A stretch of DNA of 64,000 nucleotides, from IMG/VR virus record IMGVR_UViG_3300010965_000002, positions 64,001 through 128,000 of that record; one strand, given 5' to 3'. Both the position numbers and the translations under genes were made by a program. Under the pieces are notes generated by a model. It had not been told where the DNA came from. It saw only the letters and a program-made list of their open reading frames with translations, and made no database searches. Of this stretch, positions 1 through 64,000 are shown piece by piece. The stretch comes from a virus. How positions within the stretch are numbered: the stretch's first letter is position 1; each line of letters begins with the position of its first letter.

Positions 1-303
1 AACGTCCTGAGCACCCGGAATGCTGCAAAGTCCAAAAACAACGTCGCGCTTGACCAGACTTTCTTGTTGCCTCGTGCAGCACAAGGTCAAGCCAACGCCG
101 AGTATGAGTACAGGGCGGTGCCTGAAAACCAGATGACGGTTATCAGCGCAAATCGGCCTGTACGCATCATCTTGACCAGAGAGAGCGGAGAGCTTGATCT
201 AGGTCTACAAACAATCTTCATCATCAGCAGCCCTATTGTTTCTGTGCGGTTTTCAAACACGCAGAACGCCGGGGATGCCGAGGTGAATTTAATCGTCGTC
301 TAA
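1..303 (+). CDS. 5'-truncated hypothetical (probably virion) protein
   Basis: Frame 1 is open from base 1 to TAA at 301-303; beta-rich C-terminus; directly upstream of the sheath operon. Confidence 0.65.
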   Translation, partial: NVLSTRNAAKSKNNVALDQTFLLPRAAQGQANAEYEYRAVPENQMTVISANRPVRIILTRESGELDLGLQTIFIISSPIVSVRFSNTQNAGDAEVNLIVV

Positions 304-313
304 GGAGCCACAC

Positions 314-526
314 ATGAGCGTACTCGTTCAAAATCAAGGCTCCCACGTTGAATACGTGGATGTGGTGAACGCTAACACTGGCGAACGCGACACAGTAACG
401 GTTCAACCTGGGGGTCGCGTTACTCTGCCACGAGGCTATCGCACAGCCGCCACTGGTATCAAGCTGCCGCATCTGCATGTCAGCGGAAACGACACTCCAG
501 TTAGTCCTCTTCAACTCAAGGAATAA
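314..526 (+). CDS. small hypothetical virion-associated protein (70 aa)
   Basis: RBS AAGGAG at 302-307, ATG 314, packed against the sheath gene. Confidence 0.75.
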   Translation: MSVLVQNQGSHVEYVDVVNANTGERDTVTVQPGGRVTLPRGYRTAATGIKLPHLHVSGNDTPVSPLQLKE

Positions 527-528
527 CC

Positions 529-2499
529 ATGCCATTGACCTATTTTCGCAGTGATGTCTACTACGAAGAACAAGACCTGAGCCAGGCAATCGCTGGGGTT
601 TCTACTTCGATTGGTGCCATTGTTGGCGCATCAAAGAAAGGGCCAATCGGTAAACGCTTGGTTACGACAGTTGAGGAGTACATCGACAAGTACGGTGTGC
701 CTGACGCGCAAATCTCTTTCATGGGTTACTGTGCGATTGCGTTCTTGCAAGAAAGCAATCAACTGTGGGTAAACCGCGTTGTTGGCTCAAACGCGCAATG
801 GGGTGGTCTGGTGCTGCATCAAGCCCAGCCGAACCAGTTGCTCAGTACACCTCTTGGCCCACTGCTGTTGAAACCAACGGTGCTTCCAGACCCAGATACC
901 AATGGCGTGCCATGGGATGTGGTTGGTGGAACTACGAACGTACAAGACAACATCTTGTGCTTCTACTCTGACGGCCCTGGTAGCTATTCGCGTGATTTGA
1001 GCGTCAGCATCTATTCTGACAATCTGCGCACGCCTACAAATGCACATGCCTACGATTTTTCCACCATTGGAGTGATTATCGCTGGCGTTGACACTTCGGG
1101 TACTCTGCCCGCTGCGACGTATCAGTACGCTATTGCAGGTGTCAATCGCGTTGGTGAAACGCTACCTGCATTCGCGTCGGTTGCACTGCCTGGCGGTGTT
1201 GCTTCGTATGTGACTTGGGACGCGCAAGAAGGTGCCATTGGTTACTCTGTGTATCGTCTGAACCCAACCAGCTCTGTGTACGAGTACCTGACCACGGTTG
1301 GTGCTGCTGACAATTACTTTGTTGACAAAGGCTTGATCGCACTTGATGCCACTCGCGTGCCTGCAACGGCGCAACAGTTCTCGCCTGAGTTCCGCGTTGA
1401 TGTCTATGACAACACCGTGAGCCGCAACAACCCTGTTGAGTCCTTCCAGTGTACGTTGAAAGACTACACTGACGGTATGGGTCAGCAGTTGGACATCGCC
1501 CAGCAGATCAACGGTGTGAGCAAGTGGATTCGCGTTCAAAACAACGTGGGTGCATTCTTGAATGAGCCTGTGATCTACAGCGTGGCTCGTACCACACTGG
1601 GCGTTGGCGATAGCGGAACTGCCGTTATGTCGTCTAACGTGTCGATGGGCTGGAATGCCTTTGAAGACGACGAAGACGTTGAAGTGCGTATCCTGATCAA
1701 CGGCGGCTACGCAATCCCTGCGGTGCAAGCCAAGATGGACTCGATCTGCCACTCCCGCAAAGACTGTATTGCGATTTTGGACGTACCTCCAAACAAGCAA
1801 GAAGCGATGCGTGCGATTGACTACCGGAACATCAACCTGAACTTGAACTCGAACCGTTCTACGATCTACACGGCTGACGTGTACATTGAGGATGAGTACA
1901 CAGGCAAGCGTTTGTACGTGCCGCCATCAGGCCACGTTGCTGGTGTTTATGCTTACACGGACAACACAACGTTCCCGTGGTTTGCACCTGCCGGTATGAA
2001 TCGTGGTCAACTGCGTGTTCTGGGTGTGCGCTACAAGTACAACAAGGCACAACGTGACAATCTGTGGAAAGCTCAGATCAACTACATCCGTGACTTCAAG
2101 GGTATGGGTCGTGTGGTTTGGGAACAACGCACACTGCAAGTCAAACAATCTGGTTTCTCGTTCGTGAACGTGCGCCGCCTGATGGATACGATTTCGATTG
2201 CTATCCGCAAGGCATTGCTGTTCGATGAATTCGAGCCGAATGATGACTTCCTGCGTCTACAGATCAAGATCATGATCGAGGACTACTTGCGTGTGATTCA
2301 ACAGTCACGCGGTATCAAGGACTACCTGGTGGTTTGTGATGATCGCAACAACCAGCCGTACTACACGGACTTGGGTCAGCTTAACGTGGACATGCTTATC
2401 AAGCCTGTTCTGCCTGCCGAGAAGATTCGCTTACGCGGAACACTGACTCGTCAAGGTGCTGACTTCGGCGAGTTGATCGCGGCAGGCGCACTGCTGTAA
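529..2499 (+). CDS. tail sheath protein (T4 gp18-like)
   Basis: N-term VYYEEQDLS..STSIGAIVGASKKGP; C-term PPSGHVAGVYA..WFAPAGMNRG..VNVRRL..FDEFEPND are sheath-family motifs. Confidence 0.95.
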   Translation: MPLTYFRSDVYYEEQDLSQAIAGVSTSIGAIVGASKKGPIGKRLVTTVEEYIDKYGVPDAQISFMGYCAIAFLQESNQLWVNRVVGSNAQWGGLVLHQAQPNQLLSTPLGPLLLKPTVLPDPDTNGVPWDVVGGTTNVQDNILCFYSDGPGSYSRDLSVSIYSDNLRTPTNAHAYDFSTIGVIIAGVDTSGTLPAATYQYAIAGVNRVGETLPAFASVALPGGVASYVTWDAQEGAIGYSVYRLNPTSSVYEYLTTVGAADNYFVDKGLIALDATRVPATAQQFSPEFRVDVYDNTVSRNNPVESFQCTLKDYTDGMGQQLDIAQQINGVSKWIRVQNNVGAFLNEPVIYSVARTTLGVGDSGTAVMSSNVSMGWNAFEDDEDVEVRILINGGYAIPAVQAKMDSICHSRKDCIAILDVPPNKQEAMRAIDYRNINLNLNSNRSTIYTADVYIEDEYTGKRLYVPPSGHVAGVYAYTDNTTFPWFAPAGMNRGQLRVLGVRYKYNKAQRDNLWKAQINYIRDFKGMGRVVWEQRTLQVKQSGFSFVNVRRLMDTISIAIRKALLFDEFEPNDDFLRLQIKIMIEDYLRVIQQSRGIKDYLVVCDDRNNQPYYTDLGQLNVDMLIKPVLPAEKIRLRGTLTRQGADFGELIAAGALL

Positions 2500-2578
2500 T
2501 GAATCGAGTGGGACAGCCGTTTCTCCAACGGTTGCTGTAGTTGGCAGCTAACCACTCCCCCTATTAAAAAGGAACATT

Positions 2579-2905
2579 ATGAAGCAGATTGTCGCTGAGA
2601 CAAAAGAACGTAAACCAGTGCAAGAAAAGGCTGGTCGTACTTCCCAAGTCTTCGGTGTCATTATGGAATATACCGAAGGCGGTGAACTACTGATTGGAAG
2701 CGGCTGCGTTGCCTTGACCAAGAAGTATGCCAAGTTCGGTGTTAGTGCTCACGTCCTTCCCGGACTTGAAGCTCCAGATGACAACAAAACCCCGCTGTTT
2801 ATGATCGTTGGTGCTACTGAGGGTGGTGTGCGTAAAGCAATTGACGCAATCTCTCCTGGCGATGCCAAGATGTACTATGACAGCATTATCAAACTTCCGG
2901 TATAA
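2579..2905 (+). CDS. hypothetical protein (108 aa)
   Basis: RBS AAGGA, lies between sheath and tube genes. Confidence 0.7.
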   Translation: MKQIVAETKERKPVQEKAGRTSQVFGVIMEYTEGGELLIGSGCVALTKKYAKFGVSAHVLPGLEAPDDNKTPLFMIVGATEGGVRKAIDAISPGDAKMYYDSIIKLPV

Positions 2906-2914
2906 GGAGCAACG

Positions 2915-3421
2915 ATGGCACGCACCTCATTGCAAGACGTAGCTGGACTTCCAGACCCGCTGCTCTCGTATAACTTCGATCTGATCTTCCCGAGCATTCC
3001 GGGCGGTGGTAGCACCCGTGCTATGACCGTCAAGTGCATGAGCACTGCTCTCCCAGGTATGCAACTGGAGCAACAAACTGCTTCGCTGCATGGGGTCGAA
3101 ATCAACTACGCTGGGCGTCAGATTTGGACGAAGACCTTCCAAGCAACGTTCATTGAAACCCGTGATGGCGGCACCCGTGCAGCTATTCGCAAGTGGATTG
3201 AATTCGCACGCAACAACAAACAAAACTCCGGCAACTACAAGGCGCAATACGGGGTTGATGCTGTGATGTTGCTGTACGATGACATCCCGAACGTTATCAA
3301 CACCACGAAGATTGTGGGTTGCTTCCCAACGCAATTGGACGATGTGAACATGGACGGTGCCCAAGGCACAATCGTTCAAGTTTCCGTGACGTTCTCTTAC
3401 GACTGGACTGAGGAGCAATAA
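2915..3421 (+). CDS. tail tube protein (T4 gp19-like)
   Basis: DPLLSYNFDLIFP, LPGMQLEQ, GCFPTQL, VSVTFSYDW; follows sheath. Confidence 0.88.
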   Translation: MARTSLQDVAGLPDPLLSYNFDLIFPSIPGGGSTRAMTVKCMSTALPGMQLEQQTASLHGVEINYAGRQIWTKTFQATFIETRDGGTRAAIRKWIEFARNNKQNSGNYKAQYGVDAVMLLYDDIPNVINTTKIVGCFPTQLDDVNMDGAQGTIVQVSVTFSYDWTEEQ

Positions 3422-3423
3422 CA

Positions 3424-3903
3424 ATGAGTTGGCGCGACCGAGCTAAATCGCGCACTGACCCATTGTTACGTTTCTGCTGGGACATTCAAATACAATCTCC
3501 GGGTGGCTCACTGCCCCCGGAGTATGTGGAGGAAGTTAACACTCCATTGCCCAAGTATGAAAGCGACAGTGCTACGTTCAAAGCGCGTAAATACTACTTT
3601 GCTAAGTTTGAGGATTTCGGAGTAACTTCAATCAAGTTCTACGAGGACCACAACTGCACCGTAACAAAGTGGTTGCGTGCCTGGCAAAGCAAAATCAAAA
3701 CGGATAGTGGTGATTACGAAGTGCCTAGTAAGTACAAAGGTACGATCACAGTCATGGCTAAAGACGCTATGGACAACACTACGACAACCTTCGTTATGCA
3801 CGGTGTGTTTCCGACACAAGTGCCTGCCATCCCATTTGGCAGTTCAGGTGAGCTAGTCTCACTAGATGTGGAATTCTCTGTTGACAGAGTGGAGGTGAAA
3901 TAG
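3424..3903 (+). CDS. second tail tube-like protein (gp19/gp54-like paralogue)
   Basis: DPLLRFCW, GVFPTQV, LDVEFSVD parallel the upstream tube protein. Confidence 0.75.
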   Translation: MSWRDRAKSRTDPLLRFCWDIQIQSPGGSLPPEYVEEVNTPLPKYESDSATFKARKYYFAKFEDFGVTSIKFYEDHNCTVTKWLRAWQSKIKTDSGDYEVPSKYKGTITVMAKDAMDNTTTTFVMHGVFPTQVPAIPFGSSGELVSLDVEFSVDRVEVK

Positions 3904-3951
3904 ACCTCTTAGAGCTATGGTCTTATACCCCGCTCGCCAATGATCTTAAAC

Positions 3952-3970
3952 GCTAGGAACTCAATCTAGC
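3952..3970. promoter_or_regulatory. GCTAGGAA-N5-TCTAGC motif, copy 1
   Basis: Intergenic imperfect palindrome; same 14 fixed bases and spacing recur at 19209-19227. Confidence 0.45.
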
Positions 3971-4023
3971 AAAGTCTGCGGCACCCTTGTTTTTCAAACC
4001 CCTTTTTGGTAAAGGAATCAATC

Positions 4024-5265
4024 ATGTCAGGCGATAGTCTATCCTTTGACCCTACGGAACCAGTGGTGCTTCACGGCGCTGAACATGGTCGTCCGTTGCG
4101 AGTCCAACGGCCCGAAGCGCATCAAGCGCCGCAAGCGGCCACCGCTCCTCAAGTCACTGCACCACCGCGTCAAAATCCGCAGGCACGTGCCGTCGTAACT
4201 GAGGGTAAAGCACCAACTCCCCAACCACAACAAGCCGCACAGCGTCCAACAGCGCCAGCACAACGTCCTCAACAACCTGTTCGTCAACAAGTTGCACAAC
4301 CAGAACAAGATGAACCTGAACAACCTGTTGCACAAACAGTGTCCAAGAACCGTCCTCGTTTGCCGTTGCTGAGTATCACGGGTCACCGCAATGTCACCGC
4401 CGCCTATGAAGACATCTGGCTGCCAAGTGAATTCGTTGCTTACCCTTGGAAAGACTTGCAAATCCGTCGATTCAATATCGAGGAACTGCGTGCCATGATT
4501 CGTGCGCGTACATCAGGTAACCTCCGTCACTTGATTCGTGCCGTTGACGGTACCCTGAGTCGTCCGATCACTGATCTGACACAAGGCGATTTCTGGTACA
4601 TCATGTACTGGCACCGCCTTAACAGCTACAAGAAATCACCATTCGTTATTGAATGGGTGTGCGACAACGATGACCACTTGCGTAAGGTCGGTGGCGTTGG
4701 TCTGGAAGAAGGTGCTGCACCTCTTGCGCCAGAAACACTGCGTAACCTGCTGACGGTGAGCAAGAGCAATCTTGACACAGCGGCTATTGATAAGGACGCA
4801 TATGAAAAATTGCGTGACCAAATCCTTGCTGAGTATGGTGTGCATGTTCGTCCTCAAAACGTCGTTGACTTTATCAGCGCCGTTGACGAAGACGAAGAAC
4901 TTGAACACGAACGTAAGCTGGCCCGCGAAAAACAAGAAGCCGCTGTAGCAGCAGGCGATGTTGACGCTTTCCTTGCAGATGACGACGAAGAAGTCGGCGC
5001 TAACGAGGACCGCAGTTTCATCTACCGCTATGCAGCGTTGATTGACAACCAGCACGGTGAAAGCCTGGCTGACCGCGCTGAGTGGTTGAACTCACAAGAG
5101 CCTGATCTTTTGGTTGATCTTGAGGACTTCCTCAAAGTATCCGATCATGGGGTTACCGAATCATGGACAGTTGTTTGCAAGGAGTGTGGTGCGCCGAAGA
5201 TTGTTAAACAATCTCTCGACGCACTCACGTTTCTTCCCTCGCTACAGCGAGGAGGACTTACTTAA
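4024..5265 (+). CDS. baseplate hub assembly protein (T4 gp26-like) with Pro/Gln/Ala-rich N-terminus
   Basis: IRRFNIEE..DFWYIMYWHRLNSY and C-terminal CKECGA; RBS AAAGGA favours ATG 4024 over TTG 4006. Confidence 0.75.
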   Translation: MSGDSLSFDPTEPVVLHGAEHGRPLRVQRPEAHQAPQAATAPQVTAPPRQNPQARAVVTEGKAPTPQPQQAAQRPTAPAQRPQQPVRQQVAQPEQDEPEQPVAQTVSKNRPRLPLLSITGHRNVTAAYEDIWLPSEFVAYPWKDLQIRRFNIEELRAMIRARTSGNLRHLIRAVDGTLSRPITDLTQGDFWYIMYWHRLNSYKKSPFVIEWVCDNDDHLRKVGGVGLEEGAAPLAPETLRNLLTVSKSNLDTAAIDKDAYEKLRDQILAEYGVHVRPQNVVDFISAVDEDEELEHERKLAREKQEAAVAAGDVDAFLADDDEEVGANEDRSFIYRYAALIDNQHGESLADRAEWLNSQEPDLLVDLEDFLKVSDHGVTESWTVVCKECGAPKIVKQSLDALTFLPSLQRGGLT

Positions 5266-5281
5266 CCGCAAATACTCGTTC

Positions 5282-5431
5282 ATGGCCCGACTCCAAGTGA
5301 TACCGCCTGATGATATGGAAGCACGGGAGTTCATCTACCATGCCGACATGATTCAGCGCGACATTGCTGAGGAAGAAAAGCGCAAGAAAATGGAATCAGC
5401 CATGCAACGAGCTAAAGGCGTAAGGATGTAA
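5282..5431 (+). CDS. small hub assembly/chaperone ORF (gp51-like); may be reached by +1 frameshift from the upstream gene
   Basis: DDMEAREF..IAEEEKRKK resembles the short gp51-type ORFs that follow gp26 in T4-like phages; the open frame extends upstream over the end of the gp26-like gene. Confidence 0.6.
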   Translation: MARLQVIPPDDMEAREFIYHADMIQRDIAEEEKRKKMESAMQRAKGVRM

Positions 5432-5432
5432 C

Positions 5433-7892
5433 ATGGACATGCGACAAGCAGCCGAGTTTTTCAAGACCCGCTGGAAATGGCGTAAAGAGCCTGACTGGTA
5501 TCGTGAAGAACAGGCCAAAAGAGCAGAAAGACAGAAGGCTGCTGTCGCTGCCAAACGTGCAGCCAAAACGTCTACAAATGGTACTGGAAGCTCAGAGTCC
5601 AGTACGCCAGAAAAGGGTGGTCAACAAGGGTCTCAACAGCTCTCAAATGACCCTCAATCAGGCAAACAAGAGCCTCAAAAGCAGCCTATCAACAAACAAC
5701 AGCAAGCGGTAAAAGACCGGCAACAACAGGTTATTGATCTGTATTTGCAACAGGTTCTGGAATCGCTTGGCAAGATAGAGCAAAGCCCTGCCGTCAAGAA
5801 AATGATGGACGACACCCTTGAGCTTCTGCGAGTCAAAATCGTAGAGCCTAAGATGTTGCTGGACTTTGGCAAAGAGCTTGCCCGGTTGGAAGCAACTAAC
5901 AAGCCTCTGAAAGAAAAGTTGGTGGTCGCACGCACCGAAGCCCGTAAGGGTGGCAATCGTGACGTGTGGGAAAAAGTGGACAAGGAACTTGCGCACTTGC
6001 AAGACCTTGAACACAAAGGTAAGACGTTGGAGTTCAGCGGAAATCTGGCTGGCACAACGATGGGTATTCTGGACGCTTTCTTAGGTCCAGCCGGCCCTCT
6101 GTTCAAGACAGCGCGTGATCTTCACGCCGAATACAAAGACGATGCCAAAGGCTTGTTGGTGAAGTTTGGTCGTGTGCCTGCATTTGTACGCGCCAAGGTT
6201 GATAAGCTCAAGAAAATTTGGAGTAGCCGGGACTCGCTGTTCAAACGGTTGTTCCCTAAGTTCGCTTTGGCATTGGACAAGTTTGGCAACAAGCTAAAGG
6301 ACATGGGTTCGAGCTTAATGGACAAACTAAAGCTCGGTAAGGGCAAAGGTAAATTTGGTAAGCTGGCCGCAGGTGCTGCTGCCGTTGGTAGTTTCCTTAC
6401 CAGTGACATTGGGAAAGCAGTCAGCTTGCTGGGCATCGCTGGTATAGCCTCGATGTTCGGTAAGAAGTCAGAGGCTGCTGAAAAGCCCACGAATGCAACA
6501 GAAAAACCTGACAAAGAAAGTCCGTGGTCAATACAAGGTATCACTTCAGGTCTAAGCAAAGCTGCTAGCACGGTCACAGGTCTGTTCGGTGACTTGTCAG
6601 GTTGGATGTCAGATAGTTGGAAAAGGCTCACTCGGTGGGCTAGTGGCGCTTATGGAGGCCTAGCTTCCAGCGTTCGCATGGCTGAACTCAAAGTGCGTAT
6701 CCTCAAAGATAACGTTGAAGAACAGCGCGACAAGATGTGGGACAGCATCACTGGTTGGTTTGATGAACTGTGGGAGAAGATCAAGTCGTTCATCCCAGAG
6801 AGCATTCGTAACGCGGGCAGCAAGGTAGCTGAGAAAGCTGGTCAAGCAGTTGACTGGACTAAAGAGAAGGCCAATCAAGCTGCGGTGATGACCCGGGACG
6901 TGCTCGGTATAAAGACTGACCCTGCTGGTGGTGACGGTGTTGCCAAGCCTCGAAGCATTCAAGTCCCACAAGTCGGTGATGCTGAGTCTGGAAAAAACGC
7001 AGTCAAGGTTCAGAGCGGTGTGAATCTGAGCGGCATGAACACGGCCTTGATGAACAACTTTTATGCTATGGCAGGCGAGTACAATCGTTTGACAGGCAAG
7101 ACGGTTCAAGTCAATAGCGCGTTCCGTAGCAAGGAAGAACAAGCGCAGTTGAAAGCCATGTACCCTGGCAAAGCAGCTACGCCCGGATATTCAATGCACG
7201 AGTATGGCCTTGCGATTGACATCAATAGCGCCGATGCGAATGCAATGGAGAACATGGGGCTGTTTTCCAAGTTTGGATTCGTGCGACCTGTCAGCGGTGA
7301 AGCATGGCACGTAGAACCAATTGCCATCCAAGGTATGAAGTCGGCTATACGTAAAGGCAACACCAGTGTTGATGCAGCAGTGGCCGCCTCTGGCCAAGGG
7401 TCTAGCACAGCGCAAGCCAAGACGGAATCAGAAGGTAACGTTGCACAGACAGTTCAAACGGCCACGCAACAAACAAAAACTGACGTGACGGCAGCCGCCA
7501 GCGCAGCAGTTATGCCACCTACTGTGCAGCATTCGCAAGCACCAAAGGCCGGTGATGCCAAAACGCCTACATTGACGCAAGCATTTGCTAAGCCCGATGT
7601 ACCACAACCAAGCGTGGCTACTATTGGACCTATGGACGCGAACGTTTCCATGCCAATGCCGCCAGTGCCTGCTGGTCCTGCAACAGTGATGGCGTCGGTT
7701 GCGCCTAAACTGGATGCTCAATACGAACGTGTTGAAAGTCGAAGCAAGCGTCTTGATAAGACCTTAGAGAATGCACCTATTGACACAGAAGTCGCTCGCA
7801 GCAACAACCATAAACAAACAGGTGCGAACAACATACCGTTCTATCTTGGTGACATGGGGATGTTAACACTTAACCTCGGAATTGGCGCATGA
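5433..7892 (+). CDS. tape-measure-like tail protein with peptidase M15 (VanY-like D,D-carboxypeptidase) domain
   Basis: Long helical K/A/G-rich body; VNSAFRSKEEQ..PGYSMHEYGLAID..EAWHVE is the M15 Zn motif. Confidence 0.82.
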   Translation: MDMRQAAEFFKTRWKWRKEPDWYREEQAKRAERQKAAVAAKRAAKTSTNGTGSSESSTPEKGGQQGSQQLSNDPQSGKQEPQKQPINKQQQAVKDRQQQVIDLYLQQVLESLGKIEQSPAVKKMMDDTLELLRVKIVEPKMLLDFGKELARLEATNKPLKEKLVVARTEARKGGNRDVWEKVDKELAHLQDLEHKGKTLEFSGNLAGTTMGILDAFLGPAGPLFKTARDLHAEYKDDAKGLLVKFGRVPAFVRAKVDKLKKIWSSRDSLFKRLFPKFALALDKFGNKLKDMGSSLMDKLKLGKGKGKFGKLAAGAAAVGSFLTSDIGKAVSLLGIAGIASMFGKKSEAAEKPTNATEKPDKESPWSIQGITSGLSKAASTVTGLFGDLSGWMSDSWKRLTRWASGAYGGLASSVRMAELKVRILKDNVEEQRDKMWDSITGWFDELWEKIKSFIPESIRNAGSKVAEKAGQAVDWTKEKANQAAVMTRDVLGIKTDPAGGDGVAKPRSIQVPQVGDAESGKNAVKVQSGVNLSGMNTALMNNFYAMAGEYNRLTGKTVQVNSAFRSKEEQAQLKAMYPGKAATPGYSMHEYGLAIDINSADANAMENMGLFSKFGFVRPVSGEAWHVEPIAIQGMKSAIRKGNTSVDAAVAASGQGSSTAQAKTESEGNVAQTVQTATQQTKTDVTAAASAAVMPPTVQHSQAPKAGDAKTPTLTQAFAKPDVPQPSVATIGPMDANVSMPMPPVPAGPATVMASVAPKLDAQYERVESRSKRLDKTLENAPIDTEVARSNNHKQTGANNIPFYLGDMGMLTLNLGIGA

Positions 7893-10435
7893 AAAAAGAT
7901 ACGAAAGCGGCAGCTACTGAGGTTGTCGGTGGACAAAGTGCAGCGTTGGTAAAACAGCTAGCCTCGGCCGTGCGTGTGATGCGTGAGGAAATGCGTCAGA
8001 CAACTGGCCAGGCTAGCAACAATGCTGCTGCCTCGTTAGCTGCACTAAAACAGTTCAAAGACCTACAACGACTGGACGCTAAGGCTCAGCTTACACCTGA
8101 TCAAGCCGAACGTCTGTTGAAAGCGGTCAATGAGAGCCGTAAGGAGATTACAAAGCTGCAAGCTAGTAACTCCAATCTCGGTAATCGTGCAAAGGGCACC
8201 GACGGTCTTAGCATCACAGAACGCCTGCGTAAGGAAGCCGATCAATTGGCTACCCAAGACAGCGTGGTGAAGTTGCTGCAACAGATCAACGAAGCCCGTG
8301 AGCAAGCGAACAAAGAGAAGGCTGATGAACATCGTAATCTCAAGACTACGTTGCGTCAAGGTCTTAGCGCATTCTTAGGGCCAGCAGGTCCTCTGATTGA
8401 AACGTTTGCCAGTCTCAAAGACGAATACGGTGAAGACGCTGCAAAGATCGGCAAGAAGATCAGCAAGTGGATGGGTCTTGAGAAAGACCTGCTCAAGGAA
8501 TACGAAAAAGAAGCTGGACGCAATGAGCGCCGTGACAAGAAATTGTTTGGGATGCTCAGTGACAAGTTTCGCAAGTTCAGCGGTCTGCTGGGCGGCAACA
8601 GTATCCTTGACAAGATCGGTGACTTCTTTGGCTTTGGCAGCAAAACTGGCAAAGGTAAAGGCGGTGTACTGACAAAGACTAAACGTGTTGCGCGTAACGT
8701 TGGCAACAAAGCCAAGGGCTTGTTTGGTCGTGCTGGTGGCGCACTTGGTAAGATAGGTAGTCGCGTGATGGGCGGCTTTGGCAAAGTTGCTGGCGCTGCT
8801 GGTAAAGTAGGTGGCGGAATTCTTCGTTTCGGCGGGAGACTACTTGGCCCGATCGGTGCTGCACTTGGAGTAGCTAGTATCCTTGGAGACAAAGACGCTG
8901 GCGCAAAAGGTGAAGATGGCGTAGACACTAGCCTGAGCTACGGGGGCGGTGCATTAACAGGTGCGTCTACCGGAGCAATGATCGGTAGTGTATTCCCAGT
9001 TGTAGGCACCGTGATTGGTGGAGCTATTGGTGCGGTTGTTGGCCTGTTGTTCACGGGCGTTGTTCGTAACTGGACTGCGTTCAAAGACAAGGTTAAGCAA
9101 ACGTGGACAGGTATCACAGACACCTTTGACGCAACATGGAAGAGGGTTAAAGCCTTCGGTTCAAACTTCGTGGACTTCGGCGTGAGTACGTATGACAAAG
9201 TTAAAGCAGGTCTCAATAAGATGATCGCTTGGATAAAGTCACACTTGCCTGGCTTCGACAAAGTGAAAGAAGTGGTAGCCAAAGGTACCGACGCTGTGAT
9301 TACAGCGGGCAAGAATGGCGCTAAGTGGGCTGGTGATGCTGCCAAGACAAGTCGCAACTATGTGAGCGAGGCTGCGGTTGCGACGGTAGAGACAGCTAAG
9401 AAGGTTAGCACTGACGCACGGGTCGCAGTTGCGGGTGCCACTCAAACGGGTGCCAACAAAGTTTCAGAAGTGTTGGACCCGGTAGCAAAGACGTTGGCAG
9501 ACTCTAAGAGCCCTGTCAACGCCGCTATGGGCAGTGCTGCGGCTACGCTTAGTAAGAGTGCTCAAGGTGTTGCAGCATTCGCTGGTAAGATGGCGATGCC
9601 TGACAAAGACATCAAGAGCGCCATCCTTGGCGCGGCTGATAAAGTTGGCGTTGACAAAGGCTACATGATGGCGATGACTGCTCAGGAAAGCAGTTTCAAC
9701 CCAAATGCAAAAGCCAAGACTTCCAGTGCTAAAGGCCTGAACCAGTTTATCGACGGTACTTGGAAAAGTATGGTTGACAAATATGGTACGCAGTATGGCA
9801 TTGGGATGAACGATCAGTTTGACCCCAAGAAGAACGCGATGATGGGTGCATTGTTTGCACGCGACAACGCGAAAACTTTGCAAGGTCAAGGCCATGATGT
9901 ATCGAGTGCTTCACTTTATGCCGCACACATGTTGGGCAGTGGCGGTGCAAACCAGTTGCTTAGTGCTATCAAAAAGAACCCAGGTAGTAGTGCTGTTGAT
10001 CTGATGCCCAAAGCTGCGGCTGCAAACCGAGGTGTGTTCTACAATAGGGATGGCACTCCGCGTACAGTCAAAGAGGTGTATGCGTACTACCAAGACAAGA
10101 TAGAGAGTAGAGCGCAAGCCTACAATAACGCTCTGTCTAAGGAGACTGGTTCCAGCACTCAGATGGCTGGTGCAATTGCACCTTCGGCAGAAAAGACACC
10201 TGCAGCCGCTGTGAGTCAGAGTGTTGCACCCGCGACCGATGCGTTTGAACGAGCCGAAAGTGTGACTCCTGATGCACACATAACTATGGCACCTGATGCT
10301 GATACAAAATCTGGCACCAACCGCGCTTATGGCAACGGAGGTGTTGAAACACGACAAACTGCGGCGACTGACGTACCTTTTGTGCTTGGCGACAATCACA
10401 TGGTCGTTATCAATGCGGGCATGATGGGAGCTTAA
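7889..10435 (+). CDS. tape-measure-like tail protein with lytic transglycosylase (SLT) domain
   Basis: QESSFNPNAKAKTSSAKGLNQF..YAAHMLG SLT motifs; Gly-rich hydrophobic segment typical of tape measures. Confidence 0.85.
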   Translation: MKKDTKAAATEVVGGQSAALVKQLASAVRVMREEMRQTTGQASNNAAASLAALKQFKDLQRLDAKAQLTPDQAERLLKAVNESRKEITKLQASNSNLGNRAKGTDGLSITERLRKEADQLATQDSVVKLLQQINEAREQANKEKADEHRNLKTTLRQGLSAFLGPAGPLIETFASLKDEYGEDAAKIGKKISKWMGLEKDLLKEYEKEAGRNERRDKKLFGMLSDKFRKFSGLLGGNSILDKIGDFFGFGSKTGKGKGGVLTKTKRVARNVGNKAKGLFGRAGGALGKIGSRVMGGFGKVAGAAGKVGGGILRFGGRLLGPIGAALGVASILGDKDAGAKGEDGVDTSLSYGGGALTGASTGAMIGSVFPVVGTVIGGAIGAVVGLLFTGVVRNWTAFKDKVKQTWTGITDTFDATWKRVKAFGSNFVDFGVSTYDKVKAGLNKMIAWIKSHLPGFDKVKEVVAKGTDAVITAGKNGAKWAGDAAKTSRNYVSEAAVATVETAKKVSTDARVAVAGATQTGANKVSEVLDPVAKTLADSKSPVNAAMGSAAATLSKSAQGVAAFAGKMAMPDKDIKSAILGAADKVGVDKGYMMAMTAQESSFNPNAKAKTSSAKGLNQFIDGTWKSMVDKYGTQYGIGMNDQFDPKKNAMMGALFARDNAKTLQGQGHDVSSASLYAAHMLGSGGANQLLSAIKKNPGSSAVDLMPKAAAANRGVFYNRDGTPRTVKEVYAYYQDKIESRAQAYNNALSKETGSSTQMAGAIAPSAEKTPAAAVSQSVAPATDAFERAESVTPDAHITMAPDADTKSGTNRAYGNGGVETRQTAATDVPFVLGDNHMVVINAGMMGA

Positions 10436-10436
10436 C

Positions 10437-11129
10437 ATGGCAACTGGTTACGAATCTTTCCGACGTTCGGAAATTCAGGCGCAGAACGACAGTGACGTAC
10501 CTCAGTATGGTTCGCCTAGCAATAGCAACTATGTAGTACGTATTAAACAAGCAGGTGGCGGTCAAGTCAAATGTTATGTGCCTGAGACTTTTCAAATGGC
10601 CGTTACCTCGCAGTTTAATCAACCATTTGGACAAGGTGCAGCAAACACGGCCTTTGGTAAAGCTACTCAAGTTTTGGCAGGCGTAGCAGTAACGTCACAG
10701 TCAATGACTGCGCAAGTTTGGGAAGGTACGCAACCAATAGAACTAACGCTTGAAGCGGAGTTTATTGCAGAAAGTAATCCTCAAACTGAAGTGCTTGAAC
10801 CAATTAAAGAGTTATTGAAAATGGTTATGCCATCAACAGGACCAGGTGGATTTATGTTGAAACCCCCTGGTCCTGTTTACTCAGGTGTTGTAGACTGGAC
10901 TGCCCCTTTTACGGTTAAAAAGGGTGAAGGAGGCACGGCCAAACAGATTACTGTACAAATCGGTAACTTCCTATTATTTGACAATGTTGTTATTGAAAGT
11001 GTAAACTGCACCTTTCACAGCATGATGCACAGCAGCGGCATCCCCCTACGGGCTACTGTTGCCATTACGTTCAAAACGTTCTTTGTGCAACTCAGTGATG
11101 ATATTCCTAGTTTGTTTATGGGTAAATAA
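10437..11129 (+). CDS. baseplate tail-tube initiator (gp48/gp54-like)
   Basis: Position after tape measure; FDNVVIESVNCTF..PLRATVAITFK tube-fold pattern. Confidence 0.65.
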   Translation: MATGYESFRRSEIQAQNDSDVPQYGSPSNSNYVVRIKQAGGGQVKCYVPETFQMAVTSQFNQPFGQGAANTAFGKATQVLAGVAVTSQSMTAQVWEGTQPIELTLEAEFIAESNPQTEVLEPIKELLKMVMPSTGPGGFMLKPPGPVYSGVVDWTAPFTVKKGEGGTAKQITVQIGNFLLFDNVVIESVNCTFHSMMHSSGIPLRATVAITFKTFFVQLSDDIPSLFMGK

Positions 11130-11131
11130 AA

Positions 11132-11506
11132 ATGAATAAACAATATCTACAAGCTACGCATATACCATTAGTCACCTATCAGACACAGGGTGCTGCACAA
11201 AGCGAAGTGTTGCCTGACTGGCTGAGTGCTCGTTATGTAGACTTGCATGAAAAGGTTTTGCAGTTTTTCTTTCACACCGTGACGGAAACTGATCTGGGGC
11301 AACCTGATCACATTGCCTATCACTATTACAACGACAGCAACTGGTGGTGGTTGCTATGTTCCTACAATGGCATCGTCAACCCAATGACAGACATGTACTT
11401 AGGTCAACGCCTTCGCATACCAGCATTGCATCAGGCTCAATTGTCATTACAGAGCCCACCAGACAGCAATCGTGAAGACCGTCGAGGTCAGACAACCACA
11501 ATTTAG
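11132..11506 (+). CDS. baseplate wedge protein (gp53/LysM-like)
   Basis: QPDHIAYHYYNDSNWWWLLCSYNGIVNP..GQRLRIP. Confidence 0.85.
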   Translation: MNKQYLQATHIPLVTYQTQGAAQSEVLPDWLSARYVDLHEKVLQFFFHTVTETDLGQPDHIAYHYYNDSNWWWLLCSYNGIVNPMTDMYLGQRLRIPALHQAQLSLQSPPDSNREDRRGQTTTI

Positions 11507-11515
11507 GAGATCAAG

Positions 11516-12655
11516 GTGCTTGAAATCAAAACCGGATTATTTCTAGGTATCACTATTGATGGCCAAGATTACCCAATGGAAAAGAATGGTTTTCAAAAGT
11601 TGGTGCTGGTGTCGAACAAGCGTATGAGTACAGCTACCTGCGAGTTAACTTTTGCCGATATATCTGACAAAATCAATACTGAGGTCACCTTAGCCGATGG
11701 TGTGCCTTTAGTTATCAAGTTAGGTCGTAGCATTGATGACTACGACGTTTACACCTATAGAGTTTACAGCTACAAACGTATACCTGCAAGCACAACAGTG
11801 CAATACACGGTGCTAGGCTATTTCGACGCGCCTAAATGGTTCTTGGAAGCGTGGAAGAAGCCTATTGAAGGTTGCAGTCGTGTAGCCATATCAAAACTTG
11901 CCGCAGATTGCGGCCTCAAAGCAGATTGCGACGTTACCAACGATGACATGATCTGGATGCCCGGTAACGAGCGCACCTGTATGTTTGCCCGTAGCATTGC
12001 AGAGCGTGGTTATCTGGATGACAAAAGCTGCATGGCGATTGGGATGACGCTTGACGGTACATTCAAGTACAAGAACCTCACGTTGTTGCCGACGACTGGA
12101 AAATTATTTACTCACGGTAATGTTCCAGGCACTGCCAACGTCATTGACGTTAAACACCTGACTAGCAGCGGCTATGGTAACTCAATTGGAGGTTATCAGC
12201 ATTTGGTACGTCCTCAACTCATTCGTGAGTTCAAGGACAAGATCGACCAACTGGATGTCAAGCGTAAGACCCAGACGCTGCAACTGAATCGTGAAGTCAA
12301 AGGCATGATTGCCAAAGGCCGTATCGACTATGGTGACATTGATGGCGGCAACGTGCATTGCAACTGGGACAAAGCACGCTATCAAAACTTGCGCACGGCC
12401 ATGATCTACAGCATGGGCGTTGAAATCTTAATGGAGGTGCGCTCACCTATTGAGTTTGACTTATTTTCACCTTTCTTATATGAACCCTACGATCCTCCGG
12501 CGCAAGGTGAAGTGCGCTTGGCAGAGCAATACCGAAGTTTATATTATGTGACTGCGAAAGCAATCTACATTGAGCAGGGTACTTATTACGAGAAGATTCA
12601 AGGATATACGACTGGTATCAACAAAGACCCAGACGGCAAAGGCAGTCAAGAATAG
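11516..12655 (+). CDS. baseplate hub protein (gp27/P2 gpD-like)
   Basis: GTG start with AGGAG RBS; size and position between gp53-like and gp5-like genes. Confidence 0.7.
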   Translation: MLEIKTGLFLGITIDGQDYPMEKNGFQKLVLVSNKRMSTATCELTFADISDKINTEVTLADGVPLVIKLGRSIDDYDVYTYRVYSYKRIPASTTVQYTVLGYFDAPKWFLEAWKKPIEGCSRVAISKLAADCGLKADCDVTNDDMIWMPGNERTCMFARSIAERGYLDDKSCMAIGMTLDGTFKYKNLTLLPTTGKLFTHGNVPGTANVIDVKHLTSSGYGNSIGGYQHLVRPQLIREFKDKIDQLDVKRKTQTLQLNREVKGMIAKGRIDYGDIDGGNVHCNWDKARYQNLRTAMIYSMGVEILMEVRSPIEFDLFSPFLYEPYDPPAQGEVRLAEQYRSLYYVTAKAIYIEQGTYYEKIQGYTTGINKDPDGKGSQE

Positions 12656-13131
12656 CGTGGACTTCGGCGCGTGTTTTTGGCTTGTTCCGAGCGTGTAGCC
12701 CAAGTGCAATTAGACTTTGAGTAACCTTTATCGTTGTTTCGGCGTTCAAGAGTTAGGCCTTCTGGACGTTCTCCCATGTCGGCCAAGAAATTCGTAAAAT
12801 CATGCCACCGTTTACACACAAGTATGCCACGCCCGCCCCAGTCTGAGTAACGGTGATAGTTTTCGTTGTAGCATCGGGTCATCATGTTTTTCCAGGCTCT
12901 ATATTCAGGTGTGATTTTGCCTCTGCGTGAGTGTCCGTGTATGGATGCTGTACCTTTACCGCATCCACATGCAGTCTGTCGGCCCGAGGTTAAGTTGCCG
13001 CCAAAAATATGTGCAGTCTTGCCGCAGTCACACTTACACATCCAGTAAACGCCGTTGGTTTTTACCTTGCTCAAACTTTTCACAAGTAGCTTACCAAAAC
13101 GTTGACCCACTCTGTTTATACGAGGAATCAT
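12646..13131 (-). mobile_element. HNH-family homing endonuclease gene inserted antisense in the baseplate operon
   Basis: GQRFGKL..WMCKCDCG..EYRAWKNMMTRC..GGRGILVC..TLERRNNDKGYSKSNCTWAT..EQAKN; GGAG RBS before ATG 13131; overlaps hub stop by 10 nt. Confidence 0.88.
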
Positions 13132-13148
13132 AATTTCTCCAAACAAGA

Positions 13149-13159
13149 TATTTACAGTT
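13149..13159 (-). promoter_or_regulatory. candidate late promoter AACTGTAAATA upstream of the HNH gene
   Basis: Identical 11-mer at 38807-38817 (+); resembles the T4 late -10 element TATAAATA. Confidence 0.35.
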
Positions 13160-13188
13160 AAAACTCCAAGAGTACAAAAAGGATTGAT

Positions 13189-14223
13189 ATGTCAGGAATG
13201 TTAGACGTAACGCACCAATCAGACCGCCCACAAGATTACAAAGACCAGGTGTTCGTTGGTCGTGTGGTTGTCAATGACGACATCAAAAAGTTCCACCGCA
13301 TCAAGGTAGAGATACCTGACATGTGGGAACAGTTCAAGCAGTGTGAATTGCCGTGGTGTACACCTGGATTCATACCTGGTGGCTGCGGCCCAACTGAATA
13401 CTCACAGAACATTCCTGAGACTGGAAGTTTTGTGTACGTTACTTTCCAGAACGGTGACAACCACTTCCCAATTTACTGGGGTGGTGTTCGTGACTACCAG
13501 ACAATGAAAGGAGTGTTGGACGAAAACTACCCTCACCGCATTGGCTGGCAAGTCAATTCCTACAAAGAAGTTCACAGCGGTGACGAACGCAAGCGTAAGC
13601 ACGATAGTAAAGAACCACCGGAACCTTATAACCGAGTAGGCCACCACTTCTTCCTTGATCGAAAGACCAACGAACTGGAGTATGAACACGCAACCAAGAC
13701 TCGTGTAAACATTGACCCTAACGGTCGCATGTTTGTTGAAGTACGTGCGCGTGATCTACCTGAAGGCGGCGACTTCATCATGCACACTGACCGCCACTAC
13801 ATACTGGAAGTAAGCAATGCACTGTTTCCAGGACCACCAGGTCACTACTATTGTAATGTGCTTGAGGACTGGTGGGAGACACACGTAGAGACACACGTCC
13901 TGCTTGAAAGTCGTACAGACCGTATGGACTTGCGTGCGCCAAAGGTTATCCGCATTGAGTCTACGGGCGACGACATTGAAATCATTGCGGCCAAGAATGT
14001 GAGCGTGCGTGCAGGTGGTAACGTTACAGTGCACGCAGGTGGTAGCATTACCGCCAGTGCAGGCACATCAATCACGGCTAATGCCGGTACGTCTATTGAC
14101 GCAAATGCACCTGTCATAAATTTGAATGCGCCTGTCGTCAACATTTCTGGTAACTTAAATGTTGCAGGCAATATTGTGGCAGGTGGCACTATTGTGGACA
14201 GTGATGGTGATGGAGGCGCATAA
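13189..14223 (+). CDS. central baseplate spike (gp5/gpV-like, OB-fold plus beta-helix)
   Basis: GRVVVNDD..RIKVEIP..LPWC..PETGSFVYVTFQNGD..PIYWG; C-terminal V/I-x-A-G repeats; no lysozyme domain. Confidence 0.88.
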   Translation: MSGMLDVTHQSDRPQDYKDQVFVGRVVVNDDIKKFHRIKVEIPDMWEQFKQCELPWCTPGFIPGGCGPTEYSQNIPETGSFVYVTFQNGDNHFPIYWGGVRDYQTMKGVLDENYPHRIGWQVNSYKEVHSGDERKRKHDSKEPPEPYNRVGHHFFLDRKTNELEYEHATKTRVNIDPNGRMFVEVRARDLPEGGDFIMHTDRHYILEVSNALFPGPPGHYYCNVLEDWWETHVETHVLLESRTDRMDLRAPKVIRIESTGDDIEIIAAKNVSVRAGGNVTVHAGGSITASAGTSITANAGTSIDANAPVINLNAPVVNISGNLNVAGNIVAGGTIVDSDGDGGA

Positions 14224-14618
14224 TGGCAGCTATTAACTACGAAGAAATTGTGTGGGTCGATGTCAACTCTAATTTTGGAGAAGACGTAGACCCTGAGCTT
14301 GTTATCGACATTGCTGCTATAAACAACTCGTTGTTCAACCTGTTCAACTGTCCAGTGGGCAGTAGACCATTTGAGCGCGAGTATGGCAGTGATCTAATCA
14401 AGGCCGTGTTTGAGCCTACCGATAGCAAGACTGCTGACTTCATTGACCTGAGTTTGTTTCAGGCAATCCAGCGTTGGGAGCCGCGCATCAAGCTCGACCG
14501 TTCACAGAGTTACGTTACCGCAACACCTGAGGGTGACGGTTTTAACGTCAACATATCGTACACAGTGTTGAGGACGCAGTTGACTGCCAACTATGCGTTC
14601 ACCATCAGGAGAATTTAA
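14223..14618 (+). CDS. baseplate wedge protein (gp25-like)
   Basis: SLFNLFNCPVGSRPFEREYGSDL..AIQRWEPRI. Confidence 0.92.
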   Translation: MAAINYEEIVWVDVNSNFGEDVDPELVIDIAAINNSLFNLFNCPVGSRPFEREYGSDLIKAVFEPTDSKTADFIDLSLFQAIQRWEPRIKLDRSQSYVTATPEGDGFNVNISYTVLRTQLTANYAFTIRRI

Positions 14619-16330
14619 TGCAACTTAGCCTTGTACAGCCCGATTTTGAAAGTATCCGCACGCAACTGGAAGCCACCCTCGGCAACTACAGTGCTTGGCG
14701 CGATCTATTGCCTACTGGCACGGGCCGAACTCTTACAGATTGGATTTCGGCTGTAGGGGCTAACGACCAGTACGCGATTGAACATGCCTTTCGTGAAAGT
14801 TTCCGTACAGCCCGATTGGACAGCAGCATCTTGGCGCAAGCCATTTTGCTGGGTGTTCGTTTAGCACGTAAGCGTCCGTGCAACGCCAAGGTGCGGCTCT
14901 CAAAGCTGACCTCTGGTACGCTGACCATCCCAGCATTCACACCTTTCACAGCAAACAACAGTGTGCTGTTTAACCGTACAGCCATTACCCTGGTTGAACA
15001 GACGGTTGTTGAAGTGTACCTGTATGAAGGCACTGTTTTCAGTAAGACTCTCAATGGTGACGGTACTGCCTACCAAATGTTTGTTACTGAGGACGATAAA
15101 TTTGTTGTGTCTGACGTTGATGTGTCAGTCCAACTGAATGGCGTTACTCTGGGTCGTACAACCCGCGGCCTGTGGCGCTACGAAAACACCGAAGGCTACC
15201 AAGACACCACAACGCCTACGGGTCAAATGCTGATTACGTTTGGCGGTGAAGGCTATGGTAGTACGCCTGAATCCAGTGACACCATTACGATTAACTACGT
15301 TACGACACGAGGCACCCTCGGTCAAAATGCTGCGTTAGTCGGTGAGAACATTGTCTGCACTACGTACCGTGAAGTTACTGGTGTAGCTCAAACAGGCTTG
15401 AGCGGTGGCGGTGACGAAAAGCAAACAGTGTTCTACAGAAAGCTGGGGCCTCAGCTATTTGCATCACGTGAAGGTGCTACAACCGAGGAAGAGTACAGCG
15501 CGGTTGCGGCATCGTATCCAGGCGTGATCGACGCCAAAGTTCTGGGTCAACGAAACATTGCACCTGCTGATGTACGCTGGATGAACATGGTTCAAGTGTC
15601 CTTGTTGACACCAACACCGTGGAGCGGCCCTCAATGGGATGCTTTTGACGAATGGTTCCGTGCGCGTAGCATGTATCCTGTGCGCTTGTATCGCAAAGAC
15701 CCAGCGCCTGTGACCATCAACGTTGCAGCAAAGGTTTTCTGTCAAGGACGTGCTGATCTGGCGGCTGTGAAGGCTACGATTGAGGCTCAAATTCGCAAAC
15801 TGTTTGAACCTCGTCCAGGTCTGATCGACAACAACATCTACCTGAGCGACATCCATGCAGCCATCAAAGGCAGCGAAAGCGCCGTGGAATACGCTGACTT
15901 GGATTTCCCGACAACTGACGTAATTGTTGCGGTGCGCTCACCTGCACCTATTGCATTATCAAGCGTTGTGGGTACCTTGGCAGCAGGTCAATACAGCTTT
16001 GCGGTTACAGCAGTAACGCCATTAGGCGAGACATTGGCAACTAATTTTACCAGCATAGTGGTTACGGCTGGTAAGGGCGTAAAAATTGACTGGCCTGCTG
16101 TAGACCAAGCAACCTCGTATAACATTTACGGTCGTACACCATTGAATCTTGGCTTGATAGGCTCTGTGCCTGCAGGCACTTTGACGTTTACGGACGATGG
16201 AAGCGCGGTACCTGTTACTGGTCTGCCTCTGGTTAACGGAGCAGGCCATCGTTATCCAAAGCTGGGTATCTTGACAGTGACAACGCAGTACACGAACCGT
16301 AACTTCTACAACTTGGGGAGCCTGCGGTGA
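14618..16330 (+). CDS. baseplate wedge protein (gp6/baseplate J-like) with C-terminal FN3-like module
   Basis: PDFESIRTQL..SSILAQAILLG..ITFGGEGYG..GGGDE..ATTEEEY. Confidence 0.88.
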   Translation: MQLSLVQPDFESIRTQLEATLGNYSAWRDLLPTGTGRTLTDWISAVGANDQYAIEHAFRESFRTARLDSSILAQAILLGVRLARKRPCNAKVRLSKLTSGTLTIPAFTPFTANNSVLFNRTAITLVEQTVVEVYLYEGTVFSKTLNGDGTAYQMFVTEDDKFVVSDVDVSVQLNGVTLGRTTRGLWRYENTEGYQDTTTPTGQMLITFGGEGYGSTPESSDTITINYVTTRGTLGQNAALVGENIVCTTYREVTGVAQTGLSGGGDEKQTVFYRKLGPQLFASREGATTEEEYSAVAASYPGVIDAKVLGQRNIAPADVRWMNMVQVSLLTPTPWSGPQWDAFDEWFRARSMYPVRLYRKDPAPVTINVAAKVFCQGRADLAAVKATIEAQIRKLFEPRPGLIDNNIYLSDIHAAIKGSESAVEYADLDFPTTDVIVAVRSPAPIALSSVVGTLAAGQYSFAVTAVTPLGETLATNFTSIVVTAGKGVKIDWPAVDQATSYNIYGRTPLNLGLIGSVPAGTLTFTDDGSAVPVTGLPLVNGAGHRYPKLGILTVTTQYTNRNFYNLGSLR

Positions 16331-17001
16331 GAGATAGACTACTAGCTAGTCATCTTGAGCAGTTTCCTGTCTGGGCGAATCTAGCTGAATCGCTCAACAC
16401 AGTATGGGCTCAACTTGGCATTGACGATGCGATTGAGCAACTGAAATGGTTGCGCAGTCCCATAAACACAAAGGACGTCGTTATCAAAGACGGTGGCTCT
16501 CTGATACCGCTGGCTAACATGCCTCAGCAAGATCGTACCTCACTGGTGCTTACGGCTGACATGCTAGGCTTTCGGTATTACGAAACCAGCTTGCTGGATA
16601 CCGGCGATTACCTCAAGCTGTGCCGACATCTGGCGGAATACTACAGCAATGACAAAGGTACTCCTGCGTGGACTGACTTTTTGGGCTGGTGTTTGGACGC
16701 ACACTTCGCGGTGTACCAAACGTGGACTCAAGATTACACCACCTTTCTTCTAGAAGGTGACCCTGCCATTGGATTGTCGATTGACAAAGGTGGTACATGG
16801 TATGCAACAACACACGTTGTTCTGGAATACGATCAAACACGGTTTGCAGGCGTCGAGCCTAACCAGTTGGTCGAGTTCTTTAACTATTTTGCTAACGTGA
16901 ACCTTGTGCTGTGGATGACACAGTTAGGCGGTACAGAAACCATTTCAATGGAAGCCGCTATGCTTGGTTCTTTAGAATGCACCTATCCGGGAGCATTCTA
17001 G
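16327..17001 (+). CDS. baseplate wedge protein (gp7/P2 gpI-like)
   Basis: Follows gp6-like gene with GTGA overlap; YYSNDKGTP..FLGW pattern. Confidence 0.65.
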   Translation: MRDRLLASHLEQFPVWANLAESLNTVWAQLGIDDAIEQLKWLRSPINTKDVVIKDGGSLIPLANMPQQDRTSLVLTADMLGFRYYETSLLDTGDYLKLCRHLAEYYSNDKGTPAWTDFLGWCLDAHFAVYQTWTQDYTTFLLEGDPAIGLSIDKGGTWYATTHVVLEYDQTRFAGVEPNQLVEFFNYFANVNLVLWMTQLGGTETISMEAAMLGSLECTYPGAF

Positions 17002-17018
17002 CGTACTAGAGGCCTTCT

Positions 17019-17399
17019 ATGATAAGTAGCTTTTGTCGTGGCGATGTCCACTACGCAGAAAGAGAAGGGCTAGGTTCGTTATCAGCGGATACCTCGTGTA
17101 GAAACTGTGGTTGCGCCTTACCTAAAAGTTTGGTGATAACAAGCGTACCTCGTTTGCCAGTACCTACGATTACAGGAATTTACGCGACAGTTCCGATTAT
17201 AACCTGTGCTATCCTTATGGAAGACGGCACAGACATACTATTGGAAACTGGTGACAGCTTCATTCACCTTGAGCAATGCGGCGTACCGACTCCTCCACCC
17301 GAGAATATCATTCTCATGGAAGACGGAACACCAATACTGCAAGAGGCTGATGGTAGCTTCATATTCGTAGAGACAGGTGCTCCTCCACTTACTGAGTAA
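17019..17399 (+). CDS. hypothetical virion protein with CRNCGC and two ILMEDG acidic repeats
   Basis: Two copies of ILMEDGTxILxExxxSFIxxE; lies in tail operon. Confidence 0.6.
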   Translation: MISSFCRGDVHYAEREGLGSLSADTSCRNCGCALPKSLVITSVPRLPVPTITGIYATVPIITCAILMEDGTDILLETGDSFIHLEQCGVPTPPPENIILMEDGTPILQEADGSFIFVETGAPPLTE

Positions 17400-17437
17400 A
17401 AACTGGTTTGATCGAAATTTAATTTAAGGACTGAAAA

Positions 17438-18973
17438 ATGAACACTGTGTTTACTACAGCCGTTACGACAATTCCCACCGCGTGGGCCAATGATGTCAAT
17501 CGTGTTGTTTACGACGTACTCGGTGCGCCTGCAACTCTGGCGCAACTCCAAGCAGCACTGGGTCTTGGCCCGTTGCTAAACGGTGGGGCTTTAATCACTG
17601 TCAACGGTAGTGTTGATGGTAGCCCGATCGGTTCCAATCAACCAAGTACCGGCGTGTTCACGCGTGTACAAGTGGTAGGTAGCAACTCCGGGCTGACAGA
17701 CGTTGTGACTCATGCGCAACTGAACTCGGCGGTTGTCGGCGCTACAGGCATGATCGAAAACATGGCCTACCAAGACGCAGGTGCTGTGGACATCACTGGC
17801 GGGACACTTGATGCTGTCATTATTGGCAATGCCACACCAGGTCCTGGACGTTTCACAACGCTGAAAGCCAATGACCCAGTTAGTGGTAAGGACGTTGTCA
17901 ACATTCAAACGCTGGATACACGTTGGGCTACGCTGCCTAGCTTTGGCAATATGTGCGGCCAGAACAACACGGCTGTAAACATCGACGGTGGGTACATCGA
18001 CGGTGTTGTGATTGGTGCTACAAACGCTGTTGAAGCACGTTTCACCCGAGTGACAACCAATCAGTTGCTGGGTGGTACTTGCCATGTGTTCATGGATGGT
18101 GCTGCACCAGGTGCTGGACAATACGCGCTGCTGTTCGACATGTTGAGCAACGCTTCACTGGACCTTGGCTTCCGTTTGAAGGCTGGTGCTGCTGTCATTT
18201 TTGATTCTCCTGATGGCACGTTGACGTTCCAAGACGGTCGCCTGTTTGTCAACACGATTGATGACGGTGTTCACGATTTTCAATTAGGTGGTTCTGCACT
18301 GATTGATGACATCTTCCTCGGTAACACTCTGCCTAGCGCCGCAAACTCTGTTGTGTGCAAGCAATGGGTTGATCTGCAAGTTGTCAATGTCACAAACTTG
18401 ATTGCACCTGCAATCGCAGCCGCTGTTTCTGGCCTAGGTAACATCGTTAACCAAGATCAAGATGCGATCAACATCACAGGCGGCGCGATTGATGGTGTTG
18501 TGATTGGTGGTCTTGTTCCTGCACTGGCAACATTCACTCAAGTCAACACTGACATCCTGGTTGGTTCACACGGTTTGATTCGTTTGGACGGTACAGGCGG
18601 CTATGCAAACTCAGCAGTTATCCTCAGCGCCGACGACAACACACGACCCAACATCAGTGTAGTGCCAAATGCGAACGGTGCCTTCGCTGTCATGGCTGGC
18701 GGCGTGCCTGTGCATCGTACACACGTCAATGGTCGTACCGTTATCGGTGCAGGTGGTGAAGACGGTCTGAACACCTTACAAGTGTATGGCGACGCTGTTG
18801 TGCATGGACGCTTCACCTTGGATGGTGGCACTATGACTGGTACAGTGTCTGCTGATCTGGGCGTGACTGCACCTGCACTGTTGAATCCAGACACACCTCA
18901 TTGGGTTCGTGTTCGTGTTAACACCACGGCTGGTCTGCGCGAATGCGTGATGCCAGCTTGGGAAGTTATGTAA
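17438..18973 (+). CDS. tail fibre-like protein, family member 1
   Basis: AAGGA RBS; three GxMxxQxxxAVxITGGxxDxxxIG modules; N-terminus shared with 20172 and 28236. Confidence 0.75.
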   Translation: MNTVFTTAVTTIPTAWANDVNRVVYDVLGAPATLAQLQAALGLGPLLNGGALITVNGSVDGSPIGSNQPSTGVFTRVQVVGSNSGLTDVVTHAQLNSAVVGATGMIENMAYQDAGAVDITGGTLDAVIIGNATPGPGRFTTLKANDPVSGKDVVNIQTLDTRWATLPSFGNMCGQNNTAVNIDGGYIDGVVIGATNAVEARFTRVTTNQLLGGTCHVFMDGAAPGAGQYALLFDMLSNASLDLGFRLKAGAAVIFDSPDGTLTFQDGRLFVNTIDDGVHDFQLGGSALIDDIFLGNTLPSAANSVVCKQWVDLQVVNVTNLIAPAIAAAVSGLGNIVNQDQDAINITGGAIDGVVIGGLVPALATFTQVNTDILVGSHGLIRLDGTGGYANSAVILSADDNTRPNISVVPNANGAFAVMAGGVPVHRTHVNGRTVIGAGGEDGLNTLQVYGDAVVHGRFTLDGGTMTGTVSADLGVTAPALLNPDTPHWVRVRVNTTAGLRECVMPAWEVM

Positions 18974-18979
18974 AGGACA

Positions 18980-19009
18980 GAGCGGATTGGCACACTAACC
19001 AATCCGCTC
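18980..19009. promoter_or_regulatory. perfect 11-bp hairpin GAGCGGATTGG/CCAATCCGCTC
   Basis: Read directly from sequence; 8-nt loop; no U-tract on +, so attenuator or processing site rather than clear terminator. Confidence 0.5.
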
Positions 19010-19019
19010 CCGTTAGTAT

Positions 19020-19187
19020 ATGCCAGATCAAGACAACACTCTCGCGGCTGGTCTGACTGTAGAACAACGCCTACTTAGGTGCAACAAGTGTACTAGCAAC
19101 AAGCAAGGCTGCTGCACTCACCAAAACAAAGAGATTGACCAGATGATTTTGCTGGTCAAGTCGCTCTGTCCTGAGCAGCGTTGGTAG
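19020..19187 (+). CDS. 55-aa Cys-rich protein (CxxC..CC..CPxxRW), absent from the ORF track
   Basis: MPDQDNTLAAGLTVEQRLLRCNKCTSNKQGCCTHQNKEIDQMILLVKSLCPEQRW; paralogous to 57061-57258. Confidence 0.7.
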   Translation: MPDQDNTLAAGLTVEQRLLRCNKCTSNKQGCCTHQNKEIDQMILLVKSLCPEQRW

Positions 19188-19208
19188 TAGGCACTAATTT
19201 AATTAAGT

Positions 19209-19227
19209 GCTAGGAAACAAGTCTAGC
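19209..19227. promoter_or_regulatory. GCTAGGAA-N5-TCTAGC motif, copy 2
   Basis: Intergenic; matches 3952-3970. Confidence 0.45.
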
Positions 19228-19264
19228 TATTCTTCAACAATCAACCACAGGTTAAAAGCACACT

Positions 19265-20158
19265 ATGAGTTCACGCTCTTTAGAAGCGCGTAGCGTAGGC
19301 AATGCAGTTAAATGGAGTGAGCTCCTGCTTAACACTTATGGACCTACAACATTGCGCAATTACATTGACGCAAAGGACAGTGCAATGTCCTTGTTGTTTG
19401 ACACCACAGTTGCCTCGATCAACGCCGTTCTGGTTCAACATACAAATGCAATAGACACGCTTACCACCAGTAAGCTAAATCGCACAGGTGATACTGCGCA
19501 CGGTCTTAGTAGCGATGGTTGGTTTACCTCTATTGCCGACACAGGCTGGCGCACTTCTTACGGCAGCGGTTTCACACAATCGAATGCCACACGTTTGGAA
19601 GTAACAGGCTCTGCGATCTTGTCAGCGGGTAATGGTGTCGAAAGCTCACAGTATGTGGCTTTGGTCACGGCCATGCGCTCGGTCTTCCGATTCCAGCAAG
19701 GGTCAGCCGTAACTGACTTCTATCGTGACCCTAACGGTGACGTTGGCTTGGTAGACAGCGTGCTGGGTAGTATCTGGCGTATGGTCGCCTCGACTGGTGA
19801 TCTGGAATTCAACCGCCGTGTCAAACTCAATCTGAGCACCATTCCAGGCAGCGGTAGCTACCTTGGTATTGATGCCAACGGTTATTTGGTGCGCTTGTCT
19901 ACGCCTCCGCCAGTTGGTACTCCTGTTGGAACTCCAGTCGGAACACCCGTTGGTACGCCAGTAGGAACACCTCCAGTCGGTACACCAGTAGGTACTCCTC
20001 CAGTAGGTACTCCTCCGGTTGGAACACCAGTTGGAAGTCCTGTCGGTACGCCGCCGGTTGGAACTCCTCCAGTAGGTACACCAGTTGGTTCACCAGTTGG
20101 TACTCCGCCAGTAGGCACACCACCCGTTGGAACGCCAGTCGGCAGTCCAGTGGGTTGA
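19265..20158 (+). CDS. fibre-like virion protein with C-terminal (P)PVG(T/S) repeat tail
   Basis: N-terminal KLNRTGDTAHG fibre-like segment; 19 PVG units ending PVGSPVG-stop. Confidence 0.75.
   Translation: MSSRSLEARSVGNAVKWSELLLNTYGPTTLRNYIDAKDSAMSLLFDTTVASINAVLVQHTNAIDTLTTSKLNRTGDTAHGLSSDGWFTSIADTGWRTSYGSGFTQSNATRLEVTGSAILSAGNGVESSQYVALVTAMRSVFRFQQGSAVTDFYRDPNGDVGLVDSVLGSIWRMVASTGDLEFNRRVKLNLSTIPGSGSYLGIDANGYLVRLSTPPPVGTPVGTPVGTPVGTPVGTPPVGTPVGTPPVGTPPVGTPVGSPVGTPPVGTPPVGTPVGSPVGTPPVGTPPVGTPVGSPVG
19904..20155 (+). repeat. coding tandem repeat, 19 PVG units
   Basis: Counted from DNA; codons differ from unit to unit; higher-order (PVGT PPVGT PPVGT PVGS)x3. Confidence 0.95.
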
Positions 20159-20171
20159 TTAGGAACATATC

Positions 20172-21620
20172 ATGCCAATTGTAAAACCGTACTACATTGA
20201 TACGGTAACCCATATACCAGCCGTCTGGGCCAACGCTGTAAGCGACCTGGTCTACGACGTGTTTGGTTTGGCTGGAACTAAAGCAGGTGCTCGCGCCGCG
20301 TTAGAACTAGGCAGCATGGCGTTACAGAATGCAGACAACATTCAAATCGTTGGCGGTAGCGTCAACAATGTGCCCATCGGTCTTGATGTGCCCATGCAAG
20401 GTCGCTTCACTGTGCTGTCTGTTGAAGTTGACCCTATTTCACCAGAACACGTAGTCAACAAGAGGTATTTGAACCAACGGTTAACAGCCTTCGGTCAAAA
20501 CTACGTACCTTGGACTGGTGGCACCATGACTGGGCCACTGCTGGCTTACGGTGACCCCGTAGGTCCGCTTGAAGTTGTGCCACGTCGTTGGGTTGATTTC
20601 CGAATCTTGGAAACGTTGCAAGACAAGCCTCTGCAACGCTGGCACACAGTAAGCACAGGTCAACCAACGTTTGAATGGACTTCGTTTGTACGGCCTCTGT
20701 ACGTATACCCTGAAAACTTCTTGGTCTACATAGACGGTCAGTTCCAGACGTTGGGTGTGAACTACACTGTTGACGTGACAGACGAGCCCGTGTTCGACTT
20801 TGGAACCTCTGTTGCAGTAGATCGTGAGTTCGACGTTGTTTATCTGAACAACCTGCGTAACTTGATTGCACTGGCACCTCCGTTCATCATTCCGCCAAGT
20901 GGCTTCTCTGCCGGCCCTGGCTGGAGCGACCCGATCAACATGCGTATCAACTATGTGCTGACCAATGCAGGCGAGAACCAAATCTCGTTGTCGCATACTG
21001 TGCTGCGTGAAATGTTTGTGGGCTGCGTTGTTACAACTGGTGCCTTGGTTGATCGTGTGGTTACGTGGTCAACACAATGGTTCCCAGATGCACCGTCGGC
21101 TGCGTTACACCCACCAGCGATGATTGCGGTCAGTGCTACAGAAGCGAAGCTGTCGTTGCCTGAAGGTTTGACTGACCACTACTGGGCTGGCCGTTTGGAA
21201 ATCACCATGCTGGTTGATGGTGTGCCTACTGGCTATCCGCTGTGGATGGACATGACGAACCAAGTGACGCCTGAATATCGTGACGGTCGTGTGCGTTGGG
21301 GTTCAACGGCAGCTCCTGTTATGAGCCCAGACATTGACATCACAAACGTGTTCTCAGGGCCTACTGGAAGTCTGCTTATTCCAGACGGTGACACTACCGC
21401 CGTGCCTATGATGCGTGTAATCGTTGCTACAGCTAACGTACCTAGTGGGGCACTGCTTGAACTGTGGGATGGAGTTACACTGGTTGGTTTGATAGGCCCT
21501 TCGTTAGAAGTCTTGATTCCTGCTGCTGCATTAGGCCCACACGCGTTTACTGCGCGTATCGTCAACGGTTCAAGTGTGACATTGGCTACGTCCAACACTT
21601 GGGACGTTACAGTAGTGTAG
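20172..21620 (+). CDS. tail fibre-like protein, family member 2
   Basis: IDTVTHIPAVWANAVSDLVYDVFG N-terminus; LGSMALQNADNIQIVGG module; YVPWTGGTMTG fibre motif; Ig-like C-terminus. Confidence 0.75.
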   Translation: MPIVKPYYIDTVTHIPAVWANAVSDLVYDVFGLAGTKAGARAALELGSMALQNADNIQIVGGSVNNVPIGLDVPMQGRFTVLSVEVDPISPEHVVNKRYLNQRLTAFGQNYVPWTGGTMTGPLLAYGDPVGPLEVVPRRWVDFRILETLQDKPLQRWHTVSTGQPTFEWTSFVRPLYVYPENFLVYIDGQFQTLGVNYTVDVTDEPVFDFGTSVAVDREFDVVYLNNLRNLIALAPPFIIPPSGFSAGPGWSDPINMRINYVLTNAGENQISLSHTVLREMFVGCVVTTGALVDRVVTWSTQWFPDAPSAALHPPAMIAVSATEAKLSLPEGLTDHYWAGRLEITMLVDGVPTGYPLWMDMTNQVTPEYRDGRVRWGSTAAPVMSPDIDITNVFSGPTGSLLIPDGDTTAVPMMRVIVATANVPSGALLELWDGVTLVGLIGPSLEVLIPAAALGPHAFTARIVNGSSVTLATSNTWDVTVV

Positions 21621-21825
21621 CTAAGGCATCCTGGTCTAGCTACCGTATCAACGTAGAGCAACAACTACATAGGCCATTCATTAAAGGGCTAGTTGCACAA
21701 ATCCCTGATGAAAGTTTTAAGCTCATGGAAGCCTGATGCATAATCTAGCTCCATGAGCTACTAGACGCGCTTCTAATAGAAGTCTAAGGCATCCCGATGA
21801 ACAACACATTACTTGGAACACAATC

Positions 21826-22443
21826 ATGAGTCAAAAAATCTCCGCAATGACGGCCCTTACTGTTTTAGCTGGTACTGAATTTGTGCCTGGTATTACAGCG
21901 GATTTGGAAAACGTCAAGATTCCAGTCGGCCTCTTTGCGCCGTCGAAGCTACTTGTGTCATTATTTGGTAACAACATGACAGGCATCTATCCAACAACAC
22001 AGTGGAATGACTGGACGGGTACAGCAGAAGTTACTACGCCTCACGTTGAATGGAGCGAGTACGACAAAGCCCTATTGTTTCATACTGGAGGTGTGTACAA
22101 GATTCGTATCACCACAAAACTGAGTGCGTTTGATTCTTACGTCAATCCTCAGTCACTGCCATTGAATATGTCAGTGGGTACGTTTATGAGCAATGCAACA
22201 ACGGTGCCTGCCGAAATGGAACGTAGTCGTGTAGCTATCACAGGCGATGTTCAAATGGGTTACAACGAAATCAGTCATGGACAATGGACTGACGAATACA
22301 TTGTGCTTGTAGCCTCAACAGAAATGATCTATCCTCAAGTGCATTGGCACCCAATGGACAGCAACAACGGCCAACAACTTGACATCCGTTCGACCATGAT
22401 GGTAGAACTTGTCGAGGCTCGTAACGTACAACTACCTGGCTAA
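21826..22443 (+). CDS. hypothetical virion protein (205 aa)
   Basis: N-terminal KISAMTAL..GTEFVP..NVK motif common in phage virion proteins. Confidence 0.65.
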   Translation: MSQKISAMTALTVLAGTEFVPGITADLENVKIPVGLFAPSKLLVSLFGNNMTGIYPTTQWNDWTGTAEVTTPHVEWSEYDKALLFHTGGVYKIRITTKLSAFDSYVNPQSLPLNMSVGTFMSNATTVPAEMERSRVAITGDVQMGYNEISHGQWTDEYIVLVASTEMIYPQVHWHPMDSNNGQQLDIRSTMMVELVEARNVQLPG

Positions 22444-23099
22444 TGAAAAAACTAGCCATTGTTACATTGACACGAGGTGAACGGCCTGAATGGTTTGAGC
22501 TTTGCAAGGAAAGTATTGCAAAAGCTCTGCCTGAGGATGCAGAGCACGTTGTTGTCCAGTGCCCAACTTACGCAGACGTTGAAGTTGCACGGTGGGAAGC
22601 CTTAAAACTAGCTGAATACATTGCGTTTGTAGACGACGATGACCTAATTATCAACGATAGCATCAACAAATTGTTGGTCGCCATTGAGAAAACAGGTTGT
22701 GGTGTTGCCTTCACAGACGAACAGCGAATTGATACAAACGGAAAGCCCTTTGAAGCAAACAAGCCCGTACGTTCGCGTGTGACCTACATGGACATCGCAT
22801 CAGGCGTACTTGGTTGTCACCATCTGGCTGTAGTTCGTACAAGCGCAGTTCCTCCAGAAGCTTGGGTAGAAGCACAGAAGATTGGCGCAGGCATCGACTG
22901 GCTTATCAATGCAACTGCTGCCTTAACTCATGGGGCTGTACGTGTGCCCATCTATGGATACCAATGGCGGCATCATAGCTCAGGCTTCCATATGACAACC
23001 GATTGGAAGACTGCTTTCAATACAGGTATATCTGATCTGCGTAAGTTCTTGCGTGGCTATGAGCCTAAAACAGATGAAGTTCCAATCTTCAAAGAATAA
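22443..23099 (+). CDS. GT-A fold (family 2-like) glycosyltransferase
   Basis: IVTLTRGERPEW..CKESI..YIAFVDDDD (DxD motif)..YQWRHH; TAATG-coupled to upstream gene. Confidence 0.82.
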   Translation: MKKLAIVTLTRGERPEWFELCKESIAKALPEDAEHVVVQCPTYADVEVARWEALKLAEYIAFVDDDDLIINDSINKLLVAIEKTGCGVAFTDEQRIDTNGKPFEANKPVRSRVTYMDIASGVLGCHHLAVVRTSAVPPEAWVEAQKIGAGIDWLINATAALTHGAVRVPIYGYQWRHHSSGFHMTTDWKTAFNTGISDLRKFLRGYEPKTDEVPIFKE

Positions 23100-23114
23100 T
23101 CCGTAGGAGCATTC

Positions 23115-24170
23115 ATGACGACGCCAGTTCCAGTTCCAGGAGAGAACGAACTCCTAATTCCGAATCTCGGTTCCACTCTTGACGTTACGCCAAAGGTGAT
23201 TGTTGAGCTTTCGTTTCCGTTACCTGCGGGTGCCAGTGTTGTTCTTCTGCGTGACGGTTTGGCGTTAACTGCCGTGCCAGTGCAAATCAGTCCTACAGCC
23301 TTTGAGTTTGCTGACGTTGTGACGCCTGGTACGTATAACTACACTGCCAAGGTTCGTCAAGGTGTACGTAGAGAAGAAAGCAATGTTTACACAATTACGG
23401 TCAATCAGGAACTGCCTGTGCCTACTATTGTGGTTTATGCGACTGTATCTATCGCAACGTTGTTCAATACCTCGTGTCCAACAAACGTGGATGGCAGTTA
23501 TATATTAAACGTAGGCATCGACCCAATCACGAGTTCAGGCGAGTACGCGATATACGATGTCAACAATTTACGTGTCGATTTGCCTGCGTCTAGTACAGAC
23601 ATTATTGTGCATACAGTAGGCGCAGCTACGGTAGTTGCGTATAACAGCTATGATTTCGTTAGTGCACCTGCCGTCGGCGATCAACTAAGGCTGGTTCTTA
23701 TAGACCCTGATTTTGTGCCTATAACACCAATGCCTGCAGAGACTTTCTATACGGAAACGGTATCAAGCTCGCCTGCAACCGACGCGGTGTATCCGTCACC
23801 GTTGGTGGCTGTGCTATCAATGCCGCTAACAGGCCCGAACGTTCATTGGGGTATTGGCACCACTACGCTTCTTGTCGAAGTAACGAACGTAGGCTCACAG
23901 GCTTATGGTGTAGGCTGTGGTGCTACAGGTGTCAGTGCGAACCAGTATTATCAATCAATAGAACCTGGTCAAACGTACATCTTCAATGTAGTGTGCTCTG
24001 GAAATCCTGGAGACTTGGCAGGTATATGGGTAAACATCAACACTATAGTTGTAGGCGGCGCTAACTTCTACATGGAGACACAACAAGTTGCAGCCACCCA
24101 ACCACATGTTGCTGAAATCCCTGGTTCCGTGGTAGCCCAGACTATAGTTGTGAACTGTGGTGGCGACTGA
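23115..24170 (+). CDS. Ig-like domain virion protein (351 aa)
   Basis: Beta-rich, V/T/P-rich; N-terminal domain paralogous to that of 24198. Confidence 0.65.
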   Translation: MTTPVPVPGENELLIPNLGSTLDVTPKVIVELSFPLPAGASVVLLRDGLALTAVPVQISPTAFEFADVVTPGTYNYTAKVRQGVRREESNVYTITVNQELPVPTIVVYATVSIATLFNTSCPTNVDGSYILNVGIDPITSSGEYAIYDVNNLRVDLPASSTDIIVHTVGAATVVAYNSYDFVSAPAVGDQLRLVLIDPDFVPITPMPAETFYTETVSSSPATDAVYPSPLVAVLSMPLTGPNVHWGIGTTTLLVEVTNVGSQAYGVGCGATGVSANQYYQSIEPGQTYIFNVVCSGNPGDLAGIWVNINTIVVGGANFYMETQQVAATQPHVAEIPGSVVAQTIVVNCGGD

Positions 24171-24197
24171 TGTACCTTTTAACACTAGGAAATAAGT

Positions 24198-27100
24198 ATG
24201 GCAACGGCTGCTGAACAAACACGCGAGATAATTATTCCGCATAACGGGTCTACACTTGATAGACTGCCAACGGTAAACGTACACCTGTCTGCTCCACTTG
24301 GGCCTAATATGGCCCTAAAGTTGTATATAAACGAGGTGCTTTCAACGGAGAATAGTTCAGAAATATCTCCTACTGAATACATTTTTTCTCCGCAGTGCAG
24401 TCCAGGCGTTTATACCTTTCGTGTAGACGTGGTACAAACTGCTAGTGGCTCAAACGTAATAGGCACTCGACCGAGTAACGTGCGTAACATCAAAGTTGAA
24501 GATGTCAATCAAGGATGGTCGGCAGCTATCAATCAAGATGGACCTTATGCGCGTGGCAACGCAGGTACCAGTGACAATTTCGATGACTTCAATTGGCACG
24601 ATAGCTTCTGGTTGGCCGTGATTGGAAACGTTAAGGTTACTGACATCGTTAGATGGGCAACCAGCTGGGCTCCAGGTTCAGATGGTGATCTACCACCTGT
24701 AGTTGTGCAACACACTGCACAAGCTGGTCTACCGCATCGTCTTGAACTGCAAGCCCGGCTTGGCAGCAAAGGTAGCGTTTCCTACTCAAGCGGTGTGATG
24801 ACCGTCACATTGATGGTGAACGAGGTAGCACTAGGTGATGTGCTTGAACTTACGCTGGAAGACGATCAAACGGATTCTCACGCAGAAAGTGCAACCTGGC
24901 GTGTGGTTGGTCCTTTAGTGCCGCCTGTGAGCATCCATCTGAGTGACAGTGTTACCATGCTGCCCGTAGATAACTCCGCTGGTGTAGTGTGGTACGACTT
25001 CGTTGTGCCTGGTACTAATCCGGTTGTGATCGACACCGTTGGAGGCACGGCAGATACTGAGATTGCCGTGTACGACAGTCTAGGACATCTGATTGCTCAG
25101 GACGATAGCAGCGGAAACGATGCCTTCGACAGTAGTTTGCTGACACTAACAGGCTTGACACCTGGTGCCACGTACTATCTGGCTGTGGGTGAATACCAGA
25201 TGACCTTTGGTACAGACAATTGGCAAGTTACGCAGCCTGATGGTTCGACAGGCGAAGCAGTTGTGTTGAATGCCAACCTGAGCTATGTGGCGACACCCTT
25301 AGCCTATGCGTTTGAGAACTTTGCGTTTGCAAGCATTCAAGCTCCGACAGGTAGTGCTACATTCCGTCATACACTCACTGGTTCAGGTGCTGCGGCAGTT
25401 GTTGATCTGTACGGTGTAGCTGACGTGGTACTGGAAACCTCTTCGCCGGGAACGACATCAACACGGTTGGTACCTATTTATTCACGCTTGCTAGGTGGTG
25501 CAATTGATGGTTATGAGTTCTGGGAAAATGGTTCTATGGTTAGCTCTGCTCCATGGGACCCATACGACACAACAGAACAGACTGTTCGACCTGTTGCGAT
25601 TAGCGAACATCTGTACAACGGACATTCGCCTGCAGCAAATCGTTTTGTGCGCTTCATATTGAGTCCTGACTGGTCAATTGAAATGACCACGGCGTTTGAT
25701 GGTCAACTGACGGCGGCTACATTCACTGGTGTTTGGGCAGGTAAAGCAATTTCTCGCACCCCAGCATTGGTTCAAACGTTGGAACTGGATAAAACTTTTG
25801 AAGTTAACCCAGTGGTACCTGTAACAAACCCATTCTCAATAACTTGGGACTATTCAAGCAGCGCCAATGGCAACATACGAACAGATACTGATTTGCCTCC
25901 TGGCTACGGCACGCCGACACCAGGTGTAAGTCGTTACCTGTTGAAAAACGGTATGGCCGTTACAGCAAGCATGACAATGCAAGCTAACGCAGGCCCTAAC
26001 ACGGTTCTGCAACCTGGTGACATTGTTATCCTGCAAGGTGTGATGCACGTTGGAACGTTGACAGGTACGGAGGATTCGCAGACACGCAACGTTGGTGGCG
26101 GTTACTCGCCGTTGACGCATACAGTGACTGAGCACCCATCGTATATCGGTGACGAAAATCTGCAACTGCTTGGTGAACAAGGTGTTGATTGGGCAAGTAC
26201 ACGTACTCAGTGTAGTTATCCATTAGGTCTTGATGCCCGCACTTTCACAATAAAAGCTACACCAACGATTGACCCTACAACTGGCGCTTGCGATTTTTGG
26301 TACGGCCCTTTCTTCACGCTCACGCAGGCAGAAATGTTTGCATTCGGCAATACCTCTGAGTTGATTTCTACCATCAACGGTATTGCGATCTACCGTGGCG
26401 GAGTGTCTCCTGCAAACTTGATATTCTCAGATGTGAATCGTGAGATATTCAAGATGCGATCAGAGGTGCGCGAAGACCCTGCACAGGCTTTGGTGCAGAA
26501 CTTCGCCGCAACGCCATTGTCGGGTACGGCTCCATTAGTTGTGACGTACCAAGACTTGTCGAACTTCCCAACGACCGATGTTTCGTACACGGTTACTGGG
26601 CTGCTGGTGAATGCCACTACCGACACAATCGGTATGCAAGGTGTGTACGACGTGATGCAAGAAGTGCGACGGCCTGATACGACGTTGTCCCAAGTCACGA
26701 AGACAGCTTACCTGACGGTGAATGAGCGCACGTATCCATCTGATGCACCTTACGTAGACATCTTCCGGGATGAATATAACGGTGTGGTGATCGACATTGC
26801 AAGCCATGTGCCTAACTTGGCACCTGTTGATGCGGTTGTGACGGGTACAAACGTGTTCACTACAGGCAATGGATACGTGCATCGCCAAGATACGAGTCAG
26901 ATGTATTTGCGTGTTGACACGGCACGACCTACAGGTACAAACTTTGACTACAAACTTGCGTGGTCAATGGCCTTTGCAGAACAGGTGTTCACAAACGGTA
27001 CGTTGTTCTTTGCCCATATTTTCGGTAACGACTATGGCGGCATGAACGGTGGCAATCCTGGCTATGCGGCTGTACGTGTGTTCCGTCAAGCTGGCGCTGT

Positions 27101-28019
27101 ACGTCTGGGTCTGACGTTGGAAAATTTAGGTGGTTCAAACTATGCTGAATTGACTACAACGCTGCCTTCGACTATGGGTACGATTTACGAGTGCGAACTT
27201 GTACTGACGCCTGCAGGCGCAACACTCAATGTGAATGGTGAAACATTGAACAACGTGTTTGACTCAAGCACTTGGGGTGACAGTCTGACAGCGTTCCAAG
27301 TCACAAACGTGGTGAACGCCATCTATCTGAACCGTATGCGTATGGCTTACAAGCCTGTGCTGTCGGTTGTGCTGCAAGAGGACTTCAATGGTGCTGCTGG
27401 TACGTTTGTGCCTCGTGCTCCAACATTGCCCGGAACTGGCTGGTTGACTGACCATGCCACACCTAGTGCAACTTGGCCGAGCATGGTGCTGGACGGCGCT
27501 GGTGCTTTGGTGACGCCTTTTGTGAACGGTAACTCCTACAACGGAGGAGTTACCGTAGCAAAACAAGTGGATGTGGTTGACCCTAACAATGGTGATCTGT
27601 CTTACGGAATACCTACTCAGCTTTCGAGCATTGAGTTTGATATTTCCACAGGTACTGCGTTCCGCACAGGTGGTACTTACATGTTCGCTATCTACTTACG
27701 GTTCGCCGCAGCAGATCAAGGCTTTGAAGACTACCTTAGTTTGTCAGCATACCGCGATCAAACGACTGGACAAGCCACTTGGGAGTATCAAAACGACTAC
27801 GGTGGAAACTACGACACACAAACGTTGCCTCTGGTGTTCACTGCAAACACTGATTACCTGGTAGTGATTACGAAAGTAGGCGCTACATTGGAAATTCGTG
27901 TGAACGGTGCGTTGATTTGGACGGTGCCTTTCGTGCAAGGCGATCAGCCTTTGTTGAGCGCCAACCTGCGTCAGCACAGCGGTAAGATTCGCTCACTCAA
28001 GGTATCTGGTTTAGGCTAG
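24198..28019 (+). CDS. large multi-domain virion adhesin-like protein (1273 aa; Ig-like, PPC-like, PKD-like, lectin-like modules)
   Basis: DTEIAVYDSLGHLIAQDDSSG..GLTPGATYYLAV (PPC-like); FAATPLSGTAPLVVTYQDLS (PKD-like); C-terminal ConA-like patterns. Confidence 0.72.
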   Translation: MATAAEQTREIIIPHNGSTLDRLPTVNVHLSAPLGPNMALKLYINEVLSTENSSEISPTEYIFSPQCSPGVYTFRVDVVQTASGSNVIGTRPSNVRNIKVEDVNQGWSAAINQDGPYARGNAGTSDNFDDFNWHDSFWLAVIGNVKVTDIVRWATSWAPGSDGDLPPVVVQHTAQAGLPHRLELQARLGSKGSVSYSSGVMTVTLMVNEVALGDVLELTLEDDQTDSHAESATWRVVGPLVPPVSIHLSDSVTMLPVDNSAGVVWYDFVVPGTNPVVIDTVGGTADTEIAVYDSLGHLIAQDDSSGNDAFDSSLLTLTGLTPGATYYLAVGEYQMTFGTDNWQVTQPDGSTGEAVVLNANLSYVATPLAYAFENFAFASIQAPTGSATFRHTLTGSGAAAVVDLYGVADVVLETSSPGTTSTRLVPIYSRLLGGAIDGYEFWENGSMVSSAPWDPYDTTEQTVRPVAISEHLYNGHSPAANRFVRFILSPDWSIEMTTAFDGQLTAATFTGVWAGKAISRTPALVQTLELDKTFEVNPVVPVTNPFSITWDYSSSANGNIRTDTDLPPGYGTPTPGVSRYLLKNGMAVTASMTMQANAGPNTVLQPGDIVILQGVMHVGTLTGTEDSQTRNVGGGYSPLTHTVTEHPSYIGDENLQLLGEQGVDWASTRTQCSYPLGLDARTFTIKATPTIDPTTGACDFWYGPFFTLTQAEMFAFGNTSELISTINGIAIYRGGVSPANLIFSDVNREIFKMRSEVREDPAQALVQNFAATPLSGTAPLVVTYQDLSNFPTTDVSYTVTGLLVNATTDTIGMQGVYDVMQEVRRPDTTLSQVTKTAYLTVNERTYPSDAPYVDIFRDEYNGVVIDIASHVPNLAPVDAVVTGTNVFTTGNGYVHRQDTSQMYLRVDTARPTGTNFDYKLAWSMAFAEQVFTNGTLFFAHIFGNDYGGMNGGNPGYAAVRVFRQAGAVRLGLTLENLGGSNYAELTTTLPSTMGTIYECELVLTPAGATLNVNGETLNNVFDSSTWGDSLTAFQVTNVVNAIYLNRMRMAYKPVLSVVLQEDFNGAAGTFVPRAPTLPGTGWLTDHATPSATWPSMVLDGAGALVTPFVNGNSYNGGVTVAKQVDVVDPNNGDLSYGIPTQLSSIEFDISTGTAFRTGGTYMFAIYLRFAAADQGFEDYLSLSAYRDQTTGQATWEYQNDYGGNYDTQTLPLVFTANTDYLVVITKVGATLEIRVNGALIWTVPFVQGDQPLLSANLRQHSGKIRSLKVSGLG

Positions 28020-28235
28020 AAACGGACAACCCAAGTTCAAAGACCTCAAATCTGAGAGCTTGGGTTGATCAAAAAGGGCGTACTCTAATTTAACATCCAT
28101 AGATTGACGCATAAAGTCAACTGTTGAATTGTGTGCGCAGGACTCATACGGAACACAGGTAAATCTGGGTATGTACCGACACAAACAAATTGCAACTGCA
28201 CCTGCTGTGTGCAGTAATTTACAAAAGGGTCTCAA

Positions 28236-29846
28236 ATGAGTGGAATTCTATTCGTTGACACCGTTACCCATGTACCTGCTGTATGGGCCAACGCGGTCAA
28301 TACTCTGGTCTACGACATTTTCGGTGCATCTACTACTTTAGCCCAGGCGCAACAACGTCTTGGGCTACAGTCGCTTGCTTACCAGCTTCACAGCCAGGTA
28401 AACATCACGGGTGGCAACATCAATGGTGTGGAAATGGGTACGGTCACTCCGGTAACACGGCTAGTAACTAAAGCAGGCTCAGTCATTGACGACCCTGTGG
28501 CTGACATTGACATTGTGAACAAAGGTTGGATGCGCGCCTGGATTCAAAACGCTCTGACCACAACGCAAACCGAATGGTTGGGTGGCCTTGGCACAATGGC
28601 CGTGCAGAACGCCAACAACGTTCGTATCATTGCAGGCACGATTGACAGCACAGACATTGGTTTACATGGTAGGGCCAGTGGTAAGTTCACCACGCTGAAA
28701 GCGTCAAATCCCCCGATTGACGGCGATGATGTAGTTACCTTAGGTTGGTTGACACAGCACTATGACGTGCGCCTCAATGCGTTACGCAGTATGGCGTATC
28801 AGGATGCAAATTCTGTAGCTATATCAGGTGGTGAAATTGACGGCGTGCGCATTGGGCTTACAGTGCCATCGGTAGCCCGTCTGGCAAACGGCACTATCAT
28901 TGCAGCGCCTACTACATACGAGAGCCTTGTAAATAAACGCTACGTAGACAGTAGCATCAGTGCAGCCTTGTCCAATCTCAAGACTATGGCATATCAGGAC
29001 AGTTTTGCTGTCTCGATTACAGGCGGCACAATTGACGGTACGGACATAGGCTTGACTGCGCCTTCGCGTGGCTTGTTCAGTGATCTGACAGTGCAAAAGA
29101 ACGCAGCCTGGCTGTACTTGAAAACACTGAGTACCGGTCCTGGCAATCTGAGTGGTATTCAATGGCGTGATGGTGTAAACGAGGTTGGCCGTTTGGCTTA
29201 CTACGGTGCAGACAATCTACCTTTGAACAACGCAATCGAACTTCGAGCTACAGTACCTATCCAGATTCAAAGCGACTCTGGTGCAGGTATCCGTATGGAC
29301 GGGACGAACACTCGCGTGTACGGACCTAACGTTCGGATTATCGAAGCCCTCAGTGACAAGTTGATTGTTGGTGGAGGCGCTGCGAAGACTGGATACGCTG
29401 CGACTTTCAATCGTCCTGGCTGGTTTGAAGCACTGGGCACGAAGCGCGGTTTCTTTGAACAAGGTCAGAGTGATGGTTACGACACTACCTATGCAACGGT
29501 AGCGGCTGGAACCCTGACGTTGCAAACGCATCAGAACAGTGCCGCGTTTATTAACCTAACAGGTAACGCCACAGTTCAGTTTGCTGCACAAGATGCTACT
29601 TGGGTTGGTCTTCGCGTAGTCCGGTTAATCATTCGCCACGATGTAGGCGGACGCACACTGGGCTGGCCGTCTAACGTTTTCTGGGTTGGTGGTTTTGAAC
29701 CTGACTATTCAACGTCACTGGCTCAAGACTTCGACCTCGTAGAACTGTGGACTTTCAACGGCGGCGCAAGTTGGTTCGCAAAATCCGCTTACGGAACTCT
29801 CGATACGGCCTCGGAAGTGGTCGCAATCCTCATGGCAGCAAACTAA
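28236..29846 (+). CDS. tail fibre-like protein, family member 3
   Basis: VDTVTHVPAVWANAVNTLVYDIFG N-terminus; four MAxQ..ITGG modules; C-terminal WPSNVFWVGG..TFNGGASWF domain. Confidence 0.78.
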   Translation: MSGILFVDTVTHVPAVWANAVNTLVYDIFGASTTLAQAQQRLGLQSLAYQLHSQVNITGGNINGVEMGTVTPVTRLVTKAGSVIDDPVADIDIVNKGWMRAWIQNALTTTQTEWLGGLGTMAVQNANNVRIIAGTIDSTDIGLHGRASGKFTTLKASNPPIDGDDVVTLGWLTQHYDVRLNALRSMAYQDANSVAISGGEIDGVRIGLTVPSVARLANGTIIAAPTTYESLVNKRYVDSSISAALSNLKTMAYQDSFAVSITGGTIDGTDIGLTAPSRGLFSDLTVQKNAAWLYLKTLSTGPGNLSGIQWRDGVNEVGRLAYYGADNLPLNNAIELRATVPIQIQSDSGAGIRMDGTNTRVYGPNVRIIEALSDKLIVGGGAAKTGYAATFNRPGWFEALGTKRGFFEQGQSDGYDTTYATVAAGTLTLQTHQNSAAFINLTGNATVQFAAQDATWVGLRVVRLIIRHDVGGRTLGWPSNVFWVGGFEPDYSTSLAQDFDLVELWTFNGGASWFAKSAYGTLDTASEVVAILMAAN

Positions 29847-29854
29847 GGTAAATC

Positions 29855-30247
29855 ATGGCCCAACTAATTTGGAATGTACAGAACGCGGTAAGCGTAACAA
29901 TCACCCCAGGCATCGGCACCGTCGCTGCGGCTGGAAATGTCACAGTAAACCCAACGGTTTCAACAACCTACACGCTGACGGCAACTGACCGTCGTGGCCG
30001 TCAAACGGTTGCAACCGTGGTCTTAGGGCCACCTGCTGTTGGCACTCCACCTGTCGGCACACCACCAGTGGGAACTCCTCCGGTTGGAACACCGCCTGTA
30101 GGGACGCCGCCCGTCGGTACTCCACCTGTCGGCACACCACCAGTGGGAACTCCTCCGGTTGGAACACCTCCTGTAGGGACGCCGCCCGTCGGTACTCCAC
30201 CTGTCGGCAGTCCAGTTGGAAGCCCTGTAGGCTCGCCAGTGGGTTAA
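29855..30247 (+). CDS. small Ig-like domain protein with PPVGT repeat tail
   Basis: LIWNVQNAVSVTITPG..PTVSTTYTLTAT Ig-like strand pattern, then 14 PVG units ending PVGSPVG-stop. Confidence 0.75.
   Translation: MAQLIWNVQNAVSVTITPGIGTVAAAGNVTVNPTVSTTYTLTATDRRGRQTVATVVLGPPAVGTPPVGTPPVGTPPVGTPPVGTPPVGTPPVGTPPVGTPPVGTPPVGTPPVGTPPVGSPVGSPVGSPVG
30047..30244 (+). repeat. coding repeat: 10 PPVGT + PPVGS + 2 PVGS + PVG, with a 75-bp higher-order duplication
   Basis: 75-bp block at 30047 repeats at 30122 with one substitution; third partial copy at 30197. Confidence 0.95.
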
Positions 30248-30248
30248 A

Positions 30249-30295
30249 AAGATGTAAATACATCTTGGCGAACAAGACCGCGCCTGTACGGTCTT
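30249..30295. promoter_or_regulatory. two adjacent hairpins, the first containing TGTAAATA
   Basis: AAGATGTA-AA-TACATCTT (30249-30266) and AAGACCG-N8-CGGTCTT (30274-30295). Confidence 0.5.
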
Positions 30296-30317
30296 ATCAA
30301 CTTACCTAGAGGTAAAA

Positions 30318-30725
30318 ATGAAACGCAATTTTAATGTAAAGCTGACCAATCTCAACGGTGGCATCCTCGTGCAACGTGTACCGCATCCAGAAGGTGGTAA
30401 CGAAAAAGATGAGCAAGGCAACGACATCAAAGGCGCCGACGGTCAGCCTGTTGCACGTTCGACAACGCAAGAACTGATTGCCAGCGATCTGGTGTGTACG
30501 GCCCTGCTGAGTCCTTTCAACGACGAGCAACCTTCCGCAGAAGAAAAGCACAAGCGTTTCAAGTTGGCACAACGTATCAACGCAGGTCAACAACAGGCAG
30601 CGAACGACGGTGGCACTACGGAAGTGGACATCACCTCGGAAGAGGCCACTCTGATTAAGAACCTGAGCGCCAAGTTGTATGCACCGTTGGTGGTTGGTCA
30701 GTTGATCGACATCATCGAAGGTTAA
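30318..30725 (+). CDS. tail fibre-associated chaperone-like protein
   Basis: EEKHKRFKLAQRI..DITSEEATLIK..LYAPLVVGQL pattern seen next to phage fibre genes; GAGG RBS. Confidence 0.55.
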   Translation: MKRNFNVKLTNLNGGILVQRVPHPEGGNEKDEQGNDIKGADGQPVARSTTQELIASDLVCTALLSPFNDEQPSAEEKHKRFKLAQRINAGQQQAANDGGTTEVDITSEEATLIKNLSAKLYAPLVVGQLIDIIEG

Positions 30726-30728
30726 ACA

Positions 30729-31592
30729 ATGAAATTTCAGATTACGAGCGCGGGTTTTGCTGCTGCGTTTGCTGCCTCCAATCAAGGGCCAGAAATACGC
30801 ATCGGAGAGTTCCGAATAGGTGCTGGTGTCGGCTATTCCCCCGCCGTAACTGATACTGCACTGCATGGAGCGGAGCTATTCACTGGGACGCCAACTGGCT
30901 ACCGAGTTATCGACCCTAATACTTGCGAGTTCACAATTCGCATGGATGAAACGGTAGGTACATGGCAGTTTGGTGAAGTAGGCTTGTATCTACTTGACGG
31001 CACCTTGTTTGCACTTGGTGCTTTGCAACGTCCTCAGTGGAAAGCTGCGTATCCTGACCGAGACTTCAACCGTTACAACGTCAAGATTCGGTTGATTATC
31101 AACGGGGCGATTCCCAAGATTGAGCTAGTCGTTCAACAGATCACTGCTGGTGTTATCTGGGAACTGCCAAGCGTTGACTATCTCCCTATGTTGCTGGATG
31201 CACAGACCAATGTGTATCTGTGTCACAGTCAGGACGAAAACGGTAACGATGCCTTGTGTACGATGGGTGATAATCGCTGGACGATTAACACGCATTTGCG
31301 CAGACAAGCCTCCGGCATCATCACGGCTGTCAACTTAGCAGGCACACAACTTTCTTCTCCCGTCATAGTGCTTGCGGACTCAACCCACGGACGCTATCTG
31401 ATTCAGTTTACAAGTGGCGCGGCAAAGGGTTTGGTGCGTGAAGTCGCAAGTCTGAGCTTCGGTCAAGCTACATGGCTAACACCTGAAGTCAACGTGGCTG
31501 TAGGCGATACTTTTGAATTGTTGCAAGGTAACTCAAGCAGCGATACGAGTGGTGGTGACGACGCCTTCTTCTTTTCGCTACTAGGAAAATAA
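30729..31592 (+). CDS. tail fibre baseplate-attachment protein (DUF3751/P2 gpH N-terminal-like)
   Basis: ITSAGFAAA..IGEFRIGAG..D.ALHG..GTWQFGEVGLYLLDGTLFA. Confidence 0.75.
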   Translation: MKFQITSAGFAAAFAASNQGPEIRIGEFRIGAGVGYSPAVTDTALHGAELFTGTPTGYRVIDPNTCEFTIRMDETVGTWQFGEVGLYLLDGTLFALGALQRPQWKAAYPDRDFNRYNVKIRLIINGAIPKIELVVQQITAGVIWELPSVDYLPMLLDAQTNVYLCHSQDENGNDALCTMGDNRWTINTHLRRQASGIITAVNLAGTQLSSPVIVLADSTHGRYLIQFTSGAAKGLVREVASLSFGQATWLTPEVNVAVGDTFELLQGNSSSDTSGGDDAFFFSLLGK

Positions 31593-31593
31593 T

Positions 31594-31908
31594 ATGGCAA
31601 TCAAAATCATAGGTCGCGGCATTCATGCGTCGGCGACCCCAAACGAAATTGTCTACACACCGCCTGGTGATGTGATAAGCGCAACCATTGCGACAGGTAC
31701 GGTTGAAAACATACTGCCGATAGGCGCTAAGTTGTTTATACGCATCGGTGGTCGTGGCATTTGGGTAATCAAAGGCAAAGATATTCCAGTCATGGGCGCG
31801 CCTCTCGTGCTGCCACCCATTACACTCAATCCTGGTGAATGGTTGGAAGCGTGGAGCGATACACCAAATGCACTTGACATTAACATAACGATTGGTGAAC
31901 AACGATGA
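31594..31908 (+). CDS. small beta-sandwich virion protein (104 aa)
   Basis: VYTPP..LNPGEWLEAWSDTPNALDINITIGE pattern; between fibre genes. Confidence 0.6.
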   Translation: MAIKIIGRGIHASATPNEIVYTPPGDVISATIATGTVENILPIGAKLFIRIGGRGIWVIKGKDIPVMGAPLVLPPITLNPGEWLEAWSDTPNALDINITIGEQR

Positions 31909-32414
31909 GCGGCTTTTTATTCCCCACAATGAGTCAAGGACCCAGCGACGTGTATATGGCGCGTGGTCGTCTGAGCCTCAGCGGTATTGGTGACTGGTAT
32001 AACGCTACGGCGTTAGGTGCTTATGAAGCACCTGCCAGTGAGTACACCAGTTATTCACACGCTGGTCCTTACATTCAAGATGGTCTGCTGCAAGTCCACC
32101 GTAGTGGTGCCTTTGTAGTTCAGTATCTTACGTATGCAAACGGCCAAACGTATTCTCGCGTGAACAGCAACGTAACAGGCAGCGGCGTTTGGACAGCCTG
32201 GACATTGTTAAGCGGTGGCGTGGTTGTAGGTACTCCAGTTGGTACTCCAGTTGGTACTCCAGTTGGAACGCCCGTAGGTACTCCAGTTGGTACTCCAGTT
32301 GGTACTCCAGTTGGTACTCCAGTTGGAACGCCCGTAGGTACTCCCGTAGGTACTCCAGTTGGAACGCCCGTAGGTACTCCGGTAGGTACTCCAGTTGGTA
32401 GTCCAGTGGGCTAA
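31905..32414 (+). CDS. pyocin-knob-like fibre domain protein with PVGT repeat tail
   Basis: GLLQVHRSG..VQYL..TYSR..WTAW knob motif; 15 PVG units ending PVGSPVG-stop. Confidence 0.75.
   Translation: MSGFLFPTMSQGPSDVYMARGRLSLSGIGDWYNATALGAYEAPASEYTSYSHAGPYIQDGLLQVHRSGAFVVQYLTYANGQTYSRVNSNVTGSGVWTAWTLLSGGVVVGTPVGTPVGTPVGTPVGTPVGTPVGTPVGTPVGTPVGTPVGTPVGTPVGTPVGTPVGSPVG
32235..32411 (+). repeat. coding repeat: 13 PVGT + PVGS + PVG (12-bp unit)
   Basis: Counted from DNA; units CCAGTTGGTACT, CCAGTTGGAACG, CCCGTAGGTACT intermixed. Confidence 0.95.
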
Positions 32415-32428
32415 TTAGGACAAATGTC

Positions 32429-33025
32429 ATGGCATATACTTTAATAGTAGAAAAAGAAGAGGCTCGGATTGTTTTCATTCGTGATGCAACCGCGCCTCTA
32501 CTGCTCGACGCTTTGTGGCCGCCTGTTGGATATAACTATCTGCACTGGCCCTTTGCGGTGTCCGACGAAGTGCTAGCCGCGCCGTGGAACTACGTGATTC
32601 AAGGCAACAAAATTGTTGCCTCGACTTATACCTTTCAAAGTAACGCTATCGAAAACGCAAAACGTGGTGGATTACTTGTACAGCTTGCGCGGGCAACTAA
32701 TAGACATCGTCGCATGGTCTTGAAGGAAGATATACAAGGTCAAGCCGATGTGTATCGTCTGAAAGCAGACGAGGCTACACGCTTCTTAGCAGATACTCAA
32801 CAAAGTCCAAGTGCATTTCCTTGGCTGTCTGAGACTGCGGCGTTTGAAAGCCTCACCCTTGAGCAATCCGCAAATCAGATAATGTTTCGACATACGCAGC
32901 AGCAAGCAATCCTGCGGCATACTGAGAATCAACGTCGGTGGTTTACACGTCGTATCCTGACAGCGGGTGTTAACGAACTTGAAACAGTAAGAACAGAGTT
33001 GACAGACTATGAACGCAGAGGTTAA
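32429..33025 (+). CDS. tail fibre assembly-like protein
   Basis: QADVYRLKADEATRFL..FPWLSETA..LEQSANQI pattern typical of genes following fibre genes. Confidence 0.6.
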   Translation: MAYTLIVEKEEARIVFIRDATAPLLLDALWPPVGYNYLHWPFAVSDEVLAAPWNYVIQGNKIVASTYTFQSNAIENAKRGGLLVQLARATNRHRRMVLKEDIQGQADVYRLKADEATRFLADTQQSPSAFPWLSETAAFESLTLEQSANQIMFRHTQQQAILRHTENQRRWFTRRILTAGVNELETVRTELTDYERRG

Positions 33026-33698
33026 ACCTTCATGGTGGTATGGTGATGATAGTACCAAGCAAGTGCCTGGTCAATTAGTACCTGCCGATAATCCAGTGCC
33101 GTATTGGACAAGCCAATTACTGAATGAGTCAGAAGCAGATGCCATCTACCATGCAGTGATTGCCCAATATACCCGCAAACAATTGCATCGTGTGTACAAC
33201 CCAGATGGTCAAGGCGATCAAATCAATCTTGACAGTCGATACACGCATGCCTACGACTTCTACCAAGTTCCTGGTGCTGCGGACATTGAAGCCCGCTTCA
33301 ACGCGGAGGTCGCACGCTGTGCAAGAACGTGGTGGAACAAAGAATCTGTGCCTGTGTACACGCCGCAGATTCTGGGCTATGAAGAAAAATGTCGGTTCCG
33401 CACTCATTGTGACAACAGTATTTGGAATGACCAAGGCTGGACTCAGAATGACCCGATGCGAGACGTTACGGCCTTGCTGTACGTCAGTGATTGTGTGCCA
33501 ACGGTCACCCGGCCGAACCAGCACAGCGGAGGTGAGCTAGTGTTAGATAACGTACAAACGGCAAATGGCCCAGTACGTATAGCTCCCAAAAAAGGTCAGT
33601 TTGTGATGTTCCCGTCACATCCTGTTTACCGTCACCAAGTAACGCCAGTCACTCGCGGTTATCGTATCGCGTTTGTAAACTGGTGGAGCCTAAGGTAG
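33009..33698 (+). CDS. 2OG-Fe(II) oxygenase, prolyl 4-hydroxylase-like
   Basis: HCD..TALLY..GGEL..MFPS..RHQV..GYRIAFVNW (HxD...H...R). Confidence 0.9.
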   Translation: MNAEVKPSWWYGDDSTKQVPGQLVPADNPVPYWTSQLLNESEADAIYHAVIAQYTRKQLHRVYNPDGQGDQINLDSRYTHAYDFYQVPGAADIEARFNAEVARCARTWWNKESVPVYTPQILGYEEKCRFRTHCDNSIWNDQGWTQNDPMRDVTALLYVSDCVPTVTRPNQHSGGELVLDNVQTANGPVRIAPKKGQFVMFPSHPVYRHQVTPVTRGYRIAFVNWWSLR

Positions 33699-33704
33699 AT
33701 CGAA

Positions 33705-34409
33705 ATGCTCAAACTAAAACCGCAATGGTCTTTACGTCAACGCTCTGATGGTAGCTGGTCCCTGACTAGCGAGAATTACCATCAGGCAGTTCTCCCCGAA
33801 TATGCCGCTATTCTCCAAAAGCTAGTTCCAGGTGTTGAACCAGACACTTTGACCGACGCTGAATTCGATCAGATTGAGTACCTCACTGATCGCGGCTTCC
33901 TGAATGTTGATAACCACCCCGATGCGCCAGCTTGGGAATTGTGTGGTGCCAACTTCCATTCTGTTCAGGAACAACTCAAGCACGTTACCTTCTTCGTTGT
34001 TGACACTACGCCTAACGGTGTCGGTGCAACAATCCGTGAGACTCTCTTAACTTCTGGTCTACAGGAACAAGAGATTGACCCACGTCTGACTATCGCAGTC
34101 AGTGATTCATACCAGACGTTACCAAATGTTAAGGGTAACATGCTGCCAGTTGTTTGCAACCGTATGCGCGTGACTGTCGGCCCAATGGTGTTTCCATGGG
34201 GTACGCACGTTCGTGACAGTGTACTTGCGTCAGATCATTATCTGCCACAGCCTGGATACCAATTGCCTCATGCCTTTGACCAACTGCAACGCGGTTGGCT
34301 GGCTGTTGCCATATTGCAATTCATAGGCACCAACAAACTACGCTATGTCAATTTCTTTGTTGAATACAACATGGCACAACAGGAGTTCAAGCTATGGCCT
34401 GCGAAATAA
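33705..34409 (+). CDS. TOMM/LAP-type leader peptide-binding protein (RRE plus E1/ThiF-like scaffold), stand-alone
   Basis: LKPQW..LTSE..YAAILQKL..YLTDRGFL..AWELCGAN..LTIAVSDSY..VTVGPMVFP follows the cyclodehydratase C-protein N-terminal consensus as I recall it; no CxxC, no YcaO domain. Confidence 0.68.
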   Translation: MLKLKPQWSLRQRSDGSWSLTSENYHQAVLPEYAAILQKLVPGVEPDTLTDAEFDQIEYLTDRGFLNVDNHPDAPAWELCGANFHSVQEQLKHVTFFVVDTTPNGVGATIRETLLTSGLQEQEIDPRLTIAVSDSYQTLPNVKGNMLPVVCNRMRVTVGPMVFPWGTHVRDSVLASDHYLPQPGYQLPHAFDQLQRGWLAVAILQFIGTNKLRYVNFFVEYNMAQQEFKLWPAK

Positions 34410-34825
34410 GACAGTGCAACGCCAGTGATGAACGGCAGCTACGCAGGTGGCTGTTAGTCCATGATCCTGTGTTTGCAATGCACCGCCAACTCAAGGACTA
34501 CTTTCTGGCACCTACTGAAAGTTTCGGTGTGCTCTGTACGTTTGTAGAGAACGAAATCAAGAGCGCCTGTTTCTTTTCAACGTATTCAAACAAGTCGTTT
34601 ATCCACCTTTACATTGGTGACGTATCTGATCTTGAAGCCTTTCGTCAGTACATGAAGTTTCCATGTCAAGCATTCTTGCGTCCTGAACACGCACCGGATG
34701 CAGCATCAGGTTGGAAAAATGTGTTGGACGTAACACCAGGCTTTATGGTAGATCATCCAGCGTACAACGGTGTGTTCTCGCGTGTTGCTCCTCGTTTCGC
34801 AGGCGCTGTCTACGAACATCCTTGA
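34394..34825 (+). CDS. hypothetical, possible GNAT-fold protein
   Basis: N-terminal EIRQCNASDERQL resembles GNAT beta1-alpha1; no clear acetyl-CoA loop. Confidence 0.45.
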   Translation: MACEIRQCNASDERQLRRWLLVHDPVFAMHRQLKDYFLAPTESFGVLCTFVENEIKSACFFSTYSNKSFIHLYIGDVSDLEAFRQYMKFPCQAFLRPEHAPDAASGWKNVLDVTPGFMVDHPAYNGVFSRVAPRFAGAVYEHP

Positions 34826-34834
34826 AAGACGGTC

Positions 34835-35374
34835 ATGAGTCAAATCATAAGACGATGTACGCCTGAAGACTGGCGTTCAATGGCACGCCTGCGAATGGCG
34901 AGAAACACTCATGCAGGCAGTCGCGTATCTGAGTTCACTTCCAATCCAATCTCCAGCGTAAGCACCCGCTACCAACACGACCCACACATGGCTATGGGCT
35001 GTTGGCAAGACGGTGTGATAGCGGCATACATCTGTGCTTATGCTGGCACAGATTACTGGGTACTTGATCTGATGATTTCAAGCGGCGACCCCAAGCAACT
35101 TCAAGCCTGCTTGGAACAGTTGTTGCAAGAGTTTGAAGCCAAGGGCACGTATCAGTTCTGGTATGCCTTTCCAGAGAAGTGGGCCAGAGCGTATCGTAGC
35201 TTCTGGAAGTCAGGCGCACCCAGCTTGCGCAAGTACACAATCGAAGACGTGGCTGTGATACCAGCCCGTAAGAAAGTTGATGACCCATTTATTTGGAACA
35301 ACATTCTGCACGAATGCGTGGTTCCAGTCCCATTGTTGTTAAGGAGAAGCTATGTTGCAGAAGTGGCTAAATAA
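34835..35374 (+). CDS. probable GNAT-fold protein
   Basis: IIRRCTPEDW..GCWQDGVIAAYI..WVLDLMI..EAKGTYQFW. Confidence 0.55.
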   Translation: MSQIIRRCTPEDWRSMARLRMARNTHAGSRVSEFTSNPISSVSTRYQHDPHMAMGCWQDGVIAAYICAYAGTDYWVLDLMISSGDPKQLQACLEQLLQEFEAKGTYQFWYAFPEKWARAYRSFWKSGAPSLRKYTIEDVAVIPARKKVDDPFIWNNILHECVVPVPLLLRRSYVAEVAK

Positions 35375-36236
35375 GTTCAAAAACCCTCATATTCAGCATA
35401 TCCATGTACCAGCTCATGTGCTCGGTTTTTTGGCCCTGACGTATGCCCTAACTGCCCTATCTTGGTGGTCAATAGGGGGTTTTGTGCTATTCAATCTGTG
35501 GTTATCCTGTTTCGGAATGAGCATTGGATTCCACCGTTATTTCAGTCACCGTGCGTTCAAGGTCAATCGGTTCTGGCATCACGTAATGCTGTGGGGCGGA
35601 ACGTTTGCTGGACAAGGCTCGGTGGTGTTCTGGGTTGCGCTGCATCGTATCCACCATCCCAACAGTGATAAATCGGTAGCCGACATCCACAGTCCAAAGT
35701 TCAAGGGGTTTTGGAACGCATACATGGGTTGGATATTCACACTAGACCCTGCGGAAGTATCACTGGCTAAATCCACTGACATCATCCGGGACAAGTGGTG
35801 CCGATGGGAACACCGTAACTACGACAAGATCATGTGGACGTATTGGACGGTCCTTGTTGGTACGGCAATCGCAGTGCCCACATTACGACCATTCATTGCT
35901 GGTGCGTTAATAGCGGGTATGTGGAGTATTCATCAAGAGGCAATTATCAACAGCGTGTGCCACGACAGCCGATTCGGTGTGGCCCCGTATGAAGATCGTA
36001 CCCGCGATGGTAGTCGTAACGTACACAGTCTGCGCTACGTAACATGGGGTCAGAGTCTCCACAACACACATCATGCTTTTGCAGGCTCACCGAACTTCGG
36101 TACACCAGAAGCTCCTGATATTGGATACCGCATTATCCGATTGATTCAAACGGGCGAACATGCAGTGCATCAAGCTCACCAGACCCAGCAACGCACTACT
36201 GCTGAAAACGTCGTGCCGCCTTCGGTTGTTGCGTAA
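35352..36236 (+). CDS. membrane-bound fatty acid desaturase-family di-iron enzyme 1
   Basis: His boxes GFHRYFSH, HRIHH, HNTHH; hydrophobic segments; DIHSP. Confidence 0.92.
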   Translation: MLQKWLNKFKNPHIQHIHVPAHVLGFLALTYALTALSWWSIGGFVLFNLWLSCFGMSIGFHRYFSHRAFKVNRFWHHVMLWGGTFAGQGSVVFWVALHRIHHPNSDKSVADIHSPKFKGFWNAYMGWIFTLDPAEVSLAKSTDIIRDKWCRWEHRNYDKIMWTYWTVLVGTAIAVPTLRPFIAGALIAGMWSIHQEAIINSVCHDSRFGVAPYEDRTRDGSRNVHSLRYVTWGQSLHNTHHAFAGSPNFGTPEAPDIGYRIIRLIQTGEHAVHQAHQTQQRTTAENVVPPSVVA

Positions 36237-36264
36237 ACAATCACATCAAGTAAGGAAAGTCATC

Positions 36265-36465
36265 ATGACATTACGCGACATCTACAATCAGGTTGTGGCC
36301 GAAGACAATTCGCCAGCCCAATGTGAAAACCAGGCAATGGCTATTCGTCGTTATGCTGAACAAGAGTTGGGCGTGACAGACCCCGACAAGCTGCACCAGT
36401 TGTTCAACGAAACGTATGAACTGTTAAATGACGGCACGCCGTTCGACGAACAGCCTGCGGCTTAA
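36265..36465 (+). CDS. small acidic protein (66 aa)
   Basis: AAGGA RBS before ATG 36265; track start at 36160 overlaps the desaturase. Confidence 0.7.
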   Translation: MTLRDIYNQVVAEDNSPAQCENQAMAIRRYAEQELGVTDPDKLHQLFNETYELLNDGTPFDEQPAA

Positions 36466-36482
36466 AAGCACTGCGTGCAAAG

Positions 36483-36505
36483 CAAGCCTATGAAAACTAG
36501 GCTTG
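36483..36505. promoter_or_regulatory. hairpin CAAGCCTA-N7-TAGGCTTG in an internal 110-bp gap of the enzyme island
   Basis: Perfect 8-bp stem read from sequence. Confidence 0.4.
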
Positions 36506-36576
36506 TTACTGGTAAGTGTAACGTCACACATAGTTGGCATCACATACCCAATAGTATTTATTTAGAAAGATCACCC

Positions 36577-37506
36577 ATGGAACGCTTGTATCGTGGCTAT
36601 AACGGTGTGGCTGACGTACCCCGCACAGCAGTTGACCAAACATACGAATTTTGGTTCGATAAACCTCGTGACATCATCAGCTTAAGGGCAGCCAGCATTC
36701 GTGCTGCAAAGGAATTCGGGCAGAAGTACGCTGACAAAGAGATTGTCATTCTCTACTCAGGCGGCATGGACAGCGAATGGCTGTGTGAAGCCTTCTACTT
36801 AGCAAAGGTGCCATTTAGACCTTTGATCGTGGACTACAATAACGAGAACTCTCATGATCTGTATTGGGCTCGCCGCTACCTACGCCGTCGCGGTATTACC
36901 AACGCAATCGAATGGCAGTTCGACCTACGTAGCTGGTACTCCTCACAAGAGCAGTTTGAAATAGCTGAACGTTGCCAAATGAGTGAGCTTGCCTACAGCG
37001 GCCAGTTCCGGGCAATGTTGGAGTTTCAATCACCTGATCGCATCTTCTTGAATGGCTATGACGAGCCCGTGATTACCGCTGACGATAGTGGTGCGGAACG
37101 CACATGGAACTTGACCTACAACGAACGGCATTTCGCAATCCACAAGTTCATGGATGCCTATGGTTTTAACACACAGCCTGGTGGTTGGGTAGACGCCAAT
37201 GTGTTCGCTGCATATACGCACTGTCCTATGTGGCAGATGCTGGTTTCAAATCTTGTGCAACCTCAGGTGTGGAATTCCGAGCTAATCAAGTTCCAGATTT
37301 ATAGCCATTCCTTCCCATTCATGGAAGCGCGTACAAAGTACACGGGGTTTGAGTCCATGCTTGACGTGATCGTGCCTGCCACGAAGAAATGGCGCGAGTA
37401 CACGGACAAGACCTATGGAACGCAATGGCTGCAAGACTGGTCACGCCCCATCAAAGACGTGTGGGCTGAGTTACATGGAGACACACCATATGTACGACCT
37501 TACTAA
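36577..37506 (+). CDS. PP-loop (adenine nucleotide alpha-hydrolase / asparagine synthase-like) ATPase 1
   Basis: ILYSGGMDSE; C-terminal ARTKYTGFE; ATG 36577 preferred over track start. Confidence 0.8.
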   Translation: MERLYRGYNGVADVPRTAVDQTYEFWFDKPRDIISLRAASIRAAKEFGQKYADKEIVILYSGGMDSEWLCEAFYLAKVPFRPLIVDYNNENSHDLYWARRYLRRRGITNAIEWQFDLRSWYSSQEQFEIAERCQMSELAYSGQFRAMLEFQSPDRIFLNGYDEPVITADDSGAERTWNLTYNERHFAIHKFMDAYGFNTQPGGWVDANVFAAYTHCPMWQMLVSNLVQPQVWNSELIKFQIYSHSFPFMEARTKYTGFESMLDVIVPATKKWREYTDKTYGTQWLQDWSRPIKDVWAELHGDTPYVRPY

Positions 37507-38155
37507 GCTAGCAGCACTAGCGACTTTCCCTTGGGAGAGTGTGTATGAAGGATTAGCTAAGAGTCGCAAGACTATGACGACCTTCTATGGTGACGTACAC
37601 AGCACGAAGTTCACCCATACGCTTGACGCCCGCTGGAGTGACCGCGATCAATGGCGCTGGTACAACGCCTTAAAGCACGGTGTCAACGTAGCAGGCTTTA
37701 ATGTCAACGTTACTGCGTTGCCTGCTGAGTACATGCAGTTCGGCAAACACTGGTGGGCACGCTCACACGAACCAATCTGGGTGCCAACGGATAATGCCCG
37801 ACACTTTGGTGAGCTACGCCAGTGGATTAAAAACTCAGGCATATTCAAGCACACGGGTCGGCAAACATTCTTTGTACAAACAGCAGGTCAGTCAAGTCCA
37901 GAGCATGTAGACTTTGAGCCTGCTGACGTGCCAGAAAATCTGCGTGCTCCCGGTGAGTTCATCTGGCTTACACCACCAGACAGACCAAAGCATCTGAGTG
38001 TTAAAGGTGTTGCGGCTCCTTGGTGCTGCTGGTTTAACCACTTTGACCGCCACGGAACTGAGGCAGAGTCAGACACACGATGGAGCCTCCGAATTGACGG
38101 CGGCTTCACAGACGAATTCAAAGCATCCTTACCAACTTCTGAAAGTTTATCATGA
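37490..38155 (+). CDS. cupin/DSBH-fold putative 2OG-Fe(II) oxygenase
   Basis: EHVDF..WFNHFDRHGT..RWSLRIDG; GGAG RBS before ATG 37490. Confidence 0.6.
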   Translation: MYDLTKLAALATFPWESVYEGLAKSRKTMTTFYGDVHSTKFTHTLDARWSDRDQWRWYNALKHGVNVAGFNVNVTALPAEYMQFGKHWWARSHEPIWVPTDNARHFGELRQWIKNSGIFKHTGRQTFFVQTAGQSSPEHVDFEPADVPENLRAPGEFIWLTPPDRPKHLSVKGVAAPWCCWFNHFDRHGTEAESDTRWSLRIDGGFTDEFKASLPTSESLS

Positions 38156-38784
38156 CATCACCCGTTTACTTCAACACTGCAAACCTTGAACTCGCCCAAA
38201 CCTTGCGCAAGCATTGGATGGCTATTCGTGACGAAGCCGAAGCCTTGTTTGCCGAAGAGGGTGAAGTGCCTAAAATCAATGCAACAATGGAAGGCCAAGA
38301 CGGTCGTTACATGGAATCTGTAGGCATTGCTAAATACACAGGCACCAATGCCAGCATCCATCTGCAAGTTGTGCCTGATCTGCTTGACCCGCCAGAAGCA
38401 CGTATCGCGTTGTCACCTGCTGGTGTGGCTGGCCGTTTGCGCCGCCAGAAGAAGTGCCCAATGACCATGGGCATTCTTGCGCCTTATGGTGAACACGTTG
38501 GCAACATTGGATTCAACCGCTTACATCCAGGTGCCAAGATCAACCCGCACTATGGTGTCATCACCTCTAATCGTTTTGTGCGTATCCATTTAGGCTTGCG
38601 TACTGACCCTGGTGCTACGTTCTTTGCCAAAGACAACGATAGCTACACCTGGAAAGACGGTGAGACAATGGCCTTTGACGATGCAACCGTGTTGCACTGG
38701 GTCGAACACAAAGGTCAAAGCTCACGTTTGATTCTGTGTTTGGACATTGCCAAGGCTGCGTTTCCTGATCTGCAGGCACTGTAA
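38152..38784 (+). CDS. aspartyl/asparaginyl beta-hydroxylase family (AspH/LpxO-like)
   Basis: RLHPGAKINPHYG..RIHLGL..WKDGETMAFDD..LHWV..RLILCLD. Confidence 0.9.
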   Translation: MTSPVYFNTANLELAQTLRKHWMAIRDEAEALFAEEGEVPKINATMEGQDGRYMESVGIAKYTGTNASIHLQVVPDLLDPPEARIALSPAGVAGRLRRQKKCPMTMGILAPYGEHVGNIGFNRLHPGAKINPHYGVITSNRFVRIHLGLRTDPGATFFAKDNDSYTWKDGETMAFDDATVLHWVEHKGQSSRLILCLDIAKAAFPDLQAL

Positions 38785-38806
38785 AGCCCAGCTAGATAGG
38801 CTGGCT

Positions 38807-38817
38807 AACTGTAAATA
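38807..38817 (+). promoter_or_regulatory. candidate late promoter AACTGTAAATA
   Basis: Intergenic, 39 nt before ATG 38856; identical to 13149-13159 (-). Confidence 0.35.
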
Positions 38818-38855
38818 CCTATAGTAGTCAGTCTATTTAATTTTTAGAGGTTCGT

Positions 38856-39458
38856 ATGAAAAGAGCTTTGTTGGTCAGCTTAGACAGTGATCTAGGCAAG
38901 CACATGAAACGTGTGCTGGAGGAGGAGGGTTACGAAGTAACTGCTACTTCCAGACATGGTTTGCCGGATACCCTTCATTTTGATTTAGGCGTAACCGACG
39001 TACCTAAGTTTGAAGCTGCCTCGTTTGATGTATTGATCTACAACCTTGGTGTCAGCCAAGTTAACAGATCGCGTGTCGAGGTGATACGCACAAACGCGAT
39101 ACTGGCCTGTGATGCACTTCAAGCCTTGGCCCCTACGCTGAAAGCGGCAGGTCATGTCATTGTGTTTTCCAGTGGTTGGGGCAGCATACGTCAAACTGTG
39201 CGTTCAGGCGAAGCCACAGAAATCACGTACCGTATGAGTAAGGCCGCTTTGAACATGGGTGTCGCTGTATTGTCTAATGCGTTCACTAAACTGAATTGGA
39301 TTTTGATGCAGCCCGGGTTCATCACGACCAAGATGAATACCAATCCTAAGAACTTGCCATCGGCTGACCCGTATGCTGCGATGCAGGGTGTGCTCAAACA
39401 TTCACTGGCTTGCAAAGAGAGGTACGCATACATTGACTACATGGGCAATGCTCAATGA
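38856..39458 (+). CDS. short-chain dehydrogenase/reductase (CsgA-like)
   Basis: SSGWGSI..YRMSKAALNM (YxxxK)..QPGFITTKM. Confidence 0.88.
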   Translation: MKRALLVSLDSDLGKHMKRVLEEEGYEVTATSRHGLPDTLHFDLGVTDVPKFEAASFDVLIYNLGVSQVNRSRVEVIRTNAILACDALQALAPTLKAAGHVIVFSSGWGSIRQTVRSGEATEITYRMSKAALNMGVAVLSNAFTKLNWILMQPGFITTKMNTNPKNLPSADPYAAMQGVLKHSLACKERYAYIDYMGNAQ

Positions 39459-40009
39459 TTACCGACAAGCTCACGCCTGTTAGTGGCACGGTATCAATCG
39501 AAGCCTACATAAAGACACGCTTTATGCTAGAGCTACAGAACCTTTGGATACTGACGTGCATTGACGAATCCCGGTTTACCGTGTTACGTGCCCAGCCATT
39601 CAGAGCCAATGAGCCGAAAAGAAAAGGCATAGAGCAGTTCTGGACTGTGTTGCACCATGCAAGAACAGTGCTAAAGCTATTCGACGTTGAGGTCAATGAT
39701 CTGAAACAGTATGCGAACAGGCCTAAGTTGTATTTAGAAGTGCTGTACACAAAAGTCGAAGGTATAAAGGAAGAGACGATTGCAGCCTACCTGTATAAAG
39801 AAAAATTCATGTTGACGGATACTTCGTTGCATGAGTCTAGTACCTTACGGAAAGGGCGTGTCGTCGATTTACTTCTCTGGTTCTCCTTTCCAAGTCTGAG
39901 TTTTCACAAAGGGTTTGTGTATGAAACGTTGAAGACTGCAGGCGTCGATGTTGGTAAAGCTGACATACTGAGACCTCTACAACCGCCAATTATTCAAGTA
40001 AATATCTAA
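39455..40009 (+). CDS. hypothetical, possibly degenerate RimJ/RimL-type GNAT
   Basis: ATGA-coupled; C-terminal TLRKGRVVDLLLW weakly recalls RimL-type ends. Confidence 0.45.
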   Translation: MITDKLTPVSGTVSIEAYIKTRFMLELQNLWILTCIDESRFTVLRAQPFRANEPKRKGIEQFWTVLHHARTVLKLFDVEVNDLKQYANRPKLYLEVLYTKVEGIKEETIAAYLYKEKFMLTDTSLHESSTLRKGRVVDLLLWFSFPSLSFHKGFVYETLKTAGVDVGKADILRPLQPPIIQVNI

Positions 40010-40020
40010 GGAGTCCTATC

Positions 40021-40824
40021 GTGGTAGCAATGTTAAAGAGTTTGCATTTTTGGCGTGTTTGGCTTGTGCCTCATGTCTTGTTGGTCGCTGGGCTGGCGCT
40101 GTATGGCGGTGACTGGCGTACACTGTTAACGGGCTTTGTGTTCTACACATTGATATCAGGCCTTGGTGTAGCCGTTGGTTTTCACCGCTTCTTCTCTCAC
40201 AAAGCATTCAAGACAAATCGGTTTTGGGAACAGATGATGCTTTACTGGGGTTCAATGGCTTGCCACGGACACCCATTGTTCTGGGTTGCTCTGCATCGTG
40301 GTCTGCACCATCGTTTCTCTGATACAGACCGTGACCCTCACAGTCCAGTTGCTCATTCACTGTGGACATCGTATCAAGGTTATGCGTTTGACCCTAAGTT
40401 GATTGAACAAGTACCCTTACGTGCTGGCACTGATTTCCTACGACACCCTGATTGGCAGTGGACGGTCAAACACTATCACAAAGTGCTGTGGCTTTCTTGG
40501 GTTGTAGTTGCCGTTGTATCTTGGGTGTTGAATGCACCTTGGTTGATGATTGGTCTTGCTGGTGCTCAAACATGGGCTATTCACCAAGAGGCATTGGTTA
40601 ACGTTGTTGGTCACGTAAGTGGTTTTGGTGCCTATCGTAACTACGATGTTGACGACAAAAGTGTCAATCGTAATCTGCTTGGCTTGTTCACTTGGGGCCA
40701 GGCGCTGCACAACAACCATCACGGTGATGCTGGTAATCCTAGCTTTGCCAACTCCGCCAAGTTTCCTCAACGCTTTGAGTTTGACCCAAGCATGTTGTGG
40801 ATTTGGACAATCCAGTCTCGTTGA
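40021..40824 (+). CDS. membrane-bound fatty acid desaturase-family di-iron enzyme 2
   Basis: GFHRFFSH, HRGLHH, HNNHH; DPHSP; GTG with AAGGAG RBS. Confidence 0.92.
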   Translation: MVAMLKSLHFWRVWLVPHVLLVAGLALYGGDWRTLLTGFVFYTLISGLGVAVGFHRFFSHKAFKTNRFWEQMMLYWGSMACHGHPLFWVALHRGLHHRFSDTDRDPHSPVAHSLWTSYQGYAFDPKLIEQVPLRAGTDFLRHPDWQWTVKHYHKVLWLSWVVVAVVSWVLNAPWLMIGLAGAQTWAIHQEALVNVVGHVSGFGAYRNYDVDDKSVNRNLLGLFTWGQALHNNHHGDAGNPSFANSAKFPQRFEFDPSMLWIWTIQSR

Positions 40825-40839
40825 TATAAGGACTACATC

Positions 40840-41415
40840 ATGACCTCATTGGTAAAAAACTATGTGCATCGTAAATTCGATGTGCCTGCCGAACGCAGCC
40901 TGGCTGTGCTTAACGAATGGAACGATGTTCATAAAGAGGCGTTCTACAGCATTGACACCTCCCGTGAACGCATGAGTCCGGCTCTGTCGAAAACACGTAC
41001 CTACCATCTGCGCCGCCCTTCTGTGCCAAAAGGCTTTATCAAACAGACTACCAGTGCGCAAAACGTGCTGGACTGTGAGGACACACCACTGTACGACACG
41101 TTCCCAGTAATGCGTGCATTTGTTAACTGGGTCGGCCAAGAGTTTTACGGTGGCTGGACGACAGTAGGCCGCGTGTTCGTTACGCGCCTCGATGCAAGCT
41201 CAAACATCGGTAAGCACATTGACGAAGGTAAATACTTCGAGACTTTGCATCGTCATCACTTTGTCCTGATTTCACAGTTGGCACATTTTTGTTGGGAAGA
41301 TGATGTGCAAGTTCAACTCCAACGAGGTGAACTGTGGGCCGTGAACAATTCCATTCCACACTGGGTGACTAACAGCGGTGCGCCCAGAACGCATATCATC
41401 TTCGATGCAGCGTAA
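40840..41415 (+). CDS. AspH-like 2OG-Fe(II) hydroxylase
   Basis: KHIDEG..HRHHF..GELWAVNNSIPHWVTN..RTHIIFD. Confidence 0.85.
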   Translation: MTSLVKNYVHRKFDVPAERSLAVLNEWNDVHKEAFYSIDTSRERMSPALSKTRTYHLRRPSVPKGFIKQTTSAQNVLDCEDTPLYDTFPVMRAFVNWVGQEFYGGWTTVGRVFVTRLDASSNIGKHIDEGKYFETLHRHHFVLISQLAHFCWEDDVQVQLQRGELWAVNNSIPHWVTNSGAPRTHIIFDAA

Positions 41416-41429
41416 TCAAAGGTACTACG

Positions 41430-42317
41430 ATGGATTACTTAACCAAAACAAACTGGGGTGGACGCGCGACGGTCACTGCTAAAGAGCTTCTGTCAAATCC
41501 TGAGGAATGGCGCAACAACCTGTACGAGCGTAAGATGCTTGTACTCAAAGGTTTGGCCGACTTGTCGCAAGAGGAGTTCTGGCAGTTGCACACCATCTGG
41601 GGTACCCCTTGGAATGACAAAGAGTACACAACAAGTACAGAGAAATTCCAAGACATAGGCGGTGGCAAATTCATTACGTCCTATGGCAACAAGATAACCG
41701 AAAAGAGCATCGGCAATCGGCAAATGCCTTGGCACCGTGACATCCCTTGGCACCGTGAAAAGCGTTACCCAATCCGTACTCTATATCCAGTGCGTATGAC
41801 ATTGGGTGCAGGTGCTACTGGCACACGGTTCTGTGATTGCGATGTACTGCTGGACAGACTGAGTCCTGACAATAAGGAACTGCTGCTCCAAACTGAGGTG
41901 GAAATCCACAGTTGGTATCAACTACAGTACGGAGTGAAACAACCGCAGCGTAAGTGGATTCCTTTAGTGGAGCAGCACCCAGAGACTAAGCGTACCAGCG
42001 TGCTGCTGAATTCGTTTGGTCCTTACGTGCAAGGTCTTGAACACAGCACTGCTATAACGGGTACGTGGATTCTGAATGCACGTCTCCAGGACAAAAATGT
42101 GATGCCTAATCCGTTGGCATGGATTAACCACTTGCATAACCTGGCTGTGACTGATGACAACTGCTACACGCACAACTGGGAGATGGGCGATCTAGTTTTG
42201 TTTGACAACTACTCAGGTATTTTCCACAGTCGTGACAGAATCGTTGCACAGCCTGATGCGGAACGTTTGTTTTGGCGTATGAACATACGTCATAACTGGC
42301 AAGCAGAGACAAAATGA
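41430..42317 (+). CDS. TauD/TfdA-family dioxygenase
   Basis: PWHRD..TRFCD..PLVEQHP..HNWEMGDLVLFDN..FHSR..R. Confidence 0.88.
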   Translation: MDYLTKTNWGGRATVTAKELLSNPEEWRNNLYERKMLVLKGLADLSQEEFWQLHTIWGTPWNDKEYTTSTEKFQDIGGGKFITSYGNKITEKSIGNRQMPWHRDIPWHREKRYPIRTLYPVRMTLGAGATGTRFCDCDVLLDRLSPDNKELLLQTEVEIHSWYQLQYGVKQPQRKWIPLVEQHPETKRTSVLLNSFGPYVQGLEHSTAITGTWILNARLQDKNVMPNPLAWINHLHNLAVTDDNCYTHNWEMGDLVLFDNYSGIFHSRDRIVAQPDAERLFWRMNIRHNWQAETK

Positions 42318-42853
42318 ACTACCCATTTCTGATTAAGCACCTAGGCTTTGTACCTAGTTCAATGTTCAAAGCATTACGTGAGTATTGCTTGGCACAACCT
42401 CTTTACTCACGTAACGACACCAACTTTGATTTGACTCGACACTCAGGCATAAGCGGTATTCTTGGAGAGAAGCGCACTGCACCTGCAGCTATACAAGCGG
42501 TGCTTGATCTGCCTGAGCTTGCTTGGGCAAAACACGCGGTGTTTGAAGATCACCAAGTAAACCTGTTCAAGTCAGGCGGTCACGTTCAGATGCACGTAGA
42601 TCAGACAGCAAATGGTGGGCGTGTCTTTCTTCGCCAGAAAGTGCATGTACCTATCGCTGGCACAGAAGGTGTAGAGTATGTTTTTGAACACAATGGGGAG
42701 CGTAAAGTCTTCAAGATGGAATTGGGTGGCTTGTATGTGTTCAATGACTGCGTTCCTCATGCTCTTGCACATACAGGTGCAGAGGACCGTGTCCAATTGC
42801 TGCTGCATTGGCAAGACGTTATGCTGTACGCCCGTGACTCACTTCTGAGGTAA
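42314..42853 (+). CDS. AspH-like hydroxylase, M(D/N)YPF paralogue 1
   Basis: MNYPF..MHVD..KVHVPI..GGLYVFNDCVPHAL..RVQLLL. Confidence 0.82.
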   Translation: MNYPFLIKHLGFVPSSMFKALREYCLAQPLYSRNDTNFDLTRHSGISGILGEKRTAPAAIQAVLDLPELAWAKHAVFEDHQVNLFKSGGHVQMHVDQTANGGRVFLRQKVHVPIAGTEGVEYVFEHNGERKVFKMELGGLYVFNDCVPHALAHTGAEDRVQLLLHWQDVMLYARDSLLR

Positions 42854-42855
42854 AT

Positions 42856-44439
42856 ATGACTAAAGGCTTTGATGTCGTTTTAATAACAGACTGTAGCTCA
42901 CAAGGTGGTGCAGTTTGGGGCCGGAGTGCTGGTGCTTATAGACTGGCAACTGAACTACGTAAGCAGGGGCTCACTGTTCAGGTGATTGACTGGTTTAACC
43001 ACATAATCATCGAACAGGGTCTGCTACTGCTTTTGCTCAAACGTTTTATTGGCGACAACACTCTGTTCCTAGGTTTCAGTTCTACCTTCATGAACAGTGC
43101 GTTGTACGCAAGCCGCAATCATCCTTGGTCAGACTCAGTGCTGACCGTCGGTGATGACCAGGGCTTTAATCGCAAATTTGCTTGGGGTACAACCATCTAT
43201 GGAATACCTCCAGGCATCTTGGCTAAACTGCGTGAACTGCTGAAAGAGAATTGGCCTAAGCTGCCAATCGTTACTGGTGGTAGCCGCACACAGGAGACTG
43301 ACCCTTTTCCAGACGTGATCTGTGTAGGCTATGGTGAGCGCCATATGCTTGATTATGTCAAGTGGTTACAAGGCAAGCATCCTTTCTTCATGACACGCAA
43401 AACGCCTGCTGGTCAAATGGTCTTAGACTATGACACTAAAGGCGATGGCTTCGATTTCATTAACAGCGAGATTGAATGGGTGCCTGGTGACTGCGTTCAA
43501 CCTGGAGAAGCACTACCGATTGAGATAAGTCGAGGTTGTATCTTCCGGTGTAAATTCTGCTCCTTTCCGTTGAATGGCAAGAGTAAGAACGACTACATGA
43601 AGAATCGGGACAAGTTAGTAGCAGAGCTAACGCGCAACTACGAGCAGTTTGGGACGACCCGTTATATCTTCTCAGACGACACCTACAACGACACACAAGA
43701 AAAGGTAGAGTTCGTTTATGAAGTGTCGCAGCAACTCCCATTCAAGTTGGAGTATGCCACGTACATCAGGCTTGATCTGTTGGCTGCTAACAAAGATCGA
43801 CGCCAGGCTGAGTTGTTAAAAGCCAGCGGTTTGAAAATTGCCTTCTTTGGTATTGAGTCCTTGAACAGAAAAGCGGCTGCTTCTATTGGCAAAGGCATGG
43901 ACACTGAGAAATTGGTTGATACCCTGCAGTGGTTGCGTGATGATGTGTGGAAGCATGATGTCATCACAACGGGTGGTTTCATGTTGGGCTTACCACACGA
44001 CACCTACGAAACAATGAATGCGTGGTTAGAACGTATTAGCAACCCTAACTTTCCGCTACACACTTTCAATCTTTCACCTATTGGTATTGCCAATAAAAAG
44101 ATGGTGCAACGGGCGTTCTACTCGGAGATTGAAAACGAGCCTGAGAAATATGGCTATGTACTCAGTGAAGAACGTCTGGAATACTGGGACAACCCACGAT
44201 TCGGCACCACGTTTGAAGGATGCAATGAGTTGGCGACCAAAGTACATGATTATGCAAAACAAACAGGTCGGCTGTGCATGAGTACCCACATGATGGTGTC
44301 AACTATTGGTCTAGGCTTTGACTACGACAAGCATCGTGGTCTTGGTATTGAAGGCGTAATGCGTCAAGGTCTGCTACATCGTACCCGCGTTCAGTTCTTA
44401 GACTATTTGAAAGATTTGGTGAACATATGGCCCGAGTAA
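42856..44439 (+). CDS. cobalamin-binding radical SAM enzyme
   Basis: ISRGCIFRCKFC (CxxxCxxC); N-terminal Rossmann-like domain with GFSSTF; YIFSDDTYN; GIESLN. Confidence 0.9.
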   Translation: MTKGFDVVLITDCSSQGGAVWGRSAGAYRLATELRKQGLTVQVIDWFNHIIIEQGLLLLLLKRFIGDNTLFLGFSSTFMNSALYASRNHPWSDSVLTVGDDQGFNRKFAWGTTIYGIPPGILAKLRELLKENWPKLPIVTGGSRTQETDPFPDVICVGYGERHMLDYVKWLQGKHPFFMTRKTPAGQMVLDYDTKGDGFDFINSEIEWVPGDCVQPGEALPIEISRGCIFRCKFCSFPLNGKSKNDYMKNRDKLVAELTRNYEQFGTTRYIFSDDTYNDTQEKVEFVYEVSQQLPFKLEYATYIRLDLLAANKDRRQAELLKASGLKIAFFGIESLNRKAAASIGKGMDTEKLVDTLQWLRDDVWKHDVITTGGFMLGLPHDTYETMNAWLERISNPNFPLHTFNLSPIGIANKKMVQRAFYSEIENEPEKYGYVLSEERLEYWDNPRFGTTFEGCNELATKVHDYAKQTGRLCMSTHMMVSTIGLGFDYDKHRGLGIEGVMRQGLLHRTRVQFLDYLKDLVNIWPE

Positions 44440-44981
44440 TAGGCAATTTCAAATTCGAGCATCCTCAGTGGGTGGAATTCATCACACGGAGCCGCAACGA
44501 AATCCCCAAGCAAAAGTTCTTCAACCAAATGCGCTGGTATGCGGGTGCTACCAACGTAAACTTTGGTGTTGGTCAATTGTCCGAGGAATTCTTGCTTCGT
44601 GATTGGGTAGCTGTGATGCGCGACCGTATTGTGGCTCTAACCGCAGAGCCTGATTGGGATGTAATTCGTGAGTCCACATATTGTGCTTGCGGAATAGGTG
44701 CAAAAAACATCCCATTCAAAGCATCCAACTATCTTGACGCTATAACACGCAGGTACCATTACGTTGTGAGTGGTCAAGGCCAGTTCAGATCAGAGGCTCA
44801 GATTGTCGGCTATCAAGCAGGCGATGTGTTAGCGTTTGACGCACAAGACTACGACAAGGAGTGGACAAATTCCTATCCGAAGTCAACTGAACAGATGGTA
44901 TTCTGCTTAGGCCATAAAGACAGCAAAGACATACACAACTGGGACCTCTTTGCGCAGTTCCATACTAAAGGAAAGAAATGA
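44427..44981 (+). CDS. cupin/DSBH-fold protein lacking obvious Fe ligands
   Basis: RRYHYVV..YQAGDVLAFD resemble neighbours, but HxD and distal His are absent. Confidence 0.5.
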   Translation: MARVIGNFKFEHPQWVEFITRSRNEIPKQKFFNQMRWYAGATNVNFGVGQLSEEFLLRDWVAVMRDRIVALTAEPDWDVIRESTYCACGIGAKNIPFKASNYLDAITRRYHYVVSGQGQFRSEAQIVGYQAGDVLAFDAQDYDKEWTNSYPKSTEQMVFCLGHKDSKDIHNWDLFAQFHTKGKK

Positions 44982-45616
44982 CAACGCAGCTTACAGACAG
45001 ACTGGAAGGCGTAACTGTGCCGATTCCAGGTATTACCGTGGACGTACCCAGACTACGCAAAGTAGTGGATGACTTGGTGGAAGGCTTGATGCAAGCATCA
45101 GAGCAAACGTTTGATACGTGGGTAAGAACGGCCACAGGCAAGCAAGCTATCAATCTGACCTACCACCGTAGAATCACTGGTATTGACAGATTCCTAATGC
45201 TAACGCATGGATACAAAGACCTAAAAGAAGTCCACGAACAAGACGTTTGGGAGCATGACTTCAATGAAATGACAGATGCTATAAAGAGCTCCTACATTGG
45301 TCAGCTTTTTGAGCAGATAGGCGAGTTCCACTTAGCAAAGCATGGTACGCCTATTAAAGGCCGCCATCAGCTTGTGTGGATTGCACCAGGCCAGTGCTAT
45401 GATCTACACAAAGACAAGCATACACCTTATCGCTATCACATTCCAATTCGTACTGAGCCTAATGTGATTTGGTTGTTTCGTCAAGGCGCTGATTTAGACT
45501 TAGTGCATATGCCCGCAGATGGTCGCGTATGGGAACTTGACCCCATAAAGGCCGAACATACTGTGTCAAACTACAGTAACAGCTTGCGGTTACATTTAAT
45601 CATGACGAGTGTGTAA
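44978..45616 (+). CDS. AspH-like hydroxylase
   Basis: LHKD..RYHIPI..HMPADGRVW..EHTVSN..RLHLI. Confidence 0.85.
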   Translation: MTTQLTDRLEGVTVPIPGITVDVPRLRKVVDDLVEGLMQASEQTFDTWVRTATGKQAINLTYHRRITGIDRFLMLTHGYKDLKEVHEQDVWEHDFNEMTDAIKSSYIGQLFEQIGEFHLAKHGTPIKGRHQLVWIAPGQCYDLHKDKHTPYRYHIPIRTEPNVIWLFRQGADLDLVHMPADGRVWELDPIKAEHTVSNYSNSLRLHLIMTSV

Positions 45617-46252
45617 ATGGACTATCCTTTTTTCTTCAAACAAATAGCGTCGATTCCAAAAAGTCTGGTTGAGGCATATGTAGCCAGTATCAAGCCCGAA
45701 GACTATGGACAGTCTCCATACTTTAAGGACGACTTGACACAAGGCGTGAGCCAAATAGCTACGCACAACAGCGGCAATAGCTTCATAAGGGACATGCTCT
45801 GGCCTACTATTGCCACCACGTTTCCACGCATAGGTCAAGTGAAATGGTACGAAGTCAACGTGATTCAACCGGGTGGCATTCTGAAGGAACACGCTGATTT
45901 TGAATCACGCTCTTTTGACACGTTTATCGGTGAACCTACCGACCCGTACAAGGCGTTAGAAGTGGTGCTTTGCCACAAAGTCCACATACATCTTCAAGGC
46001 GATAGCACGCTTATGTTTAGACGTAGCCGTAAGGACGTCTTTGCTGAGTTCAAACCTGAAGTTGGCGGGGTGTATCTGTTCAACAACTACGTATTGCATA
46101 AGAGCGTTTGTCCTAGCGCCTCAAGTGTTCCACGTATTGCGATGACTGTTGTGGTGAAAGACGAAGGTTGGCAAGCAAAACGTGCTATCCTGAATCGCTT
46201 TAGTTATCAGCATTTCAACGCCTATGATGGCTTGAACACAGGCAAGGAATGA
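45617..46252 (+). CDS. AspH-like hydroxylase, MDYPF paralogue 2
   Basis: MDYPF..EHAD..KVHIHL..GGVYLFNNYVLHKS..RIAM. Confidence 0.82.
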   Translation: MDYPFFFKQIASIPKSLVEAYVASIKPEDYGQSPYFKDDLTQGVSQIATHNSGNSFIRDMLWPTIATTFPRIGQVKWYEVNVIQPGGILKEHADFESRSFDTFIGEPTDPYKALEVVLCHKVHIHLQGDSTLMFRRSRKDVFAEFKPEVGGVYLFNNYVLHKSVCPSASSVPRIAMTVVVKDEGWQAKRAILNRFSYQHFNAYDGLNTGKE

Positions 46253-46845
46253 ATATGGAGACTAACACTCTTATAGCGTCAGTTGACGGAGGCATTGGTT
46301 CTGCCCTGCAACGTGCTACTGGCGGTGATGGCACTTCGCGTGAGAGCAAAGGTCAATACTACTTGGACATTCTCAAGGACCATACATTTCCGGTTACGCG
46401 CCGATATGATCGCCTGTGGTTTACTATAGGTATCAATAGTAAGCCGCCTCTTGACCGGCTAAACGTGTTTCGTACCAATGCTATCAAAGCCTATGACTTC
46501 TTGAACTGGGCTGGTGAACATCTGTTGAATCCTGGTGCGCGTGTTATGGTGATAACGTCACAGTGGGGCAGTATCGCAGAAGTCAATTCAGCGCGTGATT
46601 ACCCCTATCGCATGAGCAAAGCGGCGCTGAACATGGGTGTTGCTATTCTTCAAGAGAAGTATCAGCAGCATACATGGATGTGTATGCACCCTGGTCTGGT
46701 TGTGACAAAACTTACCACAGGCATCGAGTTTCCAGACCCCAATAGAATCACGCCTGAAGTCAGTGTTGCAGGCATGTTGCAGGTTTCTGAATCAGTATCA
46801 TCTTTCGGCTTCTACTCGTACACAGGCCGGACAATTCCTTGGTGA
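46249..46845 (+). CDS. short-chain dehydrogenase/reductase (CsgA-like), paralogue of 38856
   Basis: TSQWGSI..YRMSKAALNMG..HPGLVVT. Confidence 0.88.
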   Translation: MNMETNTLIASVDGGIGSALQRATGGDGTSRESKGQYYLDILKDHTFPVTRRYDRLWFTIGINSKPPLDRLNVFRTNAIKAYDFLNWAGEHLLNPGARVMVITSQWGSIAEVNSARDYPYRMSKAALNMGVAILQEKYQQHTWMCMHPGLVVTKLTTGIEFPDPNRITPEVSVAGMLQVSESVSSFGFYSYTGRTIPW

Positions 46846-46849
46846 CATT

Positions 46850-47440
46850 ATGGACTATCCTTTCTACATTCGACAAATCGGCAGTATCAGACCTGAACTG
46901 CTGCAACAACTTCAACAGGCGTATCTATCTCATACCAAGTTTGCACTAGCACCTGGGTTCACACCACAGTTCGGTTTACAACAGCCTGTTGACTTTGACT
47001 TAGGTCCACTGCAAGCCGAAGTGCTAGCTGACCTTTCACGTTGGTTTGCACCAGCTACGTGCGTACAACTAAAGTACAACGTGATGCCTCCTGGCAAAGG
47101 ACTTGGTGAACACAGTGACTTGGATGGTTATGGAGACAACGACTACACGATGTATTCGTGCTTTGCGCATCACCGCGTACACATCCCGCTGATAACAAAT
47201 CCCGGTGTGGAATTTTGGCATCGCCGTACAAGAGCCTTAGCTAGTGAGCGTCAGGCAACACCACAAGTGGGCGGAGTGTACTTGTACAACGACTATGTTC
47301 TACACAGCGTACAAAACAAAGGGTCTGAAAACCGCGTGCATCTGGTTCTGAAATTTGCAGACCCGAAGCATGTGGTTAAACGTCAGTTACTCATTCAACA
47401 GCAAATCAAAATAGGCGAATACTATGAATGCGTCAAGTAA
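46850..47440 (+). CDS. AspH-like hydroxylase, MDYPF paralogue 3
   Basis: MDYPF..EHSD..RVHIPLITNP..GGVYLYNDYVLHSV..RVHLV; ATG 46850 preferred over track start. Confidence 0.85.
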   Translation: MDYPFYIRQIGSIRPELLQQLQQAYLSHTKFALAPGFTPQFGLQQPVDFDLGPLQAEVLADLSRWFAPATCVQLKYNVMPPGKGLGEHSDLDGYGDNDYTMYSCFAHHRVHIPLITNPGVEFWHRRTRALASERQATPQVGGVYLYNDYVLHSVQNKGSENRVHLVLKFADPKHVVKRQLLIQQQIKIGEYYECVK

Positions 47441-48029
47441 GGTCTTCATCATAGGCTGCAAGTCCGGTTTTGGCAAGGAGCTTCTGGCGCATTGCCAAAC
47501 AGAATGCCTCGCACAAGGCGTATCCCGTGAAGACTTCAATCTCTTTGATCTTGCCAGCGTAAAACGCCTAGGTGAACGCATCATTGGAGAACTACCTGAC
47601 GTTGTGGTTTTTAATTCTTATGCGCGAACGGTAGACAAAGAGCATGTGGCCTATGCGCAGTTAGAAGCCCTAAAAGTTCTGTGGCCTATGCTAAAGCCTC
47701 TTGATTTGACTGTGGTTGTGGTAGGCTCAGCTATAGCGTGGGAACAACCAAACGGAGGCAACGCTACGCTGCTGTATCAACGAAGCAAGAAAGATTTGGC
47801 TGCCTATTGTCTAAAGAATGGTTGGTTGGACATCACCAATCCTCAACACAAGGCACGCATGGTGTTGTTTGAACCCGCTACGATGACCAATCGACCGGAA
47901 TACGCCAAAGCACGACGCACTCCTCTGTTAAGCGTTGAAAGCAGTTGGGCATTGATGCGAGGTGCAATAGCCAGCAAGCTACCGTTTGTACGTGTTGGTG
48001 CTCAAGGAGGAACGCATGTTGTTATCTAA
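47424..48029 (+). CDS. SDR-like Rossmann-fold protein
   Basis: IIGCKSGFG (GxxxGxG)..VVVGS..YQRSK (YxxxK). Confidence 0.7.
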   Translation: MNASSKVFIIGCKSGFGKELLAHCQTECLAQGVSREDFNLFDLASVKRLGERIIGELPDVVVFNSYARTVDKEHVAYAQLEALKVLWPMLKPLDLTVVVVGSAIAWEQPNGGNATLLYQRSKKDLAAYCLKNGWLDITNPQHKARMVLFEPATMTNRPEYAKARRTPLLSVESSWALMRGAIASKLPFVRVGAQGGTHVVI

Positions 48030-48837
48030 CAAGACGGCTGTTATCACAGGCTGCGGTGTTACAGCTACTGGCGCAGGACTTGGCGCACAATACGCGCTGG
48101 CGCTTGCAAGAGAAGGCGCGAACGTTGTTCTGACCGACGTTGACATGAAACGGTTGGAGCCTACGATTGAACAGTTCAAGCGCGAAGGCTTAGGCTATAG
48201 ATATATCGTGCTTGATCTGCTAGAAGCCTCTGGTGCTAAAGACCTAATGGCATTTGCGTATAGGGTCTTTGGTTCTGTTGACATCCTTGTGAACAATGCA
48301 GGCGTCGTACCAAACACGCTGAGGGAGACTAAAGCCAAGTTTGATATGTATCAACGCCGACGCACAGGCGTAGCCACTCAACCTTTGTCGTTGCTTGACA
48401 TAACAGACAACGAGTGGAATAGTTTTTGGGAACTTAACGTTCATGCGTCCTTTCGTTGTCTAAGGGCTGCGTGTAACTACATGGCAGAACAGAAAAGCGG
48501 CAGGATTATCAACATCGCTAGCGTGTCAGCCTTCAGCAACAGCGGTGGCTTTAGTCCAGGTTACGCTGCCAGCAAGGCAGCCGTCCACTCGTTAACGATT
48601 AGCGTAGCAGAAGAATGTGCAAGGCACGGCATTCTGGTTAATACCTTTGCGCCTAGTGGTGTCATAGACACGACTTGGTTGAACAAGCCGCTTGCCGAAC
48701 GTGAACGCTTAGAAAGTAGCATACCTATTGGTCGTCAAGCGACCTACGAGGACTACACCAAAGTAATCGTTATGCTTTCAGGCACGCACTATTTTGTTGG
48801 TCAACTTATTTCTCCTAATGGAGGCTTGGTAACATAA
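48016..48837 (+). CDS. classical SDR (FabG-like)
   Basis: KTAVITG..GLG..DILVNNAG..IINIAS..YAASK; AAGGAGG RBS before ATG 48016. Confidence 0.92.
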   Translation: MLLSNKTAVITGCGVTATGAGLGAQYALALAREGANVVLTDVDMKRLEPTIEQFKREGLGYRYIVLDLLEASGAKDLMAFAYRVFGSVDILVNNAGVVPNTLRETKAKFDMYQRRRTGVATQPLSLLDITDNEWNSFWELNVHASFRCLRAACNYMAEQKSGRIINIASVSAFSNSGGFSPGYAASKAAVHSLTISVAEECARHGILVNTFAPSGVIDTTWLNKPLAERERLESSIPIGRQATYEDYTKVIVMLSGTHYFVGQLISPNGGLVT

Positions 48838-49457
48838 TGGACTACCCTTTTCTGGTCGCGCCGATTGCGCGAGTATCTGCTGACTTAGTTGCACGTCTTG
48901 CTGACGCTGCCCAAGAGCTTCAATACGATGCTTTCCCTTCGCTTCAAACTCTGTTGCACACAGACTATCACCCACATACCGAAGCGTTCAAAGCCGCGTG
49001 TATGGAATTGCATCGTCACTTGGGTTTGTTTACTGATGACCAGATCGTAAGGTTTACCGTAACCAAACTTCGTCCTGGCCACGTTGCCGCAGAACACAGT
49101 GATTTCTACGTTCAGAAAGGCGCGCCTAACAACTTAGCGATCATCAATAACCAGCACAAGATTCATGTGCCTTTGATTACCAACCCTTTGGCACATTCGT
49201 TGCATCGGCGCACACAGTTGCTACCACACACTGCGTATCATATGCCTACGGGCTATGCTTATGCGTACAACGATGTAGCCTGGCACAAGATCGTCAACGC
49301 TGGTGCTGAAAACCGCTATCACTTGATTGTGTTTTATAAGGACCCCACGCAAACGGTTAAACGTCGAATAATGGATGCCTTGTCGATTGATTATCACAAC
49401 TTCTACGAAGACCTCAGTTACAAGTACCCATTTGAACATCATGTAGTGCGGGATTAA
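48837..49457 (+). CDS. AspH-like hydroxylase, MDYPF paralogue 4
   Basis: MDYPF..EHSD..KIHVPLITNP..AYNDVAWHKI..RYHLI. Confidence 0.85.
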   Translation: MDYPFLVAPIARVSADLVARLADAAQELQYDAFPSLQTLLHTDYHPHTEAFKAACMELHRHLGLFTDDQIVRFTVTKLRPGHVAAEHSDFYVQKGAPNNLAIINNQHKIHVPLITNPLAHSLHRRTQLLPHTAYHMPTGYAYAYNDVAWHKIVNAGAENRYHLIVFYKDPTQTVKRRIMDALSIDYHNFYEDLSYKYPFEHHVVRD

Positions 49458-49514
49458 GCAGATGGGGTCAGCGAATTTTTGCTTAACGGTGGACTTGTTA
49501 TAAAAGGACTCTCA

Positions 49515-50366
49515 ATGGTTAGCTTCGGACAAAGAGCCTTACACTCGTGGGTCGATGTTGTAAATAAACGTACTGGTGGTAGACAACCAAAACTTGCGAC
49601 GCCTAATGAGACAGTAGCGGGCATAGTTGCTCACCAAAGCGTGCGCAGGTTTGAAAAGCGCACGGTTAGCAGGGAACTGCTTGAGCTACTGGTGTTGGCT
49701 GCACAGTCTGCTCCTACGAGTGCTAACCTACAGTGTTGGAGTGTTGTGGTTGTGACCGACCCTAAGCTCAAAGCTAAATTTCTGGTAGCAGGCAACAACA
49801 ACACGACCATAGAGCAAGCGCCTTGTTATATGGTCTGGTTAGCAGACTTGACCCACGTAGCCACCATTTTAGGTGATGACGTAGAGGGCTTAGATCATTT
49901 AGAAACGTTCTTGGTGAGCAGCATAGACGCGGCCCTAGCGGCCCAGTCGTTTTCCATAGCGGCACAGTCTATGGGCTTAGGCACCGTGTTTCATGGTTCT
50001 ATACGGTACAAACCTGAAATTGCTATAGAAGCCTTGTCCTTGCCTAAGCACACGTTTCCAGTATTCGCTATGGCAGTAGGTTGGCCTAGTAAAGAGCTTG
50101 TGGTGCATTGGAATCACCCGGATGAAATAAAACCGCGTATGCCTCAGCATATGGTTCTGCACTATAACAAGTATGAGCCTAGAAAGTTGAGTCAGTTGTT
50201 AGATTATGACAAGGTAGTTGACGACTTCCACAGGGACAATGTAATCTCGCCTGAAATCTATCCAGCATTAAAGCCGTGGAGGTCCAGTGCCGTAGAACGT
50301 TTCACTTTGATGTTGAACAGAAAACTTGAGGCTATGATTAAGACCATGGGCTTTGGAACACTTTGA
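49515..50366 (+). CDS. FMN-dependent nitroreductase (NfsA/Frp-like)
   Basis: HQSVRRF..AAQSAPTSANLQCWSV..IDAALAAQ..GLGTVFHGSIR..KPRMP; AAAGGA RBS before ATG 49515. Confidence 0.9.
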   Translation: MVSFGQRALHSWVDVVNKRTGGRQPKLATPNETVAGIVAHQSVRRFEKRTVSRELLELLVLAAQSAPTSANLQCWSVVVVTDPKLKAKFLVAGNNNTTIEQAPCYMVWLADLTHVATILGDDVEGLDHLETFLVSSIDAALAAQSFSIAAQSMGLGTVFHGSIRYKPEIAIEALSLPKHTFPVFAMAVGWPSKELVVHWNHPDEIKPRMPQHMVLHYNKYEPRKLSQLLDYDKVVDDFHRDNVISPEIYPALKPWRSSAVERFTLMLNRKLEAMIKTMGFGTL

Positions 50367-50376
50367 AAGCGCAAGC

Positions 50377-50799
50377 ATGAAAATACAAAATGAGTTACTT
50401 GAAGGCAGCGCCGCTTTACCCGCTTTCTTGCGTGCGTATGCCGAACTACTCGACCTCGGTTGGGGGCGACCATTCACAGTCCACAATGAAAAACACAAGG
50501 TGTGTTACGCCAAAAGCGACAGTGGCAACGTTATGGGCGGTATTGTCTACGGAATGAATCCACTGACCAAGCTAGGCTGGATAGTGTTTTCCTTCACCGT
50601 ACCTGAGTTTCGACGGCAAGGCGTTTATACAAGACTCCATAGAGAAGTCGAGTTGTTGATGACCCGTGGAGGTATGACAGACTTGGCTTCACATGTCCAT
50701 GTAGACAATGAGGCTCAGATTAAAAGCTGCGAACGTGTAGGTAAGAAGCCTGAGTATTACCGTATGCACAAGAGTCTGAGGCAAACCGACGAAGCCTAA
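50377..50799 (+). CDS. GNAT acetyltransferase
   Basis: WIVFSFTVPEFRRQGVY (R/QxxG); start could be TTG 50353. Confidence 0.85.
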   Translation: MKIQNELLEGSAALPAFLRAYAELLDLGWGRPFTVHNEKHKVCYAKSDSGNVMGGIVYGMNPLTKLGWIVFSFTVPEFRRQGVYTRLHREVELLMTRGGMTDLASHVHVDNEAQIKSCERVGKKPEYYRMHKSLRQTDEA

Positions 50800-50824
50800 C
50801 CAATTTTGATTACTAACGAGGTAT

Positions 50825-51646
50825 ATGATGGACATCAATGAATTCAAAGACCGTTATGAACGGGACGGGGCCGTTTGGCCCATTAGCATTTTCTCTGCCG
50901 AAGAAATTGCTGGATACAAGCTCAAGCTCGATCAGGCGGTGGCCGACCTCGATTTGATGAACAGCGACTACCGTTGCAAGTCTCAGGTGTTGTTTCCGTG
51001 GGTGGCAGAGATTGCCAAGTCACCTAAGCTGACGCCATATCTGACGGCCTTGCTCGGTGACAGCTACCATTGCTGGGATACGTTGTTCTGGATTAAGCAA
51101 CCGGGCGATAACAAGCGCGTGAGCTTTCACCAAGACGGTACGTACTGGAACTTTGAACCTGAAAAAGGTCTGACCGTGTGGCTTTCGTTTGACGGTTCAA
51201 CCGCAGACAAGGGTGCTATTCAGTACGTCACTCAGCCTTACGTAAAGACCATTCGCAAGCATACTGACCGCAAAAGCAATGACAACCTGTTGATGCGTGG
51301 TCAGACACTCGACCGCAATCAGGAAGAAGTTGAGCACACCTGTATTGCCGAAGTGCCTGCTGGAAGCATCGCCATGCACAGTCCTTTCATCATGCACGGC
51401 TCTGTGCCAAACATGACAGATAACACACGGGCTGCGTGTGGCTTCTTGTTTGTCAAAGGTGATGCCAAGCCGCGTGAAGCGTATTCACCTGAGTCTACGC
51501 TGTGGATACACGGTGATGTACCTCCACATTTCATGCTGGACCCAGCACCAACTGGCGATTGGGAACTCGACAAGAGTGCGTGGCAAGCGGCCTATGATCG
51601 ACAACACGCAAACTACTACAAAATGAGGGAAGTAAATGCTGAATAA
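50825..51646 (+). CDS. phytanoyl-CoA dioxygenase (PhyH)-family 2OG-Fe(II) oxygenase
   Basis: FWIKQPG..FHQD..LTVWL..GSIAMH..HGSVPN..R. Confidence 0.92.
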   Translation: MMDINEFKDRYERDGAVWPISIFSAEEIAGYKLKLDQAVADLDLMNSDYRCKSQVLFPWVAEIAKSPKLTPYLTALLGDSYHCWDTLFWIKQPGDNKRVSFHQDGTYWNFEPEKGLTVWLSFDGSTADKGAIQYVTQPYVKTIRKHTDRKSNDNLLMRGQTLDRNQEEVEHTCIAEVPAGSIAMHSPFIMHGSVPNMTDNTRAACGFLFVKGDAKPREAYSPESTLWIHGDVPPHFMLDPAPTGDWELDKSAWQAAYDRQHANYYKMREVNAE

Positions 51647-52181
51647 ACTACACGCCTTCGTCTTTGGCGACTGGCGCGATAAGTCCACAGCGGTTGCAGG
51701 TACATTCGATGCTCCAGGTGTGTACGTGATGGCTGCCCGAGCACATGGCTTAAAAGGCTTGCTTGGTGGTCGTCACAGCTACATCGTTCACGTAAGCGGT
51801 GGGGGTGAACACACGGTGTTTGAAATAACCGACCGTGAGACATTGGGTTATCAAGGCGCTACAGAGTTCAAGAGCTACAAAACCAATCCAGGGTTCGACG
51901 AACCTGTGCTGTACCGTGTGCTGCGTAATGGCTATCAGGAATGGTTCGGTGCGCAGCCTTATGTTGTGTACCACACGCAAGTATGGCCTGAGCTTGTAGA
52001 CTTGGACGCGCTGTTTGAACTGTACCCGCACAAGAACGATCAGTTCAAGTTGTTCTACCTGAATTGCAACACGTTTGTTTCTTGGGGTGTCTATCTGGCA
52101 CGCATGATGGGGATTGACGCTTGCTTCCCTAAGACGTTTGGCACCAAGTCCGATGCTTATTGGGAGAAGTTCTATGTATGA
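51636..52181 (+). CDS. DUF3750-like / permuted NlpC-P60 fold protein
   Basis: AARAHG..GRHSYIV..WFGAQP..YP..NCNTFVSW; His precedes Cys. Confidence 0.55.
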   Translation: MLNKLHAFVFGDWRDKSTAVAGTFDAPGVYVMAARAHGLKGLLGGRHSYIVHVSGGGEHTVFEITDRETLGYQGATEFKSYKTNPGFDEPVLYRVLRNGYQEWFGAQPYVVYHTQVWPELVDLDALFELYPHKNDQFKLFYLNCNTFVSWGVYLARMMGIDACFPKTFGTKSDAYWEKFYV

Positions 52182-52572
52182 GTTTTCAATGACGTTCACC
52201 CGTAAAGATACGGCGGTGGAGTGGCCTATGACTATTGAGGACGATAATATCACGCAATTGTACGCTAGCCGACAGCGTGCCTTGCTGAGTTCTGTTGGCG
52301 TGGTGGGTGTGTTCACCAGTTTCACACCTGATGGTATGACAGCCAGAACGGTGACGGTATGGGAATCGACGGTAGCTTCGTCTCAGTTTCAATATGCAGA
52401 CAGAGAGGCGTTTATAGCTGCAATCAGTAAATACTGCAAGGACAATGACGTTAGCTTGGTAACGAATGCCGACTTTGTTCCTGACACAGAAGCCCTCAAG
52501 ATCAAGAAATTGGCTAACCGCTTGTCGCCAAGTGCAGCAGGTTTGGAACTGGCAAAGGTACTAGAACAATGA
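52174..52572 (+). CDS. hypothetical protein (132 aa)
   Basis: GGGAG RBS before ATG 52174; coupled on both sides. Confidence 0.65.
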   Translation: MYEFSMTFTRKDTAVEWPMTIEDDNITQLYASRQRALLSSVGVVGVFTSFTPDGMTARTVTVWESTVASSQFQYADREAFIAAISKYCKDNDVSLVTNADFVPDTEALKIKKLANRLSPSAAGLELAKVLEQ

Positions 52573-53804
52573 ACACGCTAGCGCATCGCATAAAAGAGTT
52601 GCTACCTCAAGGGTTTGCAACAATGTCAACCATTGATGCTGTGTCTGCGTCTAATGCCTTCATCTATGACAGTGAAGGCCGTCGGTACATCGACTTTGCA
52701 AGCTCCTCTTCGGCTATGAATCTGGGTCACCGTCATCCAGAAGTTGTCGAGGCCATGCAAGACCAGTTGGACAAATTTGTTCACACCTTCTTTCAGCAAG
52801 TGCCGTACAGCAGCTATCTGGATTTGGTTGAGGTGCTGCATCGTATTACACCTGGCGAGTTCCGCAAGAAGACAGTGCTGAATTCCACAGGCTGTGAAGC
52901 CGTTGAAACGGCTGTGCGTATTGCCAAGGCACATACCAAACGGCAGACCGTGTTGTGCTTCACAGGTTCGTTTCACGGTCGTAGCTTGCTAGGTTCTGCG
53001 CTGTCAAACAATGCAGGTACAGCCCTACACGATCTGAACAACATCGTGTGCGCCCCATTCGTGTCAATGGATGACGAGCCTTTCGATGCAATCGCGTATG
53101 CAAAGCAGTTGGCGAACCTAGTGCCGCTGGACAAGATAGCTGCGATCATCATTGAACCCGTGCAAGGCGAATCTGGTTTCAACGTGGTGCAGAAACCCTT
53201 CTTGGATTGGCTGCGTTGCCTTGCCACAAACAACGGTACAGTCCTAATCGTTGATGAAGTGCAATCAGGATTGGCGCGTACAGGTACCATGTTTGCCTTA
53301 GATCAGTATTACGTGGAGCCTGACATCATCTTGGTGTCGAAGACATTGGGTGGCGGCTTGCCGTTGTCAGCCGTTGTAGGCCGCGCAGAAATTATGGATG
53401 CGCCCACTACGTTTGGCGGTACATTCAGCGGTACACCTTTGGCAGTTGCGGCGGCATTACGCGTTATTGAGGTCATCGAGACTCAGCAAGTGTGCCGTAC
53501 CTCACAGACGTTGGGTGTACTGTGCATGAGCAGACTGCAGGACTTCGCCAAGTACCCTTTCGTCAAAAAGATGCGCGGCTTAGGCTCAATGCTGTCGTTG
53601 GAAATCGACGTGGAGAATTATCCTCAGTTGACGACCACCATACAACGTCGGGCACGCGACAACGGCTTGCTGTTGCTGAGTGCAGGTATCAACAAGTCGC
53701 GCATTCGGTTCCTGTATCCGCTGACGATTGAAAAATCGGTGCTAGACGAAGGACTGACCATACTCGACAACGTATTCAAGGAACTTGCGAATGAACTACG
53801 GTAA
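52569..53804 (+). CDS. class III PLP aminotransferase (GabT-like)
   Basis: YIDFAS..LGHRHP..STGCEAVE..EPVQGESG..DEVQSGLARTG..KTLGGGLPL..TFSGTP. Confidence 0.95.
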   Translation: MNTLAHRIKELLPQGFATMSTIDAVSASNAFIYDSEGRRYIDFASSSSAMNLGHRHPEVVEAMQDQLDKFVHTFFQQVPYSSYLDLVEVLHRITPGEFRKKTVLNSTGCEAVETAVRIAKAHTKRQTVLCFTGSFHGRSLLGSALSNNAGTALHDLNNIVCAPFVSMDDEPFDAIAYAKQLANLVPLDKIAAIIIEPVQGESGFNVVQKPFLDWLRCLATNNGTVLIVDEVQSGLARTGTMFALDQYYVEPDIILVSKTLGGGLPLSAVVGRAEIMDAPTTFGGTFSGTPLAVAAALRVIEVIETQQVCRTSQTLGVLCMSRLQDFAKYPFVKKMRGLGSMLSLEIDVENYPQLTTTIQRRARDNGLLLLSAGINKSRIRFLYPLTIEKSVLDEGLTILDNVFKELANELR

Positions 53805-54801
53805 GTATAGCCTTGACGACCACTACCGTTGGGGCTTTGGTGATTCTTGGTTCAACATGCCAGAGAATCCACGGGATTGCTTTCGAGTGTCTCTGGGTTC
53901 GTGCAAACGTGGACCTCTGTCGCTGCGTGAAGAATGCGTTATTGCTGCAAAGCAGTTGTCTGAAACGATTACCAAGCCTCTGTTGGTGGGACTATCCGGT
54001 GGCTTTGACAGTCAGGTGGTGTGTCTCTCTTTCATGGCGGCTGGCGTACCGTTCACACCTGTGGTGCTGCGCTTAACCAGCGATAGCGGGGCGTTTTACA
54101 ACCAGACTGACTACGCTAACGCCATGAAGTTCTGTAGCCTCAAAGGCATTGTGCCTTTGGTGGAGACACTGAACCTGGACGAGTTCTATCGTGGTGAAGG
54201 TCTGCGGCTCATTCAGGACAACTGCATCACGGTGGCTGAGATAGCTGTGCAACTGCACTTGGTAATCAAGTACAAGGACACTCATGCGTATGTCAACGGA
54301 GGCGGTGACCCTACGCTCTCGTTCATGAATGGCAAGCTGGTGTACTCGCTTATGCCTACTCCGATTCAACAGTACATGATTAACAACGGCATCGAAGGAT
54401 GTCTCAAGTTTTTCATGTATTCGCCTGAACAGATAGCGGCGTATCTGCAACATCCTGTGATGCAGATGTACAACGCGGGCTGCGAGACACTACACGACGG
54501 CTACAAAGGTCCAAACATCTTTACGTTCGTGGTCAAGCCCATGATGTACTTGAACCAGTGGCCGGAGTTGGTGCAGCGAAAGAAACAGACAGGCTTTGAG
54601 CAAGTTCCCTACTTTGCAAAAATGCGGGAGCTTACATTTAGCTTGAACGAGCACATAAATCCAAGGGCGAAGAAGATCACTTGGACCTATGAGCAATTAG
54701 TTGACCACCTAATGAATGGTCAAGGCGCGATTAAAACATGGAGAAGTGTTGATGAACACGATACATCTGGACCCTACCCTAGCGTATTCACAAGCGTTTA
54801 A
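53791..54801 (+). CDS. PP-loop ATPase 2, paralogue of 36577
   Basis: VGLSGGFDSQ; C-terminal RKKQTGFE; AAGGA RBS before ATG 53791. Confidence 0.8.
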   Translation: MNYGKYSLDDHYRWGFGDSWFNMPENPRDCFRVSLGSCKRGPLSLREECVIAAKQLSETITKPLLVGLSGGFDSQVVCLSFMAAGVPFTPVVLRLTSDSGAFYNQTDYANAMKFCSLKGIVPLVETLNLDEFYRGEGLRLIQDNCITVAEIAVQLHLVIKYKDTHAYVNGGGDPTLSFMNGKLVYSLMPTPIQQYMINNGIEGCLKFFMYSPEQIAAYLQHPVMQMYNAGCETLHDGYKGPNIFTFVVKPMMYLNQWPELVQRKKQTGFEQVPYFAKMRELTFSLNEHINPRAKKITWTYEQLVDHLMNGQGAIKTWRSVDEHDTSGPYPSVFTSV

Positions 54802-55162
54802 CTTTGTGATGCGTGAGTGGGTCAGAATGCTTGAAGCAGGTACCGCGAGCCAAGAACTTTGCTTTAGCAATGCAACCTCAGTGGTGTATGCTAAAGATGA
54901 CCAAGACAAGGTTGTTGGTGCCATCCTGTTTTCAGTGGATGACACGAAACGTCAAGGCTGGATTTATCTGGCTATGGTTGACGCTGACAGACGCAAGCAG
55001 CATCTGTATCAGGACATGTATGCGTTGGTTGAACAGGAATGCAAACGCAGAGGTGCCGTTACCCTGTCGTCGAATGTGCATGTGTCCAACACACCAATGC
55101 TTAACGCGTTGAAGAAGAATGGGCGTGAAGCTCAGTGGTTGAAGACGACCAAAGCCCTGTGA
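54752..55162 (+). CDS. GNAT acetyltransferase, paralogue of 50377
   Basis: WIYLAMVDADRRKQHLY..SNVHVSNTPM; GGAG RBS before ATG 54752. Confidence 0.82.
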   Translation: MNTIHLDPTLAYSQAFNFVMREWVRMLEAGTASQELCFSNATSVVYAKDDQDKVVGAILFSVDDTKRQGWIYLAMVDADRRKQHLYQDMYALVEQECKRRGAVTLSSNVHVSNTPMLNALKKNGREAQWLKTTKAL

Positions 55163-55170
55163 CACAAAAT

Positions 55171-55210
55171 AAAAAGCCCCAGCAGATTCTTAGTCTGTCT
55201 GGGGCTTTTT
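55171..55210. terminator. bidirectional rho-independent terminator
   Basis: AAAAAGCCCCAG..CTGGGGCTTTTT; lies between convergent operons. Confidence 0.9.
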
Positions 55211-55214
55211 GCGT

Positions 55215-55310
55215 TCACAGGCTTGTGACTTTGAACAGTGCAAAGGCAACGGCTATGGGAGCGTTGACCAGTAGTGCGAGTGTCCAAAAGATCAAAGGGA
55301 TTTCAATCAT
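55215..55310 (-). CDS. 31-aa single-TM peptide, absent from the ORF track
   Basis: MIEIPLIFWTLALLVNAPIAVAFALFKVTSL; ATG overlaps the peptidase stop (TGATG). Confidence 0.5.
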   Translation of the reverse strand: MIEIPLIFWTLALLVNAPIAVAFALFKVTSL

Positions 55311-55798
55311 CAGTAACCTGTGCAAAATTGGAAGTGCATCGGGTCGCAGTTTGCACCACTCCAATCACCACCCCATTTCCAACCGAACTCACGGAACACC
55401 GCAACAACGGCCATAGGCATATCACCACGCGAACCCATCTGGTTTGTGGCAGTGTTCAAATCAATGGCAATACCCCACGAGTGGGTGCTGTATTTGGCTA
55501 CTCCACGCTTGGCGCGGTAAGCATACGCACCTCCATAAGTCTTGATTTGAGGGGCCAAACCACGGTCATTGAGGGCCTTAAACGTCGCTTGTAGCACCTC
55601 AACTAACGCCTTATTTACGCGCATGGACGATACACGTACTTTAGGGTCCCAAGCCAGTGGAATGCTAAAGGGTATAGGAACAGCCACCATTCGCTCGGTT
55701 TCCCACCGTGGGTCTACCGTGCCGTCTGGACGGACATAGTCCTTGAGAGAACCAAACGTTGCGTTGATGGCATTAAGCCCATTGGGTGCGGTTAACAT
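55310..55798 (-). CDS. peptidase M15 family endolysin (L-Ala-D-Glu peptidase-like)
   Basis: YAYRAKRG..STHSWGIAIDLN..WGGDW..DPMHFQ; AAGGA RBS before ATG 55798. Confidence 0.9.
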   Translation of the reverse strand: MLTAPNGLNAINATFGSLKDYVRPDGTVDPRWETERMVAVPIPFSIPLAWDPKVRVSSMRVNKALVEVLQATFKALNDRGLAPQIKTYGGAYAYRAKRGVAKYSTHSWGIAIDLNTATNQMGSRGDMPMAVVAVFREFGWKWGGDWSGANCDPMHFQFCTGY

Positions 55799-56339
55799 GT
55801 GGGAGTCCTTGTTGATTGTGAAGCTGTTGCATGTTCCGCTGCCAACAGGCAAACCGTTGTGGAATGCGATCAGGCCAACCGATGAACTCAGTTGTTGCGG
55901 AGGCGAAGTTTGTACGCGCTAAGTCTGCACAACGACGACCTTGGCGTTTATTCCAAAGCCATATCCAACTGCGGTAGCTAAGACCCATTTCAAGCAAATG
56001 GTCAGGCTCTGAGATACAGTCCACACCACTCCAACAGGAGAACTGGTGATACACTGCACGACCTACAAGCCGGCCCCAGCCACGCTGACGATAGAGTTCT
56101 TGATCGTCTGGATGGGTGTTGCCGAATATAGGACTATCGTACAAGCGTTGGTGCGGTATGTGCTCAGGACTCCAAGGCTCAGCAATGAATGCCAGCGCAT
56201 CAGAATCAACAACAAGTTGGGCTGCGAAGAAAGCTACGTGGTGTGGAAGAAAGTTCTCCTCCACGATTGTCTGATCTATTAGACGCGCAGTACGGGAGTC
56301 ACTGCGTTCAAATAGTTGACCAAGAACTCTGGGTAACAT
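55773..56339 (-). CDS. GH19 (chitinase/lysozyme-like) fold protein with degenerate active site
   Basis: AFFAAQLVVDS (cf. FLAQxxHES), FGNTHPDD..YRQRGWGRLVGR (cf. YRGRGxIQLTGR), GVDCISEPD..WIWLW. Confidence 0.65.
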   Translation of the reverse strand: MLPRVLGQLFERSDSRTARLIDQTIVEENFLPHHVAFFAAQLVVDSDALAFIAEPWSPEHIPHQRLYDSPIFGNTHPDDQELYRQRGWGRLVGRAVYHQFSCWSGVDCISEPDHLLEMGLSYRSWIWLWNKRQGRRCADLARTNFASATTEFIGWPDRIPQRFACWQRNMQQLHNQQGLPHVNRTQWA

Positions 56340-56342
56340 ACG

Positions 56343-56798
56343 TCACAACGCCTTGTCTCGGTGGCGCAATACTTCTGCTGTCCACGCGTTAAGGAATTTG
56401 TCGTCTGCTACTGTAACCCACTGCTCTCGCAGTTTATTGAGCGTCACTACATGAGGTACGTTCAAGCTGGTGTCAAACTGGCGGGCTGTCAAATCAATTG
56501 TCCAGCGGCCAATGCCTACAACGTAGTGACTCCACTTGTCACGTCGTTTCTCAGCCCACTTTGGATGCGGATTTGGATACGCTGGCGCAGGACAGTTCTG
56601 GATGTGAACCAATCGTGCTTTGAACCCACGTTGTCGCAAGAAAAGTACAAGCTCATACGAGGCAAACTTGCATTTGTTGTACGCGCCCCGTTGTGTTTGC
56701 AGCTTTGGAAAAGATCGGGCAAACTCACGAATGAGTGAAGCCAGATGCTTGCCTTTGCTTGGATGCGGTTGCGGTTTGTTTGTGTCTAGGACTTTCAT
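56343..56798 (-). CDS. transglutaminase/papain-like Cys-His-Asp fold protein
   Basis: NKCKFAS..SHYVV..IDLTARQF. Confidence 0.65.
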   Translation of the reverse strand: MKVLDTNKPQPHPSKGKHLASLIREFARSFPKLQTQRGAYNKCKFASYELVLFLRQRGFKARLVHIQNCPAPAYPNPHPKWAEKRRDKWSHYVVGIGRWTIDLTARQFDTSLNVPHVVTLNKLREQWVTVADDKFLNAWTAEVLRHRDKAL

Positions 56799-57043
56799 GC
56801 CTTGCTTTCTGTTTTTGGTACTGCGTCACCACAGCGTATCTTCCCATGGAATAACGGTGGTGGCAGCACACGATGTTTTGGACTACGAGGCACGTAGCTA
56901 AAGATACGTCCGTCTTCGATATACAGGAAGTGTGGAAACATACCCCAGTAGCTTTTGCGCATGGCAACATATCCGTGCTTGCCAGCCCTACGTCTACCGA
57001 TGTATGTCCCAACCGCCCAGAACAAGCAGTTGCTCAGTTTCAT
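56795..57043 (-). CDS. small papain-like Cys/His protein
   Basis: SNCLFWA..PHFL..SYVP; ATG 57043 preferred. Confidence 0.5.
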   Translation of the reverse strand: MKLSNCLFWAVGTYIGRRRAGKHGYVAMRKSYWGMFPHFLYIEDGRIFSYVPRSPKHRVLPPPLFHGKIRCGDAVPKTESKA

Positions 57044-57060
57044 TATTGGTAAGCTCTCAA

Positions 57061-57258
57061 CTAGGTCCAACGCTGGTCAGGACATTTAGCCCGCTCACGT
57101 TGAACCAGTATTTCAATAAAGCAGTTGTTTAGACTGCACAAGCTACTTACCTTATAGGTACATTCGACGCAGACGGAACTGCGTTGACAGGCTGTTTCCC
57201 TATCAACGTTGCCGCCAGGTAATTGCACCAGTGCGTATGCTGCTCTGAGCAGGGACAT
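57061..57258 (-). CDS. 65-aa Cys-rich protein, paralogue of 19020
   Basis: QRSSVCVECT..C..C..KCPDQRW. Confidence 0.7.
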   Translation of the reverse strand: MSLLRAAYALVQLPGGNVDRETACQRSSVCVECTYKVSSLCSLNNCFIEILVQRERAKCPDQRWT

Positions 57259-57261
57259 TAC

Positions 57262-57738
57262 TCAGACTGAGATTGGCAACAGAAAGGGACTTAGTTCCAG
57301 TACACCTGGAACAATGCGAGAGGCTGCGCGGTTCAACATTGTTGTTTTACCCGCAAGTGCTGTTGCAGCAACCAACTCAGAGCAGAACCAGCTATCGTCC
57401 TGCTGCCAGTTACGGTTAGGTGCTAAGAAGCCGAACACACCGCTCCAATCATAAGGCTTGCCAAGCTGCTGCTGTGCAAACGCAAACGCTGCACCTTCAT
57501 CCCAAATGTGCAGATCGTAAATCTTGTACTCGGCAATGTTAGACTGAGAGAGCCTTGCGCTAAGAGTGGTTTGCTGTACGCCACCTCGCCAAGTCTCACC
57601 AGCATGAAAGCCTACCGCACCGATCAAAATGTTGTTGTCGAATACCATGTCAACATGGTTCCACTTGCTAAGGGTTGCCGTTCGTATGGCTAACCCGACA
57701 GCAGTGTTGCTACGACTGAAAACAAGTTTCATTATCAA
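57262..57738 (-). CDS. permuted papain-like amidase (YiiX/YebB, peptidase C92-like)
   Basis: WNHVDM..GKPYDW..WFCSELVA. Confidence 0.88.
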   Translation of the reverse strand: MIMKLVFSRSNTAVGLAIRTATLSKWNHVDMVFDNNILIGAVGFHAGETWRGGVQQTTLSARLSQSNIAEYKIYDLHIWDEGAAFAFAQQQLGKPYDWSGVFGFLAPNRNWQQDDSWFCSELVAATALAGKTTMLNRAASRIVPGVLELSPFLLPISV

Positions 57739-58283
57739 GCACCTGGTTTTCGTAACGCTTCTAAAGAGGCTACGGCTGTGTTGTAGATAGTCACGATAGG
57801 TTCAATGGCTGTGGCAGCACCAATACCAGTGGTAGCTGTCAGCCTCACCTTGCGAACCAGTGTCAGAATCATCTTTAACTGGACGGCAGCGGCCAATATG
57901 CTATTGGCGACTAAGGTGTAGTCCGTTGTACCCAAGATTTGACCGTAATCGGAGATTGTGGTCGGCACTGGGGCTTGGAAGCCTCGTGCTTTGTAGTCGA
58001 GTGCTTCGACCTCAGCTAATCTGTATTCTTCAACGACGAAAAGACCGTCGCTGAGATACGAGTTGCGCACGTCACCACTGAGGTTGTTAACACGACTGAT
58101 GATGTCCTGTTTGATAAGTTTTAGCACGCCTGCCGCTATGTCTGTTGCAGAAGGGCGCGCACCTTTTGAATCGTTCCAAGCAAGAACAGTACCATCTACA
58201 TCAAGGATAAAGTCTTTGCCGCTAGTAGCCTTGAACTGACGCTCAATGAACGTCGTTGCATAGGCAGGAATGTTAAAGTCCAT
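57735..58283 (-). CDS. tail fibre assembly-like protein
   Basis: EEYRLAEVEALDY..ANSILAAA..VRKVRL pattern like 32429; follows fibre gene. Confidence 0.55.
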   Translation of the reverse strand: MDFNIPAYATTFIERQFKATSGKDFILDVDGTVLAWNDSKGARPSATDIAAGVLKLIKQDIISRVNNLSGDVRNSYLSDGLFVVEEYRLAEVEALDYKARGFQAPVPTTISDYGQILGTTDYTLVANSILAAAVQLKMILTLVRKVRLTATTGIGAATAIEPIVTIYNTAVASLEALRKPGA

Positions 58284-58304
58284 AGGTTCCCCCGAGAATG
58301 TATT

Positions 58305-59441
58305 TTACTGGTCAGTCTCAACTGTCCAGCCTAGAGAAGCCAAAGCAAAGGTACCCGTCGTGGTGTTGTTGGTCATGAACTTCCACGGCAGCAGGAATGC
58401 AGTGTTTGCAGGTATGTTTGTTGTTAGTGTACCTGAAAATTCTGCGTTAGAGGTCATGTTTTTAACACGGTAGCCTATGCCAGTACCGTTTGGAGCACCG
58501 AACAGGGTCAACTCCAAAATGTCAGGCGTGTTCACAGGGAACGAAGCGCCAAGAGCCAGCACTGTGGGCGCTGTGCCTGAAGCGTTGTTCACCAAATTCC
58601 AGTTACCAGTGTTGGTGTTAACTGCGAGGCCAATCTTACCTGGTGTGGTACTGGTCGTGGGGTCGATGTTTGTTGGTGCTGCGGTACTATCGGAAACGCC
58701 TACAAACACACGCTGTGTAGCTACCAGGGTGACTAACGCGAAACGTTCACAGTACATAAAGCCGCCAAGACCCGCAGCGTTACCGCGCCACATTAACGTA
58801 GCCGAGGCGCGTTGACTGATTAACGTACCTGCGGTTGTTGCCGCAGCAGTAAACAGCGTTCGTCGGGTTGATGCTAACAGGTTTGTTGAGGCTAACGCCG
58901 GGGTACTAAGCGTACCAACGTTCGTTACCGTGGTACCTATGACAGTTTGTGATGTAGTAGCTGCAGGACGCACAAACACGATACTGTTAAACATCAGTGC
59001 TTGTTGAAACGGCATGTCCCAGCCACTGGGACCAACCCATTTAGGCCAAAGACGACCAGCAATAGACTTCGCGTACAGCAGCAACGTACCAGCCGCAGGC
59101 GCAGCAGGTTCAGTTGTAATGGCATTCAGCAGAATCTTTGGATTCGTACCAATCAAGGACAGAACGTTGTTTACGCTGTCATAGGTGAAGTTCGACGACG
59201 CACCAAAAGCACCTGCATTGTTGTACTGGATTTGTGTCGTAGCACCAGCCGGTGTGCCACCACCACCTATCTCACTCTCTTTGGCAAAAGCCTCATAAGC
59301 AGATGTGCTTGTACCGATGGCAAACCGATTTTCATCTGTGATAAGGTACGGTTCTCCTTGTCGCAGATTTACGGCTACGCCTTGCGCATTAAGAGCGGCT
59401 CTTGTAGTGCGTAAGATTTTTATTGAATTGTTACGTGCCAT
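58305..59441 (-). CDS. fibre-like virion protein
   Basis: SIKILRTTRAAL..GEPYLITDENRFAIG (Mtd-N-like), GATTQIQYNNAGAFGAS, lectin-like C-terminus. Confidence 0.72.
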   Translation of the reverse strand: MARNNSIKILRTTRAALNAQGVAVNLRQGEPYLITDENRFAIGTSTSAYEAFAKESEIGGGGTPAGATTQIQYNNAGAFGASSNFTYDSVNNVLSLIGTNPKILLNAITTEPAAPAAGTLLLYAKSIAGRLWPKWVGPSGWDMPFQQALMFNSIVFVRPAATTSQTVIGTTVTNVGTLSTPALASTNLLASTRRTLFTAAATTAGTLISQRASATLMWRGNAAGLGGFMYCERFALVTLVATQRVFVGVSDSTAAPTNIDPTTSTTPGKIGLAVNTNTGNWNLVNNASGTAPTVLALGASFPVNTPDILELTLFGAPNGTGIGYRVKNMTSNAEFSGTLTTNIPANTAFLLPWKFMTNNTTTGTFALASLGWTVETDQ

Positions 59442-59462
59442 GAAATGTCCAATGTCAGGTTA

Positions 59463-59492
59463 GACGTGGGCTGTTTTTATTAGTCCCACGTC
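59463..59492. promoter_or_regulatory. hairpin GACGTGGG..CCCACGTC between two fibre genes
   Basis: Perfect 8-bp stem read from sequence; intergenic. Confidence 0.45.
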
Positions 59493-59511
59493 CGATTAAG
59501 CCACCGTTGGA

Positions 59512-61011
59512 TTAGAACGTGCCACCATCCAAGGTGATTGCGTCAATGGTGCCACCAGTGATTGCAACCGCCGAGGCATTCTGCACGGCCATAGTACCCA
59601 GACCGGAAATGTCCGTGTTCGGGATAGTGGAGCTAGCAGTCATGATGCCAGTACCGTTGCCCTTGACGTAACCAGTCAGTGACGCTGCACCTGTACCACC
59701 GTTGGCCGCTGTGACCACGCCTGTGACGTTGGCTGCATTGCCTGTGATGTTACCGGAGATAGTGGACGCTGCAATAGTGCCACCAGTGATATTTACAGCG
59801 GAGGCCGATTGGGTCGACATCGTACCCAAACCCGTGATGTCGGTATTGGGAATGGTCGAAACAGCCGTCATCGCAGAGGTGCCGTTACCCTTGACGTAAC
59901 CAGTCAGCGTTGCCGCGCCAGTACCACCGTTAGGAACGTTCACCACACCAGTAACGTTTGCTGCACTACCTGTGATGTTACCTGTGATGGTAGAACCAGC
60001 CACAGTACCACCAGTGATTGCAACCGCCGAAGCACTTTGGGTAGCCATAGTACCGAGGCCACCGATGTCAGCAGCCACCAGAGTAACTGCACCAACCTTA
60101 CCAGCAACGCTCACAACGTCAGGGCTGCCGCCTTCAACTTTGTCCCAAGTGGTGCCGTTGAAAACGATCAAGTCGCCCAAGCTCCATCCGGTGCTGCCGT
60201 CGATTGTGGTGTTACCTGCGGTTGCCACTTTGTAGTAGTAACCTTTGGTGCCAACACCGTTAGCAAGCGCAGGCGTATTGGTTGTTGCGTTCCAAGTGCC
60301 TTGGTAGTTCATACCGCCGAGCACACTGGCAGGCAGTTGCGATGTAGGAACTTTACCAGTGCCGTCCAAACCAGCGTAGCCGTTGGCAACACCCTTGTTT
60401 GCAACGCTTTCTGGAGTGAAGCCCAAAGAGGCAACCACATCAGCATTGGACATGTTTGCACCAACAGTCACACGACCGTAGGCATCAACGGTTGTCTTGG
60501 TGTAGGTACCAGCAGTAACGCCAGTGGTAGCCAAGTCAATGGTAGGTGCACCTGCAACACCGTCACCGTTGGCAACAGTGACGCGACCTGCTGTACCAGC
60601 CAGCACGCGAGTAGCGTAAACGCCTGAACTGGTTTGATACAGACCACCGAACGTAGCCAAGGCTGCGATTGCAGTCAGACCAGTTGCCAAAGGTTGAGCG
60701 AAGCCGCGTACCCAAGCGGTAGTAGCTGCGCTAGTGCTGTTGTTGGCACCAGCCACGGTAGGCACGTTAACCAAGCCAGTGAAGGTCTTGTCGCCTGTGA
60801 TGGTTTGGATACCATTCAGACTGACAAAGTTACCAAGCAAGCCTTGACCACCGATAGCAACCACAGTTGCTGCCGTGATACCAGTAGAGATACCCTTACC
60901 GTAGTAAAGGATGTCATCTACTTCGTTGTAGGCCAACTCAGCGTTGGTAAGACCAGCGGGAGCGCCAGCGCCACCAGTGGCACGGCGTTTGATACGAAAA
61001 ATGTTTGCCAT
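59512..61011 (-). CDS. fibre-like virion protein (499 aa)
   Basis: IKRRATG..AELAYNE N-terminus; NGYAGLDGTGKVPTSQLP; VVSVAGKVGAVTL; three GLGTMxxQxASAVxITGG modules. Confidence 0.8.
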   Translation of the reverse strand: MANIFRIKRRATGGAGAPAGLTNAELAYNEVDDILYYGKGISTGITAATVVAIGGQGLLGNFVSLNGIQTITGDKTFTGLVNVPTVAGANNSTSAATTAWVRGFAQPLATGLTAIAALATFGGLYQTSSGVYATRVLAGTAGRVTVANGDGVAGAPTIDLATTGVTAGTYTKTTVDAYGRVTVGANMSNADVVASLGFTPESVANKGVANGYAGLDGTGKVPTSQLPASVLGGMNYQGTWNATTNTPALANGVGTKGYYYKVATAGNTTIDGSTGWSLGDLIVFNGTTWDKVEGGSPDVVSVAGKVGAVTLVAADIGGLGTMATQSASAVAITGGTVAGSTITGNITGSAANVTGVVNVPNGGTGAATLTGYVKGNGTSAMTAVSTIPNTDITGLGTMSTQSASAVNITGGTIAASTISGNITGNAANVTGVVTAANGGTGAASLTGYVKGNGTGIMTASSTIPNTDISGLGTMAVQNASAVAITGGTIDAITLDGGTF

Positions 61012-61025
61012 CTTGAGTCCTTGAG

Positions 61026-61400
61026 TTAGAAATTGCCGCCGTCAAGCAGTAATTGACGTGGGGCTGTTGTTGCGTGCCAGAGATTGTCCATAGTCGCATA
61101 CTCAGGTATGCTTCCATCGGGAGCGGGAGTCAACGACGCCAGATCGTTAGACCCGGTGCCGCCGCCGCCTCCGCCGTTGTTACCGGCGTTGGGGTCAGTT
61201 GTACCTACATAGTCAGGAAGCAGCGCGTCGCTTGCATTGACATCGGGGATTTGAATGATAGTCAACAACTTGTTGACCTCAAGCCTCCGCATTTCAAGTG
61301 TGATTTGAGATACGGTTCGTTCCGAACTTGGAGGCACAAAAGAACTATCGCTTAGGGGCAATACGCTGGCGGTGTTATTGATTAACCGAAATGATGCCAT
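61026..61400 (-). CDS. hypothetical virion-associated protein (124 aa)
   Basis: Ends LDGGNF like the next fibre (LDGGTF); Gly-rich linker. Confidence 0.65.
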   Translation of the reverse strand: MASFRLINNTASVLPLSDSSFVPPSSERTVSQITLEMRRLEVNKLLTIIQIPDVNASDALLPDYVGTTDPNAGNNGGGGGGTGSNDLASLTPAPDGSIPEYATMDNLWHATTAPRQLLLDGGNF

Positions 61401-61461
61401 ATGCGCCCTTTAGAGATAGTCACCCGCTACCAGCGAGTCGAGATTTTGCCATGTGTACTCC

Positions 61462-61848
61462 TTAGTTTGTGAGGATACCGAGCTTTGCAGCACTTAACAA
61501 AAGGCCGACAATGGCAACGCCAATAGCCGCCCACAGCTTGTTGTTCACAGCCTTGAATGTCTCTGTCAAGGCATCGTACTGAGGGAACTTTTCGTTCACT
61601 CGGTCACGCACCTTCTCGAACCGTTCTTCAAGGTCGGCCAGTCGGCCTTTGTCCTCAGCGCGTCGTTCTTCCATGATCGCTAGCTTGGTAGCTACCTCGG
61701 TAAGCATACCTAACTGCTCTTGCATGTTGTCAAGCTGAGCCTGTTGACGAGTCTGTATTGATTGTTGGCCTGCAAGCATTGTCTGCTGCTGACTAACTAC
61801 CGTTTGCAGGCTGTTCAGGATTTGAGTTGATTGATCGTTCGCAGCCAT
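61462..61848 (-). CDS. coiled-coil protein with C-terminal TM helix (holin/XhlA-like)
   Basis: Gln/Glu-rich heptads, then LWAAIGVAIVGLLLSAA; ATG 61848 preferred. Confidence 0.55.
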   Translation of the reverse strand: MAANDQSTQILNSLQTVVSQQQTMLAGQQSIQTRQQAQLDNMQEQLGMLTEVATKLAIMEERRAEDKGRLADLEERFEKVRDRVNEKFPQYDALTETFKAVNNKLWAAIGVAIVGLLLSAAKLGILTN

Positions 61849-61888
61849 CTTTGGTGTGCCTTGTAGAAAAATTAACGCCGAGGTAGTC

Positions 61889-62446
61889 TTAGACTGTCCC
61901 GGCATATACATGTTGCAGCAACAAAGTGCTGTCTTCATTAGCTAAATTAGCTGCGACGTAAGCCCACCATGCGGCGGTAGGTACATCACGTTCGGTGTAG
62001 ATTTCACCTGGAGCGACAGGGATTAAGCTGTTTGCTTCGGTGACGGCGTTACCGCCTAGCCAAACGGTTTGTGTGCCTATGTTCTTAACGCGCAGCACTC
62101 TGCGACGACGATCACTACCCGCAATCTGAACACGCGTACCCATCGCAACCACAATCGGAGCACCCTCAGCCAGCGCATTGCTCTCTGGTGTAATGGTGCC
62201 TGAACCAATCAGTCGCACTGGAAGTGGTAGCTGACACGGGTCAAGAACGAAGATGGATTTCAGACCAGGGATTGCGTCACCCGGGTCTGGTTTGATAAGC
62301 AGCTTACCTTGACGCCAGCCACTGAGGATGTCGTTTGTCAGACGATACACCGTGACTGCCTTTTGCTGATCGAGCGTGGTATCGTCAAAAGCAACTCGAC
62401 CTGTCGAGGTGTTTGTAACTGTCCACTCGTAAATACGATTACTCAT
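61889..62446 (-). CDS. hypothetical structural protein (185 aa)
   Basis: RRVLRVKNIGTQTVWLGG..PVAPGE beta-sandwich pattern common in virion proteins. Confidence 0.6.
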   Translation of the reverse strand: MSNRIYEWTVTNTSTGRVAFDDTTLDQQKAVTVYRLTNDILSGWRQGKLLIKPDPGDAIPGLKSIFVLDPCQLPLPVRLIGSGTITPESNALAEGAPIVVAMGTRVQIAGSDRRRRVLRVKNIGTQTVWLGGNAVTEANSLIPVAPGEIYTERDVPTAAWWAYVAANLANEDSTLLLQHVYAGTV

Positions 62447-62847
62447 TATGGCACCTTCACGTTAACACAGTTGTCCGTTCCCGCAAAGGGCACAGCCGGA
62501 GCATTGATGCTACGTTCAAATCGGTCAATTGCATGAGGACTTGACGAAGACTTAATGTCGTTTGGAAGCCATTGCAGATTGGAAACTGCGTCACACCCGC
62601 CGCAAGCTAAAGGAATGACGTGGTTCATAGCCCATCCGGGACAAGCTCCAGTGTACAGTCCAGTTGAAGGACATTGATGTACTTTTCTGAACGCGTAAGT
62701 CACGTCTGTTCGACGAATAATCAAACCTATAGCTGTACGTCTAGGCGTGCCGCAGTATCGTACTTCTGTCAAGGCCGGGAGAGTTGTCATCTGTGACCAA
62801 GCAAGCTCAGTCACAAACAACGTCAGGAGCAGTAGCACTCTCAGCAT
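62446..62847 (-). CDS. HNH-fold protein with N-terminal signal peptide
   Basis: MLRVLLLLTLFVTELAWS; FRKVHQCPSTG..CPGWAMNHVIPLACGGCD..NLQWL. Confidence 0.75.
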   Translation of the reverse strand: MLRVLLLLTLFVTELAWSQMTTLPALTEVRYCGTPRRTAIGLIIRRTDVTYAFRKVHQCPSTGLYTGACPGWAMNHVIPLACGGCDAVSNLQWLPNDIKSSSSPHAIDRFERSINAPAVPFAGTDNCVNVKVP

Positions 62848-62848
62848 A

Positions 62849-64000
62849 CTACGCCTGCAACTTAGCTAAGAAGCTAGGTGGCCGAACACCTATGTCTTTG
62901 AACTTGTCATAGAATTCAACCATGACGCTCGGGTCAACATAATTCTTTGCCGCTGTGCTCCACACAGTAGTCTGGGCAACACCTATACCCTTAACGTGAC
63001 CAAGAATACGACCAACATTTGTCAGTGCAGCCTTGAACGCTTCGTCAACCATCTTCTGATTGAGACCTCGACGCGCTGCAAGTTTCTCAGCAGCTAAGTC
63101 CAATTCGGTACGGGCCAAACGTGTACCACGCAGATGCCGCAACTTGTGAGGACTGGCTTCGGGCACACCACTTACTTGACGGAAATACAGGCGCAGCTTG
63201 TTCGCATTGAACACAGTACCATCAAACTCCCACAGCAAGTCTTTGCGTTGTTTACCTTCGCACAGTGTGTCCAACAGTGCAATCACCTGACGCATGTGAA
63301 CCGTCTCAGGCTTCAACGTATGCTTTTGTTGCGCACTGTCTTTGCCAACGTAGTCAAGGATGATTGTGTTGCCTCGACGCTTCACGTTACCAACCAGCAA
63401 CGTTGTCAAACCAAAGGTCGCACCGTTTTTATTGGCGTTGTCCTTACCACCGACTCGCGCACAGGTTTCGTACACCAACTCACACTGCGCTGCAAGCACC
63501 TTGGTGTTGAAGTCTTTGCCAGCAAGATCACGACGCCAGGCTTTCACCATGCGTGCTTCCTTGGCAATCAGCTTGTCAACCAGGCCAAACTTGTGGGCTC
63601 GATTCAGCAGCAGCTTTGTGCCCGTGTAGAAATACTGTTCGTTGTTCTTGCCAGCAGCGTCTTTGGTAGGCAACACAGCTTTGAACACCCAGTTGCCGTT
63701 GCGTCCAGGGATAGCATCTTTCTTTGGGTCGTAAGCTGGATTCATGACGATCTTCGACGCTGGGTCGAGATTATTAACGTCACCGCCAGTGCCAGTCTTC
63801 AAAGCCTCACCATCGCTGGTCATCAAGGCTCCGTCTTCACCGACTTTACCGTTGAAGCCTTTTGGCAAGCGGTGAGGGATGCCACGACCATCAAGGTGCT
63901 TGCGTGCGTCAGCTATGTCCACAGCGCCGCCTTGGTCACGCACGAATTCACGAAGCTCTTGCTTGTAAACAACAGTGAGGGCCCGACGCACGCTCAGATA
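62849..64000 (-). CDS. type IB DNA topoisomerase (5'-truncated by window edge)
   Basis: Catalytic pentad pattern: ETCARVG (R), YVGKDS (K), HKLRHLRGT (R), ILGH (H), KNYVDP (Y); frame stays open to base 64000. Confidence 0.88.
   Translation of the reverse strand, partial: YLSVRRALTVVYKQELREFVRDQGGAVDIADARKHLDGRGIPHRLPKGFNGKVGEDGALMTSDGEALKTGTGGDVNNLDPASKIVMNPAYDPKKDAIPGRNGNWVFKAVLPTKDAAGKNNEQYFYTGTKLLLNRAHKFGLVDKLIAKEARMVKAWRRDLAGKDFNTKVLAAQCELVYETCARVGGKDNANKNGATFGLTTLLVGNVKRRGNTIILDYVGKDSAQQKHTLKPETVHMRQVIALLDTLCEGKQRKDLLWEFDGTVFNANKLRLYFRQVSGVPEASPHKLRHLRGTRLARTELDLAAEKLAARRGLNQKMVDEAFKAALTNVGRILGHVKGIGVAQTTVWSTAAKNYVDPSVMVEFYDKFKDIGVRPPSFLAKLQA

Follow-up and report, generated by a model that had tools for sequence, protein, structure and literature searches.

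Why should three unrelated proteins of a phage fibre module end in the same short repeat, down to the last residue before the stop codon, and does anything act on that repeat? The question is raised by a 64,000-nt stretch of an IMG/VR virus record (IMGVR_UViG_3300010965_000002, positions 64,001 to 128,000; hereafter the window), in which three genes, here called A, B and C, carry a C-terminal (P)PVG[T/S] tail (Table 1). In-frame translation gives exactly the counts of the initial annotation, i.e., 19 PVG units in A, 14 in B (plus one PAVG) and 15 in C. All three reading frames stop directly after a final PVGSPVG, the end of protein B being PVGSPVGSPVGSPVG-stop. The pattern PVG-[S/T]-PVG-stop was observed three times in the window, compared with 0.00 expected from 100 shuffles, and no further PVG tail tracts were found in the whole 176,943-bp virus record. 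The reported switch from Thr to Ser at the last position, with a stop right after Gly, is likewise seen in 3/3 ORFs: the last hydroxy residue is Ser in A, B and C, with p ≈ 0.0024 if Ser were distributed at random among the T/S positions.

Table 1. Genes of the fibre module and of the adjoining enzyme island, in window coordinates.
Feature	Position	Strand	Description
Fibre gene 1	17438..18973	+	511 aa; upstream of A; N-terminal anchor motif in common with 20172 and 28236
Protein A	19265..20158	+	297 aa; tail-fibre-like N-domain (1-213) and 84-aa (P)PVG[T/S] tail (19904-20155); ends PVGSPVG-stop
Fibre gene 2	20172..21620	+	482 aa; starts 14 nt past the A stop
GT2-like protein	22443..23099	+	below Pfam cut-off
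Fibre gene 3	28236..29846	+	536 aa; phrog_7760 tail fibre; ends 9 nt before B
Protein B	29855..30247	+	130 aa; single Ig-like domain (~58 aa) and 71-aa PPVGT tail (30032-30244)
Tail-collar fibre N-terminal protein and 104-aa protein	30729..31908	+	287 aa, PF12571 (tail-collar protein); directly upstream of C
Protein C	31905..32414	+	169 aa; beta-rich N-domain (~105 aa) and 62-aa PVGT tail (32226-32411); ends PVGSPVG-stop
Tail-fibre-assembly-like protein (DUF4376-like)	32429..33025	+	198 aa; after C; 17-nt overlap with oxygenase gene
P4H-like 2OG-Fe(II) oxygenase, candidate tail modifier	33009..33698	+	2OG-FeII_Oxy_3
Possible RRE + degenerate E1-like fold protein	33705..34409	+	234 aa; without GxGxxG
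PP-loop ATP-pyrophosphatase-type protein	36475..37506	+	SGGMDS motif; conserved in relatives

The N-termini had been called unrelated, and BLASTP among the N-domains of A, B and C indeed finds no similarity. The features of protein A are tail-fibre-like (Atlas), residues 2-44 of protein B match phrog_2155, a virion structural protein, and the N-domain of protein C weakly resembles an R-pyocin fibre tip. Fold matches for C come from a low-confidence AF2 model (pLDDT 50) and are leads only, including the Foldseek match to the R1 pyocin fibre (E 0.14). The same model shows no secondary structure in the C tail (residues 106-169), where pLDDT is <50. Sheath and baseplate genes precede the tail-fibre module, and from their place in that module A, B and C are inferred to be virion proteins. 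The assembly-like protein encoded after C is kept in relatives, and its assignment comes with an Atlas score of 0.94, 196 shared features and TM 0.50-0.70. Read-through or frameshifting from the tails into the next gene was considered and rejected, since each downstream ORF has its own RBS and is read in another frame. ORFs that span the repeats on the minus strand or in the +1 frame are repeat artefacts.

The tails are not peculiar to this genome. The same orthologue trio is tail-bearing in at least four diverged relatives (L016/L019/L020, L021/L143, L144 and L022), in agreement with the earlier proposal of a portable tail on unrelated proteins. The variants seen (PVGT, PVGS, SPAPVG, PVGSPVI, SPSPAP) are alike inside one genome and different between genomes. 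This within-genome likeness arises at least partly by gene conversion, which in L021 is recent: there B and C have 62 terminal residues in common, with 59/62 codons identical. Repeat number varies freely, the A tail being 41 aa in L016 and 95 aa in L019. Among homologues of A, P0001 and P0003 have tails and P0002, from a close relative, has none; the B homologue P0013 has a tail of PVVGG units that is largely free of Ser and Thr. All 18 tails compared lack charged and aromatic residues and end G-S-P-V/I-G, with a composition of 0.24-0.37 P and 0.14-0.26 G (2P+G of 0.72-0.94). These comparisons support a C-terminal module that is portable, under selection, conserved at its free end and common to unrelated proteins.

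No member of the phage's clade, a group of jumbo myophages, is in culture. Megablast of 19000-33000 against cultured phages gave no match, nor did tblastn against the same phages with the N-domains of A and C or with the ORFs of the RRE/E1-like and PP-loop proteins; the nearest sheaths are those of BcepSauron and phiRSL1, at 36-38% identity. The terminal tail motif had 0 matches across IMG/VR. A scan of genome contigs gave neither a clean PVG tail at a C-terminus nor a hint of the host, returning mostly off-frame or doubtful ORFs of high-GC actinobacteria.

Codon variation between repeat units had been read as selection on the peptide, and the counts bear this out. Specifically, departures from the modal codons are synonymous rather than non-synonymous by 42 to 3 in A, 42 to 4 in B and 19 to 1 in C. 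In A and B, codon positions 1 and 2 are invariant and position 3 has an entropy of 1.4-2.0 bits. The C array is younger than the A and B arrays, and higher-order DNA repeats are present in both B (75-bp unit at 98%) and C (12-bp unit). The tail type itself is old, with saturated synonymous sites. The 18 tails, 40-121 aa long, contain no stop codon or frameshift. Between lineages that share only 50-70% identity in their N-domains, the codons of the terminal S-P-V/I-G change synonymously and the motif stays. Synonymous codon variation, together with the conserved composition and end of the 18 tails, demonstrates at the level of sequence that the tail peptide and its G-S-P-V/I-G-COOH free end are under purifying selection. 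A DNA or RNA signal in the last unit (AGT CCA GTG GGT), striking in the window and in L019, was dropped as an explanation because other lineages carry GTT, GTC, GTA and ATC, as well as TCT and TCG.

What, then, might read the tail? The candidate with a genetic link to it is the P4H-like oxygenase, which among solved structures comes closest to the PKHD-type hydroxylases PiuC and Sbal_3634; to our knowledge, a peptidyl-proline substrate has been proven for none of the PiuC-type enzymes. The neighbourhood of the oxygenase was sampled in 19 loci. Its gene lies two genes past C in all relatives, and the block of C, assembly-like protein and oxygenase recurs in L019, L020, L021 and L022. However, the tail-bearing genomes all belong to one clade, so synteny among them counts as a single event. 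Two unrelated viral contigs add to it. In L012, a (PVGT)5 protein is followed 17 nt on by an oxygenase homologue (29.5% identity over 166 aa, E 2.6e-17), and comparison of the L012 locus set with the whole 177-kb genome shows no other homology; in L245, the gene order is adhesin, PPVGS-repeat protein, 2OG-FeII_Oxy_3. Searching IMG/VR for related loci with the oxygenase, the tail-collar protein and alignments of both yielded nothing further than L012. The oxygenase is matched by only 2/50,697 cultured-phage records. Control loci gave 0 matches in 0.99 Mb, which makes the three adjacencies hard to explain by chance. A P4H-family oxygenase is thus linked genetically to a Pro-rich candidate substrate by synteny in the relatives and by adjacency in L012 and L245. 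Because the tail is conserved and co-evolving, and a P4H-like gene lies beside such repeats in three virus lineages, the phage probably modifies its own fibre tips, as far as gene content and order can tell.

The initial annotation had gone further, reading the tails as a tag for several neighbouring enzymes: the P4H-like part of that proposal holds up, on the synteny and adjacency just described, but the glycosyltransferase, azoline and C-terminal Gly adenylation parts do not. The oxygenase is syntenic in all relatives, but no homologue of the GT-like gene is found in the fibre modules of the tail-bearing L016, L019, L143 and L144. The GT2-like protein is therefore probably outside the tail system, and the nearly Ser/Thr-free tail of P0013 implies that O-linked Ser/Thr chemistry is not universal; both argue against an O-glycosylated tail of the mucin/PTS type. 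For azolines, the 177-kb record (72% complete) contains no YcaO, and its nitroreductase is NfsA-like, not SagB-like. For adenylation, no ThiF match was found in the 177-kb record, and where a substrate of E1-activated conjugation would be a beta-grasp protein with a Gly-Gly end, each tail is a disordered tract that closes with one Gly. A tag that is hydroxylated, O-glycosylated by the GT, cyclodehydrated at Gly-Ser/Thr and conjugated at its C-terminal Gly by the RRE/E1-like and PP-loop enzymes would nevertheless draw on the strictly conserved C-terminal Gly, on the conserved PP-loop enzyme with its SGGMDS motif, and on the possible RRE and E1-like fold of the 33705-34409 product, whose top Foldseek matches are TruD, LynD, MccB, PaaA and McbB (E 4e-5). 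These matches come from a pLDDT-52 AF2 model with a beta3-alpha topology, their VIA Z of ~7 is tied with generic Rossmann-only folds, the E1-like region has D-x-T-x-N-x-V-G in place of GxGxxG, and an HMM search for a PqqD-like RRE gave no match, so that the fold assignment is suggestive only. A link between the PP-loop protein and the tails is speculative. Given also the lack of the GT in the relatives' fibre modules, the missing YcaO and ThiF, the NfsA-like nitroreductase and the P0013 tail, we consider decoration by this full set of enzymes quite improbable.

Three further readings were considered. The tail could act as it is, as a flexible uncharged spacer, whisker or elastin-like tether whose conserved last residues dock at one shared site on the virion or the host surface, with the oxygenase island acting on lipids, small molecules or host proteins. 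Predicted disorder and composition fit this, as does a length that varies freely next to an end that does not, and the desaturases, SDRs, aminotransferase and B12-radical SAM enzyme also encoded in the island would suit lipid or metabolite chemistry. Similarly, cyanophage dioxygenase arrays have been read as secondary-metabolite genes (Iyer et al., PMC2938197), and PPVGT repeats occur as plain inter-domain linkers in large viral proteins (L242, L243, L244, L246), with no oxygenase match in their short loci. Against an unmodified tail stand the three independent adjacencies of PVG-type repeats and this oxygenase subfamily, set against the empty control loci, and we regard it as possible but rather unlikely. 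The tails could also be neutral by-products: slippage expansions of a linker remnant, alike through shared descent and gene conversion. The 75-bp and 12-bp repeats, the rapid changes in copy number, the conversion event in L021 and the tail-less A orthologue in a close relative would all follow, but a third codon position near saturation beside invariant first and second positions (A and B), an end motif kept through synonymous change while N-domains diverge, and the intact frames of all 18 tails make this very unlikely. Phage fibre proteins are usually trimers and Pro/Gly-rich repeats do occur in them, which could suggest a collagen-like or other regular triple-helical trimerisation stalk. 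However, Gly recurs every 4-7 residues and never every third, which already contradicts a stalk, and the tract sits at the extreme C-terminus with nothing to hold and has no structure in the AF2 model; this reading is barely credible.

The reading we prefer, with about even confidence, is that of a portable tail module that gives three proteins of the fibre module one common partner, most likely the P4H-like oxygenase. The carriers would be a short fibre-like protein (A), an Ig-like domain protein (B) and a fibre-tip-like protein (C), and on each the tail would form an extended, disordered PPII/elastin-like whisker, ~19-26 nm at full extension, hanging from the distal C-terminal end. All three copies would serve the same partner, and the candidate oxygenase two genes past C would hydroxylate Pro in [S/T/A]-Pro motifs. 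Further steps catalysed by other enzymes of the island are possible, but unsupported. The most plausible role of a modified whisker is adhesion or reach at the host surface. A more elaborate version would be a RiPP-like tailoring of full-size virion proteins: an RRE-type adaptor presents the tag, a 20-kb oxygenase/radical-SAM/PP-loop island hydroxylates and derivatises it, and the fibre tips carry hardened or sticky elastin/AGP-like whiskers whose free end is a conjugation or recognition handle. We think this version unlikely.

Among the unexplained genes of aquatic phages, those for P4H-like and other 2OG oxygenases rank with the commonest; they are usually filed as auxiliary metabolic genes. 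Here a candidate substrate lies next door, is common to three fibre proteins and co-evolves, which makes phage tailoring of host-binding fibres directly testable. If the proposal is correct, the determinants of phage host range include a post-translational chemistry that cannot be read from the gene sequence, and the pair of tag and enzyme would be a compact tool for site-specific protein hydroxylation. In addition, the genome-specific homogenisation of the tails is a clean natural case of concerted evolution among non-homologous genes. What is new here is the tailed trio in relatives, its genome-specific variants, the free repeat number, and the conserved uncharged composition and end.

How does this system compare with known ones? 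Gly recurs every 4 or 5 residues in the window and every 4-7 in the relatives, in contrast to the G-X-Y of collagen; Extensin_1 (Pfam PF02095) gives 38.1 bits for B against a cut-off of 105, and no match for A and C; and LPXTG, PEP-CTERM and GlyGly-CTERM sorting signals are absent from the three proteins, which stop directly after SPVG. Composition and the predicted lack of stable structure suggest instead that the tails may work like elastin-like disordered domains, by analogy and not by homology. Elastin-like, AGP/extensin-like and PTS (mucin-type) domains have in common with the tails an uncharged P/G/V/A/S/T composition, [S/T/A]-Pro dipeptides and predicted disorder, and the 2P+G of the tails is within the range reported for elastomeric proteins, for which Rauscher et al. 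2006 reportedly set a threshold of 0.6. They show no homology to the tails, which are strictly C-terminal, end in a conserved pentapeptide and sit on phage fibre proteins.

In one phage system, unrelated virion proteins reportedly bear their glycans on Ser/Thr-rich C-terminal extensions. In that system, glycosyltransferases act on capsid and tail-tube proteins, whereas the candidate here is an oxygenase and the distribution of the GT-like gene does not follow that of the tails. The precedent, as cited in PMC11256854, is virion glycosylation in mycobacteriophages (Che8), in which phage-encoded enzymes covalently decorate the phage's own structural proteins (Freeman et al. 2023).

Like this phage, the chlorovirus PBCV-1 has its own small P4H-type 2OG oxygenase, and some of its proteins contain short tandem repeats rich in Pro. 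It is, however, a eukaryotic virus with different repeats, which are of the PAPK type, and offers neither a shared C-terminal tag nor an argument from gene adjacency. The PBCV-1 P4H hydroxylates Pro-rich repeat peptides sequence-specifically in vitro (Eriksson et al. 1999, as cited in PMC7019647), whereas the oxygenase here is PKHD/PiuC-like by sequence and its activity is a candidate one; hydroxyproline was not found in PBCV-1 virions (PMC7019647).

Closer to phages, tail-collar and collagen-like proteins have been predicted to be dioxygenase substrates (Iyer, Abhiman, de Souza, Aravind 2010, PMC2938197). The same study describes neighbourhoods, predicted in bacteria as well as phages, in which genes for beta-hydroxylases, PhyH and acetyltransferases lie together with those for proteins of phage-tail type or with Gly/Pro repeats, and tandem arrays of many dioxygenases in phage Syn9 (PMC2938197). 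Those clusters differ from the present one in their sulfotransferases, PAPS synthesis and collagen-type GXY repeats, and the substrate role is a prediction; a shared PVG[S/T] C-terminal tail, a conserved free end and concerted evolution are not described there (PMC2938197). Finally, the proteins of Borg elements, which are large mobile elements, gain disordered regions rich in Pro/Thr/Ser through in-frame, fast-evolving tandem repeats (PMC9879509). The Borg repeats are independent and recent (PMC9879509), whereas the tail described here is of one type on three genes, is old and has a conserved end.

The proteins A, B and C of the tail-fibre module have N-terminal domains with no detectable similarity to one another, and each carries a (P)PVG[S/T] repeat tail that closes with PVGSPVG and an immediate stop. 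A PVG-[S/T]-PVG-stop pattern is seen three times where 0.00 occurrences are expected, and the whole 177-kb record holds no fourth such tract. The initial annotation had described unrelated proteins with 19, 14 and 15 PVG units and one common ending; translation and the whole-record scan agree with it, and the finding is genuine, with a stronger case than the annotation made. A is short-fibre-like, with tail-fibre-like neighbours in the Atlas and a classic fibre repeat insert in its homologues, B is a single Ig-like domain, and C is a beta-rich domain whose weak resemblance to R-pyocin fibre tips is a lead only. The tail has no structure in the low-confidence AF2 model and, if extended as PPII, would span a computed ~19-26 nm.

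The virus record (176,943 bp, linear, estimated 72% complete; the window is its bases 64001-128000) encodes a contractile tail. Judged by the sheath protein, the nearest cultured phages are the jumbo myophages BcepSauron, phiRSL1 and Motura, at only 36-38% identity, and the fibre region has no match to cultured phages. A, B and C each come after a fibre gene, and a 198-aa protein resembling tail-fibre assembly proteins lies 3' of C. A conserved N-terminal anchor motif (…DTVTH-PAVWANAV…) is common to three fibre genes, each of which lies directly or almost directly 5' of further fibre-module genes, suggesting that the baseplate bears multiple, interchangeable fibres. A short inverted repeat, AAGATGTA…TACATCTT, possibly a terminator or hairpin, immediately follows the B stop, whereas after A and C the next start codon comes at 14 nt, behind similar TTAGGA-containing spacers.

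Features of the window in order of position
Feature	Position	Strand	Description
Sheath	529-2499
Baseplate hub and wedge genes	4006-17001
Long tail-fibre module	17438 to ~33000
Anchor-motif fibre genes	17438-18973, 20172-21620, 28236-29846
A	19265-20158	+	297 aa; tail 19904-20155, 19 PVG units
B	29855-30247	+	130 aa; tail 30032-30244, 14 PVG units and one PAVG
Inverted repeat	30248-30275
C	31905-32414	+	169 aa; tail 32226-32411, 15 PVG units
Oxygenase island	32429-55162	+	~22 kb
P4H-like 2OG-FeII_Oxy_3	33009-33698	+
234-aa ORF	33705-34409	+
66-aa ORF	36265-36465	+	acidic, helical
PP-loop protein	36475-37506	+	SGGMDS

In the A and B arrays, codons for P, V, G and T are invariant at the first two positions while the third is near saturation. 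Synonymous departures outnumber non-synonymous ones by 42 to 3 in A and by 42 to 4 in B, the latter being exclusively T>S or P>A, which bears out the earlier proposal that codon variation between units points to selection on the peptide. The C array, with 19 synonymous departures against 1, is younger. TRF also detects higher-order duplications of recent origin, with a 75-bp unit (98%) in B and one of 54 bp in A; together with the synonymous bias, these indicate that the arrays grow by duplication while the peptide stays constant.

Sequence searches with the N-domains return very few homologues (for A, seven in 1.8 billion cluster representatives), and the contigs behind them keep the gene order: L016, L017, L019 (a 209-kb NCBI contig), L020, L021/L143 (a 223-kb ENA contig), L022 and L144. 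As far as these contigs extend, the orthologues of A, B and C in all of them have Pro-rich tails, and the variant is specific to the genome and common to its tail genes: the window has PVGT/PPVGT, L019 a Ser-rich mixture of PVGS and PPVGS, and L144 SPAPVG hexads in each of the three genes, while B and C carry PVGSPVI heptads in L021 and SPSPAP/APAP runs in L022. In the window and L022 the tails match one another in peptide but not in codons. In L021, B and C are identical over the last 62 residues, with 59 identical codons, which reveals recent gene conversion; the same genome has an HNH_3 homing-endonuclease-like gene (L021:9482-9985) inserted between a 104-aa gene and C.

Repeat number is free to vary, the A tail measuring 41 aa in L016 as against 95 aa in the nearly identical L019 and up to 121 aa in L143. 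In the close relative L018, A has no tail and stops exactly at the junction, beside a fibre gene 92% identical to that of the window, so the tail is an add-on. The A N-domain is 58-73% identical to that of the window in L018 (87-905) and L017 (988-1938), while the flanking fibre genes are 92-97% identical; gene A is a fast-swapping cassette. All 18 tails examined lack charged, aromatic, Cys, Met, Asn, Gln and Leu residues, and all 18 terminate in G-S-P-V/I-G. The constancy of this end despite synonymous codon change argues for purifying selection on it, and P0013, a short B homologue that ends in G-G-P-I-G after PVVGG units, indicates that Ser/Thr, though usual, is not essential. In all, three unrelated proteins of the fibre module bear a conserved, co-evolving, uncharged C-terminal tail whose free end is under selection.

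To find independent pairings of repeat and oxygenase, IMG/VR was searched with DNA patterns that encode PVG-type repeats. The unrelated contig L012 encodes a Cys-rich protein of 339 aa that contains an internal (PVGT)5PVG tract; 17 nt on comes a 233-aa 2OG-FeII_Oxy_3 protein, 29.5% identical to the window enzyme over 166 residues (E 2.6e-17). Apart from this match, nothing in the whole 177-kb genome has homology to the locus set containing L012. In L245, a 1313-aa Laminin_G/PA14 adhesin precedes a 446-aa protein with PPVGS/EPPVG repeats close to its C-terminus and then a 204-aa 2OG-FeII_Oxy_3 protein. A subfamily HMM has 0 matches in 160 control loci (0.99 Mb in total), and the window enzyme is matched in only 2 of 50,697 cultured-phage records. 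Although the sample is small, three separate lineages link this oxygenase subfamily with PVG-type repeats. Four other unrelated viruses (L242, L243, L244 and L246) have PPVGT repeats as internal linkers of large proteins (685-1068 aa), with no oxygenase beside them in their short loci. The repeat unit is therefore a recurrent viral linker, its use as a terminal tail being confined to this clade.

The best-supported mechanism, to which we give about an even chance, is the predicted one in which the tail would be a substrate of the adjacent P4H-like oxygenase. The main rival, an unmodified tail serving as a whisker or for docking, is distinctly less likely. That several enzymes decorate the tail, as the initial annotation proposed, is possible but improbable and mostly unsupported: its P4H component gains support, that enzyme's subfamily adjoining PVG-type repeats in three lineages, but the GT-like gene scores below the Pfam cut-off, and four tail-bearing relatives have no homologue of it in their fibre modules. 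Neither YcaO nor ThiF was found in the 72% complete record. The low-confidence model of the 234-aa ORF consistently matches RRE and E1-like RiPP enzymes in Foldseek (TruD, LynD, MccB, PaaA and McbB; E down to 4e-5), over their N-terminal RRE plus E1-like part. Its VIA Z of 7 is level with generic Rossmann folds, the GxGxxG loop is missing and no HMM matches it; it is possibly a non-catalytic peptide-binding adaptor.

The island, on the same strand 3' of C, encodes at least 10 2OG/cupin-type oxygenases (2OG-FeII_Oxy_3, six Asp_Arg_Hydrox of the Asp/Asn-beta-hydroxylase family, TauD, PhyH and a weak 2OG-FeII_Oxy_5), two fatty-acid desaturases, two weak PP-loop proteins, a B12-radical SAM enzyme, SDRs, an NfsA-like nitroreductase, a GNAT and a class-III aminotransferase, for which lipid or metabolite chemistry is as plausible as protein tailoring. 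The 66-aa ORF between desaturase and PP-loop gene is conserved (72% identical in L019) and contains no Pro-rich motif. The order of the island head (C, assembly-like protein, oxygenase, 234-aa ORF, two small ORFs, desaturase, PP-loop) is kept to the contig limits in L019, L021 and L022. Since all of these genomes belong to one clade, the conservation counts as one event.

We found no description of PVG[S/T] tails in the literature. PBCV-1 encodes a P4H active on Pro-rich peptides, but no hydroxyproline was detected in the virions of this virus (PMC7019647); capsid glycosylation by Che8-type mycobacteriophages is described in PMC11256854. Tail-collar or collagen-like proteins have been predicted as substrates of co-encoded beta-hydroxylase/PhyH enzymes by Iyer et al. 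(2010; PMC2938197), who also described tandem dioxygenase arrays in cyanophages.

Follow-up and report, generated by a model that had tools for sequence, protein, structure and literature searches.

Many aquatic phages devote 10–60 kb next to their fibre genes to tailoring enzymes whose product is not known, and the locus described here raises the question of what such enzymes might act on. The window, a 64,000-nt stretch of a 177-kb contig from an RSL1-like myovirus, carries a block of 32 ORFs downstream of fibre genes and offers a named candidate substrate, the PVG(S/T) repeats. Judged by gene content, folds, gene order, conservation and repeat linkage, from which we infer the enzymatic steps, the block probably serves to decorate, after translation, the Pro/Ser/Thr-rich repeats of fibre and other virion proteins. 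Several unrelated uncultured phages carry an undescribed peptide- and fatty-acyl-tailoring set directly behind PVG(S/T)-repeat structural genes, most likely decorating the repeats on the virion; a literature search of mostly freely readable papers found none describing this cassette. If true, virion modification would reach beyond sugars, and new peptide-tailoring enzymes would be supplied.

All 32 ORFs (33009–55162) are co-oriented, as a preliminary description had stated; intergenic gaps run from −53 to +114 nt. The first overlaps the end of a 198-aa gene that had been taken for a fibre-assembly gene; the overlap stands, and the assembly role has no convincing library match. The single terminator claimed for the far end of the block corresponds to one strong hairpin (−26.6 kcal/mol, z −7.3, none of 200 shuffles as stable), with an A-tract 5′ and a U-tract 3′. 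A simple terminator scan missed it, and promoter scans gave matches at or under chance level. By composition the block is no ‘island’, its GC3 being 0.51 as against 0.50, and it is best explained as the downstream end of the run of tail-fibre genes, a position that suggests late expression.

Table 1. Features of the fibre region and the 32-gene block (positions in the window).
Feature	Position	Strand	Remarks
297-aa protein, candidate substrate	19265..20158	+	long C-terminal PVG(S/T) repeat ending SPVG
GT2/GT-A-like glycosyltransferase candidate	22443..23099	+	acidic DxD-type motif; among fibre genes
536-aa tail fibre protein	28236..29846	+	
130-aa virion structural protein, candidate substrate	29855..30247	+	(TPPVG)n tail ending SPVG; phrog_2155, E 6e-9
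Tail-collar fibre N-terminal domain protein	30729..31592	+	PF12571, E 1e-9
169-aa protein, candidate substrate	31905..32414	+	(TPVG)n tail ending SPVG
198-aa conserved gene	32429..33025	+	end overlaps first enzyme gene
Gene 1: prolyl-hydroxylase-like 2OG-Fe(II) oxygenase	33009..33698	+	PF13640, E 2e-15; HCD + distal His
Core gene 2: RRE + E1-like protein	33705..34409	+	TOMM leader-binding type
Core gene 3: 143-aa protein	34394..34825	+	conserved C-terminus; in RRE loci only
Core gene 4: divergent GNAT-fold protein	34835..35374	+	Z 15.1, rmsd 2.7, 144 aligned
Core gene 5: membrane desaturase	35352..36236	+	three His boxes
Gene 6: 66-aa acidic protein	36265..36465	+	some relatives only; not in minimal cassette
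Core gene 7: PP-loop ATP ligase PP1	36577..37506	+	asparagine-synthetase fold, N-terminal part shortened
Variable genes 8–11	37490..40009	+	cupin, AspH-like oxygenase, short SDR, 184-aa protein
Core gene 12: second membrane desaturase	40021..40824	+	
Variable genes 13–26 (part 1)	40840..50799	+	six AspH-like/MDYPF cupins, TauD-like oxygenase, GNAT
Variable genes 13–26 (part 2)	40840..50799	+	three SDRs, NfsA-type nitroreductase, 184-aa gene
B12-type radical SAM (among genes 13–26)	42856–44439	+	CxxxCxxC
Core gene 27: PhyH-family dioxygenase	50825..51646	+	51% to L089
Core gene 28: DUF3750-like His/Cys protein	51636..52181	+	
Variable genes 29–30	52174..53804	+	132-aa protein, GabT-like class III aminotransferase
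Core gene 31: second PP-loop ligase PP2	53785..54801	+	clade separate from PP1
Core gene 32: GNAT	54749..55162	+	after PP2 in window, L089, L042
Hairpin	55170..55211	+	likely bidirectional terminator

Nor is the block a single fixed pathway. It is layered, with a leading prolyl-hydroxylase-like gene, a conserved ten-gene core, and about 21 hypervariable genes inserted into that core. The core comprises an RRE/E1-like adaptor, three small GNAT-type or family-less genes, two AsnB-like ATP ligases, two desaturases, a PhyH protein and a possible papain-like gene. Pfam bears out much of the proposed enzyme content, with matches to two desaturases, radical SAM, TauD, PhyH, 2OG-FeII_Oxy_3, AspH-like proteins, a nitroreductase, a class III aminotransferase and two GNATs; gene 4 adds a third GNAT by fold, within the two to five predicted, and the genes at 34394 and 39455 have no family assignment. 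Of the roughly 12 2OG/cupin proteins counted earlier, ten have a Pfam signal (two at E 0.02–0.05), that at 37490 shows an HxD..H motif only and that at 44427 is a candidate only; seven form one paralogue family. The four proposed SDRs divide into one strong call, two weak ones and one by motif. For gene 28, the suggested Cys/His acyl-enzyme fold comes down to its His/Cys residues and a weak DUF3750 match, with no solved relative found; the protein might be a papain-like acyl enzyme in permuted form. Because L089 and L084 do not have it, the 66-aa gene was discarded as a precursor or carrier common to all cassettes.

Within the core, the RRE/E1 assignment of gene 2 is supported by an Atlas structural match to a TOMM leader-binding protein (TM 0.76 across 230 residues, feature score 0.92), with no Pfam or NCBIfam match. 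A predicted complex with gene 3 scored 0.01, which was counted neither for nor against. Between genes 3 and 4 no profile similarity was found. The two PP-loop ATPases prove to be paralogues of each other, and the PP1 clade coincides with the RRE loci, whose PP1 proteins form one side of a branch (100/97). Sequence searches against solved structures with PP1, the RRE protein and gene 28 were uninformative. PP-loop, GNAT, radical SAM and 2OG enzymes are classes known in nucleic-acid modification, and together with weak MnmA matches they could point to modification of phage DNA or tRNA, with a Mom-like GNAT. We regard this as very improbable: the ligase fold lies nearest to asparagine and beta-lactam synthetases (Z 12.7–14.5) and not to QueC, TilS and TtuA (Z 7.5–8.7), neither membrane desaturases nor an RRE suits such a role, and the genes to which the block is linked are those of the virion.

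That linkage recurs elsewhere. Wherever sequence ahead of an RRE locus is available (the window, L001/2, L003, L004, L084, L085, L087, L089/90 and L102), it encodes Pro-rich repeat proteins, and the RRE/PP1 core was never found without Pro repeats where upstream DNA allowed a check; since most of these loci form one related group, they represent about three independent lineages. L089, an unrelated contig, carries all ten core genes without a change of order, flanked by a PSPT-rich gene and a holin-like gene. In the likewise unrelated, podovirus-like L102, the gene for a (PPVGS)n protein overlaps an RRE homologue (hhalign E 3e-5), which is followed by PP1, the gene-4 GNAT (E 2e-8), a desaturase, a cupin, a methyltransferase and the gene-1-type hydroxylase. 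Its close relative L042 (flanking proteins 51–91%) has the same gene start but Gly/Thr/Asn repeats, and carries PP2 and the GNAT, with the RRE, PP1 and desaturase absent from its available sequence. Repeat type and cassette swap together in this one pair. Close relatives such as L085 retain fibre and core genes at 75–99%, but the remaining genes are replaced.

The proposal that PVG-tailed virion proteins are the target thereby gains comparative support across myovirus-like and podovirus-like lineages, the individual proteins being candidates by their genes only. They share only the repeats, and no common leader was seen among them. A C-terminal PVG end is not universal, as the L089 repeats are internal and the L102 protein ends SPK; the L087 homologue of the 536-aa tail fibre protein itself carries a terminal PVG tail. 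Repeats occur without the RRE core in L108, L129 and L106, and most repeat-search matches have no enzyme linked. In RSL1, Motura and phiXF1, 40 kb of tail region contained neither the cassette nor repeats of this kind. The first of the three PVG-tailed proteins in Table 1 had previously been overlooked.

The case for repeat modification is strongest for the hydroxylase, which among the block enzymes has the tightest linkage to PVG repeats. A search with repeats alone led to L108 and L129, two small phages with PVG repeats and the hydroxylase alone, whose gene begins 16–25 nt past the repeat gene. Homologues occur in 4 of 41 repeat loci (361 kb) versus 1 of 77 ligase-selected loci (1,100 kb). 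Gene 1 has a 2OG-Fe(II) fold with an HxD..H triad, and its best matches among solved structures are PKHD/PiuC hydroxylases (E 4e-4), not a proven prolyl hydroxylase. Taken on its own, it is quite likely that gene 1 would hydroxylate prolines of PVG(S/T) or (XP)n repeats.

The other genes could tell a different story, in which the repeats are modified by gene 1 alone, or by it and the glycosyltransferase, and the remaining enzymes turn ACP- or CoA-linked precursors into a small molecule such as an acyl-amide, free and diffusible and serving as a signal, toxin or superinfection factor, with the fibre region as a recombination hot spot. GabT-like, NfsA-like, SDR, TauD and PhyH enzymes mostly act on small molecules, and the block holds all of these types; the gene 25 nitroreductase, which the minimal cassette does not have, finds its nearest match in NfsA (E 8e-44). 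Distant freshwater cassettes combine the same ligase family with up to six desaturases, gene-4-like GNATs, Rieske proteins and TctC solute-binding proteins, have no RRE or Pro repeats, and in L008 include an ACP and an AcpS-like gene. Because of these cassettes and the small-molecule-type genes, the earlier argument that a tailoring-only cluster needs a ribosomal scaffold is too strong. A free product is nonetheless unlikely, as the RRE/PP1 core keeps to Pro repeats, the cassette tracks repeat type in L042/L102, and the RRE fold is a peptide binder in a block that has no transporter or solute-binding gene. The block also has no ACP, the phage's own lying 67 kb off and being common across the clade; it was set aside as evidence, since an ACP is also present in the cassette-less RSL1, BCSR5, Motura and phiXF1. 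The search for AcpS did not recover even the weak gene of L008, which makes AcpS absence elsewhere uninformative.

Both desaturases are Pfam-supported, membrane-type proteins with three His boxes, and they would suit a remodelling of host membrane lipids or the envelope by desaturation, hydroxylation and acylation, as a superinfection block or late-infection support. The lipid A hydroxylase LpxO belongs to the AspH-like enzymes and is one precedent for such a role. Another is provided by cyanophage membrane desaturases, which are shown delta-9 lipid desaturases, encoded as auxiliary metabolic genes and working on C16 fatty acids, whereas the pair here sits in a ligase/GNAT/RRE cassette (Roitman et al., PMC5776448). 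Lipid remodelling is improbable, since it leaves the RRE/E1 protein, two ATP ligases and the Pro-repeat linkage unexplained, and the position at the end of the fibre run suggests late expression. In a JamABC-like pathway, desaturases are ACP-linked; neither an ACP nor an acyl-loading enzyme was identified in the block, and L008 has an ACP and an AcpS-like gene inside its cassette.

Modification of virion repeats thus remains the best reading, because of the repeat linkage at RRE loci, the L042/L102 swap and the phages with the hydroxylase alone. Besides the hydroxylation by gene 1, the RRE/E1 protein would bring the repeat-bearing protein to PP1 and the gene-4 GNAT. The GabT-like, NfsA-like and SDR genes, together with ACP/AcpS in distant cassettes, suggest that a small acyl moiety is made first; whether an acyl or amino-acyl moiety from ACP- or CoA-linked pools would be desaturated, oxidised, edited and attached via an acyl-adenylate or GNAT transfer is close to an even call, leaning slightly against. 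The repeats offer neither an amine nor a side-chain carboxylate to an amide ligase or N-acyltransferase. Variable cupins, SDRs, the radical SAM enzyme and the aminotransferase may diversify the moiety from strain to strain, as may kinases, methyl- and carbamoyltransferases in relatives. The likely gain would be a strain-variable virion surface affecting adsorption, stability or host recognition.

The ‘RiPP-like’ label that had been proposed fits the RRE/E1 protein only, and the block is not a proven RiPP system. Gene 2 shares the full-length leader-binding fold of the RRE-E1 ‘C’ protein of TOMM/LAP machinery, but the block lacks that machinery's YcaO and SagB/McbC-type azoline dehydrogenase, its nitroreductase being NfsA-type, and no precursor peptide was identified. 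No small ORF is common to all cassettes, and PF02624 was absent from both genome records (G000 and G001) at E<=1 with positive controls detected, the records being incomplete (contig 72% complete). Like the lasso-peptide set of RRE, Cys protease and AsnB-like cyclase, the core joins an RRE, AsnB-like ligases of asparagine synthetase fold (Z 14.5, which does not imply cyclase activity) and a His/Cys protein. Here, however, the RRE comes joined to an E1-like domain, a second ligase is present, the Cys protein resembles DUF3750 and not a transglutaminase, and no lasso precursor was seen. A tentative and rather speculative extension is that RiPP-type recognition without YcaO has been repurposed, so that the AsnB-like ligase, GNAT and desaturases act on the repeat tails of structural proteins and give a covalent, strain-variable, non-sugar (lipid-like) coat, in a module that moves between unrelated lineages with its repeat substrate.

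Precedents for phage-encoded virion modification differ in chemistry. Phage enzymes are said to modify mycobacteriophage structural proteins by glycosylation (reportedly described by Freeman et al. in 2023), which is sugar transfer only, with no oxidative, ligase or desaturase arm; no set of several glycosyltransferases or nucleotide-sugar enzymes was identified in the block. Another study predicted operons in which beta-hydroxylases, PhyH dioxygenases and acetyltransferases adjoin tail-collar or collagen-like repeat proteins, these being the proposed substrates, and reports a ten-dioxygenase array in Syn9 (Iyer et al. 2010, PMC2938197). The block likewise places beta-hydroxylase and PhyH genes next to tail-collar and repeat proteins. 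The predicted operons are built around hydroxylation and sulfation, and the accessible part of that paper does not name an RRE/E1 protein, AsnB-like ligase or desaturase. No sulfotransferase or PAPS synthesis gene appears among the Pfam matches of the 32 genes, several of which have no assignment; APS-kinase-like genes occur in L004 and L085. Cyanophage modification clusters among jumbo phages also contain variable 2OG, cupin, carbamoyl- and methyltransferase genes, but revolve around sugars and have been interpreted as systems for the host capsule or for metabolites, the RRE/AsnB/desaturase core not being named in the part of the article available (Iyer et al. 2021, PMC7824862).

Cultured phages gave no match to the block DNA, the radical SAM gene or PP1, and scans for single-protein loci found nothing. 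Ligase homologues among bacterial genomes were confined to two Bdellovibrionota MAGs, with no cassette genes recognised alongside, and a desaturase match labelled ‘Acinetobacter phage’ was rejected as really a bacterial chromosome contig. A metagenome scan added one short contig, and relatives are present in wastewater RNA libraries as contigs only, which give no timing, strand or proof of transcription. Nature supplies minimal versions: repeat plus hydroxylase, the seven-gene cassette of L102 and the ten-gene cassette of L089, with L042 as swap control, and these make the question testable in E. coli without phage culture.

Finally, the glycosyltransferase-like gene about 10 kb upstream of the block had escaped the preliminary description. 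Its GT2-like Pfam match (E 0.003) and that of its L087 homologue (E 1e-4) are both below the cut-off, and no counterpart was found among cultured phages. The gene is conserved in L001, L004 and L087, and its product may put a sugar on the same hydroxyls.

The 32-gene block is a real feature with layered conservation, and about three independent phage lineages tie it to virion repeats rich in proline. The preliminary description had proposed 32 co-oriented ORFs that continue the fibre operon up to one terminator; the ORFs indeed extend the fibre gene run, with intergenic gaps of -53 to +114 nt, and stop at a hairpin. Most of its enzyme labels were likewise confirmed by Pfam, and catalytic motifs were found in the radical SAM protein, all four SDRs, both desaturases and most oxygenases. 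Gene 4 encodes a GNAT, and gene 7 (PP1) is an asparagine-synthetase-type ligase with gene 31 (PP2) as its paralogue; the nitroreductase is of NfsA-like and the aminotransferase of GabT-like type. The codon GC of the block matches that of the structural genes, which speaks against recent insertion from a foreign source. The contig carrying it (176,943 bp, estimated 72% complete; the window spans its bases 64001-128000) belongs to an RSL1-like myovirus, as shown by a major capsid protein sharing 51% identity with its counterparts in Burkholderia phage BCSR5 and Ralstonia phage RSL1; a comparison of the block with cultured phages found no match.

Coordinates of the block and associated features (plain positions, window; G000:C1, whole contig holding the window; L, compared loci)
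Feature	Position	Remarks
32-gene block	33009-55162	
Hairpin at block end	55170-55211	z -7.3
GT2-like gene	22443-23099	Conserved in L001, L004, L087
Start of divergence from wastewater-run relatives	36461	Match reaches as far as the 66-aa gene (gene 6)
ACP gene	C1:29943-30146	Canonical, DSL motif
ACP neighbourhood (L095)	G000:C1:29923-33000	ACP directly behind 323-aa solute-binding-like protein and PspA-like coiled-coil gene; both labels assigned by eye
Candidate ORF	G000:C1:136765-137430	Outside window; start resembles DXD-type sugar transferase (IPKIIHQTW)
Podovirus-like repeat locus	L042:3081-7448	Gly/Thr/Asn-repeat protein, PP2-clade ligase, GNAT, further SGGxDS protein, hydroxylase
Three-gene set directly after PVG-containing gene, two phage contigs	L107:6404-7475; L131:2027-3227	Fibre-accessory-like gene, short Cys-rich gene, 2OG hydroxylase
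Collagen-like (GPT)n protein	L089:4083-5240	Upstream of minimal cassette

PVG(S/T) tails occur in three proteins of the genome, all within the fibre region. Across the compared loci, Pro-rich repeats (PVG, PAPA, PTPS) lie upstream in every locus with a homologue of gene 2, the RRE/E1-like protein, that has upstream DNA (L086, L088 and L091 begin too late and were left out), and no RRE core without such repeats was seen among these loci. RSL1, Motura and phiXF1 lack the cassette, and 40 kb of their tail regions contain no such repeats. In the podovirus-like contig L102, with an SU10-type capsid, the gene for a (PPVGS)n protein precedes those for RRE, PP1 and the gene-4 GNAT, and then come desaturase, cupin, methyltransferase and hydroxylase. 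Its relative L042 shares flanking proteins at 51-91% identity and a repeat gene with an orthologous start (69% over 42 residues), but the repeats are Gly/Thr/Asn, and a PP2-clade ligase and GNAT replace the L102-type cassette behind them; this is a second repeat-and-cassette type. Searching in reverse, with the repeat alone, returned 41 loci, many of which have the repeat out of frame or belong to viruses of another kind; a homologue of gene 1, the prolyl-hydroxylase-like oxygenase, was present in 4 of the 41 versus 1 of 77 background loci. It stands directly behind the repeat gene in two of those four, and these two records show neither ligase nor desaturase; repeats can therefore occur with a hydroxylase alone. 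A tree built from all 32 ligase rows puts the 12 RRE-linked sequences together on one side of a branch (100/97); most of them are near kin, the rooting serves display only, and the tree shows clustering, not co-evolution. The (GPT)n protein of L089 is another possible hydroxylase substrate.

In related loci genes 1-5 and 7 are kept directly behind the fibre genes and the content further downstream varies; kinase-, methyltransferase- and carbamoyltransferase-like genes are among the additions in relatives. In L085, most fibre-region and early core proteins are 94-99% identical to those of the window; its PP1 (49% identity) lies at a different position and its cupin set differs. The unrelated 134-kb contig L089 carries ten genes in window order (2, 3, 4, 5, 7, 12, 27, 28, 31, 32), and a homologue of gene 1 immediately precedes them; the window block reads as an L089-type core with about 21 inserted genes. 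Behind a 3,463-aa gene, a megaphage-sized 718-kb contig (JGI 3300078620) repeats these gene sizes and this Pfam order, from which we infer an RRE protein in its cassette as well. Wastewater runs contain close relatives of the window phage, whose match extends as far as the 66-aa gene and then gives way to divergence, marking a recombination boundary.

Taken as a whole, decoration of the virion repeat proteins is the reading we favour, with somewhat better than even confidence. Gene 1 would hydroxylate prolines of the repeats; the RRE/E1 protein would recruit the repeat-bearing protein to PP1 and to the GNAT of gene 4, and an acyl or amino-acyl group would be desaturated, edited by the variable enzymes and attached. 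The GT2-like gene might add sugar. That the block specifies an RRE-directed, non-sugar virion coat is a more tentative proposal, less likely than not. Set beside the tie to virion repeats, remodelling of the host envelope appears improbable, and modification of nucleic acid very improbable indeed.

Production of a free metabolite is unlikely, though less so than these two, and draws on distant freshwater phages. The PP1 ligase family is large (a profile search found 1,189 representative proteins), and in these phages its members sit in cassettes with gene-4-like GNATs, Rieske and TctC proteins and as many as six desaturases, from which RRE and Pro repeats are absent. These are possibly a separate small-molecule pathway. 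One of them, L008, contains an ACP and an AcpS-like gene, and such cassettes suggest that the desaturase/ligase/GNAT chemistry acts on a carrier-bound acyl group. The window phage has an ACP of its own, but RSL1-like phages commonly have one, cassette-less relatives included. The repeats contain no amines; what they present for attachment is hydroxyls and, in part of the proteins, a carboxylate at the C-terminus.

The conceptual precedent for decoration is the prediction of Iyer et al. (2010, PMC2938197), in the passages concerned, that operons with hydroxylase, PhyH and sulfotransferase genes modify co-encoded tail-collar or collagen-like proteins; the same passages describe a ten-dioxygenase array in cyanophage Syn9. 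RRE, ligase and desaturase, present in the window block, are not named there. The earlier suggestion of a RiPP-like system survives in part: gene 2 folds like the RRE/E1 proteins that bind leaders in TOMM systems, but TOMM clusters require YcaO and the 72% complete contig has none, so the block is not a TOMM cluster; as no precursor was seen either, 'RiPP-like' fits one part only. Cyanophage desaturases (PMC5776448) and jumbo-phage sugar clusters (PMC7824862) are precedents for single components.

Among the freshwater cassettes, L008, L009-L012, L019, L029, L030 and L036 combine the ligase family with 1-6 desaturases, Rieske and TctC solute-binding proteins and a 380-410-aa family, and L008 adds a SpeD-like gene. 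Two Bdellovibrionota MAGs (L099, L100) carry a tandem ligase-family pair, one member lying within an 830-aa protein.

Follow-up and report, generated by a model that had tools for sequence, protein, structure and literature searches.

A possible non-catalytic docking scaffold of RRE and E1-like fold, genetically coupled to an AsnB-like PP-loop enzyme in an uncultured phage

To our knowledge, an RRE joined to an E1-like domain has been described only in scaffolds that accompany YcaO cyclodehydratases, or in active adenylases of bacterial antibiotic pathways. It is the pair of C and D proteins that defines a TOMM cluster (PMC4603692). In TclI, a stand-alone RRE plus ThiF-like scaffold, leader binding falls to the N-terminal domain, and the C-terminal one is the dock for two different enzymes (PMC10634744). 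Literature searches returned no work joining phage, RRE and tail fibre, and nothing relevant on AclA in Tenacibaculum. The gene described here was found in a 64,000-nucleotide stretch (hereafter, the window) of a record from an uncultured wastewater/freshwater phage (176,943 bases, ca. 72% complete). Its family differs from the known scaffolds in being phage-restricted, minimal and apparently inactive, in being genetically locked to an AsnB-type adenylating enzyme, and in its location between fibre genes and an enzyme island. What an earlier note had observed in this region was confirmed, and its interpretation was supported in part. The features concerned are as follows.

19265–20158, + strand: 297-aa protein ending in a (P)PVGT/S repeat and SPVG-stop; candidate substrate
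29855–30247, + strand: 130-aa protein ending in (PPVGT)n-SPVGSPVGSPVG-stop; candidate substrate
31905–32414, + strand: 169-aa fibre-module protein ending in (TPVG)14-SPVG-stop; candidate substrate
32429–33025, + strand: 198-aa conserved protein between the tailed fibre-module gene and the oxygenase gene; "chaperone" by position only
33009–33698, + strand: 229-aa 2OG-Fe(II) oxygenase of the P4H/PKHD (PiuC/YbiX-like) type; PF13640, with H133-x-D135, H209 and R219
33705–33911, + strand: RRE (winged-helix, PqqD-like) domain, residues 1–69 of the putative scaffold; AF2 model and VIA matches
33948–34409, + strand: shortened, degenerate E1/ThiF-like domain, residues 82–234 of the putative scaffold plus stop; VIA matches, Gly-rich loop replaced, no CxxC
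34394–34825, + strand: 143-aa protein, third member of the conserved block, overlapping the scaffold stop; GNAT (RimI-like) fold as a lead only
36577–37506, + strand: 309-aa PP-loop ATP pyrophosphatase with an AsnB-type synthetase-domain fold and no glutaminase domain; likely catalytic partner

The PVG-tail gene 31905–32414, the 198-aa protein gene, the oxygenase gene and the scaffold gene 33705–34409 follow one another on the + strand in this order. They are tightly packed: 32429–33025 and 33009–33698 overlap by 17 nt, a 6-nt gap precedes position 33705, and 33705–34409 overlaps 34394–34825 by 16 nt. The scaffold gene occupies a junction, with tail-fibre genes on one side and a large island of tailoring enzymes on the other. 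The earlier note had placed the oxygenase and scaffold genes after a PVG-tail gene and its chaperone; the gene order held, whereas the chaperone label reflects position only, 32429–33025 having no family match in Pfam, PHROG or NCBIfam. BLAST homologues of this protein lie upstream of the 2OG gene in three related contexts (L001, L002 and L004). Proteins of similar size occupy the same position in L007, L008 and L015 and precede the scaffold gene in L010, their homology being judged from where they lie and from a C-terminal motif in common, recognised by eye. In one study's wastewater RNA libraries, contigs span 33501–34409 at 90%–95% identity, and one of them (X9, 801 nt) runs from the 3′ end of the 2OG gene through scaffold residue 199. 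Since these contigs derive from relatives and DNA carry-over is possible, they demonstrate neither transcription nor transcript structure, and the stretches they leave uncovered carry no meaning.

At the sequence level, the 234-aa product of 33705–34409 matched nothing in Pfam, PHROG, NCBIfam or PDB (phmmer and profile searches), and neither tblastn against 50,697 phage records nor an IMG/VR scan with A1 returned anything useful; A2 diverged too much to yield patterns. The earlier note had read the protein as following the RRE plus E1-like layout of azole cyclodehydratase C proteins and had proposed structure prediction against TruD and LynD; the AF2 model (pLDDT 84.1) showed that fold from end to end. 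Foldseek returned LynD (4v1t) and TruD (4bs9) at E ~2e-11, and VIA superposed residues 1–234 on LynD 6–306 with Z 12.6 over 224 aligned residues, followed by MccB, McbB and PaaA. Residues 1–69 matched the RREs of TigE, lasso B1 (6jx3), TbiB1 (5v1u), ThcOx, MibB and PqqD (VIA Z 6.2–7.4, rmsd 2.3–2.7 Å, 65–69 residues), and the model predicts the three-stranded sheet and three-helix winged helix of an RRE. The PqqD HMM (PF05402) found no match anywhere in the record; this model also misses many bona fide RREs. Residues 82–234 matched MoeB (Z 10.1, 141 residues aligned, 3.2 Å), PaaA (Z 8.9), Atg7 and NAE1, with Z 8–10 for MoeB and other E1s. As an independent pointer, ESM Atlas gave clusters named "TOMM precursor leader peptide-binding protein" (TM 0.76 to one of them), and BFVD gave one weak viral look-alike, a crAss001 ThiF-like protein (E 2.8e-5, TM 0.42).

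Because the RRE fold is itself a winged helix, and the non-RiPP proteins NO66, NGO1945 and Rv2067c also scored Z 5.4–6.6, the N-terminal domain might instead bind nucleic acid (DNA or RNA), perhaps in regulating the operon, or the protein might have a structural or assembly function in the fibre module, whose genes it always adjoins. We regard a role of this kind, not directed at peptides, as highly improbable, given that only RiPP E1-like proteins show this two-domain order and full-length alignment and that the gene is embedded in the enzyme island and lost together with it.

The E1-like half is degenerate in several respects. The counterpart of the Gly-rich loop is D100-T-T-P-N-G-V-G107, opposite G38-L-G-G-L-G43 of MoeB; it is not kept across 44 homologues and is wholly different in distant members, P160 being the sole invariant residue among the 44. 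For this loop region, plain pairwise alignment with E. coli MoeB was only suggestive, and hhalign of A2 against the same protein aligned the last 34 columns only (probability 2.2%). Since the 141 aligned domain residues fall on MoeB 20–239, ca. 70–80 MoeB residues have no counterpart. The earlier note was also right that the protein is shortened and lacks CxxC: its only cysteines are C80 and C151, neither of them invariant, and it has neither a catalytic Cys nor a Zn site. PF00899 (ThiF) matched neither this protein nor anything else in the 176,943-base record (ca. 72% complete). The protein can be described as a new, short relative, apparently non-catalytic, of the protein that docks peptides in azole-peptide synthetases. 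Within the close clade, D100, T102, N104 and G107 of the loop are invariant together with N152-R153, and these residues could mark a ligand site, perhaps with residual catalysis. E1s activate the C-terminal Gly carboxylate of ubiquitin-like proteins, and an unusual but active E1 like MccB or PaaA, both among the best fold matches, might likewise activate the Gly-COOH that terminates all the tailed proteins. With the Gly-rich loop absent and not conserved family-wide, the PF00899 match lacking, ca. 70–80 residues of the E1 core missing, and both the catalytic Cys and the Zn site absent, such activity deserves very little credence despite the close-clade invariance.

The earlier statement that no YcaO is encoded in the window was borne out on a larger scale: PF02624 found no match in the 176,943-base record (ca. 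72% complete), in a search that detected its positive controls, and YcaO was absent from the precomputed Pfam calls in the 10–20 kb around the scaffold gene in nine related contexts. Nor did any NCBIfam or Pfam model for TOMM leader-binding proteins, cyclodehydratases or ThiF match the 44 family members at E ≤ 1, with the qualification that HMMER filters remove most matches above E 0.1. The description "TOMM" therefore stood at the level of the fold, and it failed at the levels of the family models and of the cluster-defining YcaO. A C- or F-type partnership with a YcaO encoded by the host or by the 28% of the phage genome that the record lacks, yielding azolines or thioamides, would agree with the LynD and TruD folds, the TOMM leader-binding clusters and the incompleteness of the record. 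However, YcaO is missing from 177 kb here and from the nine contexts, the tails contain no Cys, their Ser and Thr residues come after Gly and before Pro, a B-type dehydrogenase was not noted, and no TOMM HMM matched; we consider this partnership very unlikely.

The scaffold family is small, with 39 cluster representatives among 1.8 billion and nearly all members close to 235 aa, and every context read was phage-like. The scaffold was accompanied by the gene of a ca. 305-aa PP-loop protein in all eight contexts with a full-length copy (the window, L001, L002/3, L004, L005, L010, L015 and a 718-kb JGI contig). In five of the eight (L002, L004, L005, L010 and L015), the start of the PP-loop gene overlaps the scaffold stop; in the window and L001, it lies 2.1 kb downstream and is not adjacent. 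In L008 and L009, the E1-like half, the PP-loop gene and the whole island are deleted together, with the RRE, the tail and the 2OG gene retained. The proposal in the earlier note, a substrate adaptor that is non-catalytic and works with enzymes other than YcaO, was supported, but the note had not singled out the likeliest partner, this glutaminase-less AsnB-like PP-loop enzyme, which is translationally coupled to the scaffold in most relatives.

In the PP-loop protein 36577–37506, S61-G62-G63-x-D65-S66 (SGGxDS) was invariant across 24 homologues, and Lys/Arg residues were also conserved. Its AF2 model (pLDDT 91.6) matched human ASNS (VIA Z 14.6), E. coli AsnB (Z 14.1) and beta-lactam synthetase (Z 13.5), the range including carbapenam synthetase being Z 11.5–14.6. 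The SGGxDS motif and the predicted fold together point to an N-type PP-loop enzyme with an AsnB synthetase domain. PF00733 stayed below threshold for this protein, and the macrolactam-cyclase model NF033561 gave a weak match in one of the 24 homologues (E 0.0066). Complex prediction for the scaffold and the PP-loop protein scored 0.78, a narrow pass of a mark that 58 of 80 solved complexes attained, as did 2 of 110 mismatched pairs; the best of three controls, in which the scaffold was kept, scored 0.57. The runs agreed on at least 93% of contacts, with a partner pLDDT of at least 88. No comparable solved complex is known to us, which makes it unlikely that the predictor passed by recalling one. 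On the E1-like domain, the predicted interface comprises residues 86–94, 127–128, 145, 161–165 and 207–216, and was not significantly more conserved than the remainder (p 0.11 and 0.77). As a model-based result, the prediction supports binding between the two proteins, and we infer a physical pairing from it together with the gene coupling. An Urm1/TtuB-type sulfur relay, which likewise combines an E1-like protein, a PP-loop enzyme and a Gly-ended carrier (PMC2651780), was dropped in view of the degenerate state of the E1-like domain and of a PP-loop fold closer to AsnB than to TtuA/NcsA (Z 14 vs. 7.5–8.3).

The 143-aa protein 34394–34825 has homologues that come after the PP-loop gene in L002 and L015. 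In L004, L005 and L010, a 160–163-aa protein takes its position, and hhalign joins the two groups with 79% probability. No Pfam match was obtained for 34394–34825, whose structural neighbours in ESM Atlas are GNATs (TM 0.65–0.71). In hhalign, the 143-aa protein and a 179-aa protein appeared unrelated to the Pfam-positive GNATs of L010 and L015 (probability < 1%), so the GNAT label is drawn from the ESM Atlas neighbours only.

On this evidence, we favour, with moderate confidence, a reading in which 33705–34409 is a non-catalytic docking scaffold for the AsnB-like PP-loop enzyme, perhaps for the GNAT-fold protein too, and not a TOMM component, with 33009–33698 as a separate oxygenase. Through its N-terminal RRE, the scaffold would take hold of a peptide segment of the substrate, and the shortened E1-like domain, its nucleotide loop lost, would serve as a docking platform for enzymes. 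The enzyme served in the phage lineage would be the glutaminase-less AsnB-type PP-loop protein rather than a YcaO. On the recruited peptide or protein, this enzyme may activate a carboxylate by adenylation and turn it into an amide, the product being an amidated terminus, an amine conjugate or an isopeptide. The protein 34394–34825 is a possible second client, and the oxygenase would act on the prolines of the fibre-module repeats. A constant AsnB-like partner in place of YcaO hints at an undescribed system of peptide or protein modification.

The label "prolyl-hydroxylase-like" in the earlier note agreed well with the profile evidence. The product of 33009–33698 matched PF13640 (2OG-FeII_Oxy_3; E 1.6e-15, 58.3 bits against a cut-off of 27) and phrog_61 (E 1.8e-17), and its PDB matches were PKHD/PiuC-type hydroxylases (3dkq/9qn0, E 4e-4, with the motif aligned). 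The facial triad HxD...H and the 2OG-binding Arg are complete (H133, D135, H209 and R219). A P4H-type 2OG gene was found wherever the fibre module shows proline-rich repeats (the window, L002, L004, L005, L007, L008 and L015), and L010 has neither a 2OG gene nor such repeats in its fibre module. Judged from this co-occurrence alone, the likeliest targets of its hydroxylation are prolines within the proline-rich repeats of adjoining fibre-module proteins. For the prolyl 4-hydroxylase of the virus PBCV-1 (Eriksson et al. 1999, cited in PMC7019647), the in vivo substrate was, according to PMC7019647, never confirmed. It and the phage enzyme are both small virus-encoded P4H-type 2OG oxygenases in genomes that also encode proline-rich repeat proteins; PBCV-1, however, is a eukaryotic virus, whereas the phage enzyme is nearest to bacterial PKHD/PiuC-type hydroxylases. 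The P4H-type gene and the proline-rich tails thus offer a simple test in a bacterial virus of viral proline hydroxylation, a question left from PBCV-1.

All three PVG-tailed proteins end in SPVG-stop, and the L002 homologue of 31905–32414 terminates in ...SPVGSPVG. As the earlier note had stated, they share no N-terminal leader: their N-terminal parts showed no mutual similarity (blastp, E ≤ 10). The terminal [ST]P[VI]G-stop is kept across lineages whose repeat units differ (PPVGT, SPAPVG, PTPTPG and SPV). This conservation, the 2OG gene directly upstream of the scaffold gene in the window, L001, L002, L004, L007 and L015, and the example of TclI, which serves two enzymes (PMC10634744), would suit a general adaptor, as the earlier note had mainly inferred, that recognises the SPVGSPVG C-terminal tag and presents the tails to the P4H-type enzyme, a radical SAM enzyme and other island enzymes, with the PP-loop protein as one client or none. 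Such a role seems unlikely to us, as the 2OG gene lies elsewhere in L005, is absent near the L010 scaffold and has no Pfam-positive counterpart beside the scaffold in the 718-kb contig, and no tail was seen in the distant clade. L008 and L009 hold a 2OG gene and a tail without the E1-like half, a weaker point against it since the RRE is retained. L010, a distant lineage, has the scaffold/PP-loop pair and neither such a tail nor a 2OG gene in 20 kb. Taken together, L010 and L008/L009 give a mixed comparative signal on a link to the PVG tag, and proline-rich PVG tails would probably fit poorly with the beta-strand pairing typical of RRE ligands.

A bolder version of the favoured scaffold/PP-loop reading, which we hold to be quite unlikely, would make the tails themselves the substrate. 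The E1-relic scaffold would capture the ...SPVGSPVG-COOH end of otherwise unrelated fibre proteins, and the PP-loop enzyme would adenylate the C-terminal Gly, the only carboxylate of the tail, which would then be amidated, amine-capped or cross-linked within the virion, with proline hydroxylation and further island enzymes decorating the same tails. If true, an enzyme other than an E1 would here carry out ubiquitin-like C-terminal activation, the E1 relic acting as its adaptor. If the scaffold/PP-loop pairing itself is real, the logic of a leader-binding scaffold plus an ATP enzyme reaches a new enzyme class, which would suggest phages with RiPP-style machinery for their own virion proteins or for a still-unseen peptide. 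Because the pair is small (234 + 309 aa) and its folds are predicted with high confidence, it is directly testable in E. coli.

Among known systems, the TOMM C proteins and the N-terminal half of fused cyclodehydratases (McbB, BalhC, and domains 1–2 of LynD/TruD) gave the best whole-length structural matches. Like the phage protein, they place an RRE ahead of an E1-like domain devoid of ATP-binding residues, and the presumed role in substrate binding and support of an ATP-using enzyme is common to both. The phage scaffold differs in having no YcaO partner, no HMM-level similarity and no CxxC, in being phage-encoded beside tail-fibre genes, and in its length (234 aa vs. ca. 300–330 aa). The Ocin-ThiF-like F proteins (TclI, TbtF and PbtF) are likewise stand-alone RRE plus ThiF-like proteins, and the PbtF RRE (8t19) was matched with Z 5.8; their clients, however, are a YcaO and a dehydrogenase, whereas the phage neighbour is an AsnB-like PP-loop enzyme, and no sequence-family match connects them. 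MccB and PaaA combine an RRE "peptide clamp" and an E1-like fold in one stand-alone protein and act on peptide C-termini or carboxylates (reviewed in PMC12250964), but they are catalytically active, with the Gly-rich loop and Zn site that the phage scaffold lacks. The lasso B1 and C proteins differ in that the phage RRE carries an extra E1-like domain and the PP-loop protein lacks an N-terminal AsnB-like domain and, at only 309 aa, reaches half a lasso cyclase's length; the transglutaminase-like leader protease B2 of lasso systems (PF13471) had no match in the record. Lasso B1 proteins were among the top RRE matches of the scaffold (6jx3 and 5v1u, Z 7.2–7.3), and the proposed phage pair resembles the lasso system, in which an RRE protein is paired with an AsnB-fold adenylating enzyme that converts a peptide carboxylate to an amide.

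The IMG/VR record comprises 176,943 bases and is ~72% complete (CheckV), the window being its bases 64001-128000. Myovirus tail genes (sheath, baseplate, lysin and fibres) occupied the left half of the window, and every gene from 24198 to ~55000 lay on the + strand. Cultured phages were only distant kin, the top match (a baseplate protein of 227-kb Xanthomonas/Erwinia phages) reaching 25% identity, and near-identical DNA was present in wastewater and freshwater metagenomes. The gene layout around the oxygenase and the 234-aa protein gp33705 (hereafter the scaffold, after its putative role) was as the earlier note had claimed, and packing was tight, the oxygenase gene overlapping the gene before it by 17 nt and lying 6 nt from the scaffold gene, which overlaps the next gene by 16 nt:

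31905-32414, + strand: fibre-module protein ending (TPVG)14-SPVG-stop
32429-33025, + strand: 198-aa protein
33009-33698, + strand: 2OG oxygenase, PF13640
33705-34409, + strand: 234-aa RRE plus E1-like protein (scaffold)
36577-37506, + strand: AsnB-like PP-loop protein

The scaffold had no match in any sequence library searched. Its 21 close homologues (51-91% identity) were all ~235 aa long, and 1.84 billion cluster representatives searched by profile yielded only 39 family matches, nearly all of them stand-alone proteins of 217-248 aa and none fused to another domain. The record held a single copy of the family and no second scaffold gene. The layout of an RRE (RiPP recognition element) followed by an E1-like domain, previously called from raw sequence, was borne out by Foldseek, VIA and ESM Atlas. 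An AlphaFold2 model built on the close-homologue alignment (pLDDT 84.1) retrieved LynD (4v1t) and TruD (4bs9) as top Foldseek matches (E ~2e-11), followed by MccB, McbB and PaaA. VIA, a search independent of Foldseek, aligned model residues 1-234 with LynD 6-306 (Z 12.6, 224 residues) and gave MccB a Z of 10.2; residues 82-234 matched MoeB (Z 10.1, 141 residues, 3.2 A) as well as a range of E1 enzymes, and residues 1-69 matched the RREs of TigE, lasso B1, TbiB1, ThcOx, MibB, PqqD and PbtF (Z 5.8-7.4, rmsd 2.3-3.8 A). Language-model features in ESM Atlas (0.92) led to clusters named 'TOMM precursor leader peptide-binding protein', as did the Atlas's own model of the scaffold (TM 0.76 over 230 residues).

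The E1-like domain is probably inactive, since it lacks CxxC, its nucleotide loop is not kept across the family and a portion of the MoeB core is missing. The absence of CxxC had been noticed earlier and is correct, the only cysteines being C80 and C151. In a simple alignment to E. coli MoeB, scaffold residues D100-T-T-P-N-G-V-G107 lay opposite the nucleotide loop G38-L-G-G-L-G43; this stretch was invariant in the close clade but quite different in distant members, and ~70-80 MoeB core residues had no counterpart. Among 44 family sequences, P160 was the sole invariant residue, and G159, Q90, L114, E23, P6, G43, E78, L187 and L194 were at least 90% conserved. PF00899 had no match anywhere in the 176,943-base record (~72% complete). 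The lack of YcaO, first remarked for the window, persisted when the search was widened to the whole of this record. Since a TOMM cluster by definition combines an E1-like C protein with a YcaO D protein (PMC4603692), the scaffold locus is not a TOMM cluster. We place the scaffold in a new family of RRE-E1-like scaffolds that is restricted to phages and has a partner other than YcaO.

A BLAST comparison of nine related metagenomic contexts, in which roles of neighbouring genes were assigned from folds and weak HMM matches, points to that partner. All nine were phage-like, and the scaffold gene always lay just downstream of the tail-fibre module, in the shared order of a PF12571 fibre, a 104-105-aa gene, a tailed protein, a ~200-aa protein, usually a 2OG gene and then the scaffold. 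The most constant companion was a PP-loop protein of ~305 aa, encoded in all eight contexts with a full-length scaffold and enough downstream sequence. Its start overlapped the scaffold stop in L002, L004, L005, L010 and L015, the scaffolds of L004, L005 and L010 being only 25-28% identical to the window copy; three genes were inserted between the two in the window, L001 and a 718-kb JGI contig. Wastewater contigs of close relatives (X6, X9, X10 and X2) departed from the window exactly at the scaffold stop codon (34409; window 34405-34460), which fits a gene-order change between lineages, with the PP-loop gene either directly 3' or displaced by 2 kb. A third conserved block member, of ~145-163 aa (hhalign between clades, 79% probability), had RimI-type GNAT structural neighbours in ESM Atlas, which we treat only as a lead. 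Also shared was a B12-binding-type (class B) radical SAM enzyme of ~520 aa:

42856-44439: 527-aa B12-binding-type (class B) radical SAM enzyme, conserved with the scaffold/PP-loop block in L002, L004 and L005 (29-42% identity)

The 718,316-base JGI contig, with P0076, carried the same block (a 234-aa gene, 144, 178, a desaturase, a 301-aa PP-loop gene, AspH-like genes, a radical SAM gene and TauD) adjoining a 3463-aa ORF; a very large phage, a prophage-bearing host genome and a chimeric assembly are all possible explanations for it.

Across 24 aligned PP-loop proteins, the SGGxDS PP-loop was invariant and Lys/Arg residues were conserved. The model (pLDDT 91.6) resembled the synthetase domains of human (Z 14.6) and E. 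coli (14.1) asparagine synthetase, beta-lactam synthetase (13.5), carbapenam synthetase (11.5) and TsnB9 (10.7), whereas generic PP-loop enzymes scored clearly lower (Z at most 9.5). The glutaminase domain was absent from the protein. At the far end of the island, the run of tailoring-enzyme genes, lay a 338-aa paralogue (53785-54801, ~25% identity) with weak NAD-synthase and tRNA-methyltransferase HUP matches. Complex prediction for the scaffold and the PP-loop protein supports binding, though as a prediction only, with a score of 0.78 against 0.57 for the best of three controls. Of 80 solved complexes, 58 reached that mark, as did 2 of 110 mismatched pairs. Three runs agreed in at least 93% of contacts, with partner pLDDT of at least 88. 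The margin of +0.21, a narrow pass, was just over the rule, and the top control retained the scaffold, which indicates that the scaffold is 'sticky' in the model. Memorisation is unlikely, no solved complex of this type being known to us. Predicted contacts fell entirely on the E1-like domain and included Q90, H93 and F163-P164-W165; as a set, the interface residues were not significantly more conserved than the remainder.

The RRE of lasso B1 works for an AsnB-like adenylating cyclase, the C protein. In TclI, an N-terminal RRE binds the leader, and enzymes dock one after another on a ThiF-like C-domain (PMC10634744). On these two analogies, gp33705 may be a docking scaffold that would deliver a segment of a peptide or protein to the AsnB-like enzyme; that enzyme would use ATP to activate a carboxylate and form an amide. 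A second client may be the putative GNAT-fold protein. Folds, motifs, absences and gene linkage were observed directly; binding, chemistry and substrate are inferred.

The proline-rich tails are candidate substrates. As described earlier, three proteins (19265-20158, 29855-30247 and 31905-32414) with dissimilar N-terminal parts carry (P)PVG(T/S) tails ending in SPVG-stop. The end [ST]P[VI]G[ST]P[VI]G-stop was conserved in unrelated fibre-module proteins of several phage lineages:

19904-20155, 30044-30244, 32232-32411: conserved-end tails, window
L002 6136-6540 and 8187-8711; L007 2-151; L008 8004-8405; L015 7065-7424: conserved-end tails, other lineages

The preceding repeat unit varied (PPVGT, TPVG, SPAPVG, PTPTPG or SPV). 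Retention of the terminal [ST]P[VI]G-stop despite these changes points to selection on the very C-terminus and suggests that the free end is itself a recognised signal. If the tails were also the scaffold substrate, their terminal glycine would offer the only carboxylate, giving a speculative 'C-terminal activation' of that group.

The oxygenase matched PF13640 (58 bits against a cut-off of 27) and phrog_61. Its sequence-level PDB matches were PKHD/PiuC-type hydroxylases, with whose iron and 2OG ligands H133-x-D135, H209 and R219 aligned. The earlier 'P4H-like' description thus stands at the level of family and extends to the family only, the substrate being putative. Among the loci read, a PF13640 gene accompanied every fibre module with proline-rich repeats (window, L002, L004, L005, L007, L008 and L015). 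It was absent from L010, which had neither a 2OG gene nor a coding-strand proline-rich repeat within 20 kb; there the protein at the 'tailed' position ended in ...AGGG, and the locus held the scaffold, the PP-loop gene, a sulfotransferase, GNATs and three radical SAM genes instead of the conserved B12-type enzyme. Most simply, the oxygenase would be a peptidyl-proline hydroxylase acting on the repeat tails, by analogy with the PBCV-1 enzyme, proposed to act on proline-rich viral proteins (PMC7019647).

The L008/L009 lineage (11 contigs) offers a comparison, as a natural variant that lacks the island. Its scaffold gene (L008 9917-10462) breaks after residue ~141 of the family profile, leaving the RRE and one half of the E1-like domain. 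The whole island is gone as far as a holin/spanin-like lysis cassette, and the PP-loop gene with it. Still present are the 2OG gene, the ~200-aa protein and an ORF with the ending (SPV)n-SPVGSPVG-stop. The island can therefore be dispensed with, and the oxygenase and tail can be kept as a unit in its absence. The RRE is still present, so this lineage is no proof that the oxygenase is independent of the RRE.

A small acidic ORF (60-69 aa) always followed the first fatty-acid-desaturase-like gene and was not present in L015; its window and L001 copies were homologous (80% identity). As a precursor peptide it was judged unconvincing. The island also encoded two FA_desaturase proteins, a TauD-type enzyme, SDRs and many small cupins:

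36265-36465 (window), L001 3862-4071, L002 13569-13751: small acidic ORF
38152-38784, 40840-41415, 42314-42853, paralogues to 49457: Asp/Asn-beta-hydroxylase-type (PF05118) cupins, window

Members of the PF05118, FA_desaturase, TauD and SDR-type families also act on lipids (e.g., LpxO-type enzymes), so lipids or glycans, and not peptides, may be the targets of part of the island.

In a literature search of incomplete coverage, neither phage RRE scaffolds nor RRE-E1-like/AsnB-like pairs were described in any paper, which is weak evidence that both are new. gp33705 would work like a TOMM C/F scaffold. The earlier TOMM label held for the fold and not for cluster membership, as the phage locus has neither the YcaO nor the HMM match that define the C/F family; the protein resembles C/F scaffolds in fold and probably in logic. 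MccB and PaaA resemble the scaffold in architecture, but their catalytic features are absent from it. The lasso system includes B2 and a long cyclase, both absent from the phage locus, whereas in its logic the lasso B1/C pairing resembles the scaffold/PP-loop pair.
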